A stretch of 55,148 bases of DNA from a virus (taxonomy: Duplodnaviria; Caudoviricetes), in the IMG/VR virus record IMGVR_UViG_3300032257_000016, positions 1 to 55,148 of that record. One strand, 5' to 3'. This document shows, piece by piece, positions 1 to 55,148 of the stretch. How positions within the stretch are numbered: the first letter of the stretch is position 1; the number at the start of each line of letters is the position of its first letter. The notes under the pieces are model-generated. The model was not told the DNA's origin, did not search any database, and saw nothing but the letters and a program-made list of their open reading frames with translations. The position numbers and the translations under genes were made by a program.

Positions 1-149
1 GACATAGGTGTTCCGACTGGGATGCCTGTACTGTCAGTATAGCCCGCCGGTGAACGGAAAGAAGTCGAAGCCGCATCATTAGCCGGATTCGCTGCAATTA
101 CTAATGAACTTACGCAAAGCATCAATGTTAATAATAATATCTTTTTCAT
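1..149 (-). CDS. Signal-peptide-bearing protein, 3' end beyond the window
   Basis: My translation, not in the ORF track: MKKILLLTLMLCVSSLVIAANPANDAASTSFRSPAGYTDSTGIPVGTPM..., with GAGGA 6 nt upstream of ATG149 and an open frame to the window edge. Confidence 0.65.
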   Translation of the reverse strand, partial: MKKILLLTLMLCVSSLVIAANPANDAASTSFRSPAGYTDSTGIPVGTPM

Positions 150-267
150 TTTCATTCCTCGGTAAATAGTAATCAGGTGCCTCATGAGCACCCTGGATTT
201 TTCGTTTGTAACCATCTGAATTAAGCCAATCATTAATTAAACTTGACTTGAAAACACCTTCGGTCAT
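79..267 (-). CDS. Hypothetical protein (doubtful)
   Basis: Start overlaps the stop of 264..545, but it also overlaps the 1..149 ORF by 71 nt. Confidence 0.3.
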   Translation of the reverse strand: MTEGVFKSSLINDWLNSDGYKRKIQGAHEAPDYYLPRNENEKDIIINIDALRKFISNCSESG

Positions 268-545
268 TTTTTCCCTATATCTATAGTCGTTCGACTGCCT
301 ATCATGTTCGGCATGCTGTCAGCCATAAATCCAACAGTAAATGCAGCCGCTAAATTAAGCTGTCCTGTCTCATTCAGGAGAATAAAGCCAATAACCGCAC
401 CGACGATGGATAATCCAGAGTGATACGGATTATCTCGCCAGTATTCTTTTGGCGTAATCGGCCTACCCTCACGCTTCATGCCTTGTAAAGACTTAAAGAA
501 GTGAGTTAGCAGGCCTGCTGCCATCATGATTATTTCAACCGTCAT
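264..545 (-). CDS. Small multi-TM membrane protein, holin-like
   Basis: 93 aa, 2-3 hydrophobic segments, basic C-terminus (IGKK). Confidence 0.5.
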   Translation of the reverse strand: MTVEIIMMAAGLLTHFFKSLQGMKREGRPITPKEYWRDNPYHSGLSIVGAVIGFILLNETGQLNLAAAFTVGFMADSMPNMIGSRTTIDIGKK

Positions 546-547
546 GA

Positions 548-982
548 CTAAGCGAGCGTCACATCAAGATCGCCAGCAACAAACTTAGGAGCTGGGTCGC
601 CACTATTTACAGTCTTCGCAGCAGTTAATGCGCCGTGCAGCAGCAAGTTGCCGCCGGTTGCAGCATCAAAGATTGCAAAATGCGTAATTGATCCCCAGTT
701 TGCCGTTGGCGCCGGAAATGTAATATCAACAGCATTGTCCGTTAATCCACCGGTTCCAGATGAAGCGCCAGTTGTTCCGCCTTGAGTCGCGTTCCAGTTT
801 GTGTCCAAAGGAGCAAGATTGACGCGAGCATACGAGCCACCCGTTACCTCTGTACCGCCGCCAGAGTCGGAAGGCGCTGCGGTAAACAAAGCGATATGCA
901 GGGCAGTCGGCTTGGTGAAGCCTGCTGTACGAAACAGAAAGTCAATAAGTAAGTTTTCTAAATAGTCTGACATTGCGGCCAT
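548..982 (-). CDS. Virion structural beta-rich subunit (tail/head fibre-associated family), 144 aa
   Basis: MSDYLEN...ALFTAAPSDSGGGTEV.GGSYARV...FPAPTANWG.ITHFAIFDAATGGNLL pattern, common in phage structural modules; GGAGG RBS supports ATG982. Confidence 0.7.
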   Translation of the reverse strand: MAAMSDYLENLLIDFLFRTAGFTKPTALHIALFTAAPSDSGGGTEVTGGSYARVNLAPLDTNWNATQGGTTGASSGTGGLTDNAVDITFPAPTANWGSITHFAIFDAATGGNLLLHGALTAAKTVNSGDPAPKFVAGDLDVTLA

Positions 983-1014
983 GGGTGTACCCTCCATAAA
1001 GGTATGGTTTGGTA

Positions 1015-1026
1015 GCACTCATGCGC
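1015..1026 (-). promoter_or_regulatory. Leader RNA hairpin copy 1, GCGCAUGAGUGC
   Basis: Exact 12-mer also at 48087 and 52539; 32 nt upstream of ATG982. Confidence 0.8.
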
Positions 1027-1047
1027 TGATTAAAAATGAATTAAGCT

Positions 1048-1398
1048 TTATCGTGTAACTTCTTTACTCAAGGTGACTTCACCCTGAAGGATTCTTGTTG
1101 CCTCGCCTGATGAAACGATCTCAATATCATAGAAACCGGACGAGAATGTAAATAACGCGGTAACGGCAGTTGGAATAACTAGCGTTATTTGGCCGTTTAC
1201 AGCATCTGTAATCGTAATGTCATTACCGGTTGCGCTGTCATATTCAGGAGTTGCAGAAGTAATTTTCTTCCTGATCTGCATTCTTGCAGTAAACCCAGTC
1301 AGATTTTTTGCCGCACCTACTGAATCCACATACGAGAACACATGAAGATAAACAGATCCCTGCTGAATGATTAAGTCTTCTTCTTGTACCTCAGACAC
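1048..1398 (-). CDS. Ig-like beta-sandwich virion protein (BppU-N/LtfC-like adaptor)
   Basis: I.QG...NLTG.TARMQIR...G.I.L......T......YDIE......RIL.G.V pattern. Confidence 0.65.
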   Translation of the reverse strand: MSEVQEEDLIIQQGSVYLHVFSYVDSVGAAKNLTGFTARMQIRKKITSATPEYDSATGNDITITDAVNGQITLVIPTAVTALFTFSSGFYDIEIVSSGEATRILQGEVTLSKEVTR

Positions 1399-3565
1399 TG
1401 ACTGGCTCCTCTTCGCTTACAGGCACATAGCCTATGTCTTTAAGAACTTCATCAGCGGCCTCTGCTATCTCAGGATTTGACGCAGCCAGGTCGCCTGCTT
1501 CCATTGCGGCCTTGAGTGCTGAAACCTTCCTGCTAAGTGCTGATGCCTTCTTATCTTCAGTCGAAGCTTCACGCTCTTCAATGACCGATTGTTTATCACG
1601 CTGATCCAGTTCCTTCTCAGCCCTCATTTCTTCTTCACGAGACTCACGCTCCGCCTTCTCTTCTGGCGTTTCACGTTCATCAGGTGCGCTCATGCCGTTA
1701 ATCTTGCGAATCCTTGATACCATCTCGTCTTTTCCGGGGAAGTCCGTCAGTTCAAAGACCATATCAAGCAACTGCAGGCCAACATCACCTGGCATCTTGC
1801 CGATCATGTCCATCATCTGCTCAAACATGGCAACACGAATTGACTCACGGAAATCTTGCGAATCAACAACAAAATCAGCTTTTGTTGCTGTTATATCGTT
1901 AATGTATGACACCTCACCTGTGACCGGATCAATCTCAGGCTCATTCATGGCGAGGAAGTTCATGTTCCCACGTTCACCGACAATGCGAATTTCTTTGCGA
2001 TCGACGATAAACTGCTCGGCCAATGACAATGTAATCTCACCCTGCAGCTGCACTGCGTAACGCAGGTTGTCAAATAACTCAGCTGTAACAACGCTACCTT
2101 CATTTTGCTTGGCAAGAATGGCTTTACCGCTCGCTGCATTTGTTTCAGAGCCAAGATTTTCACCAGTAACACCGGCACCGCTCATTACATAATCGTCATC
2201 ACGCTGCATGAGCATAATATGCTCTTCTGCTAACTGGCGATCTGTATTCATTTCAAACTTAACAAGACTATTGGCCAGCTTTATAACGCCATCGGGTCTA
2301 CTCGCCTCGTCAATAGCTTCATCCCAGTCCTCAACAGCGTTCTTGTCGGCGATAATTTGATTGGTTGATAGGATAAACAGCGCCTTACTGGCTCGTTTAT
2401 TCATGTCTTCCTGGGGATCTCGTGCATTACGAACAGCGCCATAAGGTGCATTATCACGCGAGCGGCGATAACCCCAGACTGGCGTAAACGGGAATCTATT
2501 ATGTTTATATGGTGAACGAATGTTTTGCAGTAAGTGGGTTCCTGCAAAAATAGCGCACCACATGCGCTGAACAAGAGAGTCATGCAGGCTGACAATTTCC
2601 TCAGTCGCCGCTTTATTCATTGTTTCGTCGTTTTCGTCGTAGATATTGCCGTCAAACTGCATGTCTCCGCGCATAATCTTCACGGATTCAGGCTTACGGT
2701 ACCAGCATTCGACAAGTCGTACACGCTCACGCCGGTTATCAGCATTGAACGCATCATCAAAATAGGATCTTCGGCCAACAACACGGCCTTGGTCGTCGGT
2801 TTGCTGATAAATCATAGAGTAATAAAACTCTTCGTCTTCATCAGTACCATAAAGATTATGGCTTACTGCGCTTTCCTCAAGTTCTTCCTTGCGGTCAGGG
2901 AATGAAGCAACAGCATAATCAAGATCAGTCCATTTACTGCGGAATAAGTAACGTGAATCAGACAGATCGCGCTCAACGCCGAGGCTGTCATACCACATAT
3001 TTCTCCAGCTCTCACAGCGAGAAAAGATTAATTCATCCGTTTCATCGTTATGAATTCCATCTTCAAGCCAGCCAACACCGACTTTCACGGAATCTGCAAA
3101 CGCAAGTGACCGATGGAATACCGTCTTATTAACGTCTGAAAGGTATTTAAGCAGCTTTGTCTTGCGACTAGCCGTTTCAACGTCACTTTCTTTTCGTGGA
3201 AATGCGTTAAAATCCACCTTTGTTCTTTTTTCGGTACCAATAATCCAGTCAACAGTCTGCTTGATCTTGTTGAACACCAGAGGTGCCTGGCCACGATCTC
3301 TTAATTCTTGTATATCCTCTTCTGACCACTGAAGACCATCATAAAAATCAGCGTCAGTCGCCATTTGTATTCTATTTTCAGCTTGCACCTGCCTTTCACG
3401 GTTCCACCAGTCCTGCAGCCGCGCCAATAACGCTTTGTTCTCCTCACTATCAAGCGCATGATCCTGGGTCGGTTCAGAAGGATCAGTGGACTCATCAATC
3501 ATCATGTACCGAGAGTCAGGGTCATGATAACCCTTGGTTTTGACGTTTTCGATACTACCCGGCAT
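1391..3565 (-). CDS. Portal protein (P22-like)
   Basis: 724 aa; D.DFYDG.QW, RGQAPLVFN, ASGKAILAKQ.EG motifs; lies downstream of terL. Confidence 0.93.
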   Translation of the reverse strand: MPGSIENVKTKGYHDPDSRYMMIDESTDPSEPTQDHALDSEENKALLARLQDWWNRERQVQAENRIQMATDADFYDGLQWSEEDIQELRDRGQAPLVFNKIKQTVDWIIGTEKRTKVDFNAFPRKESDVETASRKTKLLKYLSDVNKTVFHRSLAFADSVKVGVGWLEDGIHNDETDELIFSRCESWRNMWYDSLGVERDLSDSRYLFRSKWTDLDYAVASFPDRKEELEESAVSHNLYGTDEDEEFYYSMIYQQTDDQGRVVGRRSYFDDAFNADNRRERVRLVECWYRKPESVKIMRGDMQFDGNIYDENDETMNKAATEEIVSLHDSLVQRMWCAIFAGTHLLQNIRSPYKHNRFPFTPVWGYRRSRDNAPYGAVRNARDPQEDMNKRASKALFILSTNQIIADKNAVEDWDEAIDEASRPDGVIKLANSLVKFEMNTDRQLAEEHIMLMQRDDDYVMSGAGVTGENLGSETNAASGKAILAKQNEGSVVTAELFDNLRYAVQLQGEITLSLAEQFIVDRKEIRIVGERGNMNFLAMNEPEIDPVTGEVSYINDITATKADFVVDSQDFRESIRVAMFEQMMDMIGKMPGDVGLQLLDMVFELTDFPGKDEMVSRIRKINGMSAPDERETPEEKAERESREEEMRAEKELDQRDKQSVIEEREASTEDKKASALSRKVSALKAAMEAGDLAASNPEIAEAADEVLKDIGYVPVSEEEPVSV

Positions 3566-3794
3566 GACTGTCTGCCTCAGTTACCCACGCAACAACCAAT
3601 TCTTCGTCTTTATTGAGATAATCAACGTGAGTATATTTAATCTCAACGTGCGGCTCTTCAGCGTCCGGATAATATTGAATGGAATTCAGCTTAGATCCTT
3701 CAGGTATGCCATTCTCAACAAAGGTGGCAGGCAGGTTCCTATTCTGGGTGAATATTTTTTCGAATATTTCAGGCATTAAACGTACAGTAATCAT
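3555..3794 (-). CDS. Hypothetical protein
   Basis: 79-aa ORF coupled to both neighbours. Confidence 0.55.
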   Translation of the reverse strand: MITVRLMPEIFEKIFTQNRNLPATFVENGIPEGSKLNSIQYYPDAEEPHVEIKYTHVDYLNKDEELVVAWVTEADSHAG

Positions 3795-4174
3795 CAGTGA
3801 ACCACCTTTTGACCGCCAATAGAGATCTCAAGACCGTGATTCTCAACAGCCTCTTCAATAAGGTCTTGTGTGCTCTGTTCTTCTTCAGGAACCATCTTGA
3901 TTAGCTCGGGAAGGTAGTTCAGGATAGCGTCAGCGATCTTATAAGCCGCAACCCTTGTGTTTCCAAGGCCAAGAACGTCAGCGGCCTTATACGACTTCAT
4001 GACCAGCGTTTCGCTATCTGCATACTGCCATGCGGAAGACAGGCAAATAACATACGCTCGCTTACGGTTCATGTGACGAGATCCAATGCACATTGCAGGT
4101 TCACCGGATACATGCTGGAAGAATATTCTTAAATCATGCGTCTCGTAAACTGTATTTGGTTTAGTGCCGGACAT
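3794..4174 (-). CDS. Conserved hypothetical protein between terL and portal
   Basis: 126 aa, GAGGG RBS, preceded by a leader-hairpin copy. Confidence 0.7.
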   Translation of the reverse strand: MSGTKPNTVYETHDLRIFFQHVSGEPAMCIGSRHMNRKRAYVICLSSAWQYADSETLVMKSYKAADVLGLGNTRVAAYKIADAILNYLPELIKMVPEEEQSTQDLIEEAVENHGLEISIGGQKVVH

Positions 4175-4200
4175 AATAACCCTCTCGGTTCATCATCCAA

Positions 4201-4212
4201 GCACTCTTGCGC
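4201..4212 (-). promoter_or_regulatory. Leader RNA hairpin copy 2 (variant GCGCAAGAGUGC)
   Basis: 11/12 match to the other three copies; intergenic, 26 nt upstream of ATG4174. Confidence 0.75.
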
Positions 4213-4261
4213 AGCGGAATCGATTGTTTGTTTGAATTGGTGTGAATCAACTAATTATTTT

Positions 4262-4510
4262 TTATGGCTCAATATCAAGATCCGGCCTCAAGCAGATAAG
4301 GTGCTCTTCTGCACACATAAGTTCGTCGTCTGCATCTGCCAGTAGCCCTGCATCGCCATGAAGTCCCGCGTACAGATCTATCGTAGATCTCGCTTCCTGA
4401 ACGTAGTGAATGGCGCACTTAACAGAATAAAAGCCCTTTGTAGCCATGTAGTAACGTGCTTTAAGTTCGAGCCATTTATCATGCAGCCTATATTTTATGC
4501 TGTTCTCCAA
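4262..4510 (-). CDS. Hypothetical protein
   Basis: 82-aa ORF overlapping the end of terL. Confidence 0.5.
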   Translation of the reverse strand: MENSIKYRLHDKWLELKARYYMATKGFYSVKCAIHYVQEARSTIDLYAGLHGDAGLLADADDELMCAEEHLICLRPDLDIEP

Positions 4511-6015
4511 TTTTTCGCCCTCCGCCTGGTTTTACTGGCGCGTTCTGGTGTGAATCCTCGTGCAAATTGCTCAAAGCCGTCATTGCCATGGCTTGCATCA
4601 TTATGTAATGGCGTTTCTTGGAACGCCCCTATCTTGTCATTCCATTGCCGCCTGTAGTGATCCAGGTGCTTAATTCCTAATGCGCATCCCCGTTCATCAA
4701 AATAACACTGAGGAAGTGCGTCACGAACAGCCTGATGCGCTTCGCGCTTGTCTGGAACTCGCGGAACACATACAACCTTGAATCCGAACCCCTCCATGAT
4801 TTCCTTTCGGCTCTTATTGTCCTCCCTTGTCAACTCAACAACTTCACCGTCATGCGGGAAATAAACTGTACCGTAAACATAATCAAGCTGAAGCATGTAT
4901 TTTGCGTAGAACTGGATCGACTCACCGCAGTTTTCATAGTAATGAATGAATCGATACTCCATACCTACGTGCTGCATGAACCAAATCACGTTGAAATCAT
5001 TGCGTCCAAGGTCGAAAAAGGTGTAAACCTTCAGTCTTGGGTCAAATGGTATGTTCAATATGTGATTATTCTTGCGTATCCATGCCATTTGACGGCTGTA
5101 ATACGCGCCAACAATACTCTGCTCGAATGCTTCATCAGGTGTTGACGGATATTCACGCTTCATATCCTCACCCTGCCCCTCAAGCTTCTTCACGTACCAC
5201 GCCTTTTGCTCTGCATCGACCGTAATTCCACTCTTACTTTCTAATTCGTCGAAATACTTTTCATCTTCATCAGTAATAATGATGTTGTCTGGGTCTGTTC
5301 GGTATGATGGGTGTTTCCACCAGGGGAAGAAAAAGAACTTAAAATCAAGTTTCGATAGCTTCTTACCCATCTTGAGTAAGTTCCTGGCTATCTCTGTCAT
5401 GTCAAAGAACTTGCCTTCACGTCCCTCAGCGGTAGACTCAATGAAAATGAAGTGACCTTCATGCACCGCATTAAATGCGCCAGTTACAATCTCACGCGCC
5501 TTTTCCGGGTATTTAGCGCAGATCTTGCCGAATTCACTAACATGCAGGTACTGTAACGTGCCTGAGCGTAGGCTAGTTCCTACCCTGACGCTCGAATTAT
5601 TTGAAAGAAGCAACTCTCCTGCATCATTTTTAACCGCTTTGGGGATTAAATCTCGATATTTATCAGGAATATTATCGTAAGCAAACTTGATTTTATCCCG
5701 GAAAAACACCTGCGCATCATCTTTATTGTGCGCAATAACACCCGCTCGAATATTGTTGTTCCAGATTACCCGATCAAGAATGAATATCTGTATAAACGTA
5801 GTAAAACCAAGCTGGCGAGCTTTAAGTATTGTCGACAGGTACCACATTGTCCGATAAAAGGACTTTTGCGCCCAGTTCATCTTAAACAGAACCTTCTTGC
5901 CCTTCTCATTCGTAATGTAATACAAATGACTGAGCCGCCACTTCTCGTTGCCAATCGTCTTCTTCAGCTCCGCAAGTTCTTTCGGCGTTAGCTCTCTTTC
6001 CTTTTTAGTCGCCAC
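4495..6015 (-). CDS. terL: Terminase large subunit
   Basis: LKARQLGFTT Walker A, LHVSE Walker B, ESTAEG coupling motif, FDLG...SHGND nuclease; GTG6015 is the likely start. Confidence 0.95.
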   Translation of the reverse strand: MATKKERELTPKELAELKKTIGNEKWRLSHLYYITNEKGKKVLFKMNWAQKSFYRTMWYLSTILKARQLGFTTFIQIFILDRVIWNNNIRAGVIAHNKDDAQVFFRDKIKFAYDNIPDKYRDLIPKAVKNDAGELLLSNNSSVRVGTSLRSGTLQYLHVSEFGKICAKYPEKAREIVTGAFNAVHEGHFIFIESTAEGREGKFFDMTEIARNLLKMGKKLSKLDFKFFFFPWWKHPSYRTDPDNIIITDEDEKYFDELESKSGITVDAEQKAWYVKKLEGQGEDMKREYPSTPDEAFEQSIVGAYYSRQMAWIRKNNHILNIPFDPRLKVYTFFDLGRNDFNVIWFMQHVGMEYRFIHYYENCGESIQFYAKYMLQLDYVYGTVYFPHDGEVVELTREDNKSRKEIMEGFGFKVVCVPRVPDKREAHQAVRDALPQCYFDERGCALGIKHLDHYRRQWNDKIGAFQETPLHNDASHGNDGFEQFARGFTPERASKTRRRAKNWRTA

Positions 6016-6589
6016 TCGGAAGACCAAGATTCTTATCAGATATGGCTTCGTACAGATCAAGTAATGTAGTACCAGCTTCGTGCTGCACCTTGTCTGTCAG
6101 TATCTTGAGATACCTGCCTAGTAATTCCTGGGATCTGTTCGCGCCTGACGCATCAAACTTCTTAGTCATCGCCTGAATGGCTTTCCCGTCAATAGTGATC
6201 TGCTCAGGATATTCAACATCGCCGAGGCACCTGGCCAATATCTTCAGCTGATCTTTTAGCCATTGAGTCTGGTCATATTGAATGTCTTCAATGATCTCAG
6301 CCAGTCGCACGTCGATATACGCGCAAATTTCAGGCTTCTTTAGTAGATTACAGCCACCTACTCGCGCCGCATTGTCTGTTTTGCACGTTTTAAACGTCTT
6401 TCGGTATGCCTCACTCGCGTCGCGCTTGGGATCTGCAAGGTATAAGTCAGCAAACATTTGGTAATTGTCAGTAAGTCCATGCTCATTTACTGACTGCCGA
6501 CCTCGGGTTTTTGCTGTTTTCGTCTTCGAGGACGCTCTTTTCTTAGCCGGGGCTTTCTTCTTGGCCGATACTTTCTTCTTTGTGGTCAT
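6005..6589 (-). CDS. terS: Terminase small subunit with Lys/Ala-rich N-terminal tail
   Basis: LT....FADLYL.....A.EAY...A....LLK.PEI..YI HTH and FDASGANRSQELLGRYL; directly upstream of terL. Confidence 0.88.
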   Translation of the reverse strand: MTTKKKVSAKKKAPAKKRASSKTKTAKTRGRQSVNEHGLTDNYQMFADLYLADPKRDASEAYRKTFKTCKTDNAARVGGCNLLKKPEICAYIDVRLAEIIEDIQYDQTQWLKDQLKILARCLGDVEYPEQITIDGKAIQAMTKKFDASGANRSQELLGRYLKILTDKVQHEAGTTLLDLYEAISDKNLGLPSGD

Positions 6590-6785
6590 ACTCTGTTACC
6601 CATAACTGCTGTCCTGCCTTAGCATCCTCCAGTTCCTGAGTATGTCGTGGACAGGCATCTTGTAGTGTGAATCTGCAACCTCCACCGCAATAACAAACAG
6701 TAGACCGCACCCATCGAGCGTTTTCACGCACAGGAATACACTCAAATATATCTACATCGGAGTCATCAATCATTATTTCACGCAT
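6543..6785 (-). CDS. Hypothetical Cys-rich protein
   Basis: 80-aa ORF with no clear RBS; start abuts a terminator U-tract. Confidence 0.35.
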   Translation of the reverse strand: MREIMIDDSDVDIFECIPVRENARWVRSTVCYCGGGCRFTLQDACPRHTQELEDAKAGQQLWVTEYDHKEESIGQEESPG

Positions 6786-6809
6786 AAAAAAACCAGCGGC
6801 TAGGCTGGT
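6786..6809 (-). terminator. Intrinsic terminator ahead of the packaging genes (tR'-like)
   Basis: ACCAGC-ctagcc-GCTGGT followed by a T tract on the minus strand; TATAAT about 35 nt upstream (6841-6846). Confidence 0.7.
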
Positions 6810-6858
6810 GTTTATAACTTGGCGGATACAGGACGGTATTATTATATTTTTTGCAAAT

Positions 6859-6892
6859 AAAATGCCCTGAACTTTGTTGTTGAGGGCATTTT
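6859..6892. terminator. Probable bidirectional terminator closing the 6949-8206 cassette
   Basis: AAAATGCCCT-N14-AGGGCATTTT perfect inverted repeat. Confidence 0.65.
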
Positions 6893-6948
6893 TAGATCTT
6901 GATAATAATTAGTATGAATTAGGGCGCCCAATTTATCAAGTGCTTAGC

Positions 6949-7122
6949 TTACTTTTTTTCTCTGGCCTTTTTTTCTCTGGCCTTTTTCTTCTTCGCCGCA
7001 TAATCCTTTATGGACTCACGGTCTTCATCATAAGACCAGACCCATAGCTTACGCAGCCCCTTGTCCCTTTGCCGGGCTTCAAACTCTGAAACCCGGCGAT
7101 TTACTGTATTGTCTTTTGCCAC
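6949..7122 (-). CDS. Small basic putative DNA-binding regulator (ribbon-helix-helix/DUF3018-like), 57 aa
   Basis: My translation: MAKDNTVNRRVSEFEARQRDKGLRKLWVWSYDEDRESIKDYAAKKKKAREKKAREKK; GAGG RBS; RV..F..R.R..GL....VW pattern. Confidence 0.6.
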   Translation of the reverse strand: MAKDNTVNRRVSEFEARQRDKGLRKLWVWSYDEDRESIKDYAAKKKKAREKKAREKK

Positions 7123-7135
7123 TTTCTCGCCTCAC

Positions 7136-7603
7136 TTACATGTAAACTACATGCGCATGCCCGTCTTCAAAGGCCTCCGCAGCGTAATCCCGATGAAACG
7201 ACTCAAATTCAGCCGCTTCCTCTGGTGTCAGTATGCTGATACTGGTTCGGCCTTCAGCATTCATGTGCACGCTATCACAAAAGCTGTCGAAATCAGCCCT
7301 ATTAGCATGCACCTGGGAAAGATCAGCACCTCGGCACATATCGCAGTCGGTTGAATCAACCATTACGCTTATGAACCCATTGACTGAGCATGCCTGTATT
7401 TGTGAATTCAATGCTAATGACCTCACCTCAGCCCGATCATAGCTCATTATCGCGTCGGCTACCTCAACAGTCTTATACCAATCCTCCAGCCCAATTCGGC
7501 TAATCTTTGCAATATGATGGTTTAATTCATCGTCACTCAGACCCTGAAGGCTGGCGTGGCTAATACTCATGGCATTGAATAATGATTTGCTTATGTGTCT
7601 CAT
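7136..7603 (-). CDS. Hypothetical acidic protein
   Basis: 155 aa, AGGAG RBS, ATGA coupling. Confidence 0.7.
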   Translation of the reverse strand: MRHISKSLFNAMSISHASLQGLSDDELNHHIAKISRIGLEDWYKTVEVADAIMSYDRAEVRSLALNSQIQACSVNGFISVMVDSTDCDMCRGADLSQVHANRADFDSFCDSVHMNAEGRTSISILTPEEAAEFESFHRDYAAEAFEDGHAHVVYM

Positions 7604-7818
7604 TGTACAGCTCCTTCTCTCTTGCTGGTAACGAAATAGTCATAGTTATACACCTCAACCTTAAACGATCTGTCTGGCTGCTTTTCCCTGGATCGCAGTA
7701 ATGTGCATTCGCCAAACCAAAGGTCAGACCCGCAATCAAGTCTATCCTGGAACTTAATTGCATGATCTTTACTTGAAAACGACTTCTCTTTGCCTGAATA
7801 ATTTACTGTGAAGCTCAT
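7600..7818 (-). CDS. Hypothetical protein
   Basis: 72 aa, GGGGTG RBS. Confidence 0.65.
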   Translation of the reverse strand: MSFTVNYSGKEKSFSSKDHAIKFQDRLDCGSDLWFGECTLLRSREKQPDRSFKVEVYNYDYFVTSKREGAVQ

Positions 7819-7828
7819 ATATCACCCC

Positions 7829-8206
7829 CTACCCGTAAACCATTTCGCCAAAAAGGCAAAGCTGCAAGAAAGCATCACTCGTATCGGCATCCCAGTTCTC
7901 GCCCACTAAATCATTATAACAATCGGCGTCTTCTTCAATCAGCTTTTTGCCTAGTTCTACCGCATCCCGGTCAAGTCTCCAGACCTCACGGCCTTCATCG
8001 TCGCACTCGTCTGCATCGCAAATAAGAACCGCCCCGCCATTAAAAGGAAGAAGCCCGTATGGGTGAATATTCTTGGAATACTCGAAACTCACTGCCAATG
8101 GCTGCTCTGGCTTTTCGATACCCTCAATCATGTACCAATAATTTGAACCGCCCTCGAATGCGGTTATGAGTAGTTCACTTGCTAATTTATCTGAAATATT
8201 GCTCAT
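7829..8206 (-). CDS. Strongly acidic conserved phage protein
   Basis: 125 aa; A.EGG.NYW and DAD..D...Q..LFGE..YG motifs; GGAG RBS. Confidence 0.75.
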   Translation of the reverse strand: MSNISDKLASELLITAFEGGSNYWYMIEGIEKPEQPLAVSFEYSKNIHPYGLLPFNGGAVLICDADECDDEGREVWRLDRDAVELGKKLIEEDADCYNDLVGENWDADTSDAFLQLCLFGEMVYG

Positions 8207-8226
8207 TGTATTATCTCCGTTAGTTG

Positions 8227-8266
8227 CTTACACCTTAATAATAGGCGTAAGTTGCTAACGTGTCAA
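8227..8266 (-). promoter_or_regulatory. Near-consensus sigma70 promoter with an inverted repeat over the -10 box
   Basis: TTGACA-17 nt-TATTAT (8266-8261, 8243-8238); CTTACACCT-N7-AGGCGTAAG at 8227-8251. Confidence 0.85.
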
Positions 8267-8282
8267 GGAGTCTTTTTATATA

Positions 8283-8585
8283 TCAAACTAACGTGCACTC
8301 AATCATTGTATTAAGGCCGGACAATCGAAGAGTGTCACCATTTGACAGGATTTCTTTTCCTATCCTTGCTAACGCAAGCTCGCCCCCTTTCTCATATAAG
8401 TTTATTTCAAGTTCTATGCTAGGGAAGCCAAGGAGTCCCTTACTTACGCTTAAAACCTTAATTTCAATCTCTCCGTTTACCTCAAAATGAAACCCATTAT
8501 TATTGCGTACATTAGCAATAGTGCCATCTTTAAACCCAGCGGATAGCATAGACTCTAATGCGTCATCTGTTATTGTCGCTCTCAT
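8283..8585 (-). CDS. Hypothetical protein
   Basis: 100 aa, GGGGA RBS. Confidence 0.6.
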   Translation of the reverse strand: MRATITDDALESMLSAGFKDGTIANVRNNNGFHFEVNGEIEIKVLSVSKGLLGFPSIELEINLYEKGGELALARIGKEILSNGDTLRLSGLNTMIECTLV

Positions 8586-8680
8586 GTAATATTCCCCAAT
8601 GAATTAATACCCGTTACTTAACCGTTAAGCACCCGGAGAAAACAGGTTCCCGGCCTCAGTTTGAGTTCACGCATACCCGT

Positions 8681-8709
8681 TTGCATTGCAGTTGCATTGC
8701 AGTTGCATT
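8681..8709. repeat. 11-bp tandem repeat (TTGCATTGCAG)x2.6
   Basis: Read directly; intergenic, downstream of the Q-like gene. Confidence 0.85.
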
Positions 8710-8743
8710 CCGATTCTTTCCCTGACAATAGTATTGCAATCAC

Positions 8744-9160
8744 TCATATCGAATACCCAAACTTCCCAGCCAGGTGAGATACGGCGATTGCGCATTTTCT
8801 CTTAAAAGTAGTTTCAGTCATGCCGCAATAATCAACGGCCAGTTGACTTGTCCACTTCCCTGCAACATGAGGGCTATGCGGTAGAGCAAACTTTGCAAAG
8901 ATTACTTTTCGATAATCCTCGCTCAGATCCTTAATTGCAGCATCCGTATTGCTATTGAACTTATCGCGCCAATAAATCGGAACAAAGGCCACTCCCTTTC
9001 CTCCACCAGATCCGCCCTCAAATGCCCTGCGCTCAGCAGACATGCTCGGATAACCAAGACCAATGACATTCTTGTATATGTAGGCTCCCCACATATCAAG
9101 CCGCTGTATAATCCCCTGCAGCTCTGCGTCTGGATTATGTCTGTATCTTGGCTTATCCAT
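8744..9160 (-). CDS. Q-like late antiterminator/activator
   Basis: RL..WG...GLGYPSMS N-terminus and a C-terminal sigma-region-4-like HTH; last gene of the nin-like region. Confidence 0.7.
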   Translation of the reverse strand: MDKPRYRHNPDAELQGIIQRLDMWGAYIYKNVIGLGYPSMSAERRAFEGGSGGGKGVAFVPIYWRDKFNSNTDAAIKDLSEDYRKVIFAKFALPHSPHVAGKWTSQLAVDYCGMTETTFKRKCAIAVSHLAGKFGYSI

Positions 9161-9664
9161 CTATGCACCCTGCTCGCTATTAATGATCTGCTCGCAAAAT
9201 TCAACGTCGCCAACTGGTACCAGCCTGCAAATCGTTGACTCCCCGTACTTACCGGCGCTTTTCTTTGCTCGATCTATCGCGTCCAGTAAATTAGACTTAT
9301 CGGTATATGTTTCCCAGCAAATAGAGCCTCCGTTTCGGATAGAATTGTTATTGTCACGCGAGGAAACAACGACAAACATATCATTTGGATCTATCTCAGG
9401 ATTATCCAGAACGTATCCCGCCTCGAACCTCTTCGCAGATGAATACGATTGCGAGCCATCCGAGTACATTACAAAATAGCCACCTATCCCTGGTCTATAA
9501 CGAGTCATATATTCATCGTCTACAACAATAAGGGGCAGTCTTTCGTCATCCGTCAGCAAATATACCTCTGAACAAGATCTAGTTGAGAACCCTGTTATTT
9601 TTAAAGCCCATGCCTGCCTCCGGCTGTTATAACGTGGCATTACCTCTCTGGATTCTTCACTCAT
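9161..9664 (-). CDS. Conserved phage protein with GGY.V.Y.DG..SYS....FE.GY domain plus an extra C-terminal region
   Basis: MPRY.....WALKI...P.IGGYFVMYSDGSQSYSSAKRFEAGY. Confidence 0.65.
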   Translation of the reverse strand: MSEESREVMPRYNSRRQAWALKITGFSTRSCSEVYLLTDDERLPLIVVDDEYMTRYRPGIGGYFVMYSDGSQSYSSAKRFEAGYVLDNPEIDPNDMFVVVSSRDNNNSIRNGGSICWETYTDKSNLLDAIDRAKKSAGKYGESTICRLVPVGDVEFCEQIINSEQGA

Positions 9665-9675
9665 GAAACTCTCTC

Positions 9676-10026
9676 CTACGCTATTTCAATTTCAATCGGA
9701 CAATAAATATCTTCAACCATCTTCTTTTTCATAATAAAGTCTTTCGTCTTAACTCCCTTAACATCAATTACATGAACCGATCCATCGGCGCGAAATTCAA
9801 TGAAGTCAGCCCTATATCTGACGTTCCCTGGCAAATCGAACATCGGCTGCCTTAGAAAGACAACAACATCACCAGCTTTCTTCCTGACCTTCAGGCTATC
9901 GTAATAATTTGCCTCTTTTATCGAATCAAACGTAATCCCATCACGAACAGTCTTCTTGGCCTTATATTTACTACTGCCAGCTGGCTTGAATAAATGCCTT
10001 AATTGCTTTGCCGTGATGGATGCCAT
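9676..10026 (-). CDS. DUF1064-family PD-(D/E)XK endonuclease
   Basis: SKY.AKKT..DGITFDS.KEA..Y, Y.ADF, DVKG..T..F. Confidence 0.85.
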   Translation of the reverse strand: MASITAKQLRHLFKPAGSSKYKAKKTVRDGITFDSIKEANYYDSLKVRKKAGDVVVFLRQPMFDLPGNVRYRADFIEFRADGSVHVIDVKGVKTKDFIMKKKMVEDIYCPIEIEIA

Positions 10027-10028
10027 CG

Positions 10029-10274
10029 CTAATACGATCCCTTCAAATACATAATCAAGTGCTTTCGTACATCAGCAAGATTGCACGAGTCATCCCATAC
10101 GCCAATAAGATCAGGATCTTTATTGCGAATCCGCTTCATTGTCTCGACGGTATTTGCAAACTTTGCATCAAGCAATAAAGCGCCCGTGCTGCGATCACTG
10201 AAAACGGCAATCTCTGATCCACCTCTTGCCGATTTTATTCTGTCAATAATTACTTCAACTGTTCCAATAGACAT
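10029..10274 (-). CDS. Hypothetical protein
   Basis: 81-aa ORF in operon frame. Confidence 0.6.
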   Translation of the reverse strand: MSIGTVEVIIDRIKSARGGSEIAVFSDRSTGALLLDAKFANTVETMKRIRNKDPDLIGVWDDSCNLADVRKHLIMYLKGSY

Positions 10275-10643
10275 TTATTTCCCCTCAATTTGTTTTGCTA
10301 AGTCTCGAACCGTATTTTCCATCGTTTCTTGATCTATATATCCAAACTCAACATTAATGATTACCCAGTCAAAAAACCCACTATCCATTGCCTTCATTAT
10401 GGTGTTATAAATCCACGACCACTGTAGGTACCAGGAATGCGGCATGTTATGTATTGCCGTATGACAACTTCGGCACATTGACATTAGCGCCCAATCTGGA
10501 GCTGTTAACGCCATTCCACTCAAACCCATCCCAATACCGTGATGCGGGTCATCGCCATGATCTCCGCACCATGAACACGGCTGTTTCTTTACCCATGCCT
10601 TGTACTTGTCATCCCGGTACCGCTTTTTCTTCTGTCCTAACAC
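10275..10643 (-). CDS. DUF968/HNH-like Zn-finger nuclease
   Basis: Y..WVK.QPC..CG....DPHH...C..CH...H. Confidence 0.75.
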   Translation of the reverse strand: MLGQKKKRYRDDKYKAWVKKQPCSWCGDHGDDPHHGIGMGLSGMALTAPDWALMSMCRSCHTAIHNMPHSWYLQWSWIYNTIMKAMDSGFFDWVIINVEFGYIDQETMENTVRDLAKQIEGK

Positions 10644-10835
10644 CTACCCACCCCGCCTCATGCGATCCAGGTTGTTATCGCGCATACATTGATTAGATCT
10701 GCGATCTGCTTGTCTTCTGTCTGTAAAACTCAGTCGTCTTTCTTTTTGCGTATAACCCCATGCGCTGCTAAGATCTACTCGACGATCAGGTATTGATGAT
10801 CTGTTTTTAATGGCTCGCCTGCAGTTAATAAACAT
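10644..10835 (-). CDS. Small protein with repeated (D/E)RR motifs
   Basis: 63 aa, GAGG RBS; DRR x3 and ERR. Confidence 0.55.
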   Translation of the reverse strand: MFINCRRAIKNRSSIPDRRVDLSSAWGYTQKERRLSFTDRRQADRRSNQCMRDNNLDRMRRGG

Positions 10836-10878
10836 GATTATTTCCTCTCTTATTTATGCCTAACATAACAAGACCCCC

Positions 10879-11346
10879 TCAACTAAAGCGCAATAAGTTC
10901 TCAACAACGCGATCTACATCATCACTCGTGTAATTCTTCAATATTCGCTGCAACCCAACATCAATTGTTTTGCTATACAGCTGCTCAAACTCAAGTTCAT
11001 CCATGCTGCCAAAACTTATAGACTTGGCTTCAACCTTAACGTCACCATTCAGCCTATAGAACATTTCATAAAACCCGGCAAATATGGTTAAATCCTTCCT
11101 GAACCGATCAAAATTCTTTTGCGGTACCATTTTTACCTGTCCTGGTGCACTTTCTGGCTCCCAGTGGTCATAAAGAAAACCAACCAATGCCCACCACTTG
11201 CGAAAAAACATACCGTTCCTGACCTTTGAAAACTTCCCCTTAATTACGTCCCCTGTCTTTATGCCATCCAGGTAGTCAACGTCATTCTGAGACGCTGGTA
11301 CCAGTATTCCGTTAGGATGCTTGACGAAAGATGCTTCAGTCGCCAC
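10879..11346 (-). CDS. DUF1367-family (NinB-like) protein
   Basis: LVPA...D......K.G...RN..F.RK..AL, F..FRK.LTI.AGFY, KSISF.SMD..EF..LY; GTG11346 is the likely start. Confidence 0.8.
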   Translation of the reverse strand: MATEASFVKHPNGILVPASQNDVDYLDGIKTGDVIKGKFSKVRNGMFFRKWWALVGFLYDHWEPESAPGQVKMVPQKNFDRFRKDLTIFAGFYEMFYRLNGDVKVEAKSISFGSMDELEFEQLYSKTIDVGLQRILKNYTSDDVDRVVENLLRFS

Positions 11347-11457
11347 GCTTTCTATCCCTAATCCAGTCACGGACAGACACAAACAAGAGTATTCTTCCAA
11401 AAAATACAAGCTCGAAAACCAATATTGAAAGCATCACGACGGTTAATTGATCTACAT

Positions 11458-11790
11458 TCATGCAACCTGCTCCTGTATTATGTAATTTTGATGCGCTACA
11501 CATATTTCGTTTATTTTCCTAATAATGAACTCAGGATTAATGTTCACTGAATATGAGTCATGTTCAAAACTTCTATTGTTAAAATAAAGCGCCGCGCTCT
11601 CTCTTATCCATATTGTTCGCTTCGCCTCAAATTCGGGCGAAACAACATCAACGAATGCAAGACTTATCTTTTTCACAACAACCCATGATTCAAAACTGCC
11701 GTCAGTCATATTCAAAACAACCTTTTCAAAAAAAAATGAAATGGCCTTCCTTAATGCCTTCTGAGATTTATGGCAGTAATAGTCCATCAT
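11458..11790 (-). CDS. Hypothetical protein
   Basis: 110 aa, coupled to the dut stop. Confidence 0.55.
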   Translation of the reverse strand: MMDYYCHKSQKALRKAISFFFEKVVLNMTDGSFESWVVVKKISLAFVDVVSPEFEAKRTIWIRESAALYFNNRSFEHDSYSVNINPEFIIRKINEICVAHQNYIIQEQVA

Positions 11791-12239
11791 CTGCTACCAG
11801 TGCTGCCAAATCCGCCCTCTCCGCGCCGTGTCGATTCGATGGAATCAACCTCAACCAGATCTGACTTACCCCCAGGCCATAAGTACGGAACCAGTACCAT
11901 TTGCGCTATGCGCGAACCAGGTTCAACGATGTAAGGTATTGAACTATGATTTATCAATAAAACCTTCACTTGGCCTCGGTAATCAGAATCTATGGTTCCG
12001 GGGCTATTTAAAACGGTCACACCAAACTTGTGAGCAAGGCCGGATCTTGGTCTTATGTCACCCACCCAGCCTTTCGGGATACTCCACGCATACCCTGTTG
12101 CAAGCAAGGCTCGCTCTCCGGGCAAAAGTGTTACCGACCCCGGCTCAGCCGATTGAAGGTCATAGCCTGCTGAACCCTCTGTCTTTTGTTCAGGCAAACT
12201 AATAAGCTCGCTGTTGCTAACTTTTTTTACTCTAATCAT
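11787..12239 (-). CDS. dut: Trimeric dUTPase
   Basis: AGYDL, RPRSGLA, GTIDSDYRG, RIAQMV, RGEGGFGSTG motifs. Confidence 0.97.
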   Translation of the reverse strand: MIRVKKVSNSELISLPEQKTEGSAGYDLQSAEPGSVTLLPGERALLATGYAWSIPKGWVGDIRPRSGLAHKFGVTVLNSPGTIDSDYRGQVKVLLINHSSIPYIVEPGSRIAQMVLVPYLWPGGKSDLVEVDSIESTRRGEGGFGSTGSR

Positions 12240-12438
12240 TGCTTGGTTCCTTAAACTTAAATTTGTTTTTATCAATGCAGAGCGGCCATGTCGCATACTC
12301 TAAACAACCCCAGTCATCACTATGGTTGTCACACATTCGGCAACCACCGTTTTTTTCACGTAATAACTGTCTTGTATTGCGACAATCAACTTTTCGCTCT
12401 ACTGGCGTAAGTCCTTCGATTAAATATGTCCGTGACAT
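12232..12438 (-). CDS. Hypothetical Cys-rich protein (start uncertain)
   Basis: CxxC plus further Cys residues; its end overlaps the dut start. Confidence 0.45.
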   Translation of the reverse strand: MSRTYLIEGLTPVERKVDCRNTRQLLREKNGGCRMCDNHSDDWGCLEYATWPLCIDKNKFKFKEPSND

Positions 12439-12559
12439 GCTTCTTCACCAGCTCCCGGCAATGCTCAGGTACCGCGTTAAGCGCAGTTCGCCTGTCTTCA
12501 ATATCATCCATCCCCGCAATCTCACTCGCATAATGCCTTGGCCTCTTTTCTTTAAGCAC
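12386..12559 (-). CDS. Small conserved phage protein, 57 aa
   Basis: My translation: MLKEKRPRHYASEIAGMDDIEDRRTALNAVPEHCRELVKKHV...; fills the gap between neighbouring ORFs. Confidence 0.6.
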   Translation of the reverse strand: MLKEKRPRHYASEIAGMDDIEDRRTALNAVPEHCRELVKKHVTDIFNRRTYASRAKS

Positions 12560-12872
12560 TGATCTGTTCAGGCGAAATGCGAACCGGATGAACTGTTATC
12601 TTGCTTACAATGCACTTTCGCGGACTTGGCTCTTCAGCGAGAACCCCTGAGTCCTTCAGTAGCTTACATCGAGCACTGATTGTCCCAACATCAAGGAACT
12701 TTCCAAACTTTGTTTTTAATGCGATCTGTATCTCACGCAATGACATGTTCGCTCTTTTTGCAACGACACTTATAATCATGCCAACCTGTGTTGTTTCCTT
12801 ACCTGCGCTTTTTAGATCTCGATACGCAGCAATAGAAGTTAGTCTTACTGTCATAATATTTTCTCCAGACAT
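12552..12872 (-). CDS. Winged-HTH protein
   Basis: TSIAAY...SLREI.......GTISARC..L...G.L......KC. Confidence 0.65.
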   Translation of the reverse strand: MSGENIMTVRLTSIAAYRDLKSAGKETTQVGMIISVVAKRANMSLREIQIALKTKFGKFLDVGTISARCKLLKDSGVLAEEPSPRKCIVSKITVHPVRISPEQISA

Positions 12873-12888
12873 TGTTCCATGTGGAACC

Positions 12889-13140
12889 TTAATATTTTTT
12901 ACCCATATTTAACCGTCGGCGCTCGCACTCTCCGTTACCTTGATGCGGCATATACTTCCCTGTCATACCTATATGCTTTAACACCCTCATGCGTAGCTTT
13001 CTTTTCGCATATTCAAGATTAAAATTAATACTTGCTGGCAACCCATGAAGCATCTGATAATTAATGCGAACATTATTCTCGTGATGTAACTTTTCCAGAA
13101 TTTTTACTTGTGTTTTTAATTCTGTAATGTGATACGACAT
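12889..13140 (-). CDS. Hypothetical basic protein
   Basis: 83 aa with Y.PHQG..EC.RR motif; coupled to the upstream gene. Confidence 0.55.
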   Translation of the reverse strand: MSYHITELKTQVKILEKLHHENNVRINYQMLHGLPASINFNLEYAKRKLRMRVLKHIGMTGKYMPHQGNGECERRRLNMGKKY

Positions 13141-13754
13141 TAGCTTTCTCCTGCAGATAGGGCTTTAGTCGCAATATCTGAAATTCGCGTTAAATTCACC
13201 CTGGGTTTATTAATTAGCTTTTGATGGATCTCACTAGCTTTTTTATGATCGCCAATAAGAATAGGTCTTCTATCTGTTGCTATACCGTGAAGCATTGGAA
13301 CCTGGCTGCTGCCAACTCCACCTTGGAGCAAATAACCCAAATACCGTTTTTCAAATTCATTTCTTACAAACGGCCACTCTGAATTGTCTTTTTCTCCGAA
13401 TGATGGCCATCCACCCATATCTGAAACAACAACATGAATAATTGCATCATCAAAACAAACTGATTCGTATGTTCCTATACACCGAACAGCTTCATCCAAT
13501 TTTGTCCATGCCGCTAATGCTTGACTGCTTCCAGTCCCTCGAAACCTGCCAACCAGATCCGCCGGCTTTGGTGCGAATCTTCCTGCGTCCGGGTCTTGAA
13601 TATGAACCGACATTGCGTTAAGAACCTCAGAAAGATCGTATTTTTCTAATGACTTCCAAAAAATATCCAGAATACTGGCCGTAACTTTCTTGCTGTAAAT
13701 TTCCATGCAGGCAGTTAGTGCTCTTGAGAACTCAACTCTATCGCTACTGTTCAT
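13140..13754 (-). CDS. DUF6475-type replication accessory protein (helicase-loader position)
   Basis: FAPKPAD, A..AW, G.Y.SV.FDD.IIH.V..DMGGW; follows the initiator gene. Confidence 0.75.
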   Translation of the reverse strand: MNSSDRVEFSRALTACMEIYSKKVTASILDIFWKSLEKYDLSEVLNAMSVHIQDPDAGRFAPKPADLVGRFRGTGSSQALAAWTKLDEAVRCIGTYESVCFDDAIIHVVVSDMGGWPSFGEKDNSEWPFVRNEFEKRYLGYLLQGGVGSSQVPMLHGIATDRRPILIGDHKKASEIHQKLINKPRVNLTRISDIATKALSAGES

Positions 13755-14583
13755 CACAGACCCCCGCTTCAACAATAACCTCGTTATTATTTGCCCATGA
13801 TTCAGCAACATCATGGTTATGGTCAGCGACCGCTCTATCTGGATCTGGTTGAACTGGAAGCGACCACTCCTGCAACCAAGGGGCTTCGTCCCCTACACCA
13901 AAAAATCGAGATCCCTGCATGACAAATTCTGTGTTTATTTTTTCTGTTGCCTCGCAGTAAGCTAAATATCTACTTACAGCAGATAGAAGGTCATCAATAC
14001 TAGCGCCTTCTTTTTGCCTTGCGCTCCATGATGCGTATGTCCCTTTTTTGTTTCTGTCTCCGGCTCTATGTGGGTATATTTCCCAAACAAGTGAAAATGC
14101 AGGATGATAATCTGAGGTTTTATTTTTTTTGTGCGTTGACGCATTCGCGTCAATATCCTTTCCCTTTCCTTTTCCTTTTCCTTTTCCTTTTCCTTTTCCT
14201 TTTCCTTTTCCTTCCTGAGAATTACCGTCGTCTAACAGGTCATTAACCGTTAAGCCTGCGTCTTTATTTGGAATGACGCTTGCTTTTTCTGTGTGATGTG
14301 GACGCTGATGCTCTGTAAATGATGGAATTGAAAGGTATTTCTTATTATCGACCTTATAAATTACTATGTGGCCACTTTCCTTTAATTCGTCAATACAAGC
14401 GTCAAACTTATCCATTTCGTAAGGCATGCACTGAGCTGCAAGCGCGACACGCTGAAACTTCATTTTCCCCTCACGATCCGAGTGACACCAGAGAGCGACG
14501 TAAAGCAACCGTGAGTTAACCGTTAATTCACCGATCTCTTCTGACATAAAAAATTCAGGTTTTATTGTGCGTATCCTACTCAT
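13744..14583 (-). CDS. Phage replication initiator protein
   Basis: MSRIRTIKPEFF N-terminus, D.EG, F..HQ, (GK)n linker, F...W..YP C-terminal domain. Confidence 0.88.
   Translation of the reverse strand: MSRIRTIKPEFFMSEEIGELTVNSRLLYVALWCHSDREGKMKFQRVALAAQCMPYEMDKFDACIDELKESGHIVIYKVDNKKYLSIPSFTEHQRPHHTEKASVIPNKDAGLTVNDLLDDGNSQEGKGKGKGKGKGKGKGKGKDIDANASTHKKNKTSDYHPAFSLVWEIYPHRAGDRNKKGTYASWSARQKEGASIDDLLSAVSRYLAYCEATEKINTEFVMQGSRFFGVGDEAPWLQEWSLPVQPDPDRAVADHNHDVAESWANNNEVIVEAGVCDEQ
14120..14213. repeat. (GGAAAA)n hexamer tract plus palindrome and T-tract inside the initiator gene; likely origin region
   Basis: About 9 TTTTCC units at 14157-14213; TTGACGC-attc-GCGTCAA at 14136-14153; T-run at about 14118-14130. 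Confidence 0.6.
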
Positions 14584-14855
14584 TACTTGAGCGCCTTCTT
14601 TGCAAAAAGCTTCAGTGCTGCGTATTCATCGTCTGGAACACTTACTTCATTACTGTCAACTAGCTTCAAATCCAGGGCGCTCAATAACGCCCCTATGTGC
14701 TCCATAGGGATACCACTGTTTCCTGCAAAATATTTTTGAACGCTATCTGAACCGACTCTCCTTGTTAGATATTCAGACATGTGCTCTGCAATATCTTTAT
14801 GTGAAAGGTCTTTTATTGATTTTTTGCTATGTATTAAATTTGTTGTTTTACACAT
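14583..14855 (-). CDS. CII-like regulator
   Basis: Lies between cro and the initiator; HTH and LL.AL.LK.V........Y.AL...A C-terminus. Confidence 0.6.
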   Translation of the reverse strand: MCKTTNLIHSKKSIKDLSHKDIAEHMSEYLTRRVGSDSVQKYFAGNSGIPMEHIGALLSALDLKLVDSNEVSVPDDEYAALKLFAKKALK

Positions 14856-14972
14856 ACTTACAACCCTTTTAAGAATGGATCGAAAACAAAACGAATGGAA
14901 ACGAACTCAACCGCTCTTTAAATTTGCTATCCTTGTTACTGAAATAACGGCAATGCAAACGAGCGACGCTCA

Positions 14973-15185
14973 TTAGGTATTATCCGGGTAAATATCAGGC
15001 CTAAGCTGATGGCGCGTAACGGCACCATCAGTAGCCGCTTCAACTTCAATCACTCTCGCTGACGGAACGGACTCTTTTTTTATCCACTTGCCAAGGGCTT
15101 GTGGTGTAACTCCGATAATTGCGGCCAGTGCTCGCTGACTACCAACGACATTGCATGCTTTTTTTATGGGGGAAATTTTAGTCAT
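14973..15185 (-). CDS. cro: Cro/YdaS-like HTH regulator
   Basis: GSQRALA..IGVTPQAL.KW, VP..RV..VE.AT.G.VTR..LRPDIY. Confidence 0.88.
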   Translation of the reverse strand: MTKISPIKKACNVVGSQRALAAIIGVTPQALGKWIKKESVPSARVIEVEAATDGAVTRHQLRPDIYPDNT

Positions 15186-15192
15186 GAAAACG

Positions 15193-15261
15193 AGTATAAA
15201 CCTAGGGTTTATGTTTTGCAACCCTGAGTTTATATTAAACCAAAGGTTTATACATGATAAT
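15193..15261. promoter_or_regulatory. Divergent pR/pRM region with three operators
   Basis: TAAACC-tag-GGTTTA 15197-15211, GCAACC-ctg-AGTTTA 15218-15232, TAAACC-aaa-GGTTTA 15236-15250; minus-strand TTGCAA-17-TATACT; plus-strand GATAAT 15256-15261. Confidence 0.85.
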
Positions 15262-15267
15262 TACGAT

Positions 15268-15672
15268 ATGAATAAATTAGGCGACAGAATTAAGTATGCG
15301 ATTAATGCTGCAGGCACTAACCCAAACCAGATACATACTGCGATTGGTAGTCCTTCAGTGCAGGCAATCGGGAAATGGGCTAAGACAGGCAAGATCTCAC
15401 TTGATAGCCTGCACGCCCTGGCAAACCACCTGCGCGTACCAATGGAGTGGTTTTACTCTGATGATGACTACGAGACAGGACTGATTGCATGGCAAGCATT
15501 AAATGATGTGATACGAGCGATTGACGAAATAGCTGGAGAGCTGGGTGCTGCCAATGATATTGACATGCTTGGCGCGATAGCAAAAAAGCTGGCCGATAAT
15601 ACTGATGACTCTACATTCAAGTCAGCCGCATCGATTATTAACCAGCGTATTAAAGAAAAATATAGTAAATAA
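15268..15672 (+). CDS. CI-like repressor (HTH, no recognisable S24 peptidase domain), 134 aa
   Basis: LGDRIK.A......VQAI.KW.KTG.IS...L..LA..L.V..EW; divergent from cro. Confidence 0.8.
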   Translation: MNKLGDRIKYAINAAGTNPNQIHTAIGSPSVQAIGKWAKTGKISLDSLHALANHLRVPMEWFYSDDDYETGLIAWQALNDVIRAIDEIAGELGAANDIDMLGAIAKKLADNTDDSTFKSAASIINQRIKEKYSK

Positions 15673-15767
15673 GCTCCAATTTATTTGTGAAATATTTACA
15701 TTGATCTCCCTATCATTTACATGGATAATGTAAGCCTCAACTAACAAAAGCAACCGGGGGCAAACAA

Positions 15768-15983
15768 GTGAATGACGACACTAAACAACAAATAATTGGA
15801 CAACTTTTAAATAAAAATAAGAATAAATACCCGGAAATCATTATGATTTGCATTATTGTCATCATAATCCAGCTCATTCAACTGTCAAATAAGGTAAATA
15901 ATATCTTTATGGAGCAAGAACGGAGAACCGGACTTGTGTACCATCATGAAACAAATCAAGTCAAAAAACCTCACGATCGGTGA
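15768..15983 (+). CDS. Small single-TM membrane protein in the immunity region
   Basis: IIMICIIVIIIQLIQL hydrophobic stretch; GGGGG RBS before GTG. Confidence 0.5.
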   Translation: MNDDTKQQIIGQLLNKNKNKYPEIIMICIIVIIIQLIQLSNKVNNIFMEQERRTGLVYHHETNQVKKPHDR

Positions 15984-16079
15984 AATTTTTCATCGACTTT
16001 GTATCTGTATCTGTTCTTCTTCTGTCTCTGTTCTTGCTCCTGATTCAGGAGTATTGATGCTATTTTTTTAATATATATA

Positions 16080-16119
16080 TAAACCGTGGGTTGTTTTATG
16101 TAAACCTGTGGTTTATACT
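16080..16119 (+). promoter_or_regulatory. pL-like promoter with two operators
   Basis: TAAACC-gtg-GGTTGT 16080-16094, TAAACC-tgt-GGTTTA 16101-16115; TTGTTT-17-TATACT. Confidence 0.85.
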
Positions 16120-16154
16120 GTGGTCGTGTATTTAATTTAAGCAGGAGCTTAATC

Positions 16155-16925
16155 ATGACCAAAGAAATAGCTACATTCAGCCTCACCCCAAGCAATCTAA
16201 ATGAAGCCATGCAGTTCTCAGAAATGATCGCTGCATCCTCCCTTGTACCAAGAGACTTTAAAAATAAACCTGGTGACACCCTTGTAGCGATACAAATGGG
16301 CAGCGAACTTGGTCTTCCTCCTATGCAGGCACTTCAGAATATAGCCGTGATTAATGGCCGGCCATGCGTCTGGGGTGATGCTCTTCCCGCTCTGGCAAAA
16401 AATCACCCTAAATACGAAAAGATGGAAGAGACTTTTGACGAAAGCACGATGACAGCGACGTGCGTTATTAAGCGTAAAGGCGAAAAAGCTGAAGTAAGAA
16501 CATTCTCACAGGCTGACGCACAAGTAGCTGGCTTATGGAATAAAGAAGGTACCTGGAAAAAGTACCCAAAGCGCATGCTTCAAATGCGAGCCAGATCATT
16601 CGCTATTCGAGATGTATTCCCCGACGCACTAAAAGGCCTGTATGTGGCTGAAGATGCTCTTGATATTCCAGAGAAGGACATGGGTGAAGCTGAGCGCGTT
16701 GAAGAACCAGCGGTTGCTGAAGAGCAGACACTTCCTGAAGAGCAGATACTTCCTGCCTACACAGACGAACAAATTGACGAGAATGAAGAGTCATTCAAGC
16801 AAATGTTCGCTGCAAGCAAAAGCAGTCCCGAGCACATGATTGGAATGATTAGCTCAAAATACTCAATGACTGAAAAGCAGATAACCCGAATAAATGAAAT
16901 GGCACCCAATGGAGAAGTAGCATGA
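16155..16925 (+). CDS. recT: RecT-family single-strand annealing protein
   Basis: G.ELGL.PMQALQNIAVINGRP..WGD, W.KYPKRMLQMRAR.FA.RD.FPD.L.G. Confidence 0.9.
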   Translation: MTKEIATFSLTPSNLNEAMQFSEMIAASSLVPRDFKNKPGDTLVAIQMGSELGLPPMQALQNIAVINGRPCVWGDALPALAKNHPKYEKMEETFDESTMTATCVIKRKGEKAEVRTFSQADAQVAGLWNKEGTWKKYPKRMLQMRARSFAIRDVFPDALKGLYVAEDALDIPEKDMGEAERVEEPAVAEEQTLPEEQILPAYTDEQIDENEESFKQMFAASKSSPEHMIGMISSKYSMTEKQITRINEMAPNGEVA

Positions 16926-18679
16926 AAATTATTAACGTAAAACAAGGCTCCCCAGAATGGTTAGAAATAAGACTGGAGTTTAATACAGCGTCTGAAGCTT
17001 CGATGATGATGGGTAAGTCAAAACACACCTCTCGTGACGAATTATTAAGCCTGAAGCACACCGGCGAAGAAAAAGAATACAGCGACTGGGTTAAAAAGAA
17101 ACTGTTTGATAAAGGTCATGAGATTGAATCTCTGGCAAGACCTATTGCTGAAGCATATATAGGAAAAGAACTGTTCCCTGCGACCGCGATTAATGACGAT
17201 GAAACGATCTTGGCAAGCTTTGATGGCGTCACCATGTTTGAGGACATTATCTGGGAATGCAAGTCATGGAATGAATTGAAAGCTGAGTCAGTCAGAAACG
17301 GACAGGTGCCTGAAGTCGATCTTTGGCAGGTTATTCAGCAGTTGGCTGTTTGTCCTACAGCAAAGTGCCTGTACACAGTTTCAGACGGAACAGAAGAAAA
17401 GACCGTGCATGTATTCAAAGAATATAATGAATCAGAGGTCAAGAAGTTGATGGCTGGATGGAATCTGTTCACTCAAGATCTTGAATCGTACGTCCCGCCG
17501 ATAGTTAAAGCTGAACCTGTGGCAAAAGAAATAATGCCGCTGCCATCACTATCAATCGACGTTACCGGCTCAGTCAATAATACAAACATTGAGGTTTTTG
17601 AGAAAAGCGCCTCACAGTTTATCGCTGAAATAAACGAAGACCTGAAAACAGACCAGGATTTTGCTGACGCTGAAAAGGTCGTGAAGTTTTGCGATCAATC
17701 AGAGAAGCAGCTGGAATTAGTCAAGAGTCAAGCACTAATAAAAATGACTGACATTAATACGCTCTTTTCAACCGTAGACAAAATTAAGTCAGAACTGCGA
17801 ACAAAAAGACTGTCCCTGGAGAGGCTTGTTAAAGCAGAAAAAATCAATATTAGAAATAACATTGTATCTGATGCCAAGAAAGCGTTTTATCAGCACATTG
17901 TATCGCTTGATGAAGGTCTTGGCGGTCAATACATGCCAGTCATTAATGCTGATTTCCCCGGAGCCATAAAAGGCAAGCGCAACATAACATCAGTAACTAG
18001 CGCAGCTAATGATGAACTAGCCAGAGTCAAGATCGAGGCAAACGAAGTAGCAGAAGCGATTCGGGCGAATTTAAAACTCATAGAAAGCAACGCTGATTTT
18101 AAATTCTTATTCAATGATCTAAACCAGATTATCACGAAAGATAATGATGATTTTGCTCTTCTTGTGAATTCTCGCGTTGAAGCCCATCGAGAAGCAGAAG
18201 ATAAGCGTCTTAAAGAAGAGCGTGAAGCCATACGCAAGGAAGAAGAGGCAAAGATAGCAGCCAAGCTTGAAGCAGCTCGCAAAAAGCAGCTCGAAGAGAT
18301 TGAGCAGGAAAAAGAACAAGCAATACACGAGGGTATTAATAATGGCTCAAATGCGAATAAAAAAGAAAATTCGCCGGTTTCACAAGAAGCGAGTACCAAA
18401 CAACCGGAAGTCACGACTAATAATTCGAATGCGAAAACAGCGGCTAATGAAAAAAGAAGCCCTGGATCAATCGTAGGCAATCATGCGCCAGCATTTAACA
18501 GCGAAGATGATGCCGAAAAACTCATTCGTTTCGCTCGTGAAATATCTGACTTAACGGCTCCAGTCATTGCCAGTAAAGAGTATAAGCGAGTTCTGGGGAA
18601 AGCAATCACCGAACTAACCAAAGCTCACTCCGCCATAATCGACGGAATTGAATCACTGAAAAGCAACAAGGTTGCGTAG
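16922..18679 (+). CDS. YqaJ/lambda-exonuclease-family nuclease with long coiled-coil C-terminus
   Basis: QGSPEW...R....TASEA, ASFDG, WECK, WQ..QQL. Confidence 0.9.
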   Translation: MKIINVKQGSPEWLEIRLEFNTASEASMMMGKSKHTSRDELLSLKHTGEEKEYSDWVKKKLFDKGHEIESLARPIAEAYIGKELFPATAINDDETILASFDGVTMFEDIIWECKSWNELKAESVRNGQVPEVDLWQVIQQLAVCPTAKCLYTVSDGTEEKTVHVFKEYNESEVKKLMAGWNLFTQDLESYVPPIVKAEPVAKEIMPLPSLSIDVTGSVNNTNIEVFEKSASQFIAEINEDLKTDQDFADAEKVVKFCDQSEKQLELVKSQALIKMTDINTLFSTVDKIKSELRTKRLSLERLVKAEKINIRNNIVSDAKKAFYQHIVSLDEGLGGQYMPVINADFPGAIKGKRNITSVTSAANDELARVKIEANEVAEAIRANLKLIESNADFKFLFNDLNQIITKDNDDFALLVNSRVEAHREAEDKRLKEEREAIRKEEEAKIAAKLEAARKKQLEEIEQEKEQAIHEGINNGSNANKKENSPVSQEASTKQPEVTTNNSNAKTAANEKRSPGSIVGNHAPAFNSEDDAEKLIRFAREISDLTAPVIASKEYKRVLGKAITELTKAHSAIIDGIESLKSNKVA

Positions 18680-18687
18680 GGGGAATT

Positions 18688-19053
18688 ATGGCTGCAATTA
18701 ACTTAAAAGACTTTTATGCACCACAGGATATTGAAGACCTTATTACCATGAAGGTCGATAAGGCCTCAGATGAAGTCTTTAATAGCAATACCGCACATGA
18801 CTTCATAAATGAGTGCGTAGGCGAGATCACGAGCAAGGAAGACATTTCTGCCATGGATACTATCTACGCAGTCGCCAGGGAAATAAGGAATTCATCGAAA
18901 ATCGACAACGCAAGGCAACTCTTGCTATTTGCGTCACTGGGTAAGCATTTTTTTAACGTAATTGATGGCTATGAGCATCGACTAGGCAAGCGAAGTCTTG
19001 CTCAACAGATGGGAATCAGCATTGAAGAATTAACCGAACTGGAGAATGAATAA
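18688..19053 (+). CDS. Hypothetical protein
   Basis: 121 aa, GGGGG RBS. Confidence 0.6.
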
Positions 19054-19514
19054 TGGCGCGTGGAGTAAACAAAGCAATTATTCTTGGTAATGTCGGACAA
19101 GAACCAGAAGTCCGATATATGCCAAGCGGATCAGCAGTAACTGAGGTTTCAGTTGCGACAACCGAGCAGTGGAAAGATAAAAGCAGTGGCGAAAAGCAGG
19201 AACGTACCGAATGGCATCGCATTACCTTCTTTGGTCGCCTGGCTGAAATTGTTGGCGAGTACATTAGAAAAGGATCAAAGATCTATGTTGAAGGCTTGAT
19301 CCGCACTGAAAAATGGCAGGACAAGCAAGGCAATGATCGTTATACAACCAAGATTGTCGCCACGGAGCTTCAAATGCTTGACTCAAGAGATTCATCGAAT
19401 AACAACCAACAAGGCGGCTATCAGAACCATAGTTCTTCGGCTCAGAATCGCCCGGCACCTCAGCAGCAGGAGGCACCGCAGGCCACAGACTTTGATGACG
19501 ACCTGCCGTTTTAG
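19053..19514 (+). CDS. ssb: Single-stranded DNA-binding protein
   Basis: [13 protein letters not shown]...TEWHRI...DFDDDLPF. Confidence 0.98.
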
Positions 19515-19557
19515 GAGTCTAGTGTCGGAGCGTGACTGTCTATTGCGGAGAGCGGGA

Positions 19558-19740
19558 ATGTGTGAGTTTAAAGTAGGCGAAAAAGTTAATTACCACCCCA
19601 TTATTGGAGGTGAGCATACAGGCACAGTACATGAGATTACTAATATAGAACTAATGCCTAACAATTTTGGGTGTGATGTAGCGTGGATTGAAGGGCATCG
19701 AGGCTGTGTTGATTTTGATGCGCTAAGTCACGTTGATTAA
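19558..19740 (+). CDS. Small SH3-like hypothetical protein
   Basis: MCEFKVGEKVNY...; GGAG RBS. Confidence 0.55.
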   Translation: MCEFKVGEKVNYHPIIGGEHTGTVHEITNIELMPNNFGCDVAWIEGHRGCVDFDALSHVD

Positions 19741-19858
19741 TTAAGAATTAAGCGGGAGTGGCGGAAATGAAACGAGTATTTATAAAAATATGCGTGGCGC
19801 TGGTATTCATTGCCTTCGGGCTGATTGCTTTGATCTCATGGGGGAATGGTGGATTGAT

Positions 19859-20008
19859 ATGATAACAATTATTTTACCAGAATGGCTTGTCATTATGCTA
19901 GGAGTAGCTGTGGCGCTGTCAGTATTAGCTTCATGCCTTAATATTTATCTATGGCATCTAAAACGTAAAATTAAAAAATTACAAATTAAAATGATAAGGA
20001 GTAGGTGA
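19859..20008 (+). CDS. Small TM protein
   Basis: MITIILPEWLVIMLGVAVALSVLA... with a basic tail. Confidence 0.45.
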   Translation: MITIILPEWLVIMLGVAVALSVLASCLNIYLWHLKRKIKKLQIKMIRSR

Positions 20009-20352
20009 TGCCAAGAAACATGAGTTTTGCAATGACGACCGAGCAGATTAAGAATAAAACAAAGATTGTCACGCGACGATATGGCTGGATTTTTTTAAAG
20101 CCTGGTGATCTTGTTCAGCCTGTTGAAAAAGCAATGGGATTGAAACCCGGCGAGAAAATGAAAAAGATCGGTGGCTTGATCCGGATCGTTTCAACATATC
20201 AAGAGCCGTTGAGCTTCATCACTCACAGCGATGTTGTTCTTGAAGGCTTTCCAGACTGGACGGCTGACCAGTTCATTCAGATGCTGGTCGATCACTATAA
20301 AGTAGACCCGATGAAAGAAGTAAACCGGATTCAGTTTGAGTATTTGGATTAA
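20005..20352 (+). CDS. ASCH/PUA-like domain protein
   Basis: NMSF..T..QI...TK.VTRR.GW..LKPGD...V..EGFP. Confidence 0.8.
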   Translation: MMPRNMSFAMTTEQIKNKTKIVTRRYGWIFLKPGDLVQPVEKAMGLKPGEKMKKIGGLIRIVSTYQEPLSFITHSDVVLEGFPDWTADQFIQMLVDHYKVDPMKEVNRIQFEYLD

Positions 20353-20379
20353 TTTAAAAAACAAAAAGAGAAAAATATT

Positions 20380-20508
20380 GTGAGTAAACACATAACAGCA
20401 TCACCCCTCTGCTGGCCTGAAGGCTGGCTCTTTGAAGCAAGGGATACGGGGTGCACATACTATGTAACAGAAACATGCACTATTAGCAGGCGAAATGATA
20501 AGGGGTAG
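20380..20508 (+). pseudogene. Possible truncated remnant (42 aa) of a phage 'PLxWPxGW' J-domain-associated gene
   Basis: MSKHITASPLCWPEGW followed by unrelated sequence and an early stop. Confidence 0.3.
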
Positions 20509-20730
20509 ATGATGATTGATAGAACTAATTTTTTACTTGGTAATTTGCTATGTGCATGTATAGGTCTTGGCGAATATTATGATTTTAATATTAATTCCTT
20601 TGGCTGGTTAATGCTCGTTGCTTTAACATTTAACTTAGGGGCTTACCTTGAACATGTGAAATATACGTTGCTAGAAAAGCGGTGTAATGTTGCCAGTGAT
20701 GATTTCAATAAAAAATATAGTCATTTATAA
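20509..20730 (+). CDS. Small membrane protein
   Basis: Two hydrophobic segments; AT-rich. Confidence 0.5.
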   Translation: MMIDRTNFLLGNLLCACIGLGEYYDFNINSFGWLMLVALTFNLGAYLEHVKYTLLEKRCNVASDDFNKKYSHL

Positions 20731-20740
20731 GGGATAGATA

Positions 20741-21040
20741 ATGAGTAAATTAACAGTAACCGAAGGCAAAAATAATAATTACATTATCCAAAAGGATGAT
20801 TGGGCTTATGGACAGAGACGAGGATTGGATAGTGCTACAGAGAGTCCTTTGCGAGAGCATGAGGAAGTTATCATTGACCTATGCGATGAACTATTAAAGT
20901 TACAGACCGAGCGCGACGATCTACAATTTAAACTTGATAATTTAATGCTTGAATATTGCCCAGAAGAAATGGCTGACGAACAAGTAAACGAATGGGGTGA
21001 CAATCAGAAACCTAGCGAGGAGAAAGACAATGACCAATGA
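20741..21040 (+). CDS. Hypothetical protein
   Basis: 99 aa; L..K.D.LMLEYCP.EM...Q..EW motif. Confidence 0.6.
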   Translation: MSKLTVTEGKNNNYIIQKDDWAYGQRRGLDSATESPLREHEEVIIDLCDELLKLQTERDDLQFKLDNLMLEYCPEEMADEQVNEWGDNQKPSEEKDNDQ

Positions 21041-21248
21041 ACTGGAACAAGAAGCCATTAAAATAATGAAAAGTGATGGAATGAATGTTCTTTATTGTAG
21101 TCATGTAAATAAACTAAAGGACGCTCCGCCGTGTTGTGAGTCATGCCATGAAGATGAAGATGATGGATATGACAATCTCTATAATGAGATAGATGGATTG
21201 AAATATAACTTATGTTGCGTAAAACGCATCTATTTATTTGGAGATTAA
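21030..21248 (+). CDS. Small Cys-rich acidic protein
   Basis: CC.SCHED...CC; GAGGAG RBS. Confidence 0.6.
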   Translation: MTNELEQEAIKIMKSDGMNVLYCSHVNKLKDAPPCCESCHEDEDDGYDNLYNEIDGLKYNLCCVKRIYLFGD

Positions 21249-21249
21249 A

Positions 21250-21690
21250 ATGAGCAATGAATTAGAACAAATAAAACAGAAGCAAAAAGAAATAGATGAA
21301 TTGATAGCACGGCTAGGAGCTAAGCAGGAGTGGATGCCTTCGTCTGTAGATCAGCCTGTTTATGTGCGTAATTCTAAGCATAGTGACTGGGAACTGCGTT
21401 TTGTAGCTGAACCTGAATTAAAACAATCTCGTGATTTAGCATGTTGGGACAATGGAAATACATCATTAACCACAGGGGAGAAGGTTTCATGGAAATACTG
21501 GAAGCCCGCTACAGATATTATAATAACGCCAAATTGGTTGCCGAATACGGGTGTTATGCCAGACCGTCAATCCTGTGTTATGCGACTTAATAATGGGATT
21601 ATTGCGGATAGCACAAACCCATTAAACTATATTTGGGATATTACACATGAACGGCATGGCATCAAAGAATACTTTATATTGGGGAAATAG
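21250..21690 (+). CDS. Hypothetical protein, paralog of 21692..22108
   Basis: GGAG RBS; W.P...Q.V and WKPA motifs. Confidence 0.65.
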   Translation: MSNELEQIKQKQKEIDELIARLGAKQEWMPSSVDQPVYVRNSKHSDWELRFVAEPELKQSRDLACWDNGNTSLTTGEKVSWKYWKPATDIIITPNWLPNTGVMPDRQSCVMRLNNGIIADSTNPLNYIWDITHERHGIKEYFILGK

Positions 21691-21691
21691 C

Positions 21692-22108
21692 ATGGAACAA
21701 GAAGCGGAAGACGCAATAAAGCTACTGGCTAAGATGGGTATAACACCTGAGCAGTACGCAGAAGAAATGAAGAAGACTACTCTCTGGATACCTGCGAATG
21801 GACAGGCTGTATTAACAGGAGATAATGATTTTCCGAGAATATCAACAGGAAAGTTGGATGAATTTGGATGGTTACTTTGCTACTATGATGATGGAGATAC
21901 TGTAGCACTGGAAACATGGAAACCCGCAAAACACATCCCTTCAGTTCTGAATAAAATCCCGCACGATGGGAGTGATGTTTGCCCGATAGCCGATGGGATT
22001 GAGCATATTGTTAAGTATAAGAATGGTAATATCCGGGGAGGGAAAGTAGTAAGTCAAAGAGATTGGCCTGAAGTCGAATGGTACGCAAGTCTGAAGGGTG
22101 AGATATGA
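21692..22108 (+). CDS. Hypothetical protein, paralog of 21250..21690
   Basis: GGGGA RBS; W.P...Q.V and WKPA motifs. Confidence 0.65.
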   Translation: MEQEAEDAIKLLAKMGITPEQYAEEMKKTTLWIPANGQAVLTGDNDFPRISTGKLDEFGWLLCYYDDGDTVALETWKPAKHIPSVLNKIPHDGSDVCPIADGIEHIVKYKNGNIRGGKVVSQRDWPEVEWYASLKGEI

Positions 22109-22392
22109 GCAATAAAATAATCGTTCTTTCAGATGATTATATTAACCAGCTTTTTGAAGGCACTAATTTTGGCGCTGGTATAAATAATTCAACTAAAGAA
22201 AAAAAATGCCTTATTGTTAGAACTTTACAGAATCAAATAAGCGGCTATTGGTCTGGCCACACTGCTTACCATATTGCAGTAAACGGCGGATTCTTAAAAG
22301 ACTCAAAAAAGGGGTCGAAGAAAAAATTGACGGCTTTGGGACATGCGTTTTTACAAGTTGAATCAGAAATAAATGATAAGGAACGGGCATGA
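22105..22392 (+). CDS. Hypothetical protein
   Basis: 95 aa, ATGA coupling on both sides. Confidence 0.6.
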   Translation: MSNKIIVLSDDYINQLFEGTNFGAGINNSTKEKKCLIVRTLQNQISGYWSGHTAYHIAVNGGFLKDSKKGSKKKLTALGHAFLQVESEINDKERA

Positions 22393-22583
22393 CGTGGGTT
22401 AGCATAAAAGAATATCAAAAAACATTTTCTGATGGCTCACGACCCTGCGCCAGAACGGTGAAACGATGGATTGAAAACAATGATATTGTCGGCAAGAAAA
22501 TCGGTGGAAGATATTATATTTTTCAAAGCCATGAAATACACCAAGTAAGCAATCCACTCGCTTTAAAAGTCCTATTGAATTAA
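22389..22583 (+). CDS. xis: Excisionase
   Basis: 64 aa; P...TVKRWI....I.GKKIGG.YYI winged helix; immediately upstream of int. Confidence 0.8.
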   Translation: MTWVSIKEYQKTFSDGSRPCARTVKRWIENNDIVGKKIGGRYYIFQSHEIHQVSNPLALKVLLN

Positions 22584-22592
22584 GGTTACATT

Positions 22593-23759
22593 ATGAGTGC
22601 ACGACCACGAAAAACCGGAAGAAAAGACCTGCCTGACAATCTTTATTGTGAGCATGACAAGCGCAGAGGGAAGCATTACTTCAAGTATATTCGACCTGAC
22701 TTGCCTGCTGGCAGTAAAAAAAGAATCTGCGGCATGGGTACAGACAAGGCCACTGCAGTAGACGCAGCCAATCAACTTAATGCAATCTTGAGTAAACCGA
22801 GTAATCTTGTGTCCAGGGCGCTTGGTCGAGACAAATCATTCTCTGACATACTGACCGAATACCAGGATGAATATCTTCCGACTCGCACCATAAAGGGTAA
22901 ACCGCTCTCAAGCCGGACGCTCACTGAGATCAACAGACGAATAAAGCTTTTTCATGGGCATTTCGGTAAACATCAAGCAAGAGAGATAACGCTTGACCAG
23001 TTCAATGATTATTTTAACACCATGACCAGCTCCGAAGAGCATAATAAACACCGACAATTATTACTTAAAATATATACATGGGGTATGTCTAAGGGCTACC
23101 TGGATGAAAACATACCAGATATGACCCTCAAGATGGACTCTCAAGCTAAACAGCGCCAACGGCTTGATATGGCTGGGTATCAGGCAATCTTTGAGCATGC
23201 GTCAAAACTCGGAAAGCTTGCCATGGAACTTGCATTGAATACAATGCAGCGTCGGGAAGATCTGAGGCAATGGAAGTTTAGCGACTCAAAAGATGATTTT
23301 GTCTATCTTATTATCTCAAAAACACGAAAACACGGTAAGTCGGCTTTTATTCGCATTCCGTTAGAGCTGCCATTAATTCATAGTAATTATGGGTATCACA
23401 CGCTCAGAGAGTTGATTAAGGCATGCAGAGATCAGGTGCATTGCCCTTACCTGCTCCACCAGAAACCGAAGAACTACAGAAAGAGCAAGGAAAAGGATCA
23501 CTGGGGGCAGCTCGCGCCGCGTGACCTGTCAGATCTGTTCGCTGAGGCAAGAGAGGCCAGCGGCCATTATTCGCACCTAAAGCCTGCTGAGAAGCCTACG
23601 CTGCATGAAATTATTGCTCTGGGTGAGTATCTTCGCAAAGAGTCAGGTTGGTCGATCAAGCAGATCCAGACACTACGAGGGCATACGCAAGAAAAAACGA
23701 CCCTGCTCTATCTTGAGGGTCACGACTGGACAACTGTTGAGATACCAAAATGCCAATAG
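22593..23759 (+). CDS. int: Lambda-type tyrosine integrase
   Basis: MSARPRK...LP.NLY arm-binding domain; T.QR.ED, SKT, PTLHEI, GH....T..Y. Confidence 0.92.
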   Translation: MSARPRKTGRKDLPDNLYCEHDKRRGKHYFKYIRPDLPAGSKKRICGMGTDKATAVDAANQLNAILSKPSNLVSRALGRDKSFSDILTEYQDEYLPTRTIKGKPLSSRTLTEINRRIKLFHGHFGKHQAREITLDQFNDYFNTMTSSEEHNKHRQLLLKIYTWGMSKGYLDENIPDMTLKMDSQAKQRQRLDMAGYQAIFEHASKLGKLAMELALNTMQRREDLRQWKFSDSKDDFVYLIISKTRKHGKSAFIRIPLELPLIHSNYGYHTLRELIKACRDQVHCPYLLHQKPKNYRKSKEKDHWGQLAPRDLSDLFAEAREASGHYSHLKPAEKPTLHEIIALGEYLRKESGWSIKQIQTLRGHTQEKTTLLYLEGHDWTTVEIPKCQ

Positions 23760-23806
23760 TTTTACCAGCAGTTTTACCAGCGATCTTCCAGCGGGTTTTA
23801 CCCCGC
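23759..23806 (+). repeat. Integrase arm-type sites (GTTTTACCAGC repeats)
   Basis: Perfect copies at 23759 and 23771, degenerate copies at 23782 and 23795, another perfect copy at 23977-23987 across the core. Confidence 0.8.
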
Positions 23807-23822
23807 TGTAAGTCTTTGTATT

Positions 23823-23867
23823 TGGTAGGCGCGAGTGGATTCGAACCACCGACCCCCACCATGTCAA
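23823..23867 (-). other. attP core: 3' half of tRNA-Val(GAC)
   Basis: Minus strand TTGACATGGTGGGGGTCGGTGGTTCGAATCCACTCGCGCCTACCA gives anticodon loop, T arm, acceptor strand and CCA; no D arm upstream. Confidence 0.93.
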
Positions 23868-24008
23868 AATGCTGCCGACTCATGGCTAAATATTTGAAAA
23901 CGCAGAATAACACACCCTTTATACGCCCGTCAAAACTGGGCATAACTGGACAATAAAAACAACTACTTACAACGCTGTTTTACCAGCGCCACAAACAAGG
24001 AAAAACCA

Positions 24009-24572
24009 ATGAGACAGATAATATTTTTTGATACCGAGACGACCGGAATTCCCGAATGGAAAAAACCTTCCGGCGACGAATGCCAGCCGCGTCTCGTGCA
24101 GCTTGCCGCTATTGTTGCAGACGAAAACACTGGAAAAATAAGTCAGCGTCTTGATCTTATCGTTAAGCCAGATGGTTGGGTTATTCCAGACGAGACAATT
24201 GAGATTCATGGAATTACGAATGAATATGCTCATGACGTAGGTATGCCTGAAGACCTGGTATTAGATATGTTCCTGTGTCTCTGGGATGGATGCAAGCGCG
24301 TTGCATTCAACACCACCTTCGATAACAGGATTATCCGTATCGGAACAAAGCGATACTGCTCTGAAGACGTTATTAATAAATGGAAGGCAGGCGAATACGA
24401 ATGCGCAATGATTGAGTCCAGAAAAATTATTGGCGGCAGTAATCCCAAACTGATTGACGCATACAAGCATTTCACCGGGAAAGATCTTGAGGACGCACAT
24501 TCGGCTTATGCGGATACAAAGGCCTGCATGGAGGTTTATTTTGCGATTAAGGGGGTTAAACAGGATATATGA
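24009..24572 (+). CDS. DnaQ/DEDDh 3'-5' exonuclease
   Basis: FFDTETTG, IHGIT, AFN..FD, AH.A..D. Confidence 0.93.
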   Translation: MRQIIFFDTETTGIPEWKKPSGDECQPRLVQLAAIVADENTGKISQRLDLIVKPDGWVIPDETIEIHGITNEYAHDVGMPEDLVLDMFLCLWDGCKRVAFNTTFDNRIIRIGTKRYCSEDVINKWKAGEYECAMIESRKIIGGSNPKLIDAYKHFTGKDLEDAHSAYADTKACMEVYFAIKGVKQDI

Positions 24573-24850
24573 TGAATCTAATACTCCCGGTAAAAAAACA
24601 ATGGTTTCAACAGATAAGAGACGGTAAAAAGACGGAGGAATACCGGTTATATAACGACTACTGGAAGACCCGCCTTTTGGGTAAAACATTCGACAAAGTA
24701 ATTATTACCCTTGGGTACCCAAAGAGGGAAGACACGGGGCGCCGAATTGAACTGCCATGGAGGGGATTTACTATCAAAGAGATTACTCATGAGGAATGGG
24801 ATAAGATACCTCAGATTGTTTTCGCTATAAAACTGAAGTCAACAGGGTAG
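24569..24850 (+). CDS. ASCH domain protein
   Basis: L.L.VK..WF..I..G.K.EEYR....YW..RL. Confidence 0.85.
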   Translation: MMNLILPVKKQWFQQIRDGKKTEEYRLYNDYWKTRLLGKTFDKVIITLGYPKREDTGRRIELPWRGFTIKEITHEEWDKIPQIVFAIKLKSTG

Positions 24851-25099
24851 CAACCCAGCCAAGCACCCAAGTAAATTAGCGGCCATATCAAGGGAATGAT
24901 CTTTTATTCGCCTTTTGTCAAAGGTCACAACTTCGCGCCGTAACCCGAATCCAAGCACTATTAATACAGCCAACCAGGCTGGCATCCCGACCACAGCGCC
25001 GGCTCGCGCCAAAGCGATGGTTCCCCATGAACTCCAGAAAAAATGCAGTTGCTTGTCCTGCGGGATCTTATTTATCAATGACATTGCTTTCTCGTACAT
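24839..25099 (-). CDS. Membrane protein at the end of the lysis cassette
   Basis: DKQLHF...D.AA..LG with hydrophobic segments. Confidence 0.6.
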   Translation of the reverse strand: MYEKAMSLINKIPQDKQLHFFWSSWGTIALARAGAVVGMPAWLAVLIVLGFGLRREVVTFDKRRIKDHSLDMAANLLGCLAGLLPC

Positions 25100-25329
25100 T
25101 ATTTCACCTGCTCTATTAACGAATCATGCCTATCTCGGCACTCACGGTAAGTCCGGCCAATATCCTTGGCGTTCTGTATTAATGAATGGCTGGTACCATC
25201 AACGGGTACCGGCAGCGATCTATCGCACGGAGCCAGAAGGATCTGGGATGGCTTCGCCTGCAAGGGCTTCACGGTATAGCCGCAACCCGATAGGATTAAG
25301 GCACTCATGATTAGGATTATTTTTGACAT
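25099..25329 (-). CDS. o-spanin (Rz1-like lipoprotein)
   Basis: Lipobox LILSGC, LLAPC...P, EC..RH..L; overlaps the 3' end of the i-spanin. Confidence 0.85.
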   Translation of the reverse strand: MSKIILIMSALILSGCGYTVKPLQAKPSQILLAPCDRSLPVPVDGTSHSLIQNAKDIGRTYRECRDRHDSLIEQVK

Positions 25330-25609
25330 ATTTAATCACCTTCTTTTCAATATCCCGGTAAACAATGCGTTCTTTACCTTGTTTTTCGATATAGCGAATC
25401 TCAATCTTCCTGTTTTCCGCTATCTTTTTGTCGTAGTCTTTTAACGCCTTTTTAATGGCCTTGTTTTCTTTTCCTTGCCAGTACCAGGACGTTACCTTAT
25501 GGCCTCCATATCCACCCACAATAAAAGAAACAGCGATACCTATCAGAATCCACTGAGCAGAACTAACCTTCGCAGCGCCGGGAATCAGCCTTAAAATAAA
25601 TCCAAACAT
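25220..25609 (-). CDS. i-spanin (Rz-like)
   Basis: N-terminal TM segment, coiled coil, C-terminal Cys. Confidence 0.8.
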   Translation of the reverse strand: MFGFILRLIPGAAKVSSAQWILIGIAVSFIVGGYGGHKVTSWYWQGKENKAIKKALKDYDKKIAENRKIEIRYIEKQGKERIVYRDIEKKVIKYVKNNPNHECLNPIGLRLYREALAGEAIPDPSGSVR

Positions 25610-25614
25610 GTTAT

Positions 25615-26091
25615 TTACTCCACGTTATATGTAACACCATCACCGCGAATCTCGATCTGCTTAACTCTCGACTTGCGAATAAGGTCTATAATGATCTTGG
25701 TTGTATTCTTACTCGAAGTCACAGCCCAGTCGGCCGGTATGGCCTTTACCCCAAATCTACTTCTGCCGCTCCCAAACCCAATGCACCCTTGAAGTTCGGC
25801 AGCAAGATTCGCGCTATGAAGCAAGCAGGCATACCGAGAAACCCCGTCGCATTGATCGTTTAAGTAGACACCAAGCTCTTCATTAACCAGCGCATAAGTT
25901 TCATGCGGATACTTTGTTTTGCTTAGAAATGGCACAAGATCATAAATACCGGCAGGAACGCACGATCTGAACGGCTCATTGTTTCGCCATGGCTGTTCAA
26001 TAGAGAAGGCATGCCTAACGTCATTAAGCAGCAATCGGCCAAAGGTACCTGCAACCGGATCAGTACAGAATCTTTCGATAACCGGGATCAA
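25615..26091 (-). CDS. DUF5675-family (L,D-transpeptidase-like) putative endolysin
   Basis: T.G.L......IE.PW......SC.PAG.Y...H.AN...L.GCI..G; upstream of the spanins. Confidence 0.8.
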   Translation of the reverse strand: MIPVIERFCTDPVAGTFGRLLLNDVRHAFSIEQPWRNNEPFRSCVPAGIYDLVPFLSKTKYPHETYALVNEELGVYLNDQCDGVSRYACLLHSANLAAELQGCIGFGSGRSRFGVKAIPADWAVTSSKNTTKIIIDLIRKSRVKQIEIRGDGVTYNVE

Positions 26092-26421
26092 TTATTTGTC
26101 GCCTTTGTTTATTTCTCGACGAACCAGCATTTTTATATCGTCTTTCATTTCATCGATGCCCCTATGTATCGGACTCATGTTTTTCTCGACGATACTTATA
26201 ATTTCATCTTTATTAAAATGATTCTGCGCAAGGTGTAATTTATGCGCCACCAGGTCGCTTTTTGTTGTATCGTGAGCTTCTTTAATTGCAATCAAAGCTG
26301 CATCATGCGCAGCCTCATGGTGCGTGATTCGACTCCACATCATCTTTAGCGGTACCACCAAAACAGCCCATAAATACTGAAGCATGCTCATTAATAACCC
26401 TGGGTCATTGCTTGCTGGCAT
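26092..26421 (-). CDS. Single-TM coiled-coil protein, holin/antiholin candidate
   Basis: N-terminal hydrophobic helix; first gene of the lysis cassette; GAGG RBS before ATG26421. Confidence 0.55.
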   Translation of the reverse strand: MPASNDPGLLMSMLQYLWAVLVVPLKMMWSRITHHEAAHDAALIAIKEAHDTTKSDLVAHKLHLAQNHFNKDEIISIVEKNMSPIHRGIDEMKDDIKMLVRREINKGDK

Positions 26422-26451
26422 AATTAATATCCTCACTTTTCGATAGCCAAT

Positions 26452-26473
26452 AAAAAACCCGCCGAAGCGGGTT
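26452..26473 (-). terminator. Intrinsic terminator before the lysis cassette
   Basis: AACCCGC-TTCG-GCGGGTT-TTTT. Confidence 0.85.
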
Positions 26474-26496
26474 ACTCGTCATAATTTTTGTTTCTT

Positions 26497-26622
26497 TTAA
26501 TACATAAGTGCGGCAACTGCAGCGGCAATTATGCTAAGGAACAGGGATAAGTCCCTAATTTTTTCACTAAAGAAGGCAGCTATTATCAGTGCAAATATTA
26601 CAAAAAAAACAAAGCCGCCCAT
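26497..26622 (-). CDS. 41-aa two-TM micropeptide
   Basis: My translation: MGGFVFFVIFALIIAAFFSEKIRDLSLFLSIIAAAVAALMY; AGGTGAG upstream. Confidence 0.5.
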   Translation of the reverse strand: MGGFVFFVIFALIIAAFFSEKIRDLSLFLSIIAAAVAALMY

Positions 26623-26630
26623 AAACTCAC

Positions 26631-29600
26631 CTATTTAGGGAAATATTTTGACTGGTCGTTAAACTTGCCCTGCAGCTGCTTGACACTTGATCCTCGACCC
26701 GTCTTGCTATTTATTTCAAATTCCTTTCTGCGCCTGCGAATAGCCCTGAATACCTTACTCATTAGCAATCGCCATTCTTTAGGCGATGATTTATTCCATT
26801 CTGCGATAGCGCGTCTTGCCGCCTTTTTCTTTGCCTCGTTTTTCTCAGCAATAGCAACAGCAAGCGGGATAATCAATCTATTATGCGCAGCCCTCAAGAA
26901 CAAGGCTTCACGCCGCTGAGTATTCTTTTCCCGATACAGCTGTGACCTGGTAGACGGCTGAAACGACAAAAACTGAAATAACTTTTCAGCCGATGATGGT
27001 TCAAATGCTATTCTCACTCGACCCGCATAATCACGGTCAACGCCATCTGTAGTCAGTCTATATGATTTTAGCATATTACCGACAGCTTTCCATGGTAATG
27101 CCGTCTCAAGACCTCGAATAATATCGCCGCTGGCCTCATATTGATCGAAACCTTTGGCAACATTCCTCACAAGTCCAGCCCCAGCCCCAAGAGCATCAGT
27201 AGCCGCTTCAGTGAATCCTTTCTTAACACCCTCATTCGCCGCTACATCAAACCCACGAGACATGCCAGGAACCACTCTGCCCATACTTAGTGAGCCTGTC
27301 ATGTCAAACGGTGTATATGCCACATGACCACGAAGCATGGCTTCTGCTATCGTCTGTGCGTTCTCCTGACTGGTGAACTCGGCAGCAAGCTTCACGATGC
27401 CTTTTCTTGCCTCAAGCTCAAAATCAAGATGCTTGCCAGTCGTTTTCTGGTACATAAACTCAAGTAGCGCCCGAAGATCATCAGCGCCAGGCATGCCCAT
27501 TAGACCTGCAAGTAGGAATAATACAGCCAAAGATCTCACTGTAGCGCCAACCCCGCCACCGTTCCCGGCTAGAAACTGGAGATAGTTCAACGAAAACTGA
27601 TGGAATTGAAGTGGTACGCCGACAATACCACGGAATACAGCAGGTCGGTTATGCTTCCCATAGTCAAACTGGGTCTTTGTCACAGCTTGCTCAATAATGC
27701 CATTCTGCTTTTTAAGTTCCTCAATAGATACGTCCTTATTAAGATAATAAGCAGTAGCCACGGAAACGCGCCTATTGTATTGCTCTGCCGCAGAAAACAT
27801 AAATGTCATTGACTCAATCAGTCTACTTTGCAACCTGGTTCTTGCCAGCTTCTTACCCCGAGCAACACCGATCAAGTCACTGGTATAGGAATCCATCGTC
27901 AATCCTTCATCTTCAGCCCACTGCAGGAGTTCACGTAGCCTCCTGTCCTTCACCTTCTTTGGATTCAATGCGTCCTGAGTCGCCTGCGTTAGCGCAGCAA
28001 GGGTTTTCTTGTCGCCATACTTATTAGCAAGATATGGATATAGCGTCATTGGGATCTGCGTTAAGTTGACTGCAGCCGACTTAACATTGAATCCCATGTA
28101 CGCGCCAAAAGTGAAGCTCTTGAATGCCGCGAACTCTTCACTTGGCGTTTTCAGGTACTCAATATCCTTTGAAATATGCTCATGCAACTGGGGATACTCT
28201 TTCACATCAAGATTGCGCTGGAATTCCTGTAATTTAGGTACCCACTTCATCTTGGCAAGAAAATTACTGGATGACCAGCCATAGCTCGCAATGGTTCTTG
28301 CTACATCATCACTGTACCCAGCTGTTCCTTTTCTGTGAATAAAGCGTTTTCGGAATGATTTATCAGCAAACTCTTTCAGCATCTTCTGCTCAACTTCATC
28401 CACAAAATCACTAATTCCAGCTTCCTCAGCAGAATCAGCATAATCCTTGAGCATGGAAATCATGCGAGGATCAACAACCATTGAGTCACCGGTACGCTTC
28501 ACCAGCCTACCCACTTTGAAATTATTTTCAGGATTCTCGCGCTGTGCCTTACCTGCAGCAGCATTGCGACCAATAAGACTCTCGAATGTCTCAAACTTGA
28601 CCAGTTCACCCTCAGCATTGTATTGGCTTAATGTGAAGTTACCGAAGCGCATAAGTGGGAAATAGCCGCTTAGCTTATTGAAGTCGCTCAGAATCTTGTT
28701 GGCCAGATCCAATTTAACCTTTCCACTTGGATCACCGCTAATGATTGTTTCAGGCTTACCATTAACCAGTACAACACCAATGCGCTCAAGGAGCCTGTTT
28801 TGGTAGTCATTGGTCATTTCGTCAAAGTAAGCCCTTACTTCGTGGTACCCGGCAATTCCAGTATCATCAAGACCGCGATCTCGCAACTGGTCATCACGCC
28901 AGACAATACCCATGCCGTTATCACGTTCATGCAGGGTTCCATCAAACAGAGCTTCGTCAACCAACTTACGCTGGTCATCCTTCAGCTTGTGATATGCCTT
29001 AACGACATCATTAGTCTTTGCAAAAACCTCGTCTTTATCCATCTGCATGCGCTTGGCCATCTTCATGAATGGCTCAATAATGGGGTTTTTACGTGCGAGA
29101 TTATCCAGGGTGCCTAAATGCTTAGACCAGAATCCATATTTTTCAGTAACTTCATTGAGGATTTTACCGTCTTTGCCAAGCGATCCCTTTGTTCCGGCAA
29201 TAAAGTCTTTAATGGCCTGAAAAAAGGCGTTGGTATCAGGGCGTATTTTTTCAGCCCGTTTCTTACTGAACCTGACCCCAGCTAGGTCTTCATCAAATCC
29301 TGTTGCTTCATCATGTACAGAAGCATCTGGAATTGACCTCCCATCCGTCCGGGTTCCGCTCGCAGCCTGCGCTCGATCTCCGCCTGGACTTCGGGTGTCT
29401 GTTTCAGATTTTTGGCCACCGTTACCGGCAATGCTTGACTGTTCATAATTACTATTATAGTCGTTTTCACCGACATTTCCAGAAGATAGCGGGTTATTCG
29501 CTTCTTTTCCTGTCTTTTTGCTAAATAATGGTTGGCCAGATAAAGCAGAATCACGCATTTTATCGGTTATATCAAGCGAGTGAACTTTTTCATCAACTGA

Positions 29601-32600
29601 AGCGTCATATACGTCTTCGCCAGCAAGTTCAGAAAGAATCTCAAGCCTTTTCCCTGAGCCTTTGCGAGTAGTTATTGATGTTTCACCGACCTTAACACCC
29701 CACTTCTTGGTGTATTTGTTAACCATATTGGGCAGCATCTTGTCATAGAAAGCCGCCATGCCTTCACCACCAACCTTCATTTCAGTACCTGAAATAACGC
29801 CCTCAGATCCCTCGTCAGAAGCGATAGACTTAGCCAAATCCTTTCCAATAACAACAGCGATTCTCTTTTGATTTACGCCGTGTTCCTCTAAAGCAATCTC
29901 GGAGTTCTTTTTGTAGGCAGTTATATCATACAGGGCAGACTCACTTTCTGATGATCCTGATACACGATCCCATGAAATATTGCTGATATGGCTTGAAAGG
30001 TCGTATCGCGCTGATTGCTGATCCCCGGTTGTCCAGGTAATGCGATCAAATCCGTTTTCAGCTGCATAACGGATCATGCGTTTCATTGCCAGCATTGGCC
30101 ATGTTGTCTTGAATGGAGCGTCTGGTGCTCCCGCAGGATATTCTTTGGGTTCTATTGTCCAATCTTCTGCATTATCAAGATCAGGGAATCGCCTATTTGC
30201 TATTACTCTTTCGCCTTCCTCAATACTCCTTACCGTTTTTTCCATTCCACCTTTGGGGTTCTTTACTATGTAAACAGTTTCTGTTTTAGCATACCCATCC
30301 CTTTTTCCGTCCTGATGACGCTTACTCTGAACTTCTTCAATATGCAATACGCGATTGCCATCAACATCGGTGCGCTCATTAAATCTAGTCCACGCAACAG
30401 CAGTTCCGCCGCCTTCCTCGGAGAAGTGAACATTATCTGGCTTATACGGGTCAATCTGACCCGGCATTGACATGACCAGCTCTCGATAGTTTTTACCACC
30501 TTTAAGCTGATACCTGTCATGCTTGGTCGCGTAACTTGGTTTTTCTTCTTCATATTCAGCAGCGTCTTCGGCAGCTTCAATATAGGCATCTTGATTGACA
30601 TAAGCATATTGCTTTTCAATTTCATCGATGCTCATGTTTTCTTGAGCAGCCAGGTACTGTTTTGCCTCCATTGGAGTCCTGAACAATGATTCTCCACGCT
30701 CAGTTTCATGTATCTGAACCTGATTGGCTTGAACAAAATTAACAATATCGTCTTTAGACACCTTGCCTTTTTGCTCAGATAGCCACTCAACAAGACCAGA
30801 CCATTCAAGCTCTTCCTGTTTAAACTGACCTTTTCTCGCCCATGACTTAACCATTTCACGAAGCTGCATGGCATTGCCAGAGCCGGGAAGCTTATCAATT
30901 AAATGGTCAAGCATTTTGCTATAAAAGACAGGATCAGACGCCCCGAAGTGTATTTCCTTGCCGTCCTCAAAGGTGCGCTGCTGCTGTCCCTGCCTCATAC
31001 CTTCAGCAATAGACTGAACAAGATTCCTTAACTCTGATTTCGTTACTTTTCCAGATAGAAGCCCGTATTTGCGCAACGCATTGGCGATAATAGTAACAAT
31101 TTGATCCCATGCCCGAATGGCAAAATTTGGCTTATTTTCTGCTATATAAGCAAAGACCTCTTCCGCCATACCAGCAGGACTTAGATCATACCCATCCCGA
31201 ATTAACTGGCGATAAACTTTCTTGATTGCAGGAAGCTCACGCGAGTTATGTATCTTTCTCAGGATCGCAGTTTTAACATCCTTTTCAAATAGATTAAGGC
31301 CGTGGTGAGCCAGAGTTTCATGCAGTAGAGTTGACTCTGCCTCTGCAATGTTACGCAGGTTGCCTCTGATAACAATAACTCTTGACCGCTGTTTGTTTGA
31401 CCTGGCCGATATATAAGCACCCCTGACTCTTTCGGTGATACTTGCGCCATATTCTCCAAAAGCTGCCTCTTGGCTATCAGCGATAATGAAGTCCAGTCCA
31501 AGTTTTCCACCGAGTTCTTGTTTAAATCGTTCAATAACATCTTGAAGCTCCTGCTCTGTTACGCCGCCAGAGCGATTATTATTAGCAGAAACGGAGTGCT
31601 TTGAAAAGCTTGGCTTGCCATCAGGCGCTGAATTGCCCTTTGAAATATAAGGAGCCACAAGCTTTTCCATGCTCTCCAGTGCAAATAGCTTGTCGGTTTG
31701 GTAAATGAAGTCAACTACGCTCTTTACCTTATTCGATGGAACCTTAGCTGTTTTAACTGCGCGAGATCCCGCAAATTCATCACCAATAATAGATACAAGT
31801 TCAGTGTTTGCCCACCACTTGCCGCCAGCCTTTTTACTGCCGGCCGCAACAAGATTGAAGCTTCCGTCATAATTTGGAGTTAACCTAAGATTCCCGTCTT
31901 TTGTATGCAATCCAAGCCGGTGAACATCACTATCATAGGTATTATCATGCAGAAACTGGATAGCAACGGCTGGAGATCCAAATCTGAGCGTCTTTTTTAT
32001 GCCTGTGCTTGGATCAAAGTTCCCAGGCATCACTATTCCATCGGTAACACTACCGTCTTTCATGGTGAATCGTGCTATTTCACCTTTTGAGGTTAATGAT
32101 CCAAACGCTTTCAATAGATTTTTGGTAGCGATATATCGAATTTCTCTGTCGTTTGCAGAGTGGCCTGCCGCTTTTTTAAACAAAGCATCAATATCAGATT
32201 CCTGAGTTACACCCCCATATCCATAATGGCCTAAGTCCTGGTATCCCATGAGTCGAGATAATGGAAGCGATATTCGGCCTGTACCAGAATTAGTGCGAAT
32301 AGTAATACTGTACCCGCTTTTTACAAATGGATTGCTTGGCGATCCTTTTGTCCATTTTGACTTCACGCCAGTAACCACGCCCCTATAGTGCGCCCCATCG
32401 ATCGTATGGCTACTTGCATTCCCAATTAAATAATTTTTCTCAATGGCGCCAATAATTTGCGCGACAGATTCATCGTGACGCTGTTTTCGTGTAACAGCCC
32501 TTTGATATGAGTGTTGACGTGCCGATAAATTGTCATCAAATGGGAATGAGTTTCCTTCAGCGCCAACTTTTTCCTTATCTTCATCAGATAGCTTGCTGTA

Positions 32601-35600
32601 ACTTTCGCTTATGTTCTTGTTTATTTCAGGAACTAGCGTCTTATCATTATACTCAAGGGCAGGGGCAAGCAGGTTCATTGCATGCTCAGACGCTGTTTTA
32701 CCGTCTAATGACCTTTCAATCTCCTTCTTCACTTCTTGTGGCGTTGGAGGCAAATTTGTTCGCTTAACAGAATATTTACCGATCATTGCGTCAGACAGCA
32801 ATGGCCGTGAATTATCCGTACCTTCATCAAGTACGTGCTCTTCCAACAGCACGGCATCAAATGGAATTGTTCTTGCTATAAGCTCGTTTCTGCCATTTTC
32901 ATTCAGATATTTAATATAATCGAGATATTCAGATTCAACGCGATCATAGAACTCAGCCTGAATCTTTACTGGCATCAGAGCTAGTCTGCCAGTAGCGTTC
33001 CTAGCAACATTCTGAACGCTAGGCGTTTCACCGTCCAAGTCAAATCCGATTTGGAGAAAAGCATTAAGTTCTTTGTTTTCATCCAGGTACCTGGCAACTA
33101 CCTCGTCACCGTATTTATTCATGAAATCTACAGCTTCTACGCTGGTGTCAGAGCTTTCATTGCTCGAAGTATTAGCGTTAAGCTGCTTCATTTTCATTGC
33201 GGTAACAGCTTGAGGTCGCTTTTCAGAAGGAAGGCTTGAAGAGAATATTCTATATTCGGGCAGCACTACCTGCCCTGTCCTATTAACCCTTCCCAGCATC
33301 TGCATGAATATGTTTATATCAAGCGAAGCCTGGCCAACAATCATGTATCTTGGCCGCTGATCCTGAAACTTCTCTGAAGCATGGGCGCTAATACCTGTCG
33401 CTCCAGCTGCATTGGCAATAACAACATCGAGCGTCCCATTATTGAATTCAGATATTGTATTTACGCGACCGCCTTTCTCTTCTTTGTCAATACTGGAGAG
33501 AATTGCATTGCCTTTATCATCATACGTTACCGACCTTGTTCTTCCTGTAATCTCTTTAACCGAGTACCCTGCATCTTGAATTCGCTGTTTAATGCGGTCA
33601 ATAGGCGAGGCGCTTAGATCAGCATCGAGACTGTCAATTAAATCTTGCGCCCATTCATACGCATTCTGTGCTTCCTGTGACAGCTGATGAAGAGGAACAA
33701 TAATGCTATTCTTTTTGCCCTTATCGTCCTTATAGCTGATATTCCTTGTCCGTTTCAGATTCCGGCTTAATACCACCCTGTAATCAAACCCTGTCAGCAA
33801 GTCACCTTCTTTTAGCTTATTGAACGCAACATGATCGTCGAGAAATGAACCCATTGTGGCATCAATGGCGATAAATGGTTTTTTGCCTGCCTTTAATCCC
33901 TCAATAGCCATGTCAGCAATACGGTCTGTTTTAATAGACAGTATCATTTGTGATATTGAGTTATGCACAACCGAAGTGAAATTAGCATGATGAACGCCGG
34001 CAGAAGCATTATTGCCTGATCCAGTTGCAGACCCGCCGAATTCAGCCTCTATTTCTGCTTTAACAAGCTCGAAGTCTTTATTATGGAAAATCCTGTCGGC
34101 ATCAACGATAGCTCTTAATCGCCTGGTGACTTCATTGGAGTATTCTTCATCACGCTGCTGGCTTTTTTTGTCAGGGTCAATGTAAGTAGGTAAGTCGATA
34201 CCTTCCCATGATCGCTCTCTACGAATGAACTGCCCTGCTCGTGTCAACTGATTAGAAACCATCTCCATCAATGGGACTCCGCCGCTAACGACGGACTCCA
34301 CTAGCTCTTCCATTGTGTCGGTTGCTTTTGAAATATCAGTCAAGAAGTAGACCGGCATGTTACTCGGTCGTTTTGCATAAGTTGCTGACAAATACACAGC
34401 CCGGTCTGACTGCTCAAGAACGGCCTTTATAAATTCTCCGGTACTTGAGTCTCCTGCTGCATTATGCGATTCATCGAGAACAAACACGGCATTAGAAGCT
34501 AATGACCTTAATACATCGCGCCTTTGGTTTTCAGTGTTGATCTGGGCGTATGTTGTAAATAACGCATCAGTCCCCTTTGGTAGCGATTTTTCATTAATAA
34601 TCTTACTAAAGATCGGCTTCAATTTTCCTGCTGTCTGCTTAAATAATGCTTTTTTGGTTCCATGTTCAATAACAGCTTCGCCGGCATTGGTTAAAAGTGG
34701 AGTTATATCACTTCCAATATCCTTCAGGTCATAAAACATGTCGGTATAAAGAGTTGGTTTAACGGATATAAACACCGGCGTAAATCCATTTATTAGCGCC
34801 CATCGAATAACTGCTGCTGCTTGGCGTCCTTTACCCACACCAGTCTGATCGCCAATAATTAATGCGCCACCGGTCTTTATCTGATCGATAGCCATGGCAA
34901 CAGAGTCGATCTGTAGACCCATAAGGGCATCAAAAGCTTCATCTTTCGACTTATAGCCAAGCTCATTCACAACAAAGTCATCAATGTTCCCGTATTTTGC
35001 TACAATGTCAGATAGGGCTGCTTGCACAGCATCAGCCTGATTGGTTGGCACCAGCACATTTCCAGAAGTGTTTTCAGACATTGATGGATATGAAGTCTGG
35101 AACTCGCTTCCGGTACTCTCTTTCTTATTGGATTTATTAGGCTTTTCTGGACTCTTCTTTGATGGTGAAACTATCTTCACGATACCAGCCTTAATATCCT
35201 GCTGGAACTGCTTCAGATAAGGTCGAATTGTCTTACCCCAACGCTCTGAGGCCATCTTAATGAATGATTTAAACGCTTCTTTTAGTGATGCTGCAGATGA
35301 TAACGCATGCTCAAGAGCCTGCTTGAAAAGCGGCTGTGCTTTTTGGTAGGTTTCTTCGTTGAAGTCTTTGCGCTTGCTGAACTTAATGCCGTCTTTACCG
35401 AATAGGTCATCAAGATCATTAATAGCATCGCCAAACTCATTTTCAGCATCATCAGTGCTTTGCTCGTCTTTTCCGAACTCCGCATCCAGCAGAGAGTCAA
35501 AGTCTTCCTCTGAAAAATCCGCTGCATTTAGATCTGGCTCAAATACTCCGGTAGAGTCATTTCCTGCATCTGTCGGACTGTCGGCAGATCCTGAATTCCC

Positions 35601-38600
35601 TGTTCGTTCTCCATTAGTTCCTTCATTACCTGCCCCACTAGAGACTCCATCCCCGGCATTACTTCCACTATCACCATTCCCAGATCCGCTATTGGTGGTT
35701 CCTGTAGCCGAAACGCCTGATCCAGACTGGCCTCCACTATTTTCATTACCTGGCCTTGATCCTCCTGCTCGACCAGATCCTGTATTCGGCTTGCCAGGAT
35801 CTCCCGGTAATCCACTGGACTCGGTGCCTCCTGATTCTCCGGTATTTCCACCGCCATCAACGCCCGTTTCTCCGGTGAATCCTTCAGGCTGGGTATCCAA
35901 GGCTTCAAATTCATACCCCTGGATTTCCTGATATTTTCGATATAGCTCTTCATAACTGTTTACTCTCTTGATTGCACCACTTTTCGGTGCTTTCTTGGTT
36001 GAACTCTTCCGTCCATCAATAGCGATTATCCTGACAGGCCATCCAGCGCCCTGCCGCTTATACATATCGCCGCTTACCTCAAAATGCTCAGTAACATTAT
36101 AATGAGAATACAGGTAATTCAGGAACACGCGGTCTTTTGATGTAATCGCGCCTTCATTCTTGTTTGCTCCCAGTATAAGCGTAGCTTTACCGGTATCACT
36201 CATTTCGCTTAACGCTTTAGCGGCGATTAGATGGTCGATCTTTTCTAAAGTATAGCCGTCAAATTCTGTTTTTTCAGCCAGAGAGCCAAATGGAGGATTG
36301 GTTATAATGCTCTCAAACTTCTTATCATAAGAGAATTCATGGGTTGTAGCGTCAAAATTGGACACACTTGCATAAGGAAGGGTGTCCTTTAATCGACTAT
36401 TCCTATCCGCGTCCAGTTCATTGGCAAATACGCTGCTGCGCAGGTCTGAGTCAATAAGCAGCATGCCATTACCAGCCGTAGGCTCATAAATCCAGTCGCT
36501 ATTTTTTGTGTCAGACAGCCTGGCCGCTAAAAACGCCAGTGGCGCGGGTGTGCTATACGCCTGATTATTGGCGCTGGCTGTGGTCTGAAGATTAAGATTA
36601 GGCTGACTGTTATATAGACCGAGCAATGACTCAAATATCATCTTGTCGCCGACTTGTTCCGATTTTCCGCCACGGAATTCGCTATGGTCTTTAATTATAG
36701 CTCTTGATCGCATGACTATCGCAGCCTCAAGATCTTCCTGAGCCTGCTTCAATCTTGCGTGGTCAATGTCTTTTACCGGTACGCCATCATGCTCTGCAAC
36801 CAGCTTCTTGAGTGCATTGTTGTCTTTGGGCATGCTTCCGTCATAAATGGCGCGATATAATTTTCGTATAAGGTCGTTACCGCCGAGAATGCCAATACTT
36901 AAATCATCTTCTTCTCTTGATTTTTCGTCCCTTATCGCTTTAATCCAGGCATCAATCATACCCTCTACTTTTAATCTTAGTTTGGTTACTTGGGTTTTAA
37001 TATCAGCTGACTCATAATCGCTGTTAACAGAAACACCTTTGCTGTCAAAAGTTATGTTTTCCATTAAGCCAGCAAAAAGATCCTGCATGGCTTTACGCTC
37101 TTTGGAATTCGGGTAAGGTCTACCCTTATATAATGGCTTTCCGATCTTGTCAGCCTCAACCCAATCTGAGACAAGGTAAGTATTTTCATCACCAGTTAGA
37201 ACATCATAAATATAAGACTCCCCCGCCCTGGCGAACAATTCTTCTCGATTGTTCCAGTATGGTCTTTTCTTATTCCCGCCTTTTTCGATTTCGTCAGCAT
37301 CGTTCTTATAATCAGTCTGTTTTGTCAGAGATAGGCGACGAAGAGCCATTCTTGTGCTCTCGTTGGGAGAATACCGGCTATGCTTTCTGCCCTTGATATA
37401 CCAGTAGCGATTACCAGTAAGATAAGGATGCAGCTCTTTCTTTATGCCGTCAATGGTCTTAATTCTCTCAGATAGCGCGTCAACAATATCGCTAACAATA
37501 GAGGACTGATTATCGCTAAGCAAAGAACTACGCAAAGCATAATCCAGAGCATGAAACCACTCGTGAGCAACAGATCCATCACCACGAGTCTTGGTTACAT
37601 TGATAACCGGCACTGTGCCGCCTTTAGGGTGAGGATGACTTGGGCTATAGTGCGCAGAATGGCGACCCCGACCAAGTGCACCAATCGTAAAATGAAGCGT
37701 CCCTCCAAGAGAAATGTCTTTAGGCTTGATTCCGAGCGTATCAGCAAGATCCATGAATGCGTCATAAGCAAAATTTGCCCGTTCCTGACCCTCTTTAGAT
37801 CTAACGTATTTTCCGCCAGTTACCGCAGCAAACCCAAACTTCTTACCAATGTCCTCAAGCGTTACGTCTTCACCATTCCTGTGATCCGTTTTAAATCCAC
37901 TGCGCTTTATCGGTAATGATGGACGCCTTAACGGCTTCCTTCTTCCTGTGCTGCTTTCACTGTCCTCATTTTTCAACAATTCGCCTAAGTTATATCCAGG
38001 ATCGTATCTATTTCCATCGGGATCAATCCTTAATGCGTAGGATTGGTGATAAAAGTTACCCCTAAAAACATCGATAAATGAGGCTCTGACTTTATCAAGA
38101 TAGTCGCCAAACGACTCTGCTGCAGATCGAATATTATCTTTTCCTGAAACAGCCTGCGCGATAGCAGAAACATGATCGATATACTCTTTAGCAAGCTCTT
38201 TGATTTCATCAAGACCGCCATCCTTTCTTGATTTTTCGCTGATAACAGTCTTAAATGACTTCTGCCAAGACCGTCTACCGCCGCCAAATTGATGGCCAAT
38301 CCATTCTGAAACTGGTTCAATTCCATTGCGAATTGTCTCAAGATAGCCAGTCAATCCTAGAGTTGCATTTTCACCAGTAACAATAGGAAACACATTAGGT
38401 CTTGACGCGGCGTTCAGTATATCTTTAACGGCCTTATCCAGATTGGCGTCGTCAGCATCATCTATCTTGCGTGTGGCTTCATCCTGCGCCCGGCGAAGTT
38501 CTTCACCGTAATTCTTTAGCTTTTCACCGCGATCAGCATTCTCGGCCTTGCGCTTTTCTTTTTCAGCCTTATTGAATGCTGCTTTTGCTTTCCGGCTCAC

Positions 38601-41351
38601 AGCCGAAATAAAATTATCATCGAATACGGATTCGTCAGGCTTCCCGCTTGCATGAGTAACATGATTAATCAGCGCAACACGGTCTTTATGCTCTTTATCA
38701 ATAGCCAGGCCGAGTTCATCATGCAGATAATCCTCAGTCACCTTTAATATTGACTCTTTCAGTTTGGCCTCGTCCTTGGCATTACTAATTACCTCAGTAT
38801 TGGCCACGGCATGCTTAATAGACTCTTTTTTGATAGCCAGAATGTCTTTTTTCTTGAATTTTGGCTTCTCAGGCTTATTCGTTTTTTCCTTTTCAGGAAT
38901 CGTCGCTTCCGGAGCACTGTCTTTACCTGAAGCACTGTTAATCCATGCCTTCGCATCTTCCTCTGTTTTTGCAATGTACGCAGGATCACCATTGTCGTCG
39001 TTTAAGTCGTAAACATACCAGCCGCCTTCTTCTTCGCCAGCCGGTGATTCGCCATAAGCATAGTCACCAACTCTGGTGTAATCATCGGGAATCGTCGCTT
39101 CCGGAGCACTGTCTTTGTCATCACTTCTTGAAATAGGCTCTGCGTTTCCATCTTCGATAATATTGCCTTCGCTATCCTGCCAAGTATCAGCCTGAGCCTC
39201 CCCATCTTCCGTATATGCAATGACTTTTGTTCCGTCAGTGAGTTCATGTGTTGGCGTGAAGTCGGCATCTGTCACCGGCTCATTGGTAGAATAGTTATCA
39301 GCAATATACTTGCGAATACTCGCAGCTGCTTCTTCTGCCTGCTTTTTAACAAACTGACTTCGTGCAGCTTTAGCGGTCTGTTCTAACTGAGACGCTATTG
39401 ATGTCAATTCATCAACGTCATTAATGGATTTATCAGCTGCATCAAGAAAACCTTTAACCTTTTTATTTATTTTCCCGACAGGGCGCTTGATCCCAGTTCC
39501 TGTGTCATTTTCATCTTCATCTCGATAAATATGATATTCACCGTGCCTTCTTTCGTTGGCACCAAGCTGAACAGCTGACTCATTTATAAAAGATTGAACT
39601 GTATTATCAACTGGATCACCGTTATAGCCGTTCTTGTAATTCTTTATGAATGATTTCACCTCGTCATCATTAAGGTCTACACCACCATCATTCGTGGCAA
39701 CATGAATGGCCTGCTGAATACCAGATACGGCCTCGTCTGTAAGGTCATTTGTCAAGTCATGAGGAAGCTTATATTTTTTAATATCAGGTTTTGACTCAGG
39801 CTCAACTGGATCAGGAGCGACTGGATCAACTGGCTCAGGAGGAATGATAGGCTCAACTGGATCAGCTGCTTGTGGATTAGTTAGGTCACGCCGACCATCG
39901 GTTACTTTTTCAACATTACTGGAAAAATCAGGACGAGACAGCCCTTGACTACCAGGAATACCATCAACAAGCGTTCTACGTGGAGGAGGTAAGACCGGAT
40001 CACCTGTATTAGCAAGACCCGCCGCCTGACCTGCTTTTTCAGCCGCTTTGGCCATGGTTCCTTTTGGTGTTATACCCTCAACGCCTGACCCGGTAAATCC
40101 GGCAGAATCATGCTGACGATACTGCTCTGAATAATTCTGCTGTTCAGGTGTTTTAGTAGCGCCATCAGCGGTACCATAAAAATCAGGCGGAGCGGTTAAT
40201 TGTGGTGCATTTGGGTCGAATACTCGTTCTTTCCCCATCTCAGCGGCAAGATTATCGAGGCTGTAGTCACCGGGAGCCGTATTATTTTCATCAATAGAGT
40301 CATTATTGTTACCCAGATAACTTGATACACCACCTGCAACTCCACCCATTCCCACACCGGCAAGCATGCCCATGGCGGCGCCTTCAGGTACGCCATCCAT
40401 GATAGGCTTACCCATGGCGACGTTAGACCACATTTGCTCTTGAATTGACTGAGGCAGTTCCTCAAAAACACCCTCAGATATTCCTGACTCAACGAAGCTT
40501 CTGGCTACACTCTTGTTAGTTGCTTTAAGTCCACCTGTTGCAAGCATGGTGTCAATATCAGCAATTCCGAATTTCTGCGCAATTCTTCCGCCAACAACAC
40601 CAAACACACCTGTTCCAAGTCCAGACGCGCCTGCAGCAGCAGACTGTTTATCTGTCAGAAGCCCGTCTTTCGTATTTTGTCTTGTCTGTTCGGCAGCCAT
40701 TCCAGCGCCAACAATGCCTTCACCTGTGGCGCCTGCAACATAGCCTGGGACTTTCGGCGCTAGTTTTGTCAATCCCCTTGCTATCACGCCTCCACTTAAC
40801 ATGGGAGCAATCGACTCGCCGACTGTGTGGGCTATCGTGCTTGGGTTTTCAAGTGCTGCCACTACGGTTGGAACAAACCCTTTTGCAGCAGCGACCTTGG
40901 CGTTGGCTTCTTTTTGCGCATCGGTGTACCAAGTGTTTAATGTTTCTTTGGCGTCTTTTGGTCTAAACCCAAGATGATCTTCTGCATACTTTCCTGCCCT
41001 GCCACCAGAAAAAAGGTCAGCAATACCTAGCGCGACCTCTGGAACTGATATTGCGCTCTTGATAGCGGTTACGCCTGCGTCACTTATCGTTCCAATAACT
41101 CCACGCTCTTTTTCTGGCTTCGCCGAGTTAGTAAGATGGTCATAGTTAATTTTTGGGCGAGTTAATCTACGCGCCTTTACAGAGGCTTTTGCCATGGTTG
41201 ATGGCTTATCAGGAGTTGGAGCAACAAATTGATTATACTGGGGTAGTTTAAGAGGTAGTGGCTTGCTTTCGGTTGGGGTAGCGTTAATTTCTTCTATTCC
41301 GTCAGCAGGATTCACTGGCGCACCCTTAATTAAATGGTCATACATTCCCAT
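26631..41351 (-). CDS. Giant DarB-like polyvalent (probably injected) protein: LPD1-like HExxH domain, N6-adenine MTase, strawberry-notch-type SF2 helicase, zincin-like domain, PLxRFG and C-terminal region
   Basis: 4906 aa; AHEWFHALD/ELFARA, QAYSTP/EPTAGNG/NPPFG, GDQTGVGKG/DESH/SAT/GRVNRTGQ, LHETLAH/AEEV, IEEVQS/PDAPF, PLMRFG. Confidence 0.9.
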   Translation of the reverse strand: MGMYDHLIKGAPVNPADGIEEINATPTESKPLPLKLPQYNQFVAPTPDKPSTMAKASVKARRLTRPKINYDHLTNSAKPEKERGVIGTISDAGVTAIKSAISVPEVALGIADLFSGGRAGKYAEDHLGFRPKDAKETLNTWYTDAQKEANAKVAAAKGFVPTVVAALENPSTIAHTVGESIAPMLSGGVIARGLTKLAPKVPGYVAGATGEGIVGAGMAAEQTRQNTKDGLLTDKQSAAAGASGLGTGVFGVVGGRIAQKFGIADIDTMLATGGLKATNKSVARSFVESGISEGVFEELPQSIQEQMWSNVAMGKPIMDGVPEGAAMGMLAGVGMGGVAGGVSSYLGNNNDSIDENNTAPGDYSLDNLAAEMGKERVFDPNAPQLTAPPDFYGTADGATKTPEQQNYSEQYRQHDSAGFTGSGVEGITPKGTMAKAAEKAGQAAGLANTGDPVLPPPRRTLVDGIPGSQGLSRPDFSSNVEKVTDGRRDLTNPQAADPVEPIIPPEPVDPVAPDPVEPESKPDIKKYKLPHDLTNDLTDEAVSGIQQAIHVATNDGGVDLNDDEVKSFIKNYKNGYNGDPVDNTVQSFINESAVQLGANERRHGEYHIYRDEDENDTGTGIKRPVGKINKKVKGFLDAADKSINDVDELTSIASQLEQTAKAARSQFVKKQAEEAAASIRKYIADNYSTNEPVTDADFTPTHELTDGTKVIAYTEDGEAQADTWQDSEGNIIEDGNAEPISRSDDKDSAPEATIPDDYTRVGDYAYGESPAGEEEGGWYVYDLNDDNGDPAYIAKTEEDAKAWINSASGKDSAPEATIPEKEKTNKPEKPKFKKKDILAIKKESIKHAVANTEVISNAKDEAKLKESILKVTEDYLHDELGLAIDKEHKDRVALINHVTHASGKPDESVFDDNFISAVSRKAKAAFNKAEKEKRKAENADRGEKLKNYGEELRRAQDEATRKIDDADDANLDKAVKDILNAASRPNVFPIVTGENATLGLTGYLETIRNGIEPVSEWIGHQFGGGRRSWQKSFKTVISEKSRKDGGLDEIKELAKEYIDHVSAIAQAVSGKDNIRSAAESFGDYLDKVRASFIDVFRGNFYHQSYALRIDPDGNRYDPGYNLGELLKNEDSESSTGRRKPLRRPSLPIKRSGFKTDHRNGEDVTLEDIGKKFGFAAVTGGKYVRSKEGQERANFAYDAFMDLADTLGIKPKDISLGGTLHFTIGALGRGRHSAHYSPSHPHPKGGTVPVINVTKTRGDGSVAHEWFHALDYALRSSLLSDNQSSIVSDIVDALSERIKTIDGIKKELHPYLTGNRYWYIKGRKHSRYSPNESTRMALRRLSLTKQTDYKNDADEIEKGGNKKRPYWNNREELFARAGESYIYDVLTGDENTYLVSDWVEADKIGKPLYKGRPYPNSKERKAMQDLFAGLMENITFDSKGVSVNSDYESADIKTQVTKLRLKVEGMIDAWIKAIRDEKSREEDDLSIGILGGNDLIRKLYRAIYDGSMPKDNNALKKLVAEHDGVPVKDIDHARLKQAQEDLEAAIVMRSRAIIKDHSEFRGGKSEQVGDKMIFESLLGLYNSQPNLNLQTTASANNQAYSTPAPLAFLAARLSDTKNSDWIYEPTAGNGMLLIDSDLRSSVFANELDADRNSRLKDTLPYASVSNFDATTHEFSYDKKFESIITNPPFGSLAEKTEFDGYTLEKIDHLIAAKALSEMSDTGKATLILGANKNEGAITSKDRVFLNYLYSHYNVTEHFEVSGDMYKRQGAGWPVRIIAIDGRKSSTKKAPKSGAIKRVNSYEELYRKYQEIQGYEFEALDTQPEGFTGETGVDGGGNTGESGGTESSGLPGDPGKPNTGSGRAGGSRPGNENSGGQSGSGVSATGTTNSGSGNGDSGSNAGDGVSSGAGNEGTNGERTGNSGSADSPTDAGNDSTGVFEPDLNAADFSEEDFDSLLDAEFGKDEQSTDDAENEFGDAINDLDDLFGKDGIKFSKRKDFNEETYQKAQPLFKQALEHALSSAASLKEAFKSFIKMASERWGKTIRPYLKQFQQDIKAGIVKIVSPSKKSPEKPNKSNKKESTGSEFQTSYPSMSENTSGNVLVPTNQADAVQAALSDIVAKYGNIDDFVVNELGYKSKDEAFDALMGLQIDSVAMAIDQIKTGGALIIGDQTGVGKGRQAAAVIRWALINGFTPVFISVKPTLYTDMFYDLKDIGSDITPLLTNAGEAVIEHGTKKALFKQTAGKLKPIFSKIINEKSLPKGTDALFTTYAQINTENQRRDVLRSLASNAVFVLDESHNAAGDSSTGEFIKAVLEQSDRAVYLSATYAKRPSNMPVYFLTDISKATDTMEELVESVVSGGVPLMEMVSNQLTRAGQFIRRERSWEGIDLPTYIDPDKKSQQRDEEYSNEVTRRLRAIVDADRIFHNKDFELVKAEIEAEFGGSATGSGNNASAGVHHANFTSVVHNSISQMILSIKTDRIADMAIEGLKAGKKPFIAIDATMGSFLDDHVAFNKLKEGDLLTGFDYRVVLSRNLKRTRNISYKDDKGKKNSIIVPLHQLSQEAQNAYEWAQDLIDSLDADLSASPIDRIKQRIQDAGYSVKEITGRTRSVTYDDKGNAILSSIDKEEKGGRVNTISEFNNGTLDVVIANAAGATGISAHASEKFQDQRPRYMIVGQASLDINIFMQMLGRVNRTGQVVLPEYRIFSSSLPSEKRPQAVTAMKMKQLNANTSSNESSDTSVEAVDFMNKYGDEVVARYLDENKELNAFLQIGFDLDGETPSVQNVARNATGRLALMPVKIQAEFYDRVESEYLDYIKYLNENGRNELIARTIPFDAVLLEEHVLDEGTDNSRPLLSDAMIGKYSVKRTNLPPTPQEVKKEIERSLDGKTASEHAMNLLAPALEYNDKTLVPEINKNISESYSKLSDEDKEKVGAEGNSFPFDDNLSARQHSYQRAVTRKQRHDESVAQIIGAIEKNYLIGNASSHTIDGAHYRGVVTGVKSKWTKGSPSNPFVKSGYSITIRTNSGTGRISLPLSRLMGYQDLGHYGYGGVTQESDIDALFKKAAGHSANDREIRYIATKNLLKAFGSLTSKGEIARFTMKDGSVTDGIVMPGNFDPSTGIKKTLRFGSPAVAIQFLHDNTYDSDVHRLGLHTKDGNLRLTPNYDGSFNLVAAGSKKAGGKWWANTELVSIIGDEFAGSRAVKTAKVPSNKVKSVVDFIYQTDKLFALESMEKLVAPYISKGNSAPDGKPSFSKHSVSANNNRSGGVTEQELQDVIERFKQELGGKLGLDFIIADSQEAAFGEYGASITERVRGAYISARSNKQRSRVIVIRGNLRNIAEAESTLLHETLAHHGLNLFEKDVKTAILRKIHNSRELPAIKKVYRQLIRDGYDLSPAGMAEEVFAYIAENKPNFAIRAWDQIVTIIANALRKYGLLSGKVTKSELRNLVQSIAEGMRQGQQQRTFEDGKEIHFGASDPVFYSKMLDHLIDKLPGSGNAMQLREMVKSWARKGQFKQEELEWSGLVEWLSEQKGKVSKDDIVNFVQANQVQIHETERGESLFRTPMEAKQYLAAQENMSIDEIEKQYAYVNQDAYIEAAEDAAEYEEEKPSYATKHDRYQLKGGKNYRELVMSMPGQIDPYKPDNVHFSEEGGGTAVAWTRFNERTDVDGNRVLHIEEVQSKRHQDGKRDGYAKTETVYIVKNPKGGMEKTVRSIEEGERVIANRRFPDLDNAEDWTIEPKEYPAGAPDAPFKTTWPMLAMKRMIRYAAENGFDRITWTTGDQQSARYDLSSHISNISWDRVSGSSESESALYDITAYKKNSEIALEEHGVNQKRIAVVIGKDLAKSIASDEGSEGVISGTEMKVGGEGMAAFYDKMLPNMVNKYTKKWGVKVGETSITTRKGSGKRLEILSELAGEDVYDASVDEKVHSLDITDKMRDSALSGQPLFSKKTGKEANNPLSSGNVGENDYNSNYEQSSIAGNGGQKSETDTRSPGGDRAQAASGTRTDGRSIPDASVHDEATGFDEDLAGVRFSKKRAEKIRPDTNAFFQAIKDFIAGTKGSLGKDGKILNEVTEKYGFWSKHLGTLDNLARKNPIIEPFMKMAKRMQMDKDEVFAKTNDVVKAYHKLKDDQRKLVDEALFDGTLHERDNGMGIVWRDDQLRDRGLDDTGIAGYHEVRAYFDEMTNDYQNRLLERIGVVLVNGKPETIISGDPSGKVKLDLANKILSDFNKLSGYFPLMRFGNFTLSQYNAEGELVKFETFESLIGRNAAAGKAQRENPENNFKVGRLVKRTGDSMVVDPRMISMLKDYADSAEEAGISDFVDEVEQKMLKEFADKSFRKRFIHRKGTAGYSDDVARTIASYGWSSSNFLAKMKWVPKLQEFQRNLDVKEYPQLHEHISKDIEYLKTPSEEFAAFKSFTFGAYMGFNVKSAAVNLTQIPMTLYPYLANKYGDKKTLAALTQATQDALNPKKVKDRRLRELLQWAEDEGLTMDSYTSDLIGVARGKKLARTRLQSRLIESMTFMFSAAEQYNRRVSVATAYYLNKDVSIEELKKQNGIIEQAVTKTQFDYGKHNRPAVFRGIVGVPLQFHQFSLNYLQFLAGNGGGVGATVRSLAVLFLLAGLMGMPGADDLRALLEFMYQKTTGKHLDFELEARKGIVKLAAEFTSQENAQTIAEAMLRGHVAYTPFDMTGSLSMGRVVPGMSRGFDVAANEGVKKGFTEAATDALGAGAGLVRNVAKGFDQYEASGDIIRGLETALPWKAVGNMLKSYRLTTDGVDRDYAGRVRIAFEPSSAEKLFQFLSFQPSTRSQLYREKNTQRREALFLRAAHNRLIIPLAVAIAEKNEAKKKAARRAIAEWNKSSPKEWRLLMSKVFRAIRRRRKEFEINSKTGRGSSVKQLQGKFNDQSKYFPK
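38896..39116. repeat. Perfect 29-bp direct repeat within the giant gene
   Basis: GGAATCGTCGCTTCCGGAGCACTGTCTTT at 38896-38924 and 39088-39116 (KDSAPEATIP twice). Confidence 0.9.
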
Positions 41352-41419
41352 TATATTCTCTCTCTAAAATGAAAAGCCATGGATACACGGCTTTATTATA
41401 TTCGCAGGTGAGGGTAAAC

Positions 41420-42808
41420 CTAAGAGATTAGGTCTAAATTAAACTGCATTTCAGGTAATCCGACCGATTTACGGTATTGGTTTATTTTAGTCGCAAGCTC
41501 TTCTCTTGATTCCGGCGGCTGGCCTGCCAATGTTCGATATGCGTCTGCCTGATCTGACGGCATTGATTGCAGTTCAGTATCAAGTTGAGACGGGATCTTG
41601 ACCGGAGTAAGTGTCTTGGTGTCCGTTCTAAATACGCCTTTTGTTGGTAATCCCGAATTTTTGTCAAAACCTGTCTGATATTCTTTGTACTGAGGTCTTG
41701 ATAGTTTCGCTATGTTCGCCAGCACCTGAGCTTTCTTTATTTTCCTGTCAGCCGTTTTATTGGCCTGATCCAAGCCAGCCTTCTCGGATGCTGCGATTTT
41801 ATTCAGTTTTTTATTTGCAGCCATTCTCTGTTGCTTGTATTGCTGCATTGATCCAAGAGATTGATTTAATCCAGCGCCGTAATCATTAGCCTGCTCCTCT
41901 AACTGGCTCACCATATCCTTTTTATCTGCAACCGCCCTTTGTTCTGGCGTCATGTTCGCCCGGCCAAGTGCCTTTATATCTGCATCACGATTATTGCTGG
42001 CAAAATCGACGCCACCCGATACCTGTGATTCCGGGTTTTTAATGCGAGCCATAGCCTCCTGCCTTGCTTGATCTGGTGAAGTTAACCCGAATTGCTTAAA
42101 CCCCTCGGATGGTAATACAGTAAAGCTGCCTTTCCCGGTTCGGCCTTCCGCTATATTCTTGTTCGCCTGAGCCATATCCTGAACAGTAAGTCCGATCGGA
42201 GATCCAATGTCATTATAAGGCAAGCTTCCACCCTTGTACTCACGGCCTTGTCTGTTCATCACCTGCTTTGCATAATCATCAAGAGGAAGATCTTGATTTA
42301 TGTTGGGCGTTCCGTATGAAGCAGACCCCTGCTTGCCAAGGTCAATGTTTCGATTAACCGCAGCATCAACTCCAGTATTTGCTAACGCTGATCCTACCTG
42401 CCCGGCAGCATCGGCCACGGCTCCCGCCTGTGGATCTTGCATTGGATTCATGTTTTGCACGTTTGGCATGCCCCCAGGGTTCAAGCCAGAAAAATCATTA
42501 ATTGGGTTGTTGGCCGGTGGTGAGGTTAGGTTTTTTGCACCAGACAGCAATTTTGATGCGTCAACAGGTGTTCTTGTTGGCGGCTGATACCTTGCAAGCT
42601 GACCACCTTGACGTAATCCCTGTTTCGGCTGAAGTGCACCATAAAAATATTTATTTGTACCTGAAAAATCAGAAATTTGATTATTTTCTGCGGGAAACTC
42701 TGGAAGCGGAGTTAAGTCAGGCGCTGTCCTCGCCGCGTTATCTGGCATTGAATGCGGCTGTGACAGCCTCTTCTTAAAGTTGGCTAGTGCATTTTTTCCA
42801 ACGCGCAT
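41420..42808 (-). CDS. Probable internal virion/ejection protein
   Basis: 462 aa, low-complexity P/Q/N/A-rich; between tail genes and the giant protein. Confidence 0.55.
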   Translation of the reverse strand: MRVGKNALANFKKRLSQPHSMPDNAARTAPDLTPLPEFPAENNQISDFSGTNKYFYGALQPKQGLRQGGQLARYQPPTRTPVDASKLLSGAKNLTSPPANNPINDFSGLNPGGMPNVQNMNPMQDPQAGAVADAAGQVGSALANTGVDAAVNRNIDLGKQGSASYGTPNINQDLPLDDYAKQVMNRQGREYKGGSLPYNDIGSPIGLTVQDMAQANKNIAEGRTGKGSFTVLPSEGFKQFGLTSPDQARQEAMARIKNPESQVSGGVDFASNNRDADIKALGRANMTPEQRAVADKKDMVSQLEEQANDYGAGLNQSLGSMQQYKQQRMAANKKLNKIAASEKAGLDQANKTADRKIKKAQVLANIAKLSRPQYKEYQTGFDKNSGLPTKGVFRTDTKTLTPVKIPSQLDTELQSMPSDQADAYRTLAGQPPESREELATKINQYRKSVGLPEMQFNLDLIS

Positions 42809-42820
42809 AATGAAATCCCC

Positions 42821-43801
42821 TTATTGACTAATCTGTGTTTCGTTTGAAATTGAAGCGATAGTGTTCTGGCTGCTAATAGCAGCTGAAGCAACATTACCCA
42901 TGGCTTTTGCTCCTGCGAGAGCGGCGTTTACTCGTGCATCTATGCCAGCCTGAAATGCGTTAATATCCAGCTGGTTTAATGTCAGGCTTCTATTTATATC
43001 GGCCTGCTCATATCGAAGAATAAGGTTTTCCGCATTCACGGAAGCGTTAACATATTGAGAAGTCAGCTGGTAAAGAGACTGAATTGAGTTAACAAGGCTA
43101 TTTGCCTTTGTTGTTGCCTGAGACGCGACGGAGATTATTGCATTCATGTAGCTAGTGGCGGTATTCAGTATGTTTGTCTGGAGACTTGCGCCGGCAGAAA
43201 TGGCAAAGCGAACATTCTCAATTTCCCGGTTAGCCTGCTCAATCGCAATATCACGAGCAAGATTATTTTCAGCATGCTTGCTATCTTGCTGCACTTCTTT
43301 TACTAAGGCGGCTGCTTCGCCCCCAGGTAAAGCAAATCCACGCTGCGCCCAGACATTAAGAACCTCTTTCTCCGCCTTTATCTTTGTTTGATCTATTCGC
43401 GTCCTCGCTCTGTCATAAATAGCCGCCTCGACGCTCACAGGAAGCCCTGTACCGCCATTAGTGATAGCGTTTTCTATCCAGTCAGTAATGGTCGTCAGCT
43501 TATTAGTGTAATCCGGGTAATATGTAGCAAGAAAGCTGCTTAACCGGTCATCCATGAGGGTCTTTAAACTGCTTAGCGTAGAATCATATTCATTACTGAA
43601 TGATTGCCCGAGATCGTCAGTGGGAAGACTCGGGACAGTCGGTTTTGTTGGTTGCGTTAATGTTGGTATTGATCCAGTAAAAATAACAGACCTTGACGCA
43701 CTCACGGCTTGATCTGAATAGTTTTCGGCTTTTTGCTGAGCTGCCAGAGCCTGTGTCCAGGCTTGGTCTATGGTTGCTTGTACGCTAGTTTCAGCAGTCA
43801 T
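42821..43801 (-). CDS. Helical virion protein, probable ejection/tail component
   Basis: GTGLP..VE.AIYDRAR, A.RGF.LP.G; Ala/Gln-rich. Confidence 0.65.
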   Translation of the reverse strand: MTAETSVQATIDQAWTQALAAQQKAENYSDQAVSASRSVIFTGSIPTLTQPTKPTVPSLPTDDLGQSFSNEYDSTLSSLKTLMDDRLSSFLATYYPDYTNKLTTITDWIENAITNGGTGLPVSVEAAIYDRARTRIDQTKIKAEKEVLNVWAQRGFALPGGEAAALVKEVQQDSKHAENNLARDIAIEQANREIENVRFAISAGASLQTNILNTATSYMNAIISVASQATTKANSLVNSIQSLYQLTSQYVNASVNAENLILRYEQADINRSLTLNQLDINAFQAGIDARVNAALAGAKAMGNVASAAISSQNTIASISNETQISQ

Positions 43802-45292
43802 TTAAACTTTCCTCGTTAGAATAACAGGTAATAATTCAAGGCCATTTATATCGAAATCGCCACCATTGTTATTGACCAGTTCAAATTGCCAGTATGCAGA
43901 CTTGACACCACGGCCAAGCGTTAATTTTCTTCGTCTTAATGAAGATGATGTCTGGGTTATCTCATACCATCGCTCTTTAGTTCCGCCGTCATCATTATCA
44001 ACGATGGTTTTCAGGGCAATAGCATCATCATTCTTCATGGCCACATAAGCATGAGTTACGCGCTTTAAGTGCTCGCTTCCAAAATCGAGAATCCCTGTCT
44101 TTATTGATGCCGCTATTTTTGCCGTATCATCAAGACCTCCACCTAATTCATATATGCCATCGTTCTTGGCTGCGTAATAAGACGACCCATGCTTGGCTAG
44201 TGAATTAAAATCAAATTGCTTGTATTCGCTATTGGCGTAATTTCTTGTGTTCAATACCACACCGGTATAAGTGTCCCCGTTATCGTCAAATAGAGATATG
44301 AAAGCGATTGATTCAACAATATCGCTAATCGCTGTATTTTGTGACGAAAGGGAATCAGTCGCACTGATTGACTCAGTTATCAACCCTGACGCCATCAGTA
44401 AATTAGAATACAGTTCAGATACTGTCATGCTCTCGCTAATTGACGCTATCACCTGATTTATTGTTGATAGCACCTCTGACACAGTGATTGACTCAGTTAC
44501 ATCTGAACTTTTTGGACTCAGCGTTCCATTGATAGCAGCAGAAATTGAAACCGACGAGAATATATTTATCGGTATAGTAATTGAGCCAGAAGTATTCGCC
44601 GAAGCCGCTATTGCCGAAGAAAATAATGCCGCCGACCGTGTTTGAGAGGCGTGAGACGCTATTTGAGTCGGGGTAAGTGCGACTTTATATAAAGCAACAT
44701 CATCCATTGACCCATCAAACTCATGAAGAACATTGCCTGTATTTGCACCGGCTATTTGAATATAGATTTGTGTGTAAGCTGGCTTGGCTGTATTCGTGTT
44801 GGTATCAGTAAGCGATCCATCCATATACACAGACATTCCATTGGTCGCATGAAAGACTGATACAGCATGATATGTTTGCCCTGATAACATCGGGGTTATC
44901 GAGGTTGCGGTTTGATAGGAAGCGCCGTTCCACATAGAGAAGTGGAAATATCCACTGGTATCAAGATATATTTCGATTGTGTCACACCGATACAGATATT
45001 GTATCTCGCCCGGTGTCACTGTCACATTAAAGACGACTTCAATAGAAAAGTTGGCGCTACTATATATATCAGTCGCTAACGGAAGATCTATGAATTCAGT
45101 CGTTGTTTTTGGAAACGTAAAGCAAGTATCTGCAGGTTCGCTCGGAATAAGACTTGCGACACCCAGGGTAGGACTTCCGTTAATAGTCCCGTTTTGTGAT
45201 CCGACAGCATCTACAGCAACAGACCCAGAGGCCTCACCTAGTCTATAATAATAACTCACTCCATCAGCAATAACTTCTGAAGAATATGACAT
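43802..45292 (-). CDS. Tail-associated protein: LamG/ConA-like domain, ~20-aa repeats, conserved C-terminal tail domain
   Basis: YYRLGE.SG..A.D...F.G.MDDVALY..ALT..QI; ITESI...D repeats; FNS..........DGIY.L.G, G..DFG...LKR, LGRG....YW. Confidence 0.75.
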   Translation of the reverse strand: MSYSSEVIADGVSYYYRLGEASGSVAVDAVGSQNGTINGSPTLGVASLIPSEPADTCFTFPKTTTEFIDLPLATDIYSSANFSIEVVFNVTVTPGEIQYLYRCDTIEIYLDTSGYFHFSMWNGASYQTATSITPMLSGQTYHAVSVFHATNGMSVYMDGSLTDTNTNTAKPAYTQIYIQIAGANTGNVLHEFDGSMDDVALYKVALTPTQIASHASQTRSAALFSSAIAASANTSGSITIPINIFSSVSISAAINGTLSPKSSDVTESITVSEVLSTINQVIASISESMTVSELYSNLLMASGLITESISATDSLSSQNTAISDIVESIAFISLFDDNGDTYTGVVLNTRNYANSEYKQFDFNSLAKHGSSYYAAKNDGIYELGGGLDDTAKIAASIKTGILDFGSEHLKRVTHAYVAMKNDDAIALKTIVDNDDGGTKERWYEITQTSSSLRRRKLTLGRGVKSAYWQFELVNNNGGDFDINGLELLPVILTRKV

Positions 45293-45314
45293 GCACTAGC
45301 TACCTTATTTTATA

Positions 45315-47474
45315 TTAACCAATCAGTAAGACTGGGTAAAATCGCGGATTATTACCATATACGGCAGTAAAAAGAACCGGGTCATCATTCGACATTTCAG
45401 AAAAATAACCGGGAGTATAATTCACATTATCGTAAGCATTAAGCATTGTTGGGTATTTGCCATATTGCCAAGATGACAAGTAATCGCCTGCAGGGCTTAT
45501 CGGCATGTGACCGTTTTTAGTGCTTCCATCAAAACCAATATATCGAGATAAATTTTCTTGTGTTTGTGATAGAAACACTGGGTTAGTAACGCCAATCCTT
45601 ATGCCAGCATACCCACTAGCGGAGGATGACCACTCCTGAACGCGTTGAACAGCCACTGTAGTATCAGTTATGGTCGAAGCCAGATCCCCAAGATTAATAA
45701 TTATTCTATGAGCAAGGCCGCTGAAAATTGGCGATCCCGTCGTGTCAGTTAACATATTCGCGGTAACAGCAAGTGACCCCGGTGCCTTATGAATAAAATC
45801 CGATACCATTGTGTCGCTATCAGATACAGACTGATATGATTGGAATGATTGACCATTATTAGTGAAACTAGATCCCTGAAGGAACCGTCCATTACTGACA
45901 ACATTATGCCTGCCTATCACATACGCATTATTTCTTGCGTCTGCATAATTAATTGAAAGAACATTATCAGTGATAGTCGAGTTGCTTGTAAGATTTGAGG
46001 TTATTGCTCCAGGTATTCCTGCTGATTCAGAAAGCATTCTTGAGACTGTCGTTGGCAGTGCGCCAGTAACAGTTAAATCTGTGCGAATTACCTCGTTGCG
46101 ACTAGCTGCAGCAGAATATGACATAAGCACCCGCTCTGTTCCAACATACAATTCAATAGTTGCACTTTCGGTGTAATCTACGTTGTATTGATTCTCAAAA
46201 TAGCCAGATCCAGAGCAAATATTAGGCACATAGATATTACCGCTATCATAAGCAGTCCATGCGCCATAAGTTGTAGCAGCTGCCGTTCTTGTTACTGTGC
46301 CGGATTTAGTAAGAATCGCGTAAACGTAAACTGGCAGCATGTCCTTGAAGTCGGCGGCTATTACGGTTTCCGTTCTTGATGAAAAGTTAAGCGTCTGATT
46401 TGATGAATCAGATTCATCGTAGTTCCAGTTCGCGGTTACGCTACATGCTGGGAACGTATAGGCAGGAAGGCCAGTTGCAATAGGACTTGGTGCCGACACT
46501 GAAGGATATGCGTCTTTAGTCTCTGTATATGAATGACTTCGATGAACATCAACGCCAGCCTTTGTTAGATATTCAGTTATTGGATTAAATGTTATTTTAA
46601 TAACCGTTTCAGAATTAATGCCACTAGCAGCCTCACCAGGAAGTGAAAAGTTCCTGACGGTTACTGCTTCTGTTCCGTCACCATTAAAAAACCAGCCAAG
46701 CTGAACGGCTTGCTCATAATTTGCGGCATCATACGGATATTCAATCAATATCTTCCAGCCATCAGGTGCTGTCATAGCATCATAATAACTGGGATCTTTT
46801 GATTTATTATACGGCTTCCATATAACCGTATCCTTCTCTGCTCCGAATGCACTTACAATCGCAATAATATAAACAACCGTAACGTCATTTTCTATGCGCT
46901 TTGTTAGCGCGGCTCCGCGAACAGGGAGAGGCGATATTTCAGAAATACTTCCGTGCTCATAAATATTTACATCAAACAACCCTTCATCATTTACTGTGTC
47001 GGACGTTATTCTGGATGGCGACCCATGATAACTAATAACCTTTGTTGCCTTCCCTTTTGAATAGAATCCCTGCCAGTCAACCTCTCCGGCCTCTGGATTA
47101 GACCTTCTTTTTATTGACCAGACATTGTTTTTTGCTTTTAACACTGCTTCCGCAGGAGTGCCGCCAACAGTTCCCAATGGAGGATTAATGTCAATTCCAA
47201 ACGAGTCTGTTATAGGCGCACCCCATCCGGCAGGAGCAGAGTCAGAAGCAGGTAAACACCTAAACGACCATGGAATAATGCCGCCAGCCTCAATATAGAT
47301 AGTATCTATACCTGAATACGACGACATTCTTATGAGAACATTAGGCTGAATGTTTAATGTCTTGTTAACCCCATTCAGAAACCGCTTTAATGTCGCAAGC
47401 TTGTTTTTTGCGAAGCTGATCCACTTTGCAGCTTCTGTTTTGTCTCCTTTGAGGATTATTTTTGGTGGAACCAT
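45315..47474 (-). CDS. Tail/receptor-binding structural protein
   Basis: 719 aa, S/T-rich beta composition, in the tail module. Confidence 0.55.
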   Translation of the reverse strand: MVPPKIILKGDKTEAAKWISFAKNKLATLKRFLNGVNKTLNIQPNVLIRMSSYSGIDTIYIEAGGIIPWSFRCLPASDSAPAGWGAPITDSFGIDINPPLGTVGGTPAEAVLKAKNNVWSIKRRSNPEAGEVDWQGFYSKGKATKVISYHGSPSRITSDTVNDEGLFDVNIYEHGSISEISPLPVRGAALTKRIENDVTVVYIIAIVSAFGAEKDTVIWKPYNKSKDPSYYDAMTAPDGWKILIEYPYDAANYEQAVQLGWFFNGDGTEAVTVRNFSLPGEAASGINSETVIKITFNPITEYLTKAGVDVHRSHSYTETKDAYPSVSAPSPIATGLPAYTFPACSVTANWNYDESDSSNQTLNFSSRTETVIAADFKDMLPVYVYAILTKSGTVTRTAAATTYGAWTAYDSGNIYVPNICSGSGYFENQYNVDYTESATIELYVGTERVLMSYSAAASRNEVIRTDLTVTGALPTTVSRMLSESAGIPGAITSNLTSNSTITDNVLSINYADARNNAYVIGRHNVVSNGRFLQGSSFTNNGQSFQSYQSVSDSDTMVSDFIHKAPGSLAVTANMLTDTTGSPIFSGLAHRIIINLGDLASTITDTTVAVQRVQEWSSSASGYAGIRIGVTNPVFLSQTQENLSRYIGFDGSTKNGHMPISPAGDYLSSWQYGKYPTMLNAYDNVNYTPGYFSEMSNDDPVLFTAVYGNNPRFYPVLLIG

Positions 47475-47477
47475 TTA

Positions 47478-48062
47478 TTATGCGCTTGCAATGTTAATCG
47501 AATAGCCGACAAGGAATACATCGCCTGACTTTAATATCCTTGCTGCTGGGAAATTACTTACAGACATAAGCAAACCTGCCGCGCCACCTTTCTGCGAACT
47601 TGATATTAAAAACGCGCCAAGAACAGTTTGATCGGCGCTCATTGTGTAGATAGATCGGCTTGCAGTATTGGTAATTGACTGACCAGAAGGAGCCGCTTCG
47701 TTCCATACTGGGCGAGTGGTTTCAGTATAACTTGAGGTTTCTACTGCATTTGCGGCAATATTTGCAGCAACTTCACCAGCGATCGGCGTATAAGTCCCTG
47801 TGTAAATACCGATATACCATGCAGGAATCTTGGTACCATCATTAAATCCAACGCTCAGCAGATGATCCAGACCCTCATTAACAACTTTGTTATGTGATTG
47901 ACCTGACGAGATTAATTGGCCGCCTCGGTAATGCTCATAATCAAAAACGCCACCAATAGTAATATTCTGCTCTGGTATCAGTATTTCGCCACCAGGCATT
48001 TTCTCATATCGATTGTTTACAAGAGATCGTTTAATTCCTGAAGTAATTTCAGACGCAGACAT
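47478..48062 (-). CDS. Virion structural beta-rich subunit
   Basis: HN.VVNEGLDHLL, WYIGI..G, ITN.AS...Y......TV.GAFL; GGAGG RBS. Confidence 0.7.
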   Translation of the reverse strand: MSASEITSGIKRSLVNNRYEKMPGGEILIPEQNITIGGVFDYEHYRGGQLISSGQSHNKVVNEGLDHLLSVGFNDGTKIPAWYIGIYTGTYTPIAGEVAANIAANAVETSSYTETTRPVWNEAAPSGQSITNTASRSIYTMSADQTVLGAFLISSSQKGGAAGLLMSVSNFPAARILKSGDVFLVGYSINIASA

Positions 48063-48086
48063 TTAGCACCTCCAGCGGTGATTAAT

Positions 48087-48098
48087 GCACTCATGCGC
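48087..48098 (-). promoter_or_regulatory. Leader RNA hairpin copy 3, GCGCAUGAGUGC
   Basis: Exact 12-mer, 24 nt upstream of ATG48062. Confidence 0.8.
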
Positions 48099-48122
48099 AT
48101 GAAAATAATTGTGATTGTAAAA

Positions 48123-49391
48123 TTAAGTGATTAATACGCCATTGCGTATGATCGCCGATGTAACTGTGTCTCCAATAGCTATATTTCCCTGCTGTCCACC
48201 GTCTTTTAAAAGGCCAATATATTGATTTATTCCATTTTCATTCTTAATAACGCCAGCCCCTGAGTCAGCATTTTGATTAACATAGCGATCATCATTTATT
48301 ATAGAAAAGTACCCACTATTTCCAGCAAGGCAAAGACCGAGATCACTTAACCAGAAATATACGTCGCCAACGATTCCCTCTCCAACATAAGAGCCGTTAG
48401 CCCTTGCTTCGGTACCAAAGATGCCTTTTGCATTTGATTTAACGACAAGAGACGGCTGAGCAGGGTTAGTGCCTGGCATCCAATAGGTTTTATCAGCTGA
48501 AATGTGTATGCCATCGTCAACAGGAACGGCAATGGTAATATTTTTGGGAAACCGAAGGTAATTTTTTGATAATATGAACCAGTCAAGCGCGTATGGCTCA
48601 GAGTAATAAAGCGTATCACCAGAAACAACATACATTCGACCTTTGAAATAAAATACGATCTCACCAGCAGGAGGCGGGGATACGAACTGGCTGCGTAATG
48701 GCGAAGAATAGACGGGGGTTGTAATTTGGCGGCTTGTTGTGCCATTTGCCACAGTATCGACAAGGTAAAGCATGTCTCCATTATGGCTAGAAAGATAAAT
48801 GTTCACGTATGCGACACGACTATCAGAACTAACGGGTATTCCTGTTAGTTGAATTCCATTGTTATCTGCAAGATCAATACTGATTGCAATATCTGCCCCT
48901 GACTCAAGGCCATCAGAGGAAACGTAAGTAGTTGTCACCTGATAGTTACCAGCTGGCATGGCTCCAGCTATAGAGGATAAAATAGGCTGAGTCATTGGAA
49001 CAGAAATGCCCCATGGATAATTAACGCCACCCTTTAATACTCCGGTCTTCTGAGAGTCTGAGTAATATATGTCGCCATCAACAGATTCATAGGTCATTTT
49101 TTTGCCGAGAGACAAATCAGACCTAAGTGATGTTGCTGTATTGTCGTCATTGAGAACTTTCAGGCTATTGCCTTCTACGAATAGCTTGGTTAATTCATCA
49201 GAGTAAAGGCTATGTATCCCAGACCCTGAATAGACCTTTGAATATCCCGATCTTCGACTTACGCCATGATTATCATCAATATCTATATTTAGCCCAGCTC
49301 GAAGCTCGTCGGCACCAAGGCTATCTTCCGAATTAATATTATTAATTCCCCTGAACTGGGATAGGTTCACTGTGTTTTCATTTACTGGCAT
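48123..49391 (-). CDS. Tail nozzle/stabilisation protein (beta-propeller-like)
   Basis: F.GINN...LR...NIDID....V.RR.G; follows the adaptor gene. Confidence 0.7.
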   Translation of the reverse strand: MPVNENTVNLSQFRGINNINSEDSLGADELRAGLNIDIDDNHGVSRRSGYSKVYSGSGIHSLYSDELTKLFVEGNSLKVLNDDNTATSLRSDLSLGKKMTYESVDGDIYYSDSQKTGVLKGGVNYPWGISVPMTQPILSSIAGAMPAGNYQVTTTYVSSDGLESGADIAISIDLADNNGIQLTGIPVSSDSRVAYVNIYLSSHNGDMLYLVDTVANGTTSRQITTPVYSSPLRSQFVSPPPAGEIVFYFKGRMYVVSGDTLYYSEPYALDWFILSKNYLRFPKNITIAVPVDDGIHISADKTYWMPGTNPAQPSLVVKSNAKGIFGTEARANGSYVGEGIVGDVYFWLSDLGLCLAGNSGYFSIINDDRYVNQNADSGAGVIKNENGINQYIGLLKDGGQQGNIAIGDTVTSAIIRNGVLIT

Positions 49392-50092
49392 TACATAAAT
49401 CTCGCAGGAACTCTTTGTTTTGAATGGACTCGGCCTGACTCAAGATCTCTTGCTGTCGGCCTCTCTCCAAACTCTTGTGTAAACATTTCAGCATAATCCA
49501 GTGACTTACGCGGATCATACGTTTCAGAATCTGTTTTCTGGTATGCAATGCTTCTCGCCCAATTAAGCAGGCCAAAATGATGAACTGGCGCTATTTCTGG
49601 CGATTTTGTATTTGCTGCCCAGGTTAATGGCTTTAATTGAGTGCGCCATACGGTCAATTTCAGCAGCCCTGCTATTTTTGGCGCTGGTACCAGTCTTATC
49701 TGGTGACTTTCAAGATCAGTTATGAATGTATCAGGTTCATCAATGCTTGGCAGACCCTCCCACATTGGGTATCTTCGATCTAGGTCGCGTGATGTTGACT
49801 GCTCCATGGAATACTTGGCGCTCTCGATCTTAGCTCTATATATATCAAGAACACGATTATCAATGTCATAAAATGCTTCGTCTGCAACAAGGTCAATTTC
49901 AACCAACGCAGGCGTAGAAGAATCCCTAATGAGACGCGCCCGTAGACACGCCTCATCAATAGCTTTGTTGATATACAACACAAGTTCATCATTTGACCAC
50001 AATGAATCACTGTCCGGCGTAGTCCCGGTACCAGGCTTTTCAGAATCATCTAAAAATATTCGCAGTTGCGCTACCAATTCACTAAGCTTCAC
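49391..50092 (-). CDS. Head-tail adaptor (P22 gp4-like)
   Basis: LWS.DEL..YIN.A..EAC.R, P.I...HH..L..W....AY.K.D.ET.D. Confidence 0.8.
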   Translation of the reverse strand: MKLSELVAQLRIFLDDSEKPGTGTTPDSDSLWSNDELVLYINKAIDEACLRARLIRDSSTPALVEIDLVADEAFYDIDNRVLDIYRAKIESAKYSMEQSTSRDLDRRYPMWEGLPSIDEPDTFITDLESHQIRLVPAPKIAGLLKLTVWRTQLKPLTWAANTKSPEIAPVHHFGLLNWARSIAYQKTDSETYDPRKSLDYAEMFTQEFGERPTARDLESGRVHSKQRVPARFM

Positions 50093-50104
50093 AGGATTAC
50101 CTCG

Positions 50105-50797
50105 TTACTTCGTTTTTTTAGCTGCCGCTTTTTTTTTCGCGGGTGCCTTTTTCTTTGCTGGCGCCTTTTTCTTCGGCTTTTTAGCTGCCCTTTCAAGAGA
50201 ATCAGCGTATTCATCCAGTTTCATCAGCACGGTGTCAACGAACATAGAGTCTTTTTGCTTATGCTCTTCTGTCAGTTCTTCATAAGGGATCATGCACGGA
50301 TGGGTTTTTGATTCTTCATTCTTGACAGCGCCATATATCCAGCCGTTAGCTTCTTTTTCAGCCATCCAGCTTTCATGTGACATTTCAGGTGACATATCAG
50401 GATTGTTAATTACTGCCTTAACACCATTAATTGCACTTTCTTTCTGCCAGTCGGGTGCTTCTTCCCAAGAAGATTGCGAGAAGTCGTCATTTGCTTCGCA
50501 ATAAGCGCGGTTGTTCTCGTGTGCTGCGATGGCAATATTCTCAACAACATCATTTGGAACTGTGTCGAAAACAACCGGTTCAGCTTCTTTTTCAATCTTA
50601 ATCGCTTTTTTATCAGCAGATTCAGATTCATCGTATAATTCATAGGCCTCGGTGACAGACAATAAAGTACCCATGTGTTTTTTATTTTCAACATCACAGA
50701 CATGGTGGCCTTTATTGTTCGGTTTAAAATGGTACTCAGTATCATCGAGATCTACACGCGTACCGCCTTGGCGGATAAGCTTGCAGCGTAGCATCAT
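50105..50797 (-). CDS. Head-module protein containing an RyR domain and a Lys/Ala-rich tail
   Basis: AHE.NRAYC...W.EAP.WQ.ESA..GV...SHESW...K...GW.YG.VK....KTHPC..PY.EL....K.KD. Confidence 0.85.
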   Translation of the reverse strand: MMLRCKLIRQGGTRVDLDDTEYHFKPNNKGHHVCDVENKKHMGTLLSVTEAYELYDESESADKKAIKIEKEAEPVVFDTVPNDVVENIAIAAHENNRAYCEANDDFSQSSWEEAPDWQKESAINGVKAVINNPDMSPEMSHESWMAEKEANGWIYGAVKNEESKTHPCMIPYEELTEEHKQKDSMFVDTVLMKLDEYADSLERAAKKPKKKAPAKKKAPAKKKAAAKKTK

Positions 50798-50826
50798 AAT
50801 ATTAATCCTCCATTGGATTAGTTAAG

Positions 50827-50857
50827 AAAAACGGGGAGCGGCAAGATTACCGCTCCC
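50827..50857 (-). terminator. Intrinsic terminator after the decoration gene
   Basis: GGGAGCGG-taatcttg-CCGCTCCC-CGTTTTT. Confidence 0.8.
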
Positions 50858-50878
50858 AAAGTCCACACCAAGGACGAA

Positions 50879-51334
50879 TTAAGCCCCGTATCGTGATGAA
50901 CGGTAGTACAGTGTCAAACCAATTTTTCCTGTAGTTGCCCCGGTAGCAGGAGCAGTGCCGACCTTTACGCCATATACCGTTTCACCGGCAGCAGGAGCAA
51001 TGCGAACACCACCAGCCTGATCCATTCGAGCAACACCACCAGCCTGACCCACAGTTGAATTGTCAATCAACTCATTTGCTGCGCCACCTGCACTGACAAC
51101 GCCAGCATCAAGCACGAGCGCGGGAGAGCCGCCTGTATCCAGGTCGTCTGAATCCAAGATGCAGTCAACAGGAACATGATCGCCCGGAAGTTTTACCAGT
51201 TCGATAATGTCATTTACCACCAACGCGGCAGCAAGATCATATTCGCCCCGAACTGCTTTAACTTCACCCGCTTCTGCAGCATCAACCGCAGGACGGGAAC
51301 CCTTTACATTTACACTCTGAAAAGTAGTAGCCAT
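50879..51334 (-). CDS. Capsid decoration/cement protein
   Basis: 151 aa directly after the MCP; DIIEL..LP....VD..L.SDDLD. Confidence 0.75.
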   Translation of the reverse strand: MATTFQSVNVKGSRPAVDAAEAGEVKAVRGEYDLAAALVVNDIIELVKLPGDHVPVDCILDSDDLDTGGSPALVLDAGVVSAGGAANELIDNSTVGQAGGVARMDQAGGVRIAPAAGETVYGVKVGTAPATGATTGKIGLTLYYRSSRYGA

Positions 51335-51361
51335 TTTGTTTTTACCTCAAATTAAATAATT

Positions 51362-51390
51362 AAAACGAAGGGGTGCATAAAACACCCCTT
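51362..51390 (-). terminator. Hairpin/terminator after the major capsid gene
   Basis: AAGGGGTG-ttttatg-CACCCCTT-CGTTTT. Confidence 0.7.
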
Positions 51391-51406
51391 TATTTTTTAG
51401 CTATGA

Positions 51407-52510
51407 TTAGCCAGGATCTTTCGCTGCAGTTTCTGCGGCAATAACACCGAAGTCCTTGCCGTTGTAAGTAGTCTTCTTCACACCGACGATAGAAGAAGTC
51501 GTAATTACAGCCTGATTGCCGTTATCACGAGTTTCTTCATGCCAGTCGTAACGAAGATTGGTACCAGGAGAGCCAAACGCACAAACACCGGCCTGAGCAC
51601 CAAGGAACAGAGCGCGAGACGCTTCAACATTTGAGCCAGCGCCATAGTCATTGAAGCGCACAATACCCTTGTGAGAATGCAGTACAACATTGTTGTACAT
51701 ACCCAGAGCGCCACGGAAGATTGGATTCTTTCGTCCTTCGGCACCTGCAGCAGCTTTTTGAATATCAAGCCATTGACCAGCTGAAGTGTTTGTGCGCATG
51801 TCGAATTCCTGCCATGGATTCATAACCAGACAGTAATGCTCTTCACCATCGACCATCACAGGCTGGATCTGAGGAATTTCAGTAGTACCACCACCCATCA
51901 TAGTCGCACGAGCAACACAGCGATCGACAAGATTAACATCCATTTTGTCGGTTGCGGCAATCGAAGCTTTTGATGTAGCGGAGCCAGCATACAAGATATG
52001 ATCTGTATCTGGAGCAGTCAGGCTATTATTTGCAAAACCTGAGTACGTTGTCGGGAAAATGTAATCCGTGTTGATTCCACGCGCACCAGACAGGTACATG
52101 AAGAACAACTCGTCAAATACACGCGCCCACCATTCAGACTGACGTTTTTTAGCAATCTTGCGCAGGTCATGAAGTGTACGCTTGCGAGTCATGCGACCGC
52201 CAGTATTAACACCACCACGCAGCTGATCGATATAAACACCGTCAGTGTAGAACTTCAGATCTTCCTCGTTTCCATCCAGAGTGTTATCACCCTCAACAGG
52301 CTGCATCTTGAGCTGAACAGACAGATCAAACGAAATGTATTCACCTGCATCATTCTCAAGATGGTTCAGCATCTGGATAGGTGTGCTTGCTTCTTCACCG
52401 TAGCCCATGAACTTCTTAGTGAAGTATGATTTACGGCCAACATCGACTGCCAGTGCGGCAGACCATTTATTTACTGCTTTTGCATCATTTAAACCTATAA
52501 TGGTCTTCAT
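51407..52510 (-). CDS. Major capsid protein (N4-gp56/DUF4043 family)
   Basis: L.GNEEDL.FY.D...IDQ.R, GG.M..KRT..DLR, NPIF.G.LG.Y..V, LGAQA, KDFGVI. Confidence 0.93.
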   Translation of the reverse strand: MKTIIGLNDAKAVNKWSAALAVDVGRKSYFTKKFMGYGEEASTPIQMLNHLENDAGEYISFDLSVQLKMQPVEGDNTLDGNEEDLKFYTDGVYIDQLRGGVNTGGRMTRKRTLHDLRKIAKKRQSEWWARVFDELFFMYLSGARGINTDYIFPTTYSGFANNSLTAPDTDHILYAGSATSKASIAATDKMDVNLVDRCVARATMMGGGTTEIPQIQPVMVDGEEHYCLVMNPWQEFDMRTNTSAGQWLDIQKAAAGAEGRKNPIFRGALGMYNNVVLHSHKGIVRFNDYGAGSNVEASRALFLGAQAGVCAFGSPGTNLRYDWHEETRDNGNQAVITTSSIVGVKKTTYNGKDFGVIAAETAAKDPG

Positions 52511-52538
52511 GTGTGCTTACCTCTATTTTCAAAGTAAG

Positions 52539-52550
52539 GCACTCATGCGC
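52539..52550 (-). promoter_or_regulatory. Leader RNA hairpin copy 4, GCGCAUGAGUGC
   Basis: Exact 12-mer, 28 nt upstream of the MCP ATG; preceded by a second hairpin GATATGC-gggt-GCATATC (52563-52580). Confidence 0.8.
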
Positions 52551-52590
52551 CGGTTTAAATTTGATATGCACCCGCATATCGGCTAAAAAA

Positions 52591-52773
52591 CTAACTAAAT
52601 TTTCGTAATGGTGGTCTTGTCAAGGTTGAAACTGGCTTACCTATCTTAATGGATTTGTCAGCGTCAATTTTAAGCCTTGCTTTTCTCCCTGATTTTTTTT
52701 CAAGAGTCACGGCTATCCGTCCATTATCAATAGCAACTCTATCGCCCTCTTCCAGTTCAACGAATAAAGCCAT
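52591..52773 (-). CDS. Divergent CsrA/RsmA-fold RNA-binding protein
   Basis: LFVELEEGDRVAIDNGRIAVTLEKKSGRKARLKIDADKSIKI aligns by eye with CsrA [41 protein letters not shown]. Confidence 0.72.
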   Translation of the reverse strand: MALFVELEEGDRVAIDNGRIAVTLEKKSGRKARLKIDADKSIKIGKPVSTLTRPPLRKFS

Positions 52774-52774
52774 A

Positions 52775-53623
52775 CTAAGCCCTTAAATAATTGTCACGGT
52801 CTTTGTCAGACATTCCAGCCAGGGCAGACTCAAGATCCATGCCCTCAAGTTTATCTAAGACATTGTATTTCGAGTCTGTCACCTGATTGTCGTCAGCAGC
52901 AGGCATGTTCGCCAGTGTTTTCGGCACGTCTACCTCTTTTGATCGACTGTTGGTCTTGGTTGTCACGGTTTTTTTATTCGTGTCTGCTACTGGATCATCA
53001 TTACCAGGACTTTTACCCATGCTCGCCTCAACAAGCTTGTGCGCTTCATTAAGGAACCAATCGCCCTCCTTCCCGGTATTGGACTCTTCCTGATATAGAG
53101 TTCTCAATGCGGAATCAAGTGCGCCGAACCGAATAGGGTCAGATTCATATTCTGAGTGATCGCCATAAAATCGATTCTGCTGCCAATCCCATAGCTGGTC
53201 GGCTGACTGCTCATTATGCTTCTCAGCCATTTTCGCCATGATCTGTTCATCACGAAGATTGTCGCGCTGAGCATTGTAATCACTTAGGCTTATATCGCCA
53301 GCCTCAAAGACGTCATCCAGTTCGGTTAACTGCGATGCAATGTCCTCGGCGACACTGGCATCCAATTTTGTAACAAACGGATTATCTGCGTCCTGATCTT
53401 CATCAGAGTCAGCTGTCGTTTCTTCTTCGGCATCATCGGGGTCTTCATCATTAGAGCCTTTGTCTTCCGGCTCTTCATTATCATTAGAATCATCTTCTTC
53501 AAGATCATTCTCGAAAGCGTCATCGTCGCCGCTGCCCTCTTCAAGTCCATCTTCGAGTGCTGCCTGTTCATCTGGAGACATGCCTGCAATCTCTTCTTCG
53601 GTGTAGTCGTCTTCAATAGCCAT
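52775..53623 (-). CDS. Scaffolding protein
   Basis: Very acidic 282 aa upstream of the MCP; P.TL..MPAAD...LD.L.G.DLE.ALA.M C-terminus. Confidence 0.8.
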   Translation of the reverse strand: MAIEDDYTEEEIAGMSPDEQAALEDGLEEGSGDDDAFENDLEEDDSNDNEEPEDKGSNDEDPDDAEEETTADSDEDQDADNPFVTKLDASVAEDIASQLTELDDVFEAGDISLSDYNAQRDNLRDEQIMAKMAEKHNEQSADQLWDWQQNRFYGDHSEYESDPIRFGALDSALRTLYQEESNTGKEGDWFLNEAHKLVEASMGKSPGNDDPVADTNKKTVTTKTNSRSKEVDVPKTLANMPAADDNQVTDSKYNVLDKLEGMDLESALAGMSDKDRDNYLRA

Positions 53624-53646
53624 AGGTATTCCCCTATTTTGGTCAT

Positions 53647-53671
53647 AAAAAAACCGCCGTTAAGGCGGTTT
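53647..53671 (-). terminator. Intrinsic terminator before the scaffold gene
   Basis: AAACCGCC-ttaac-GGCGGTTT-TTTT. Confidence 0.85.
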
Positions 53672-53694
53672 GGTTGTATGAATGGCTGAATCAA

Positions 53695-55148
53695 TCAACT
53701 TATAATTGTTTGATTCAGCCTTTCAGTAATCGTTGTTGCATTTAATTGTTCGGTTATGGTTGTATTATTCAGCTGCTCAGTGATTGTTGTTGAGTGCTGA
53801 TGATAAAAACTACCGATACCAAGAGCCGTTAAATTGGCAGATACATTAATTGACGCATTCACCCCAGCAATCATTCTTATTGCCGTGGTCAGTGCAGCTG
53901 AAGTGTTAGCTGAACCGGAAACACTTGATTTTAGCGAAGCTGACGAACTTGACAGCGAACCAGAGACAGTCGCGGATAATGAAGCAGCTGCCTTAAACGA
54001 AATACCCGTTGTTAGTCCAGGCTGCAATGTTGCAATTGCATTTGCAGTACCTTTTAACTGTATTTCTGTAGTAAGCCCCGCAGATGCTGTCGCATTTACT
54101 TGAGCGTTAGCCCTCAATGTAGCGCCGCTACTTAATGTTCCTGACGTTGATGCAGTTAAAGAAACTGGCGCTTTAAGAGTTATTTCAGTTGTTAACCCAC
54201 CGGTTGCATTTAATGATACTGATGGAGTCGCCTTAAATAAGTCAGCCCCAACTGTCAGCCCGGCAGAAACATTCGCAGTGATACTCGCTGGCGCTTTTAG
54301 TGTTACTGCTGTAGTAAGCGATCCAGAGACTGAGGCCTGCGCATTGACTGCCGCATTAAATGAAGCCGTTGTTGACAGGTTTCCTGATGCCGTCATTTGT
54401 GCATTAACTGACGACTTAAAGGATATAGAAGTCGTTAATGCACCTGAAACCGTAGCCGATCCATTAGACAGCGCGTTAAATGTAATTGCGCTTGTCATTG
54501 CCCCACTGATAATAGTGGAGCCTAACACTGACGAACTCAGTGAAATCTCTGTAGTCAGTCCAGCTGACACTCCGGCTGAAGCTGAGATAGAGGACTGAAA
54601 TGCAGCACCGCCGCCACCTGCAGCATCATCAACCTGAAAATCATAAAACTTACCGTTATTATTTGCGTGTAAGTTGTGATGAAATCCTGCTCTTGTTCCT
54701 GTCGTTATGCCGCTATCCGTTGCTGTCAGATATGTCGTGCCATTAATCTTCCACTCAAGGCTTGAACCGTTAACGCTGATTTCATTCGTATATGTTGTGT
54801 TTAAGTCCCATGCTGTTACTAAGTCGCTGGCAAGTGTTGTCCATGTATTATTAACAATTCTATCTATGTATATGCTTGGATCACCAACCCGGTGATTAAA
54901 GTTATAGTTTGTTTCAGAAGCGCTGGCTAAAACATTATTATTACGCGCCATAATGGAATAACGATTATCAGCGCCACCACAATTCCAGTTTGCCGTTATC
55001 CACTGATCTGTTGTTCCGGCATCAATTATAGCTCCACTGTTTGCAGCGGTTATATAAAGGCCACCTGAGCCGTCGAGCTTTACATTTCCAGAATTATCCG
55101 TCCAGCCACCACCCACGACATCAGTATCAGGCGTGTGCGCGTTTAGGT
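53695..55148 (-). CDS. Fibre-like protein: lectin/ConA-like domain, 13 ~20-aa repeats, TTITEQLN repeats (5' end beyond the window)
   Basis: Frame is open to the window edge (..LNAHTPDTDVVGGGW..); repeats read from the translation. Confidence 0.75.
   Translation of the reverse strand, partial: LNAHTPDTDVVGGGWTDNSGNVKLDGSGGLYITAANSGAIIDAGTTDQWITANWNCGGADNRYSIMARNNNVLASASETNYNFNHRVGDPSIYIDRIVNNTWTTLASDLVTAWDLNTTYTNEISVNGSSLEWKINGTTYLTATDSGITTGTRAGFHHNLHANNNGKFYDFQVDDAAGGGGAAFQSSISASAGVSAGLTTEISLSSSVLGSTIISGAMTSAITFNALSNGSATVSGALTTSISFKSSVNAQMTASGNLSTTASFNAAVNAQASVSGSLTTAVTLKAPASITANVSAGLTVGADLFKATPSVSLNATGGLTTEITLKAPVSLTASTSGTLSSGATLRANAQVNATASAGLTTEIQLKGTANAIATLQPGLTTGISFKAAASLSATVSGSLSSSSASLKSSVSGSANTSAALTTAIRMIAGVNASINVSANLTALGIGSFYHQHSTTITEQLNNTTITEQLNATTITERLNQTIIS

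Follow-up and report, generated by a model that had tools for sequence, protein, structure and literature searches.

The phage in the window (the whole stretch of DNA analysed, 55,148 nt) is a podophage, Bcep22/GP4/LASTA-like, and the leader of its major capsid protein (MCP) gene is predicted to fold in two mutually exclusive ways, one of which closes the ribosome-binding site (RBS). In the mechanism that we propose, MCP and three further morphogenesis genes would each have a leader that works as a three-strand RNA switch, with a repeated motif supplying strands 1 and 2. The motif halves would pair together into a small hairpin, hereafter P1, in which a C-G pair closes an A-N-G-A tetraloop; alternatively, the 3′ half of the motif and its flank would pair with the Shine-Dalgarno sequence (SD), the spacer and the start codon, giving the helix P2. 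Because P2 is predicted to be thermodynamically favoured, the RBS would be closed by default. A CsrA-family protein, encoded directly upstream of MCP and in probable translational coupling with the 282-aa gene before it, would bind the loop and stem of P1, or that strand, during transcription; with P1 bound, P2 would not form, the RBS would be exposed and translation would be activated. We infer both the binding and its activating sign, and put about an even chance on this reading, in which the CsrA-like protein would capture P1, block P2 and activate translation.

The 12-nt motif, GCGCAWGAGTGC, is found four times on the minus strand of the window and not at all on the plus strand, and the reversed control gives no match. 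All four copies can form P1 (stem GCGC/GUGC, loop AUGA or AAGA) in the sense strand, each 21–31 nt upstream of a start codon (Table 1). The four hairpins that a preliminary description had quoted beside the motif are all present in the minus-strand sequence where it had placed them. A covariance model for P1, trained on relatives only with the window excluded, recovered exactly the same four copies (19.3–23.3 bits), the runner-up scoring 11.5 bits. Looser searches were less informative: with up to 2 mismatches the motif has 9 matches against 4.35 expected, a number reached in 2 of 100 shuffles, and a scan of the minus strand for hairpins with CANGAG and a stem of at least 4 bp gives 9 against 3.26 ± 1.78 in shuffles, whose maximum is 9. 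No match to Rfam 15 was found across the whole window at gathering score.

Table 1. Positions of the P1 copies, the genes behind them, the predicted RBS-enclosing folds and the CsrA-like gene in the window
Feature	Position	Strand	Details
P1 copy 1 (MCP)	52538..52551	-	5-bp stem, loop AUGA; 22.7 bits; 3′ end 27 nt before MCP AUG
P1 copy 2 (194-aa gene)	48085..48100	-	6-bp stem, loop AUGA; 21.7 bits
P1 copy 3 (126-aa gene)	4201..4212	-	4-bp stem, loop AAGA; 19.3 bits
P1 copy 4 (144-aa gene)	1014..1027	-	5-bp stem, loop AUGA; 23.3 bits
Major capsid protein (MCP), 367 aa	51407..52510	-	PF13252, E = 1.7e-58
194-aa gene	47478..48062	-	phrog_8123 (unknown-function family), E = 3e-38; just after head-closure gene
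126-aa gene	3794..4174	-	between terminase large subunit and portal
gp80-like head or fibre protein, 144 aa	548..982	-	start ATG at 982; PF23140, E = 3.7e-46
Predicted P2 helix, MCP leader	52508..52547	-	MFE -16.4 kcal/mol, z = -3.25
Predicted P2 helix, 144-aa leader	975..1026	-	MFE -19.3 kcal/mol, z = -2.09
Predicted RBS-enclosing fold, 194-aa leader	48050..48101	-	contains previously described hairpin 48087-48060
Predicted long irregular helix, 126-aa leader	4163..4205	-	encloses previously described hairpin 4196-4173; z = -2.53
Divergent CsrA-family protein, 60 aa	52591..52773	-	Pfam CsrA, E = 0.0021, 18.4 bits

The genes downstream of P1 encode MCP, a gp80-like 144-aa head protein, a 194-aa protein and a 126-aa protein. 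The 144-aa protein matches phrog_240 ('head protein'), and its N-terminus, from the start ATG at 982, is common to relatives. High copy number in the virion, which had been supposed for the products of these leaders, is plausible for MCP and the gp80-like head protein only, the 194-aa and 126-aa products having no known function; a search of IMG/VR for relatives of the latter two proteins found none.

Sequestration of the RBS beside every motif copy, the central claim of the preliminary description, holds strongly for the MCP and 144-aa leaders, partially for the 194-aa leader (AUG only) and weakly for the 126-aa leader. In the predicted MCP fold, the strand opposite the SD (AGAGGU at 52524–52519), the spacer and the AUG (52510–52508) consists of the motif loop, its 3′ arm and the 7 nt that follow. 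An equally good fold occurs in only 1 of 200 shuffles, the SD and AUG each have an unpaired probability of 0.01, and the MCP RBS is the most occluded in the window (rank 1 among 63 gene starts for accessibility). The motif of the 144-aa leader pairs with the spacer, the AUG (982–980) and codons 2–3, so that the inner hairpin described earlier is enclosed; 5 of 200 shuffles fold as well, and the RBS accessibility ranks 2 of 63. The 194-aa leader pairs its AUG (unpaired probability 0.02) and leaves the SD, GGAGG, in and beside the loop (0.55–0.60); its fold is no better than shuffles (z = -0.81, 41/200), and its accessibility rank is 35 of 63. For the 126-aa gene, the 3′ half of the motif pairs with codons 4–5, and the fold is matched by 3 of 200 shuffles, with the SD and AUG unpaired at 0.51 and 0.55 and accessibility rank 23 of 63. 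A default "off" state is accordingly predicted for the MCP and 144-aa leaders, concerns the AUG alone in the 194-aa leader, and gives way to a half-open state in the 126-aa leader. The motif itself had been placed inside an RBS-enclosing helix for MCP only; in our minimum-energy folds it lies inside one in all four leaders. The motif complements its own RBS better than background in MCP (1 of 62 other starts as good) and the 144-aa gene (4 of 62), and no better than background in the 194-aa (30 of 62) and 126-aa (23 of 62) genes.

In every window leader, and in relatives too, the motif loop and 3′ arm belong to both P1 and P2. Competing for this strand, the motif hairpin and the inhibitory helix are mutually exclusive in the predicted folds, which agrees with the antagonism originally suggested between them. 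In the free ensemble of each of the four leaders P1 has a probability of at most 0.013, and forcing it costs 2.2–4.8 kcal/mol. Folding with P1 enforced, a check put forward together with the original claim, raised the accessibility of the AUG in three of the four leaders (MCP, 0.01 to 0.89; 194-aa, 0.02 to 0.36; 144-aa, 0.05 to 0.40) and left that of the 126-aa leader flat (0.55 to 0.56), whose RBS was not opened.

Comparison with relatives supports both predicted structures: P1 covaries, and the complementarity underlying P2 is conserved and co-varying. The covariation of P1 was assessed in 40 MCP leaders at the outer stem pairs, that is, those that selection of the leaders had not required. 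These pairs are kept with altered letters (pair 6–20, in 5 pair types, is paired in 32 of 40 leaders), the covariation score stands at 0.283 versus 0.108 for shuffled leaders (reached by 0 of 500) and 0.04–0.12 for slid controls, and the RNAalifold consensus structure is P1. The second P1 pair is G-U in 35 of the 40 leaders, and the structure is therefore formed by the sense strand only. Judged from these sequence comparisons, P1 is a real hairpin. Its A-N-G-A loop and closing C-G pair are conserved while the stems vary; loops of the GGA-in-loop form (AGGA, UGGAU or UAGGAA) are present in many relatives.

P2 in relatives was judged by per-sequence folds and permutation tests. These replaced a count on a MAFFT alignment (70% paired versus 20–39% when slid, yet with little covariation, the register differing from one sequence to another), which was set aside. 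A P2 of at least 4 bp between the 3′ half of the motif and the RBS is present in the minimum-energy (MFE) structure of 35 of 41 MCP leaders, versus 17.6% of tail-shuffled ones; in 6 of the 41 the MFE structure is P1, not P2. The duplex energy with a phage's own RBS is -15.9 kcal/mol versus -11.7 kcal/mol with the RBS of other phages, and for the variable flank alone -6.0 versus -4.15, neither difference being matched in 5000 permutations. The distance separating the P2 arms varies among relatives.

The distribution of P1 beyond the MCP gene is narrower. In one relative (G003), two tandem P1 hairpins precede the gp80-like gene, the proximal one being drawn into a P2 in the predicted fold. Leaders with at least two hairpins number at most 13 of 63, an upper bound from a looser scan that accepted any closing pair. 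None of the three non-MCP copies of P1 was found in G001, the closest complete relative, and P1 was found upstream of the gp80-like genes of other phage groups in 0 of 60 unique regions (from 79 of 80 loci, one, L125, being left out as an incomplete locus). Extra covariance-model matches in LASTA, Pavtok and one further genome (G008) lie inside coding sequence and were treated as chance; another, in G010, was set aside, its loop AUG being the start of a 91-aa ORF.

The 60-aa gene begins 1 nt past the stop codon of the 282-aa gene before it and ends 80 nt before the MCP start. On its own, the window protein scores under the cut-off of 27 against Pfam CsrA (PF02599; 18.4 bits). A profile of 36 relatives matches RsmE/CsrA structures (best E = 3e-8, range to 1e-3), and 23 of the 36 match PF02599. 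A homodimer model of the 60-aa protein scores 0.49 versus 0.01 for the best control and has the CsrA-like intertwined form, with beta-1 of one chain against residues 32–37 of the other; three runs share at least 96% of contacts, with pLDDT of at least 71. This score may reflect likeness to solved CsrA dimers. By homology, the 60-aa protein is a divergent member of the CsrA family, and RNA binding by it is plausible for that reason. The RNA-binding residues of canonical CsrA are the basic beta-1 and R44. The window protein has the acidic VELEE where CsrA has the basic beta-1 LTRR, and a lysine aligned with R44; its relatives mostly have K or R before the VGE motif. When relatives were compared, no residue of the CsrA-like protein tracked the variable loop letter N.

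Of 80 loci, 65 carry a CsrA-like gene upstream of MCP, a six-frame search adding 2 more; Pavtok, LASTA and GP4 have one likewise. A P1 leader is present in 40 of the 62 distinct leaders of relatives, several isolates included. Both the CsrA gene and P1 are found with 39 of these unique leaders, the CsrA gene only with 16, P1 only with 1 and neither with 6 (P = 0.006, Fisher's exact test, phylogeny ignored). The accessibility of the MCP RBS is 0.27 where the CsrA gene and P1 are present (n = 40) and 0.42 where the CsrA gene is absent (n = 7), so that the RBS is more occluded in the former group (P = 0.02, one-sided Mann-Whitney test).

Several known systems resemble the proposed one in part. 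In Bacillus subtilis, the gene for CsrA lies beside hag, the gene for the high-copy flagellin, and CsrA controls translation of hag through a leader hairpin and the SD; CsrA represses hag and FliW relieves the repression. The window also has a CsrA gene beside the gene of a very high-copy structural subunit, whereas its RNA logic points to activation, unlike the repression of hag. Com of phage Mu, a small phage protein, binds a hairpin in the mom leader and relieves inhibitory structure over a late-gene start. Com is reported to activate mom translation (PMC6483171), and the likeness lies in the proposed relief, by a small phage protein, of leader structure over a late-gene start; unlike the window protein, Com belongs to the zinc-finger proteins, has no kinship with CsrA and acts on one target, not on a capsid regulon. 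Closer in protein family is ymdA, which E. coli CsrA is reported to activate by destabilising an SD-sequestering hairpin (PMC7492729). Both cases involve a CsrA-family protein, sites on the 5′ side of an RBS-sequestering hairpin and proposed activation by destabilising that hairpin. The window protein differs in being phage-encoded and divergent, its candidate site is a 4-nt A-N-G-A loop and not GGA, the proposed target is the phage's own adjoining capsid gene, and binding is predicted only. The loop itself recalls A(N)GGA recognition by RsmE/CsrA (PDB 2jpp) in its closing C-G, leading A, free N and then G..A, and true AGGA loops occur among the window's relatives; unlike the RsmE/CsrA targets, the window loops have 4 nt without GGA, and the beta-1 and R44-equivalent residues differ.

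Some of the observations above count against activation. The window loops AUGA and AAGA lack the GGA that canonical CsrA needs, and the canonical basic beta-1 residues are acidic in the window protein. P1 does not open the 126-aa leader, the 194-aa fold is at shuffle level, and motif-RBS complementarity is at background for both. Among relatives, P1 is the MFE structure in 6 of 41, and the non-MCP copies were not found in G001. For the E. coli phage PTXU04, which bears on this case if it is kin to the clade, the account in PMC11879866 mentions only smaller plaques after knock-down of a csrA homologue. Loss of an obligatory MCP activator should hit harder than this, although a knock-down is partial. 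A single CsrA peptide is mentioned in virion proteomics of phage JC1 (PMC9144972), a hint at a different, early role of the protein.

Classical repression by CsrA, in which a dimer on the P1 loop and the SD would block the ribosome and limit or delay MCP synthesis, P2 being secondary, seems unlikely to us. Repression is the usual mode of CsrA as described in PMC7492729, it is in keeping with the GGAG or GAGG in the window SDs, with the canonical GGA-in-loop forms AGGA, UGGAU and UAGGAA of many relatives and with the GP4 leader, where the SD sits in a bulge of a long hairpin, and the 6 of 41 leaders that default to P1 often have an open RBS there. In the window, however, the RBS is already closed and P1 reaches at most 0.013; a P1-dependent repressor would therefore be idle and MCP would never be made. 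Repression also gives no role to the conserved, co-varying P2, and leaders with two P1 hairpins, which would occupy both dimer faces, would leave no face free for the SD. We rate about equally low the possibility that the leader structures act without the 60-aa protein, as mRNA-stabilising or processing hairpins at the heads of cistrons or as targets of host factors. Ribonuclease cleavage that frees the RBS would be one example. Each leader has a long irregular hairpin, and the terminator-like hairpins behind MCP and the gene after it suggest decay or processing of the mRNA by segments. The MCP copy of P1 is itself weakly terminator-like, the only one of the four copies so flagged. Yet a sequence-specific reader is suggested by the A-N-G-A loop and its closing C-G pair, which are conserved on changing stems; P1 co-occurs with a CsrA-like gene, no Rfam family is matched, and host CsrA is an unlikely reader because the window loops lack GGA.

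The position of the motif upstream of genes in intergenic DNA, and its palindrome-like sequence, might also indicate an element acting in DNA, such as a late promoter or an operator of inverted repeats. This is extremely improbable given the G-U pair in 35 of 40 leaders, which restricts folding to the sense strand, the covariation of the stems in place of a kept sequence, and the variable spacing of the P2 arms. None of the four copies has a sigma-70-like promoter: the promoter-like sites in two regions number 9 and 5, fewer than the averages over shuffles (11.8 and 11.1), and none adjoins a copy.

An assembly-coupled feedback loop like that of FliW, CsrA and flagellin is an extension that we consider very unlikely. 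The availability of the CsrA-like protein would be set by the scaffold gene, its translational coupling partner; the protein might bind free capsid or scaffold protein or procapsids, and the state of capsid assembly would thus gate translation of MCP and of the head-fibre protein. The shift in specificity from GGA to the A-N-G-A tetraloop would insulate the circuit from the host Csr system. No FliW-like antagonist was found among the neighbouring ORFs scanned, which cover part of the neighbourhood. The CsrA peptide of JC1 virions hints at such an association with capsid or scaffold.

The csrA genes of Bcep22-like, Lessievirus and GP4-like phages belong to the same family and occupy the same place upstream of MCP. 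Descriptions of Burkholderia, Ralstonia, Erwinia and Klebsiella phage genomes annotate them as host-directed 'morons', and the accounts in PMC9144972, PMC10269572 and PMC7366521 treat their role as unknown. Among the articles searched, none links a phage CsrA to capsid translation or to a hairpin in a capsid-gene leader. Phage csrA now has a concrete and conserved candidate target next door, the predicted two-state MCP leader, which makes its role approachable by simple binding and reporter work. If activation by capture of P1 is true, the 60-aa protein would be a phage-encoded translational activator of the CsrA family with altered loop specificity, and the MCP leader would exemplify capsid synthesis gated after transcription.

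The motif GCGCAWGAGTGC occurs four times in the window, on the minus strand every time, and all four copies are intergenic, with their 3′ ends 21-31 nt upstream of the starts of the MCP, 194-aa, 126-aa and 144-aa genes. It is a potential hairpin, P1, with a stem of 4-6 bp (core G-C, C-G, G-U, C-G) and the loop AUGA or AAGA. A covariance model of P1 trained on 46 hairpins from relatives only scores the four copies at 19.3-23.3 bits and everything else in the window at 11.5 bits or less; no Rfam family matches anywhere in the window. The record (55,148 bases, about 77% complete) belongs to an uncultured podophage, the morphogenesis genes of which are akin to those of Erwinia phages Pavtok and PEp14, Klebsiella phage LASTA, Ralstonia phage GP4 and Pseudomonas phage Skulduggery, and its MCP shows a top identity of 54.8% with isolates. 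The record ends split the morphogenesis module: terminase and portal are on the left (1391-6060, minus), whereas the 282-aa gene, CsrA-like gene and MCP are on the right (51407-55148, minus). Compared with LASTA and Pavtok, the window has additional genes between portal and the 282-aa gene. Terminator-like hairpins around MCP suggest that the late transcript is segmented. Large polyvalent DarB-like proteins are reported for Bcep22-like phages.

Genes in transcription order, followed by other hairpins and motif-like sites in the window
Feature	Coordinates	Strand	Remarks
Terminase large subunit	4495-6060	minus	First in order, before 126-aa gene
126-aa gene		minus	Between terminase large subunit and portal
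Portal	1391-3565	minus	
144-aa gene	548-982	minus	gp80-like head or fibre protein; after portal
282-aa gene		minus	Across record ends from 144-aa gene; precedes 60-aa gene
60-aa CsrA-like gene		minus	Between 282-aa gene and MCP
MCP	51407-52510	minus	Then several virion proteins and head-closure protein
194-aa gene		minus	After head-closure protein, before 4906-aa ORF
4906-aa ORF	26631-41351	minus	LPD1 and Strawberry-notch-type helicase domains; large polyvalent, DarB-like protein
Terminator-like hairpin, U-run	53651-53671	minus	Before 282-aa gene
Terminator-like hairpin, U-run	51368-51390	minus	After MCP
Terminator-like hairpin, U-run	50834-50857	minus	After next, 151-aa, gene
7-bp hairpin, GGGU loop	52563-52580	minus	Between CsrA-like gene stop and MCP-leader P1; no U-run after it
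6-bp hairpin, AGGA tetraloop	16137-16152	plus	Loop is Shine-Dalgarno (SD) of 256-aa gene starting at 16155 (occlusion rank 7 of 63); 8.7 bits in model
Weak P1-like hairpin, AGGA loop	13861-13878	minus	7 pairs with G-U, in upstream ORF, 47 nt upstream of 224-aa start 13814 (fourth most occluded of 63); 8.7 bits, not significant
Partial motif and flank match	25297-25329	minus	First codons of 76-aa ORF (N-terminus resembles lipoprotein signal peptide); no hairpin, probably chance

In the minimum-energy folds of all four leaders the P1 form is absent, and the motif is one strand of a longer helix, P2, that encloses the RBS. The closing pair of P1 has a probability of at most 0.013, and enforcing P1 costs 3.3 (MCP), 2.2 (194-aa), 3.5 (126-aa) and 4.8 (144-aa) kcal/mol. 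When the 63 gene starts in the window are ranked by mean unpaired probability at positions -14 to +3, MCP is the most occluded (0.13) and the 144-aa gene the second (0.19), followed at a distance by the 126-aa (23rd, 0.46) and 194-aa (35th, 0.52) genes, yet the AUG of the latter is at 0.02. Against 200 shuffles the fold z-scores are -3.25 for MCP, -2.09 for 144-aa and -2.53 for 126-aa, whereas that of the 194-aa leader (-0.81) is not significant. Complementarity of the motif 3′ half to its own RBS exceeds the background set by 62 other starts at two genes only, MCP (1 of 62 as good) and 144-aa (4 of 62), and not at 194-aa (30 of 62) or 126-aa (23 of 62); the motif of the 126-aa gene has its pairing partner at codons 4-5, beyond the scored window. 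The preliminary description had each motif copy abutting an RBS-sequestering hairpin: all four hairpins that it quoted are present, with uneven quality, and the sequestering is strong at MCP and 144-aa and weaker at the other two. With P1 constrained, AUG accessibility rises from 0.01 to 0.89 (MCP), 0.02 to 0.36 (194-aa) and 0.05 to 0.40 (144-aa), and is 0.55 and 0.56 at the 126-aa gene. The interpretation in the preliminary description, activation by a protein bound to the motif, is partly supported: P1 opens the AUG in three of the four leaders, and the 126-aa leader is unchanged.

We scanned IMG/VR with the MCP, which gave 598 relatives in 599 candidate stretches, and retained the best 80 loci; two of these (L040 and L086) were left out for missing upstream sequence, and the remaining 78 with the window represent 63 distinct leaders. 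Among these leaders from the best 80 of 598 loci, a P1-type hairpin lies 15-45 nt upstream of the MCP start in 41 (window counted), several have a second, more upstream P1, and a looser scan allowing any closing pair, some chance matches included, finds at least two hairpins in 13. The RNAalifold consensus structure of the relatives' leaders is P1. The inner four pairs were demanded by selection, leaving the outer pairs free for covariation: pair 6-20 is GC 17, CG 9, AU 3, UG 2 and GU 1 times, and pair 7-19 is GC 35, UA 4 and AU 1 times (n = 40 each). The covariation score of 0.283 is reached by none of 500 shuffles (0.108 ± 0.018), and slid partners give 0.04-0.12. Since 35 of 40 sequences have G-U as the second pair, only the sense strand can fold; this argues for P1 acting as RNA rather than double-stranded DNA, and a DNA-level element is very improbable.

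P2 is also predicted in relatives. The minimum-energy fold pairs at least 4 bp of the motif 3′ half with positions -14 to +5 in 35 of 41 leaders, a proportion that falls to 17.6% once everything 3′ of the motif is shuffled. Constraining P1 has a mean cost of 5.8 kcal/mol and raises mean accessibility from 0.28 to 0.44 at the SD and from 0.29 to 0.48 at the AUG. The motif-RBS complementarity is phage-specific: the duplex with the own RBS has an energy of -15.9 kcal/mol versus -11.7 for that with the RBS of another phage, and the non-conserved flank alone gives -6.0 versus -4.15 (0 of 5000 permutations as good in either case). In a MAFFT alignment P2 is 70% paired versus 20-39% for slid partners, with slight covariation because the pairing register shifts. 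The MCP leaders of isolates fold likewise: GGAGUGUG pairs to CACACUCC between SD and AUG in GP4, a 12-bp helix extends into the SD in Skulduggery, and Pavtok and LASTA have a single long irregular hairpin in which a small internal loop leaves only the SD letters themselves free, the spacer preceding the AUG being paired. GP4 also bears an additional 95-aa ORF (1909-2196) between csrA and the MCP leader, with P1 (AGGA loop) and P2 still present.

A covariance-model search of 15 relatives' records found MCP-leader P1 in 8, and in G001, the closest of the complete relatives, MCP is the sole gene preceded by P1; MCP would thus be the ancestral target. Relative G003 carries two tandem P1 hairpins upstream of its 144-aa gp80-like gene, the proximal one entering P2 over SD and start, and this gene appears to be a recurrent second target. 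The 194-aa and 126-aa copies seem specific to the window lineage, as far as seen. The remaining extra matches fall within coding regions and are best taken as chance. A P1-like hairpin in G010 (10107-10130, minus; 19.2 bits), with the AUG start of a 91-aa ORF in its loop, may be coincidental, the genome being rich in GC.

The 60-aa protein encoded next to MCP falls below threshold against Pfam CsrA on its own. However, a profile from 36 relatives' proteins matches RsmE and CsrA structures (3e-8), 23 of the 36 match PF02599, and the counterpart genes of Pavtok, LASTA and GP4 carry an existing CsrA-like annotation. Homologs lie directly upstream of MCP in 65 of the best 80 of 598 loci, plus 2 by six-frame search. 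A homodimer model passes controls (0.49 versus 0.01, ≥96% of contacts shared, pLDDT ≥71) and shows the intertwined beta-1/beta-4 contacts of CsrA, although its resemblance to solved dimers may account for this. In the window protein the basic beta-1 residues of canonical CsrA are missing, and the residue aligned to R44 is a lysine. The relatives' P1 loops (AUGA, AAGA, AGGA or ACGA; UGGAU, UAGGAA and AGGAC in more distant ones) follow the A(N)GGA-in-loop theme of CsrA sites, the window's version being shortened. Over 62 distinct relatives' leaders from the best 80 of 598 loci, 39 have both the gene and P1, 1 has P1 only, 16 the gene only (many with variant GGA loops) and 6 neither (P = 0.006, Fisher's exact test, relatedness ignored). 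Leaders with both gene and P1 have a more occluded MCP RBS (0.27, n = 40) than those lacking the gene (0.42, n = 7; one-sided P = 0.02).

Three strands, the 5′ and 3′ arms of the motif and the RBS, would make an attenuator-like switch. Since P2 wins at equilibrium, MCP, for which the greatest output is needed, would be closed by default, and some factor must open its RBS. A ribosome terminating at the 60-aa gene is unlikely to do so, because 40 nt separate that stop from P1 and 80 nt separate it from the MCP start. The RBS would be freed by a protein that holds P1, or just the strand of the motif, and the clear candidate is the CsrA-like protein, being a homolog of hairpin-loop binders, encoded next door and co-occurring with the hairpin. 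That it captures P1 and activates translation, with binding, sign of effect and transcript structure all deduced, has in our judgment about an even chance of being right. The CsrA-like loops would also suit classical CsrA-type repression, which we consider unlikely; equally doubtful is an element of RNA stability or processing that needs no protein. Activation by RBS opening through a leader-bound protein is the mechanism of both ymdA (CsrA) and mom (Com), Com reportedly opening an inhibitory mom leader structure in phage Mu. CsrA activates ymdA by opening an RBS-sequestering hairpin (PMC7492729), and Com activates mom translation (PMC6483171).

Phage csrA genes are listed in PMC7366521 for Bcep22-like, GP4-like, PEp14, Pavtok and SopranoGao phages, and some hosts (Burkholderia) are described there as lacking chromosomal csrA, which is consistent with a csrA target inside the phage itself. 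In PMC9144972 and PMC10269572 csrA is described as a moron without known role that precedes the capsid gene; PMC11879866 calls its role in the phage cycle previously untested and reports smaller plaques after csrA knock-down in PTXU04. Literature searches found no paper tying phage CsrA to a capsid-gene leader. The stop of the 282-aa gene, which is called a scaffold from its position alone, lies 1 nt upstream of the 60-aa start, so the level of the CsrA-like protein would follow the 282-aa gene. The most fitting description of the system is a conserved two-state capsid-gene leader that is associated with CsrA and, in the window phage, has expanded to four genes.

Follow-up and report, generated by a model that had tools for sequence, protein, structure and literature searches.

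A repeated RNA hairpin in four late-gene leaders of a tailed virus, probable core of a phage-owned CsrA-type translational switch

Several described systems resemble the element reported here. In phage Mu, the start site of mom is closed by RNA structure and is opened by the small phage protein Com; in the leader of the MS2 maturation gene, the start site is likewise closed by RNA structure, and is open through delayed folding. The CsrA-FliW-flagellin partner switch of Bacillus subtilis allows CsrA to control an abundant self-assembling structural protein via sites in the leader. Phage hairpins are also found in other roles: the boxB/nut system of phage lambda combines a GNRA-like pentaloop with boxA and an N-type protein, and promoters of the phage N4 type require a virion RNA polymerase and a hairpin formed on the template strand. 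The sites of CsrA are defined by GGA. According to PMC7366521, the first G of GGA is recognised by Arg44 of the protein. At E. coli ymdA, in the account of Renda et al. 2020 (PMC7492729), CsrA acts as an activator, and the leader sequesters the ribosome-binding site.

The window analysed here is the entire 55,148-base record of a virus of the class Caudoviricetes, so that four is the copy count of the motif for the record. In an exact search of the whole record, GCGCAWGAGTGC occurs exactly four times, each time on the minus (coding) strand and in the intergenic leader of a minus-strand late gene (Table 1); the chance expectation is 0.01, and none of 100 shuffles reaches four copies. With up to two mismatches allowed there are 10 matches against 7.7 expected, i.e., no cloud of degenerate copies. 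The only two matches with a single mismatch (18477 and 52152) lie inside ORFs and are absent from the matches of a covariance model at E<=10. This model, built from 69 hairpins, picks out exactly the four copies in the window, at 18.6-25.5 bits, and its next-best match scores 12.2 bits (E 0.53). The initial annotation, which had given the four copies with their positions, their distances to the start codons and an occurrence beyond chance, is thus borne out on these points. Comparison of the whole window, on both strands, to Rfam gave no matches at gathering score.

Three of the window loops are AUGA and that of copy 2 is AAGA. The Shine-Dalgarno sequence starts 13-19 nt downstream of the motif in the four leaders, and it includes GGA at copies 1 and 3 (GGAGG) and not at copies 2 (GAGAGGG) and 4 (GAGGU). 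Copy 1 does precede a late gene, as annotated initially; its 144-aa product, called simply a subunit there, is a GP4 gp80-type fibre protein (Pfam PF23140). The position of the 126-aa gene matches that of LASTA gp23, and the product of the 194-aa gene has no match in Pfam.

Table 1. Motif copies, hairpins, genes and leader regions in the window
Feature	Position	Strand	Details
Copy 1, hairpin AGCGC-AUGA-GUGCU	1014..1027 (motif 1015-1026)	-	5 bp; 24.3 bits, E 2e-4; 32 nt before 144-aa gene
Copy 2, GCGC-AAGA-GUGC	4201..4212	-	4 bp, U-U flank; 18.6 bits, E 8e-3; 26 nt before 126-aa gene
Copy 3, hairpin AUGCGC-AUGA-GUGCAU	48085..48100 (motif 48087-48098)	-	6 bp; 22.2 bits, E 8e-4; 24 nt before 194-aa gene
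Copy 4, hairpin GGCGC-AUGA-GUGCC	52538..52551 (motif 52539-52550)	-	5 bp, one G-U; top model match, 25.5 bits, E 1e-4; 28 nt before major-capsid ATG
Second, distal capsid-leader hairpin GAUAUGC-GGGU-GCAUAUC	52563..52580	-	read from sequence
144-aa gp80-type fibre protein gene, downstream of copy 1	548..982	-	Pfam PF23140 Gp80, E 3.7e-46
Gene of 126 aa following copy 2, flanked by terminase large subunit and portal	3794..4174	-	weak phrog_10057 match
194-aa late gene, downstream of copy 3	47478..48062	-	phrog_8123
Major capsid protein gene, 367 aa, downstream of copy 4	51407..52510	-	phrog_334, E 8e-115
60-aa CsrA-like gene, directly upstream of capsid leader	52591..52773	-	candidate reader of the hairpins
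Capsid leader switch region	52496..52558	-	motif and 3' flank predicted to pair with Shine-Dalgarno-to-AUG; MFE -16.4 kcal/mol, z -3.56, 2/200 shuffles as good; hairpin-enforced -11.8
194-aa gene leader	48048..48106	-	same long-range fold type predicted; MFE -16.6, z -1.33, 21/200 shuffles as good; hairpin-enforced -14.1
126-aa gene leader	4160..4220	-	3' arm predicted to pair with GGCACU at codons 3-4; MFE -17.0, z -1.38, 20/200 shuffles as good; hairpin-enforced -13.5
144-aa gene leader	968..1034	-	motif predicted to pair with GGUACACCCAUGG, including start codon; MFE -19.3, z -1.83, 13/200 shuffles as good; hairpin-enforced -14.0

The flanking pairs noted initially (A-U; U-A plus A-U; G-C; with U-U at 4201) are present as described, but covariation within the window is not significant by itself, since three paired flanks out of four would occur by chance with a frequency of about 15% (hand calculation, 6/16 per pair); support therefore comes from relatives. 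We gathered these through the capsid protein, as 160 loci, half of them the 80 top-ranking viral candidates (out of at least 598) and half the 80 top-ranking genomic ones (out of 149). Capsid leaders of the relatives carry the same hairpin; its G-U pair is conserved, and its outer pairs covary. An alignment of 104 rows, made of 100 distinct capsid-leader sites picked by sequence only (CANGAG) and the four window copies, has its 8-pair helix paired at 73.0%, compared to 62.2% after shuffling (0 of 500 shuffles equal it), and a covariation score of 0.333, compared to 0.168 for shuffled and 0.08-0.15 for slid alignments. At the second pair, 76 of the 104 rows have G-U and 17 have G-C; pairs 5 and 6 are formed in 71 and 76 rows, respectively, and each of the six standard pair types occurs there, GC, CG and AU being the main ones. 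In the 160 loci, hairpin matches number 143 on the coding strand versus 29 on the opposite one, against 53 and 30 in the reversed-sequence control. No hairpin was found before any of 80 relatives of the 144-aa gene, and no relatives of the 194-aa and 126-aa genes were retrieved, the comparative support being that of the capsid copy alone.

A G-U pair can form on the sense strand only, which favours RNA on the coding strand. Together with the covarying outer pairs and the strand bias, it speaks for an element that acts as RNA and against a promoter or DNA operator, as had been proposed initially from the window itself; that proposal missed the second fold on the ribosome-binding region, the CsrA-like neighbour and the fibre identity of the 144-aa product. 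The same observations, including the compensatory changes, make it very improbable that the motif acts at the level of DNA, be it as a late promoter, as the operator of a DNA-binding regulator or as an N4-type hairpin promoter, despite the fairly fixed distance of 24-32 nt to the late start codons and the AT-rich upstream DNA at three of the four copies. Moreover, none of the copies has sigma-70-like hexamers (-35/-10, 16-18 nt spacing), the sole strong sigma-70 site in the window being at 8266-8238, and no RNA polymerase or sigma factor was matched among 20 early or replication-side proteins scanned against PHROGs. The domains of the only giant protein of the record are helicase and LPD1, with no polymerase among them, and the G-U (G-T) pair is formed on the coding strand only; the N4-type hairpin promoter was rejected on both counts.

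Several terminator-like hairpins occur in the late region, two of them on either side of the capsid gene (51390-51368 and 53671-53651), and in some relatives (L009, L013 and L014) a terminator is directly upstream of the capsid-leader hairpins. A loading site for an antiterminator, as in lambda boxB/N, could make use of such an arrangement for read-through of terminators in the virion gene block, and boxB is likewise a short conserved phage RNA hairpin with its loop read by a small phage protein (a candidate here). We give this explanation very little weight. The loop is of four bases and not a GNRA-like pentaloop, for which reason lambda boxB/nut was rejected, and neither an N-like nor a Q-like gene was seen among 28 proteins scanned against Pfam. 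In addition, boxB belongs to early operons and acts on transcription, whereas the present hairpin has complementarity to late-gene ribosome-binding sites, which points to translation. The motif itself was also rejected as an intrinsic terminator, which takes a GC-rich stem joined to a U tract; in a loose terminator scan copy 4 was the only copy to pass (tail TTACTTTGAA), and copies 1-3 were not listed.

Complementarity of the motif loop and 3' arm to the Shine-Dalgarno and start region of the following gene provides for another structure, and each leader is predicted to have two mutually exclusive folds, the small hairpin and a closed ribosome-binding site. The predicted lowest-energy fold pairs the motif with the start region in all four window leaders, the closed fold being an imperfect duplex of 14-18 bp. 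Three of these leaders, all but that of the capsid gene, fold no better than about 10% of shuffles (z -1.3 to -1.8). Relatives point in the same direction. Over 83 distinct capsid leaders, the duplex between loop, 3' arm and flank and the start region has an energy of -11.6 kcal/mol, versus -9.05 +/- 0.24 after permutation of the partners. Of 80 leaders, 64 adopt the closed fold as MFE structure and 8 retain the small hairpin; when start regions are swapped among leaders, the closed fold is found in 40.5 +/- 3.5 of 80 and in 51 at the maximum. Of 83 leaders with the hairpin, 19 have CACTC no more than 12 nt from the capsid start, versus 1 of 55 leaders that have no hairpin. Occlusion of the ribosome-binding site, as in a ymdA-type leader, is thus predicted in the four window leaders and the same 64 relatives.

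A duplex of this length between cistrons of a same-strand late array could also act in RNA processing or stability. A host RNase, RNase III or RNase E, would then cleave the long imperfect helix or the small hairpin, or be kept off the RNA by it, and cistron amounts in a long late transcript would be set in this way; the terminator-like hairpins around the capsid gene would fit. We regard this as rather improbable, since the complementarity is aimed precisely at the Shine-Dalgarno and start region and not at any partner, and the link to the csrA-like gene (see below) would have no explanation. Somewhat less improbable, though still unlikely, is a self-contained RNA folding switch that involves no protein, where an early hairpin of the nascent RNA would keep the start open briefly and then refold into the closed form, limiting or timing translation, as in the leader of the MS2 maturation gene. 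The closed fold is indeed the predicted ground state in the window and in most of the relatives, the small hairpin lies 5' of it, and there is sequence support for both folds. However, such a switch leaves unexplained the invariant A-N-G-A loop and the conserved G-U pair, as well as the link to the csrA-like gene and to its residue equivalent to Arg44. It also does not account for tandem hairpins, seen in capsid leaders of relatives, where the distal hairpin has the same loop and mostly lacks GAGUGC, the 3' arm matching the start region; retention of the loop without this arm argues for a loop-reading factor.

A candidate for this factor is encoded next to the capsid leader. The 60-aa ORF matches the Pfam CsrA family (PF02599) with 18.4 bits (E 2e-3), under the curated 27-bit cut-off, and 41 of 64 aligned homologues match it at E<=0.01 (best 1.4e-8). 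A profile of the 64 homologues, compared to PDB, finds RsmE (2jpp) at E 2e-9, and 11 chains of the CsrA/Rsm family at E<=1, of which nine reach E<=5e-4. The AF2 model of the protein (pLDDT 88) has CsrA/RsmE chains at ranks 1-11, 13 and 15 among the Foldseek rows listed; ranks 1-11 have TM 0.62-0.71 and rmsd 0.8-1.8 A, with weak E-values (0.07-0.2), the chain being short. Among these matches is 5dmb, a CsrA-FliW-type structure. The predicted homodimer scores 0.52 (best control 0.00), a mark attained by 20 of 30 proteins whose solved structures are pairs and by 1 of 23 whose structures are single chains, although this pass may reflect memory, as CsrA dimers have already been solved; contacts agree between runs at >=95%, with pLDDT >=72, and the dimer is intertwined, strand 1 of one copy lying against residues 31-37 of the other. 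The RefSeq records of phages LASTA and GP4 both annotate a "CsrA-like regulator" upstream from the major head gene. By sequence and predicted fold, the ORF is a diverged CsrA homologue. RNA binding by the window protein is not assured, given the sub-cut-off score, Lys46 at the place of Arg44, and Glu in place of CsrA Arg7.

A homologous small ORF immediately precedes the capsid gene in 114 of the 160 top-ranking loci. Among the 148 of them with sufficient upstream DNA, 74 have gene and hairpin, 33 the gene alone, one the hairpin alone and 40 neither, and all 23 loci at 30-42% capsid identity have neither. In 33 of 107 leaders adjoining the csrA-like gene the strict motif is absent, and many of these have variant loops (ANGAC, AGUA, AGAAG); the leader of LASTA has GCGC-AAGAC-GUGC, and that of GP4 a 4-bp stem, ACGC-AGGA-GUGU. 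Arg is present at the column of CsrA Arg44 in 18 of 69 distinct homologues that have a hairpin, and appears to track the loop base: 12/27 with AGGA, 6/24 with AUGA, 0/17 with AAGA and 0/1 with ACGA (7/6/2/22 over 50%-identity clusters, p 0.004), but both this association and the co-occurrence are confounded by shared descent.

On balance, we consider it probable, by a modest degree, that a CsrA-type translational switch belonging to the phage itself operates in the leaders of four virion messages, with the 12-mer as its core. The motif and its strand, hairpin covariation, locus-specific complementarity to the start region, CsrA homology and co-occurrence, all established by computation, are brought together by this explanation. 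The leaders would be transcribed through from upstream. On the mRNA, the motif would form the small hairpin, with a GCGC/GUGC stem that has the G-U pair and an A-N-G-A tetraloop, or else its loop, 3' arm and 3' flank would pair with the Shine-Dalgarno sequence and start codon and close the ribosome-binding site, the closed fold being the ground state. The 60-aa protein probably reads the hairpin loop; bound to the hairpin form, it would keep the 3' arm off the start region, and translation of the capsid and three other virion proteins would be turned on, as by CsrA at ymdA. We infer this direction of control; in the opposite one, a dimer would bridge hairpin and Shine-Dalgarno sequence and block the ribosome. 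A literature search found no description of such a phage CsrA-type late-leader switch.

Compared to CsrA/RsmA/RsmE (RsmE-hcnA, PDB 2jpp), the candidate reader is likewise a small, β-rich dimeric protein of the same fold (here predicted), and the candidate operators are similarly short mRNA-leader hairpins near the Shine-Dalgarno sequence, with a purine-rich loop closed by C-G, which is AGGA, and so contains GGA, in 27 of 69 relatives. On the other hand, the AUGA and AAGA tetraloops of the window are without GGA, and its protein has Lys in the Arg44 position and scores below the Pfam cut-off. Unlike in CsrA systems, the gene is encoded by a phage, the presumed targets are virion messages of that same phage, cis-proximal to it, and no sponge RNA was seen. 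With ymdA, as presented in the cited account, there is shared placement of the regulator site on the sequestering strand, where binding would open the ribosome-binding site (only predicted here); the phage element differs in that it recurs ahead of four genes and is conserved in a clade of phages. Mu Com/mom and MS2 also concern phage messages with start sites closed by RNA structure, but the proteins are unrelated, and in each there is a single target and no repeated motif. The flagellin switch of B. subtilis shares with this locus a CsrA-family protein and, by prediction, control over translation of a very abundant self-assembling structural protein; by analogy, one may speculate that the switch is coupled to capsid assembly. 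The distal hairpin in the capsid leader of the window (Table 1) occupies the position of the second ANGA hairpin of relatives.

The repeated element, GCGCAWGAGTGC, has four exact matches in the 55,148-base window, which is the entire virus record (completeness rating 77%). The copies share the minus strand; 0.01 matches would be expected by chance, and none of 100 shuffles reached four. Each copy lies on the coding strand of an intergenic leader, a short distance upstream of a start codon with a Shine-Dalgarno sequence. The initial annotation had reported four copies with these positions, strand and leader distances, and the exact search bears this out in full; the flanks, when re-read, likewise pair as it described, in three copies of the four, which would happen by chance with a probability of about 0.15 (hand calculation) and is not significant alone. 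With up to two mismatches allowed, 10 matches are found against 7.7 expected, so that the copies form a sharp family with no degenerate cloud behind them.

Positions of the motif copies and of other features in the window
Feature	Position	Strand	Description
Motif copy 1	1015	-	32 nt before start of 144-aa protein; Pfam Gp80 (GP4 fibre I protein), E 3.7e-46
Motif copy 2	4201	-	26 nt before start of 126-aa protein, between terminase and portal
Motif copy 3	48087	-	24 nt before start of 194-aa protein, unknown function
Motif copy 4	52539	-	28 nt before start of major capsid protein
csrA-like ORF	52591-52773	-	60 aa, directly upstream of capsid leader
Promoter-like site	8266-8238	-	TTGACA, 17 nt, TATTAT; 11/12
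125-aa gene	7829-8206		downstream of promoter-like site
Terminator-like hairpins	51390-51368, 53671-53651, 50857-50834, 6809-6792	-	strong, intrinsic type, same-strand late block
RecT-leader palindrome	16137-16152	+	TTAAGC-AGGA-GCTTAA, perfect, 6 bp; gene start 16155
Integrase gene	22593-23759	+	
tRNA-like fragment	23823-23847	-	25 bases; T-arm, acceptor stem, CCA
Replication-initiator gene	13744-14583		
GGAAAA repeat	14159-14213		6-base unit x9.2 (coding strand)
Tandem repeat	8681-8709		TTGCATTGCAG, 2.6 copies, 100% match
Gene beside tandem repeat	8283-8585		
Polyvalent ORF	26631-41351	-	4,906 aa; LPD1 (large polyvalent protein domain), AAA_34/ResIII helicase, Helicase_C_4
RyR-domain protein	50105-50797	-	230 aa, virion block; ryanodine-receptor repeat, E 8e-13

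The motif can form a small hairpin, a GCGC/GUGC stem closed by an A-N-G-A tetraloop. We examined 160 loci of capsid-protein relatives, taking the best 80 from each of two candidate sets, one viral (at least 598) and one genomic (149), and found CANGAG no more than 130 nt from the capsid start in 100 of the 156 loci with usable upstream DNA, at positions clustering about 30-50 nt and 60-70 nt from the start. The 123 sites lying more than 20 nt from the start, taken without regard to pairing, gave 100 distinct sequences, which were aligned with the four window copies. An eight-pair helix is 73.0% paired in this alignment, compared with 62.2 +/- 1.1% after shuffling (reached in 0 of 500), and its covariation score is 0.333, as opposed to 0.168 for shuffled sequences and 0.079-0.146 with slid 3' partners. 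Among the 104 rows, the first pair is invariantly C-G, the second is G-U in 76 and G-C in 17, the third C-G in 82 and the fourth G-C in 77, while pairs 5 and 6 use all of GC, CG, AU, UA, GU and UG. The conserved G-U could not pair on the opposite strand. Across the 160 loci, 143 hairpins with the same loop and at least five pairs lie on the coding strand and 29 on the other (53 and 30 in reversed-sequence controls). A looser definition with loops of 4-7 nt (74 of 107 loci with a csrA-like gene and 9 of 41 others; 17/107 and 10/41 on the opposite strand) raised the background with no gain beside csrA-like genes, and was dropped.

A covariance model (R1) built from 69 such hairpins (set A3) gives the copies in the window scores of 25.5, 24.3, 22.2 and 18.6 bits, and 12.2 bits (E 0.53) to the best match after them; this comparison had been proposed in the initial annotation together with one to Rfam, whose gathering scan of the window gave 0 matches. 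On this comparative evidence the hairpin is real and on the sense strand. The conserved G-U pair, the covariation and the strand bias in relatives all agree with the earlier proposal of an RNA element, and we rank a DNA signal below recognition of the hairpin by a CsrA-like protein. Sigma-54, ECF-type and T7-type promoters and an RfaH ops-like element were set aside because the stem covariation exceeds the length of a transcription bubble.

No sigma-70-like site was found at any of the four copies, and the late messages would be transcribed through from upstream of the leaders. In a scan of 1-9000 and 47000-55148, a single near-consensus sigma-70 promoter was found; it precedes the 125-aa gene, and late or lysis-side transcription may begin there. 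Terminator-like hairpins within the late block, one of them immediately after the capsid gene, imply that transcription reads through or is antiterminated, or that the dosage of the capsid message is controlled. In a loose terminator scan, only copy 4 passes. A role of the motif as an antiterminator site is ranked below the CsrA reading; so is a role as an RNase site. A search for RNA datasets covering 47400-53700 returned none, only two microbial-mat metagenome DNA runs, one of which may be the source.

A second fold, which the initial annotation missed, is predicted from the leader sequences, where the loop and 3' arm of the motif can pair with the start region. In many relatives the capsid start reads GCACTC-ATG, the reverse complement of the motif loop plus 3' arm, and the 12 nt next to the start contain CACTC in 19 of 83 leaders with the hairpin versus 1 of 55 without it. 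When loop, 3' arm and flank of 83 distinct leaders were matched against the last 13 nt and the start codon, the mean duplex energy was -11.6 kcal/mol, compared with -9.05 +/- 0.24 (best -9.84) for partners permuted among loci, so that the complementarity is locus-specific; variant arms are matched by variant start regions (GUGAC/GUCAC, GGGCC/GGCCC). The lowest-energy fold pairs at least four loop or 3'-arm bases with the start region in 64 of 80 leaders (40.5 +/- 3.5, at most 51, with start regions swapped) and keeps the small hairpin in 8 only. The window leaders 1-4 have closed minima of -19.3, -17.0, -16.6 and -16.4 kcal/mol, and -14.0, -13.5, -14.1 and -11.8 kcal/mol with the small hairpin enforced; the capsid leader alone is individually unusual (z -3.56; the other three z -1.3 to -1.8). 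As both folds use the 3' arm, they are mutually exclusive, and since the outer pairs of the hairpin covary though the closed fold does not force them, both appear to be under selection. A folding timer that works with no protein is a further alternative, placed below a CsrA-like reader in our ranking.

The candidate reader is encoded next to the capsid leader. The 60-aa ORF has a weak match to Pfam CsrA (18.4 bits, cut-off 27), and small homologous ORFs on the same strand occur in 114 of the 160 best loci, mostly ending 46-190 nt upstream of the capsid gene; 41 of 64 aligned homologues match Pfam CsrA at E<=0.01, and a profile of all 64 finds RsmE/CsrA structures at E 2e-9. In both LASTA and GP4, the major head gene is preceded by a gene that RefSeq annotates as a "CsrA-like regulator". 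The AlphaFold model (pLDDT 88) retrieves CsrA or RsmE chains at ranks 1-11, 13 and 15 among the Foldseek matches listed, with TM 0.62-0.71 and rmsd of about 1 A at ranks 1-11, the E-values being weak for so short a chain. The predicted homodimer scores 0.52, against 0.00 for the best control, with contacts agreeing in at least 95% and pLDDT of at least 72; 20 of 30 proteins with a solved paired structure reach this mark, as does 1 of 23 whose solved structure is a single chain. As CsrA dimers have already been solved, the model shows likeness to CsrA rather than proof.

Gene and hairpin tend to occur together. Of the 148 loci that have 700 nt or more of upstream DNA, 74 have both, 33 the gene without the hairpin, 1 the hairpin without the gene, and 40 lack both; the association is partly phylogenetic, since gene and hairpin are missing from every one of the 23 loci whose capsid identity is 30-42%. 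Many of the 33 leaders with the gene alone retain a GCGC/GUGC scaffold with loops ANGAC, AGUA, AGCA or AGAAG; the LASTA leader has the loop AAGAC, and that of GP4 reads ACGC-AGGA-GUGU. In CsrA, the conserved Arg44 is reported to read the first G of GGA (PMC7366521). The equivalent column of the alignment holds Arg in 12 of 27 proteins with a proximal AGGA loop, 6 of 24 with AUGA, 0 of 17 with AAGA and 0 of 1 with ACGA (p 0.01; p 0.004 for 37 clusters at 50% identity, table 7/6/2/22). The window protein has Lys at this position, and the window loops are AUGA in three copies and AAGA in one. Distal tandem hairpins in relatives share the same loop, most of them with no GAGUGC 3' arm matching the start region. 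From the loop co-variation, the synteny and the distal hairpins, we put forward the CsrA-like protein as a candidate reader of the hairpin. A perfect palindrome around the Shine-Dalgarno sequence of the RecT-like gene has the canonical GGA-in-loop shape on an early gene, and may be due to chance.

The leaders would settle in the closed fold, and a CsrA-like dimer would bind the A-N-G-A hairpin, thereby freeing the start site. This resembles the activation of E. coli ymdA by CsrA, a reported precedent for the opening of a start site (PMC7492729). The dimer may instead act as a repressor that forms a bridge from the hairpin to the Shine-Dalgarno sequence, 13-19 nt farther downstream. A 2020 survey counts csrA homologues in 30 of 2,517 phage genomes and lists them without assigned function (PMC7366521); elsewhere, a csrA-like gene upstream of a capsid gene is listed as a "moron" (PMC10269572), and the role of a capsid-adjacent homologue is described as untested (PMC11879866). 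No description of a cis RNA target of phage CsrA homologues was found in the literature searched, which did not extend to the Bcep22 genome paper (PMC3187461). Our proposal, tentative and held at somewhat under even odds, is that csrA of Bcep22/GP4/LASTA-like podophages is the trans half of a phage-owned translational regulon, not a host-tampering moron; that it flips a start-site-sequestering switch before the capsid and other virion genes; that its specificity has moved from GGA to NGA with loss of Arg44; and that the regulon can spread by copying of the 12-mer. Such a virus would carry both halves of a Csr-type circuit, the drift in specificity would insulate that circuit from the host Csr system, and new genes could be recruited by 12-mer copying, as in the four leaders here; the compact parts of a protein-RNA switch with altered specificity would be gained as well. 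A conserved RNA target beside the gene, before the most abundant virion protein, makes phage csrA function directly testable.

Hairpin copy number is lineage-specific; five near-complete relatives have 1-4 covariance-model matches apiece. Within the ±6-kb loci of capsid relatives, the hairpin is also found before the gene after the capsid, a gene of about 300 aa before csrA and several genes of 137-215 aa. Upstream of the 144-aa fibre gene it was found in 0 of 80 retrieved relatives, both with the model (default filters, E<=1) and in a pattern scan of 130 nt; no relatives of the 194-aa and 126-aa genes were confirmed. The null result for the fibre gene and the lineage-specific copy number suggest that the same 12-mer was recruited recently to the three non-capsid leaders.

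The gene layout suggests a podophage, temperate-looking, with an early or replication side (integrase, repressor-like protein, RecE/RecT, SSB, replication initiator, NinB) and packaging and head genes (small and large terminase, portal, major capsid, adaptor, head closure) assigned by PHROG and Pfam. At the DNA level, the named phages closest to this one are Erwinia PEp14 and Pavtok, Klebsiella LASTA and SJM3, Ralstonia GP4-like phages and Pseudomonas Skulduggery. A domain scan of the single polyvalent ORF found no polymerase domain, and its LASTA and GP4 counterparts carry a DarB-like antirestriction annotation. ARAGORN found no whole tRNA in the window; the fragment resembling a tRNA 3' end follows the integrase gene at a distance of 64 nt and probably represents the core of the attachment site in a tRNA-integrating prophage. 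The GGAAAA repeat within the replication-initiator gene encodes a Gly-Lys repeat and may represent origin iterons. The other tandem repeat occupies a 158-nt intergenic region upstream of its neighbouring gene, and the virion block includes a protein with an RyR domain.

What the first reader, a model, noticed from the sequence alone, without database searches (positions are those of the whole stretch)
52510..52773. Candidate phage-encoded CsrA-like translational switch: a divergent CsrA-fold protein next to its probable RNA target
Seen: the 60-aa ORF 52591..52773 sits between scaffold and major capsid. It reproduces the five-beta-strand CsrA pattern (G-D/E, V-x-I, V-T, G-x-x-x-R-h-x-h-x-A-x-K-x-h-x-h), but has an acidic first strand, a KKSGRK loop, Lys at the R44-equivalent position and no obvious C-terminal helix. 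The GCGC-AUGA-GUGC hairpin that recurs before three other late genes lies 40 nt past its stop codon. Established: CsrA/RsmA dimers bind ANGGA hairpin loops near ribosome-binding sites. Inference: this protein has been retargeted to an A(U/A)GA tetraloop lacking the GGA core, making a private regulon that host CsrA and CsrB-type sRNAs would not control. CsrA-like annotations may already exist in related podophages; I cannot tell whether the target motif has been described.
Basis: partly seen in the sequence, partly recalled or inferred. Interest (0 to 1): 0.9.

Follow-up and report, generated by a model that had tools for sequence, protein, structure and literature searches.

The report
Phage CsrA-like protein and capsid-leader hairpin
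A small phage protein with the fold of the bacterial RNA-binding regulator CsrA sits just before the capsid gene, next to a conserved RNA hairpin that is probably its target and that can alternatively pair with, and hide, the capsid start codon.

Summary
ORF 52591-52773(-) encodes a divergent CsrA-fold protein. It matches PHROG 8397 "CsrA-like regulator" (E 1.8e-11) but stays below the Pfam CsrA cut-off. A profile of its family hits solved CsrA/RsmE sequences (E 6e-9). The predicted fold and the interleaved dimer match CsrA.

The gene is not new. The same gene in the same place (scaffold, CsrA-like, capsid) is annotated in Bcep22, GP4, Itty13, ZX1 and others.

The hairpin GCGC-A(U/A)GA-GUGC occurs four times in the window. 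All four copies are on the sense strand, 22-31 nt before a late-gene start.

New here:
- The hairpin is conserved before the capsid gene in 53 of 67 non-redundant relatives that carry the gene. The GUGC-type hairpin is in 0 of 8 relatives that lack it.
- The second loop base varies (G, U, A, C), even within one phage. G gives a textbook CsrA site, so the non-GGA loop is a family-wide relaxation and not this phage's own invention.
- The loop and 3' arm are complementary to the capsid start region, with compensating changes between clades. This gives a two-state leader.

Binding is inferred, not shown. I found no published description of the target.

The parts
52591..52773 (-). Gene for a 60-aa divergent CsrA-like protein (PHROG 8397, Bcep22 gp54 type).
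   Evidence: ORF. PHROG match at E 1.8e-11. Pfam CsrA scores 18.4 bits, below the cut-off of 27. Family profile against solved CsrA/RsmE sequences gives E 6.4e-9. Foldseek ranks 1-13 are all CsrA-family chains. Dimer ipSAE is 0.50 against 0.00 for the best control.
52538..52551 (-). Hairpin A, GGCGC-AUGA-GUGCC, in the capsid leader. Putative binding site of the CsrA-like protein.
   Evidence: 24.5 bits. Homologous hairpins in 53 of 67 gene-carrying relatives. Stem covariation shown.
52508..52523 (-). Capsid translation start region, GAGG-UAAGCACAC-AUG. It can pair with the loop and 3' arm of hairpin A, hiding the start codon and part of the Shine-Dalgarno region.
   Evidence: Minimum-energy fold of the leader is -15.2 kcal/mol, z -3.34, with 1 of 200 shuffles as good. 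Forcing the local hairpin gives -11.7 kcal/mol.
52563..52580 (-). Additional hairpin GAUAUGC-GGGU-GCAUAUC between the stop of the CsrA-like gene and hairpin A. Role unknown.
   Evidence: Read directly from the sequence. Not studied further.
51407..52510 (-). Major capsid gene, the putative regulated target.
   Evidence: Pfam PF13252 at E 1.7e-58. PHROG 334 at E 8e-115.
52775..53623 (-). Acidic scaffold-like gene. Its stop lies 1 nt before the ATG of the CsrA-like gene, so the two are in one operon.
   Evidence: ORF. PHROG 8246 at E 1.1e-35. Same position as the gene before the CsrA-like gene in Bcep22, Itty13 and ZX1.
48085..48100 (-). Hairpin B, AUGCGC-AUGA-GUGCAU, 22 nt before the start (48062) of a 194-aa gene (PHROG 8123) and after the head-closure gene.
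   Evidence: 21.6 bits. The local hairpin is the minimum-energy fold.
4201..4212 (-). Hairpin C, GCGC-AAGA-GUGC, 26 nt before the start (4174) of a 126-aa gene that lies between terminase and portal.
   Evidence: 21.1 bits. The local hairpin is the minimum-energy fold.
1014..1027 (-). Hairpin D, AGCGC-AUGA-GUGCU, 31 nt before the likely ATG (982) of a head protein gene (PHROG 240).
   Evidence: 22.3 bits. The leader folds with CAUG of the motif paired to the start codon, z -2.53.

Best explanation
The 60-aa ORF encodes a divergent, CsrA-fold, homodimeric RNA-binding protein. It belongs to a phage-specific family that is a core gene of the head-gene cluster of Bcep22-like podophages (those with the 'N4-gp56 family' capsid).

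The stem-loop GCGC-A-N-G-A-GUGC is a conserved element of the sense RNA in the leaders of the capsid gene and a few other late genes. It is the homologue of a canonical CsrA-type site, with AGGA or CAGGAUG in the loop in relatives.

The most likely reading is that the protein binds this hairpin. It would read the closing C-G pair, the loop A and GA, and the G.U-containing stem, but not the second loop base.

In the capsid leader the loop and 3' arm can instead pair with the start region, which hides the start codon. Protein bound to the hairpin form would then keep the start region open. Capsid translation would switch on only after the upstream scaffold/CsrA-like operon has been translated. 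This resembles Mu Com acting on mom (recalled) and CsrA acting on ymdA.

What is shown: the fold, the predicted dimer, the conservation of the RNA element, the co-occurrence of gene and hairpin, and the compensating changes in the alternative pairing. What is inferred: the binding itself and the direction of regulation.
For: Protein:
- PHROG 8397 match at E 1.8e-11.
- A profile of 46 family members hits 9 CsrA/RsmE/RsmA sequences of solved structures at E 6.4e-9 to 5.6e-4.
- AlphaFold model with pLDDT 88.7.
- Foldseek ranks 1-13 are all CsrA-family chains, with TM 0.59-0.70 normalised to the query and rmsd about 1 A for the crystal and cryo-EM chains.
- Homodimer ipSAE 0.50 against 0.00 for the best of 3 controls. 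That mark was reached by 20 of 30 proteins solved as pairs and 1 of 23 solved as single chains. Runs agree in at least 88% of contacts, and the partner's pLDDT is at least 72. Contacts are strand 1 with strand 4' and strand 2 with strand 5'. CsrA dimers are solved, so the pass may come from memory.

Synteny:
- A CsrA-like ORF was found in 72 of 84 loci, usually directly before the capsid gene. One further divergent copy is in L026.
- The gene is annotated as CsrA-like in 9 named phages I looked at: directly before the capsid gene in Bcep22, Itty13, ZX1, Skulduggery, PEp14 and Parlo, one gene removed in GP4 and Cimandef, and elsewhere in the late region in F116.

RNA element:
- Among 37 capsid-leader hairpins, stem pair 5 is G-C in 31, U-A in 4 and A-U in 2. 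Stem pair 7 is G.U in 33, U.G in 2, G-C in 1 and U-A in 1.
- The unselected next pair is formed in 29 of 37, with 5 pair types.
- The G.U pairs make sense only in the sense RNA strand.
- A looser CANGAG hairpin definition gives 120 sense against 22 antisense copies in 65 loci.

Co-occurrence, in 76 non-redundant leaders:
- Gene present and hairpin present: 53.
- Gene present, hairpin absent under my strict rule: 14. Most of these have a variant ANGA hairpin.
- Gene absent and hairpin absent: 7.
- Gene absent and hairpin present: 1. This is a different GCUUC-UGGA-GAAGC hairpin.
- One more leader has the hairpin but only a weak match to the gene.
- Three whole genomes without the gene (G001, 100% complete; Vibrio phage D80; phi345) have no GUGC-type motif.
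- PBC5, Atu_ph08 and POI1126 carry the gene elsewhere in the genome. They have 4-5 strict motifs each, against 0-1 in controls.
- In F116 the gene has moved. An AGGA hairpin lies 24 nt before the next gene, and the capsid gene has no leader.

Alternative pairing:
- 31 of 36 capsid leaders have a minimum-energy fold without the local hairpin. In 29 of 36 at least two bases of the start codon are paired.
- The hairpin's loop plus 3' side pairs with its own downstream region at a mean of -11.2 kcal/mol. With the hairpin of a phage that has a different loop the mean is -7.95, and 0 of 300 swaps reach the own value.
- Compensating examples: AUGAC with CACGUCAUG (POI1126), AGGAU with GCACAUCC (Bcep22), and AGGA-GUGU with CACACUCC (GP4).

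Precedent: CsrA activates ymdA by opening a hairpin that sequesters the Shine-Dalgarno sequence. CsrB repeats are CAGGA(U/A/C)G in hairpin loops (PMC7652899, passages read).
Against: - No binding or expression data exist for this phage or any relative that I could find.
- The window protein alone does not reach the Pfam CsrA cut-off. It finds no CsrA among solved structures.
- It lacks the C-terminal helix and has Glu where CsrA has Arg/Lys7.
- The R44-equivalent column is basic in only 23 of 46 family members, so the CsrA mode of RNA contact may not hold.
- The loop lacks the GGA that was invariant in the CsrA SELEX experiments.
- Only two of the four leaders in the window (capsid and head protein) show the start-hiding fold. 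The other two do not differ from shuffled sequence (z -0.36 and -0.31).
- AAGA-class capsid leaders show no special pairing: -7.4 kcal/mol for their own hairpins, and AUGA hairpins from other phages do better at -9.0.
- The loci are related to each other, so the co-occurrence and swap statistics overstate independence.
- The inner four stem pairs of alignment A3 are paired by my selection rule.
- 14 of 67 gene-carrying leaders fail my strict hairpin rule.
Confidence: 0.55

Rival explanations
1. The hairpin and start-region switch is a purely cis-acting RNA device. It could be a folding timer, a 5' stabiliser or an RNase processing site that needs no phage protein. The CsrA-like protein would then act on host mRNAs, as a 'moron' gene, a host-takeover factor or an anti-defence factor. 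This is what the literature has suggested.
For: The JC1 paper calls the gene a moron and reports one peptide in virion mass spectrometry (PMC9144972, passages). PMC8450108 proposes that mobile elements exploit RsmA-like proteins against CRISPR-Cas (passages). The long-range fold is favoured by energy alone in 31 of 36 leaders. Two of the window's four hairpins have no alternative pairing.
Against: The gene sits at a fixed place inside the late head operon in phages of alpha-, beta- and gamma-proteobacteria and of a cyanobacterium. It is therefore a core gene, not a variable cargo gene. Gene and hairpin are present together and absent together. In relatives the hairpin is a textbook CsrA-type site. 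Burkholderia hosts and S. meliloti are said to have no CsrA of their own (PMC7366521), so a GGA hairpin there has no other obvious reader.
Confidence: 0.2
2. The protein binds the hairpin but represses, as canonical CsrA usually does. One dimer would bridge the hairpin and a second site at the Shine-Dalgarno sequence or start codon (in the window the start reads CAUGA, like the loop). This would limit capsid synthesis relative to scaffold.
For: CsrA usually represses by excluding the ribosome, and dimers bridge two sites (PMC7652899). Tandem hairpins about 24-35 nt apart occur in many relatives, including L009, L012, L014, L018, L020, L023, L029 and L056-58. The window's capsid start is C-AUGA-A.
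Against: The capsid protein is needed in the largest amount of any virion protein. The leader already hides its own start codon without any protein, so a further repressor seems redundant. A second CAUGA at the start is not conserved: most relatives have CAUGG.
Confidence: 0.15
3. The protein and hairpin act on the transcript rather than on translation. Binding near the 5' end would protect late mRNAs from RNase E (as CsrA does for flhDC). Alternatively it would load an antitermination complex (as lambda N does at boxB; recalled).
For: In named relatives the hairpin follows a sigma-70-like promoter by about 10-20 nt. The promoter reads TTGCAA/TTGTAA, then 17 nt, then TATAGAAT, GATAAT or TATTTA. 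This is seen in Bcep22, GP4, Itty13, ZX1, PEp14 and PBC5. In PBC5 both divergent late leaders, capsid and endolysin, carry the hairpin. The flhDC mechanism is described in PMC7652899.
Against: No sigma-70-like promoter is found between the CsrA-like gene and the capsid gene in the window. The compensating changes tie the loop to the translation start region, not to the 5' end. Terminators downstream of the hairpins were not examined.
Confidence: 0.08
4. The motif works as DNA, as a late promoter or an operator half-site, and the RNA hairpin is incidental.
For: The sequence of the stem is strongly conserved (6 invariant columns). The motif lies near promoter-like sequences in named relatives.
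Against: The conserved G.U pair (33 of 37) and its U.G flips would be mismatches in DNA and in the antisense strand. Outer stem pairs covary freely. All four copies in the window and nearly all in relatives lie on the sense strand.
Confidence: 0.02

Closest known systems
CsrA/RsmA/RsmE family of bacterial RNA-binding regulators (Pfam PF02599; solved structures 2jpp, 1y00, 1vpz)
   Same: A protein of about 60 residues with the same beta-strand core and the same interleaved homodimer in prediction. Profile-level sequence homology to the family. In relatives the putative target is a short hairpin with AGGA or CAGGAUG in the loop, like CsrB repeats and the SELEX consensus. Some targets have two sites per leader.
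   Different: Below the Pfam cut-off on its own. No C-terminal helix. The first strand is acidic or neutral (conserved Asp6; Glu8 in the window). The R44 position is not conserved. The K-S-G...R-L motif is the most conserved part. The first G of GGA is free to vary in the putative site, while the stem sequence, including a G.U pair, is conserved. The gene is a core part of a phage head operon and occurs in phages of hosts said to lack CsrA.
Annotated 'CsrA-like regulator' genes of Bcep22-like phages (Bcep22 gp54, GP4 gp04, Itty13 gp22, PEp14_0009, Parlo gp62, Skulduggery gp12, ZX1; PHROG 8397)
   Same: The same family and a position just before the capsid gene: directly after the scaffold-like gene in most (one or two small ORFs intervene in Bcep22 and GP4). 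A homologous leader hairpin is present in every one I examined.
   Different: The window protein is among the more divergent members. tblastn finds nothing in the phage collection at E <= 0.01, and there are no close relatives in IMG/VR. Its loops are AUGA/AAGA with 4 nt, whereas most of the named phages examined have 5-nt loops (AGGAU, AAGAC, AUGAC, UGGAU); GP4 and Cimandef have a 4-nt AGGA loop.
CsrA activation of E. coli ymdA, and phage Mu Com activation of mom translation (Com/mom is recalled, not read here)
   Same: A small protein binds a leader site, and binding disfavours an RNA structure that hides the ribosome-binding region. This is the mechanism I propose. The ymdA mechanism was read in PMC7652899.
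   Different: Here the binding site itself (loop and 3' arm) is the strand that pairs with the start codon. The two states therefore exclude each other directly. Nothing has been tested experimentally.
Coat-protein/operator hairpins of RNA phages (MS2, PP7) and lambda N/boxB (recalled)
   Same: A phage-encoded small protein reads a short hairpin with a specific loop in the phage's own RNA.
   Different: Those proteins have different folds. The MS2 hairpin contains the start codon and represses translation. N/boxB acts on transcription.

Membership tests
CsrA/RsmA family (Pfam PF02599) | Sequence reaches the curated Pfam gathering score. | tested here: not met
   18.4 bits against a cut-off of 27, E 0.0021. 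phmmer of the single protein against sequences of solved structures finds no CsrA.
CsrA/RsmA family (Pfam PF02599) | Homology detectable at the profile level. | tested here: met
   A profile of 46 phage family members hits RsmE (2jpp) at E 6.4e-9 and 8 further CsrA-family sequences down to 5.6e-4. The match covers residues 1-51 of the target.
CsrA/RsmA family (Pfam PF02599) | Beta-strand core superposable on solved CsrA structures. | tested here: met
   The model has pLDDT 88.7. Foldseek ranks 1-13 are all CsrA/RsmA/RsmE chains. TM normalised to the query is 0.59-0.70, rmsd is 0.8-1.8 A for the crystal and cryo-EM chains, and probability is 0.99-1.00. E-values are weak (0.03-0.16) because the protein is small.
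CsrA/RsmA family (Pfam PF02599) | Interleaved homodimer, with strand 1 beside strand 4' and strand 5 beside strand 2'. | tested here: met
   Prediction only. ipSAE is 0.50 against 0.00 for the best control. The mark was reached by 20 of 30 solved pairs and 1 of 23 single chains. Runs agree in at least 88% of contacts and the partner's pLDDT is at least 72. Contacts are residues 3-8 with 31-37' and 13-15 with 44-45'. Because CsrA dimers are solved, the pass may come from memory.
CsrA/RsmA family (Pfam PF02599) | C-terminal alpha-helix after strand 5. | tested here: not met
   DSSP finds no helix in the model. The tail (residues 47-60) is proline-rich with pLDDT 67-83. The tails are not alignable across the family.
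CsrA/RsmA family (Pfam PF02599) | Critical RNA-binding residues L4 and R44 (named in PMC7652899, figure 1 legend). | tested here: inconclusive
   From the alignment, L4 corresponds to Val5 (the column is hydrophobic in the family) and R44 corresponds to Lys46. That column is K in 14, R in 9 and P in 8 of 46. The position equivalent to Arg/Lys7 is Glu8 in the window; it is R or K in 27 of 46.
CsrA/RsmA family (Pfam PF02599) | Binds GGA motifs in hairpin loops of RNA. | not testable with these tools
   The putative site in the window has UGA or AGA, not GGA. Homologous sites in relatives have GGA in 12 of 39 4-nt loops and in several 5-nt loops.
PHROG 8397 'CsrA-like regulator' | Match to the family profile. 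| tested here: met
   E 1.8e-11, 44.9 bits, residues 1-48 on profile positions 1-46 of 64.
Translational activators that open a hidden start region (CsrA-ymdA, Mu Com-mom type) | The leader can form a structure that hides the ribosome-binding region, and the protein's site overlaps or abuts that structure. | tested here: met
   Prediction only. The window's capsid leader folds at -15.2 kcal/mol with the start codon paired, z -3.34. The same is seen in 31 of 36 relatives, and own-versus-swapped hairpins show compensating changes. It is not met for hairpins B and C of the window.
Translational activators that open a hidden start region (CsrA-ymdA, Mu Com-mom type) | Protein binding raises translation. 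| not testable with these tools
   No expression or binding data. No sequencing run listed as holding this stretch is on record as RNA.

The most novel reading that the evidence does not exclude
Bcep22-like podophages carry a self-contained post-transcriptional circuit. A CsrA-derived protein reads a C-A-N-G-A-G tetraloop (or pentaloop) hairpin. The loop and 3' arm of that hairpin are also the strand that hides the capsid start codon. The protein therefore acts as a translational timer for head assembly, and it works even in hosts that have no Csr system. Because the first G of GGA is not read, the pair is partly orthogonal to host CsrA and its sponge RNAs.
Probability: 0.35. Interest if true: 0.8.

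Novelty: new variant of a known kind. Interest (0 to 1): 0.62.

Why it matters
Phage-borne CsrA homologues have been catalogued since 2011 and were surveyed in 2020-21. They have been treated as cargo genes acting on the host, and no target has been named in the papers I could read.

This work gives them a concrete candidate target that is testable and lies inside the phage's own late genes. These include phages of Burkholderia, Ralstonia, Klebsiella, Erwinia, Pseudomonas, rhizobia and Microcystis.

If true, it would explain three things:
- why the gene sits between the scaffold and capsid genes;
- how a CsrA-type regulator can work in hosts without a Csr system;
- how much of the GGA rule of CsrA recognition can be relaxed.

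It would also offer a compact protein/hairpin pair for synthetic control of translation.

Tried and rejected
- **Close DNA or protein relatives of the window.** Megablast of the region against the phage collection found nothing. tblastn of the 60-aa protein found nothing there at E <= 0.01. The IMG/VR scan with the single protein confirmed no relative. I reached relatives through the capsid protein instead.

- **Rfam.** No meaningful family in 52400-52700. The best hits are chance matches at E 0.6-8.

- **Promoter scan.** No sigma-70-like site in 52400-52900. The hairpin is flagged as terminator-like (5 pairs, tail TTACTTTGAA). Relatives mostly lack a U-rich tail, so I rejected the terminator reading.

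- **Degenerate pattern SCANGAGYGS.** It is too loose in GC-rich genomes, where control counts are similar. Only the GUGC-type strict motif is informative.

- **Protein/loop covariation.** Inspecting the proteins grouped by loop type, and looking at column statistics, I saw no residue that tracks the second loop base. No tree-aware test was done.

- **Host-CsrA insulation.** Phages of gamma-proteobacterial hosts have AAGAC three times and AUGAC once, but also UGGAU and AGGA. Phages of alpha-proteobacterial hosts, which are said to lack CsrA, have AUGA. There is no clean pattern.

- **Upstream mini-ORF starting at the AUG in the loop.** Rejected, because AAGA and AGGA loops have no AUG and no Shine-Dalgarno sequence precedes it.

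- **Expression data.** No RNA holder was listed for the stretch. The two DNA runs listed may be the source samples.

- **Literature.** Searches found no paper that names an RNA target or tests a phage CsrA-like protein of this family. Gill et al. 2011 (Bcep22) is not held, so I cannot say what it states about the gene. Supplementary tables of PMC7366521 (its list of phage CsrA genes) and the supplementary figure of PMC8450108 were closed, and they may list more members.

- **Correction to my notebook.** It says 30 of 36 leaders lack the local hairpin. Recounting the output gives 31 of 36.
Full report
**What is there.** The window is an IMG/VR virus record of 55,148 bases, estimated 77% complete. 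It comes from a microbial-mat metagenome. On the minus strand the order is as follows:
- an acidic 282-aa scaffold-like gene (52775-53623);
- the 60-aa ORF (52591-52773), which starts 1 nt after the scaffold stop;
- an 80-nt spacer;
- the major capsid gene (51407-52510; Pfam Phage_capsid_3, E 1.7e-58).

The nearest named phages are Bcep22, GP4, Itty13 and PBC5, at about 54% capsid identity.

**The protein.**
- On its own it is a weak CsrA match: Pfam 18.4 bits against a cut-off of 27, and no CsrA hit among solved structures.
- It matches PHROG 8397 'CsrA-like regulator' at E 1.8e-11.
- I collected 80 related loci through the capsid protein. Together with three named loci and the window this makes 84 loci. 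A homologous small ORF is present in 72 of them, nearly always directly before the capsid gene. One more divergent copy is in L026.
- A profile of 46 of these proteins hits RsmE (2jpp) at E 6.4e-9. It also hits eight further CsrA-family sequences of solved structures.
- With that alignment AlphaFold gives pLDDT 88.7. Foldseek ranks 1-13 are all CsrA/RsmA/RsmE chains, with rmsd about 1 A over 44-46 residues for the crystal and cryo-EM chains.
- Two copies are predicted to form the interleaved CsrA-type dimer. ipSAE is 0.50 against 0.00 for the best of three controls. That mark was reached by 20 of 30 solved pairs and 1 of 23 single chains. Runs agree in at least 88% of contacts, and the partner's pLDDT is at least 72. 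Because CsrA dimers are solved, this may be likeness recalled by the model.
- The family's most conserved residues are Asp6, Gly10, Lys27-Ser28-Gly29 (Gly in 46 of 46), Arg33 and Ala38. The R44-equivalent column is basic in only 23 of 46.

**The gene is already known.** The same gene is annotated as a CsrA-like regulator in these phages:
- directly before the capsid gene in Bcep22, Itty13, ZX1, Skulduggery, PEp14 and Parlo;
- one gene removed from the capsid gene in GP4 and Cimandef;
- elsewhere in the late region in F116.

What the papers say:
- A 2020 survey lists Bcep22, GP4, DC1, BcepIL02 and others among phages with csrA. It notes that Burkholderia hosts have no chromosomal csrA (PMC7366521, passages).
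- The JC1 paper treats the gene as a moron (PMC9144972, passages).
- Another paper proposes an anti-CRISPR role for phage RsmA (PMC8450108, passages).
- I found no paper that names an RNA target. Gill et al. 2011 was not available.

**The hairpin in the window.**
- GGCGC-AUGA-GUGCC lies at 52538-52551(-). That is 39 nt after the stop of the ORF and 27 nt before the capsid ATG.
- The core 12-mer is exact at 1015, 48087 and 52539. It differs by one loop base (AAGA) at 4201. All four copies are on the minus strand.
- A covariance model of the hairpin finds these four at 21-24.5 bits and nothing else above 11.5 bits.
- The four sites precede these genes:
  - the capsid gene;
  - a 194-aa gene after the head-closure gene;
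  - a 126-aa gene between terminase and portal;
  - a head protein gene after portal.

**The hairpin in relatives.**
- Upstream of the capsid start, most relatives have the same element at -19 to -59.
- I aligned 37 proximal hairpins, chosen for a stem of at least 4 pairs and a CANGAG loop. Stem pair 5 is G-C in 31, U-A in 4 and A-U in 2. Stem pair 7 is G.U in 33, U.G in 2, G-C in 1 and U-A in 1. The next pair outward, which was not part of the selection, is formed in 29 of 37 with five pair types.
- The conserved G.U pair and the strand bias (120 sense against 22 antisense copies of a looser definition in 65 loci) point to an RNA element on the mRNA strand.
- The second loop base varies. Among 50 leaders there are 18 AUGA, 12 AGGA, 8 AAGA, 1 ACGA and 11 five-base loops such as AGGAU, AAGAC, AUGAC and UGGAU.
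- With G in that position the site is a textbook CsrA site. Compare the CsrB repeats CAGGA(U/A/C)G and the SELEX consensus RUACARGGAUGU (PMC7652899).
- One phage can carry two loop types, so that base is probably not read.

**Co-occurrence.** I started from all loci with an assigned capsid start. I dropped 16 duplicate leaders, two loci without an assigned start (L030, L036) and two without upstream DNA (L041, L087). That left 76 leaders:
- 53 have both the gene and the hairpin.
- 14 have the gene but fail my strict hairpin rule. Most of these carry a variant. One subfamily has GGCGCC-G-ANGA-U-GGCGCC followed by an unpaired GCAGGAGUG.
- 7 have neither.
- 1 lacks the gene and has a different hairpin, GCUUC-UGGA-GAAGC.
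- 1 has the hairpin and only a weak match to the gene.

Whole-genome checks agree:
- G001 (100% complete), Vibrio phage D80 and phi345 have no CsrA-like gene and no GUGC-type motif.
- PBC5, Atu_ph08 and POI1126 have the gene far from the capsid gene. They still have 4-5 strict motifs each, against 0-1 in controls. In PBC5 the motif is present in both divergent late leaders.
- In F116 the gene has moved. An AGGA hairpin lies 24 nt before the next gene, and the capsid gene has no leader.

These loci are related to one another, so the counts are not independent events.

**A second structure.**
- The loop and 3' arm (CAUGAGUGC) are the reverse complement of the capsid start region. That region reads GCACUCAUG in many relatives and GCACACAUG in the window.
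- The window's capsid leader folds at -15.2 kcal/mol with the start codon and part of the Shine-Dalgarno region paired (z -3.34). With the local hairpin forced the energy is -11.7 kcal/mol.
- In 31 of 36 leaders the minimum-energy fold lacks the local hairpin. In 29 of 36 at least two start-codon bases are paired.
- The duplex energy of the hairpin's loop and 3' side with the start region averages -11.2 kcal/mol. For shuffled start regions the average is -6.1, and 0 of 200 shuffles reach the real value.
- When each leader is given the hairpin of a phage with a different loop, the mean drops to -7.95, and 0 of 300 swaps reach the own value.
- AGGA and five-base-loop leaders prefer their own hairpin by about 3 kcal/mol over others of the same class.
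- Compensating examples: AUGAC with CACGUCAUG (POI1126), AGGAU with GCACAUCC (Bcep22) and AGGA-GUGU with CACACUCC (GP4). In the gamma-proteobacterial clade the 3' arm ACGUGCGG pairs with CCGCACGU just before the Shine-Dalgarno sequence.
- Against a universal rule: AAGA-class leaders show no special pairing. Hairpins B and C of the window keep only the local hairpin.

**How it most likely works.**
- Shown: a CsrA-fold protein predicted to form the CsrA-type dimer; a conserved sense-strand hairpin of the CsrA-site type; joint presence and absence of gene and hairpin; and a co-evolving alternative pairing with the start region.
- Inferred: the protein binds the hairpin form. This would keep the loop and 3' arm away from the start region and allow capsid translation once the scaffold/CsrA-like operon has been expressed.
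- The direction could be the opposite (repression by bridging the hairpin and the start). The effect could instead be on mRNA stability or read-through, since in named relatives the hairpin lies about 10-20 nt after a promoter-like sequence.
- The window itself shows no sigma-70-like promoter there.

**Verdict.** The specific claim of retargeting away from GGA is better described as a family-wide indifference to the first G. The gene is known. As far as my searches reach, the target hairpin, its spread and the start-hiding alternative structure are not described in print. I rate this a new variant of a known kind, of moderate to high interest, with binding still to be shown.

Noticed in passing
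window 26631-41351 (-): A single open reading frame of 4,906 aa in the late region. Giant virion proteins are known from Bcep22-like phages (recalled). I did not analyse it.
   Followed up: no
L022:3973-4296 and L008:959-1231: Two relatives encode a protein with two CsrA-like repeats in one chain, a tandem duplication. It might fold as a single-chain pseudo-dimer.
   Followed up: no
L045, L050, L061, L066, L069, L072-L077, L059, L084, about 100-150 nt upstream of the capsid start: A second conserved hairpin of the form CCUGUUCAAACAUAGCAGG recurs in one subgroup of relatives. It is also present in some that lack the CsrA-like gene. Its function is unknown.
   Followed up: no
L090 (Escherichia phage phi345), 40 nt upstream of the capsid start: This relative of Stx-converting phages has no CsrA-like gene. 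It has a GCUUC-UGGA-GAAGC hairpin at the end of the scaffold gene. This GGA-loop hairpin could be a site for host CsrA, or it could be chance.
   Followed up: partly
L088 / record NC_006552 (F116), 16460-16600 and 33363-33569: F116 carries two CsrA-type genes. One is canonical (N-terminus [10 protein letters not shown]...) and the other belongs to the phage CsrA-like family (p47).
   Followed up: partly
window 52563-52580 (-): A 7-bp hairpin, GAUAUGC-GGGU-GCAUAUC, lies between the stop of the CsrA-like gene and the motif hairpin.
   Followed up: no
window 53695-55146 (-): An ORF that runs off the contig end has many repeats of the form SG-LTT----LKA after a lectin-like N-terminal part. It sits where relatives have the portal gene; in the window the portal gene is at 1391-3565.
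   Followed up: no
L001, L002, L003, L091, L140, L144 leaders: A conserved sigma-70-like promoter (TTGCAA or TTGTAA, 17 nt, then TATAGAAT, GATAAT or TATTTA) precedes the hairpin in named relatives. In these phages the capsid gene therefore appears to have its own transcript starting just before the hairpin.
   Followed up: partly
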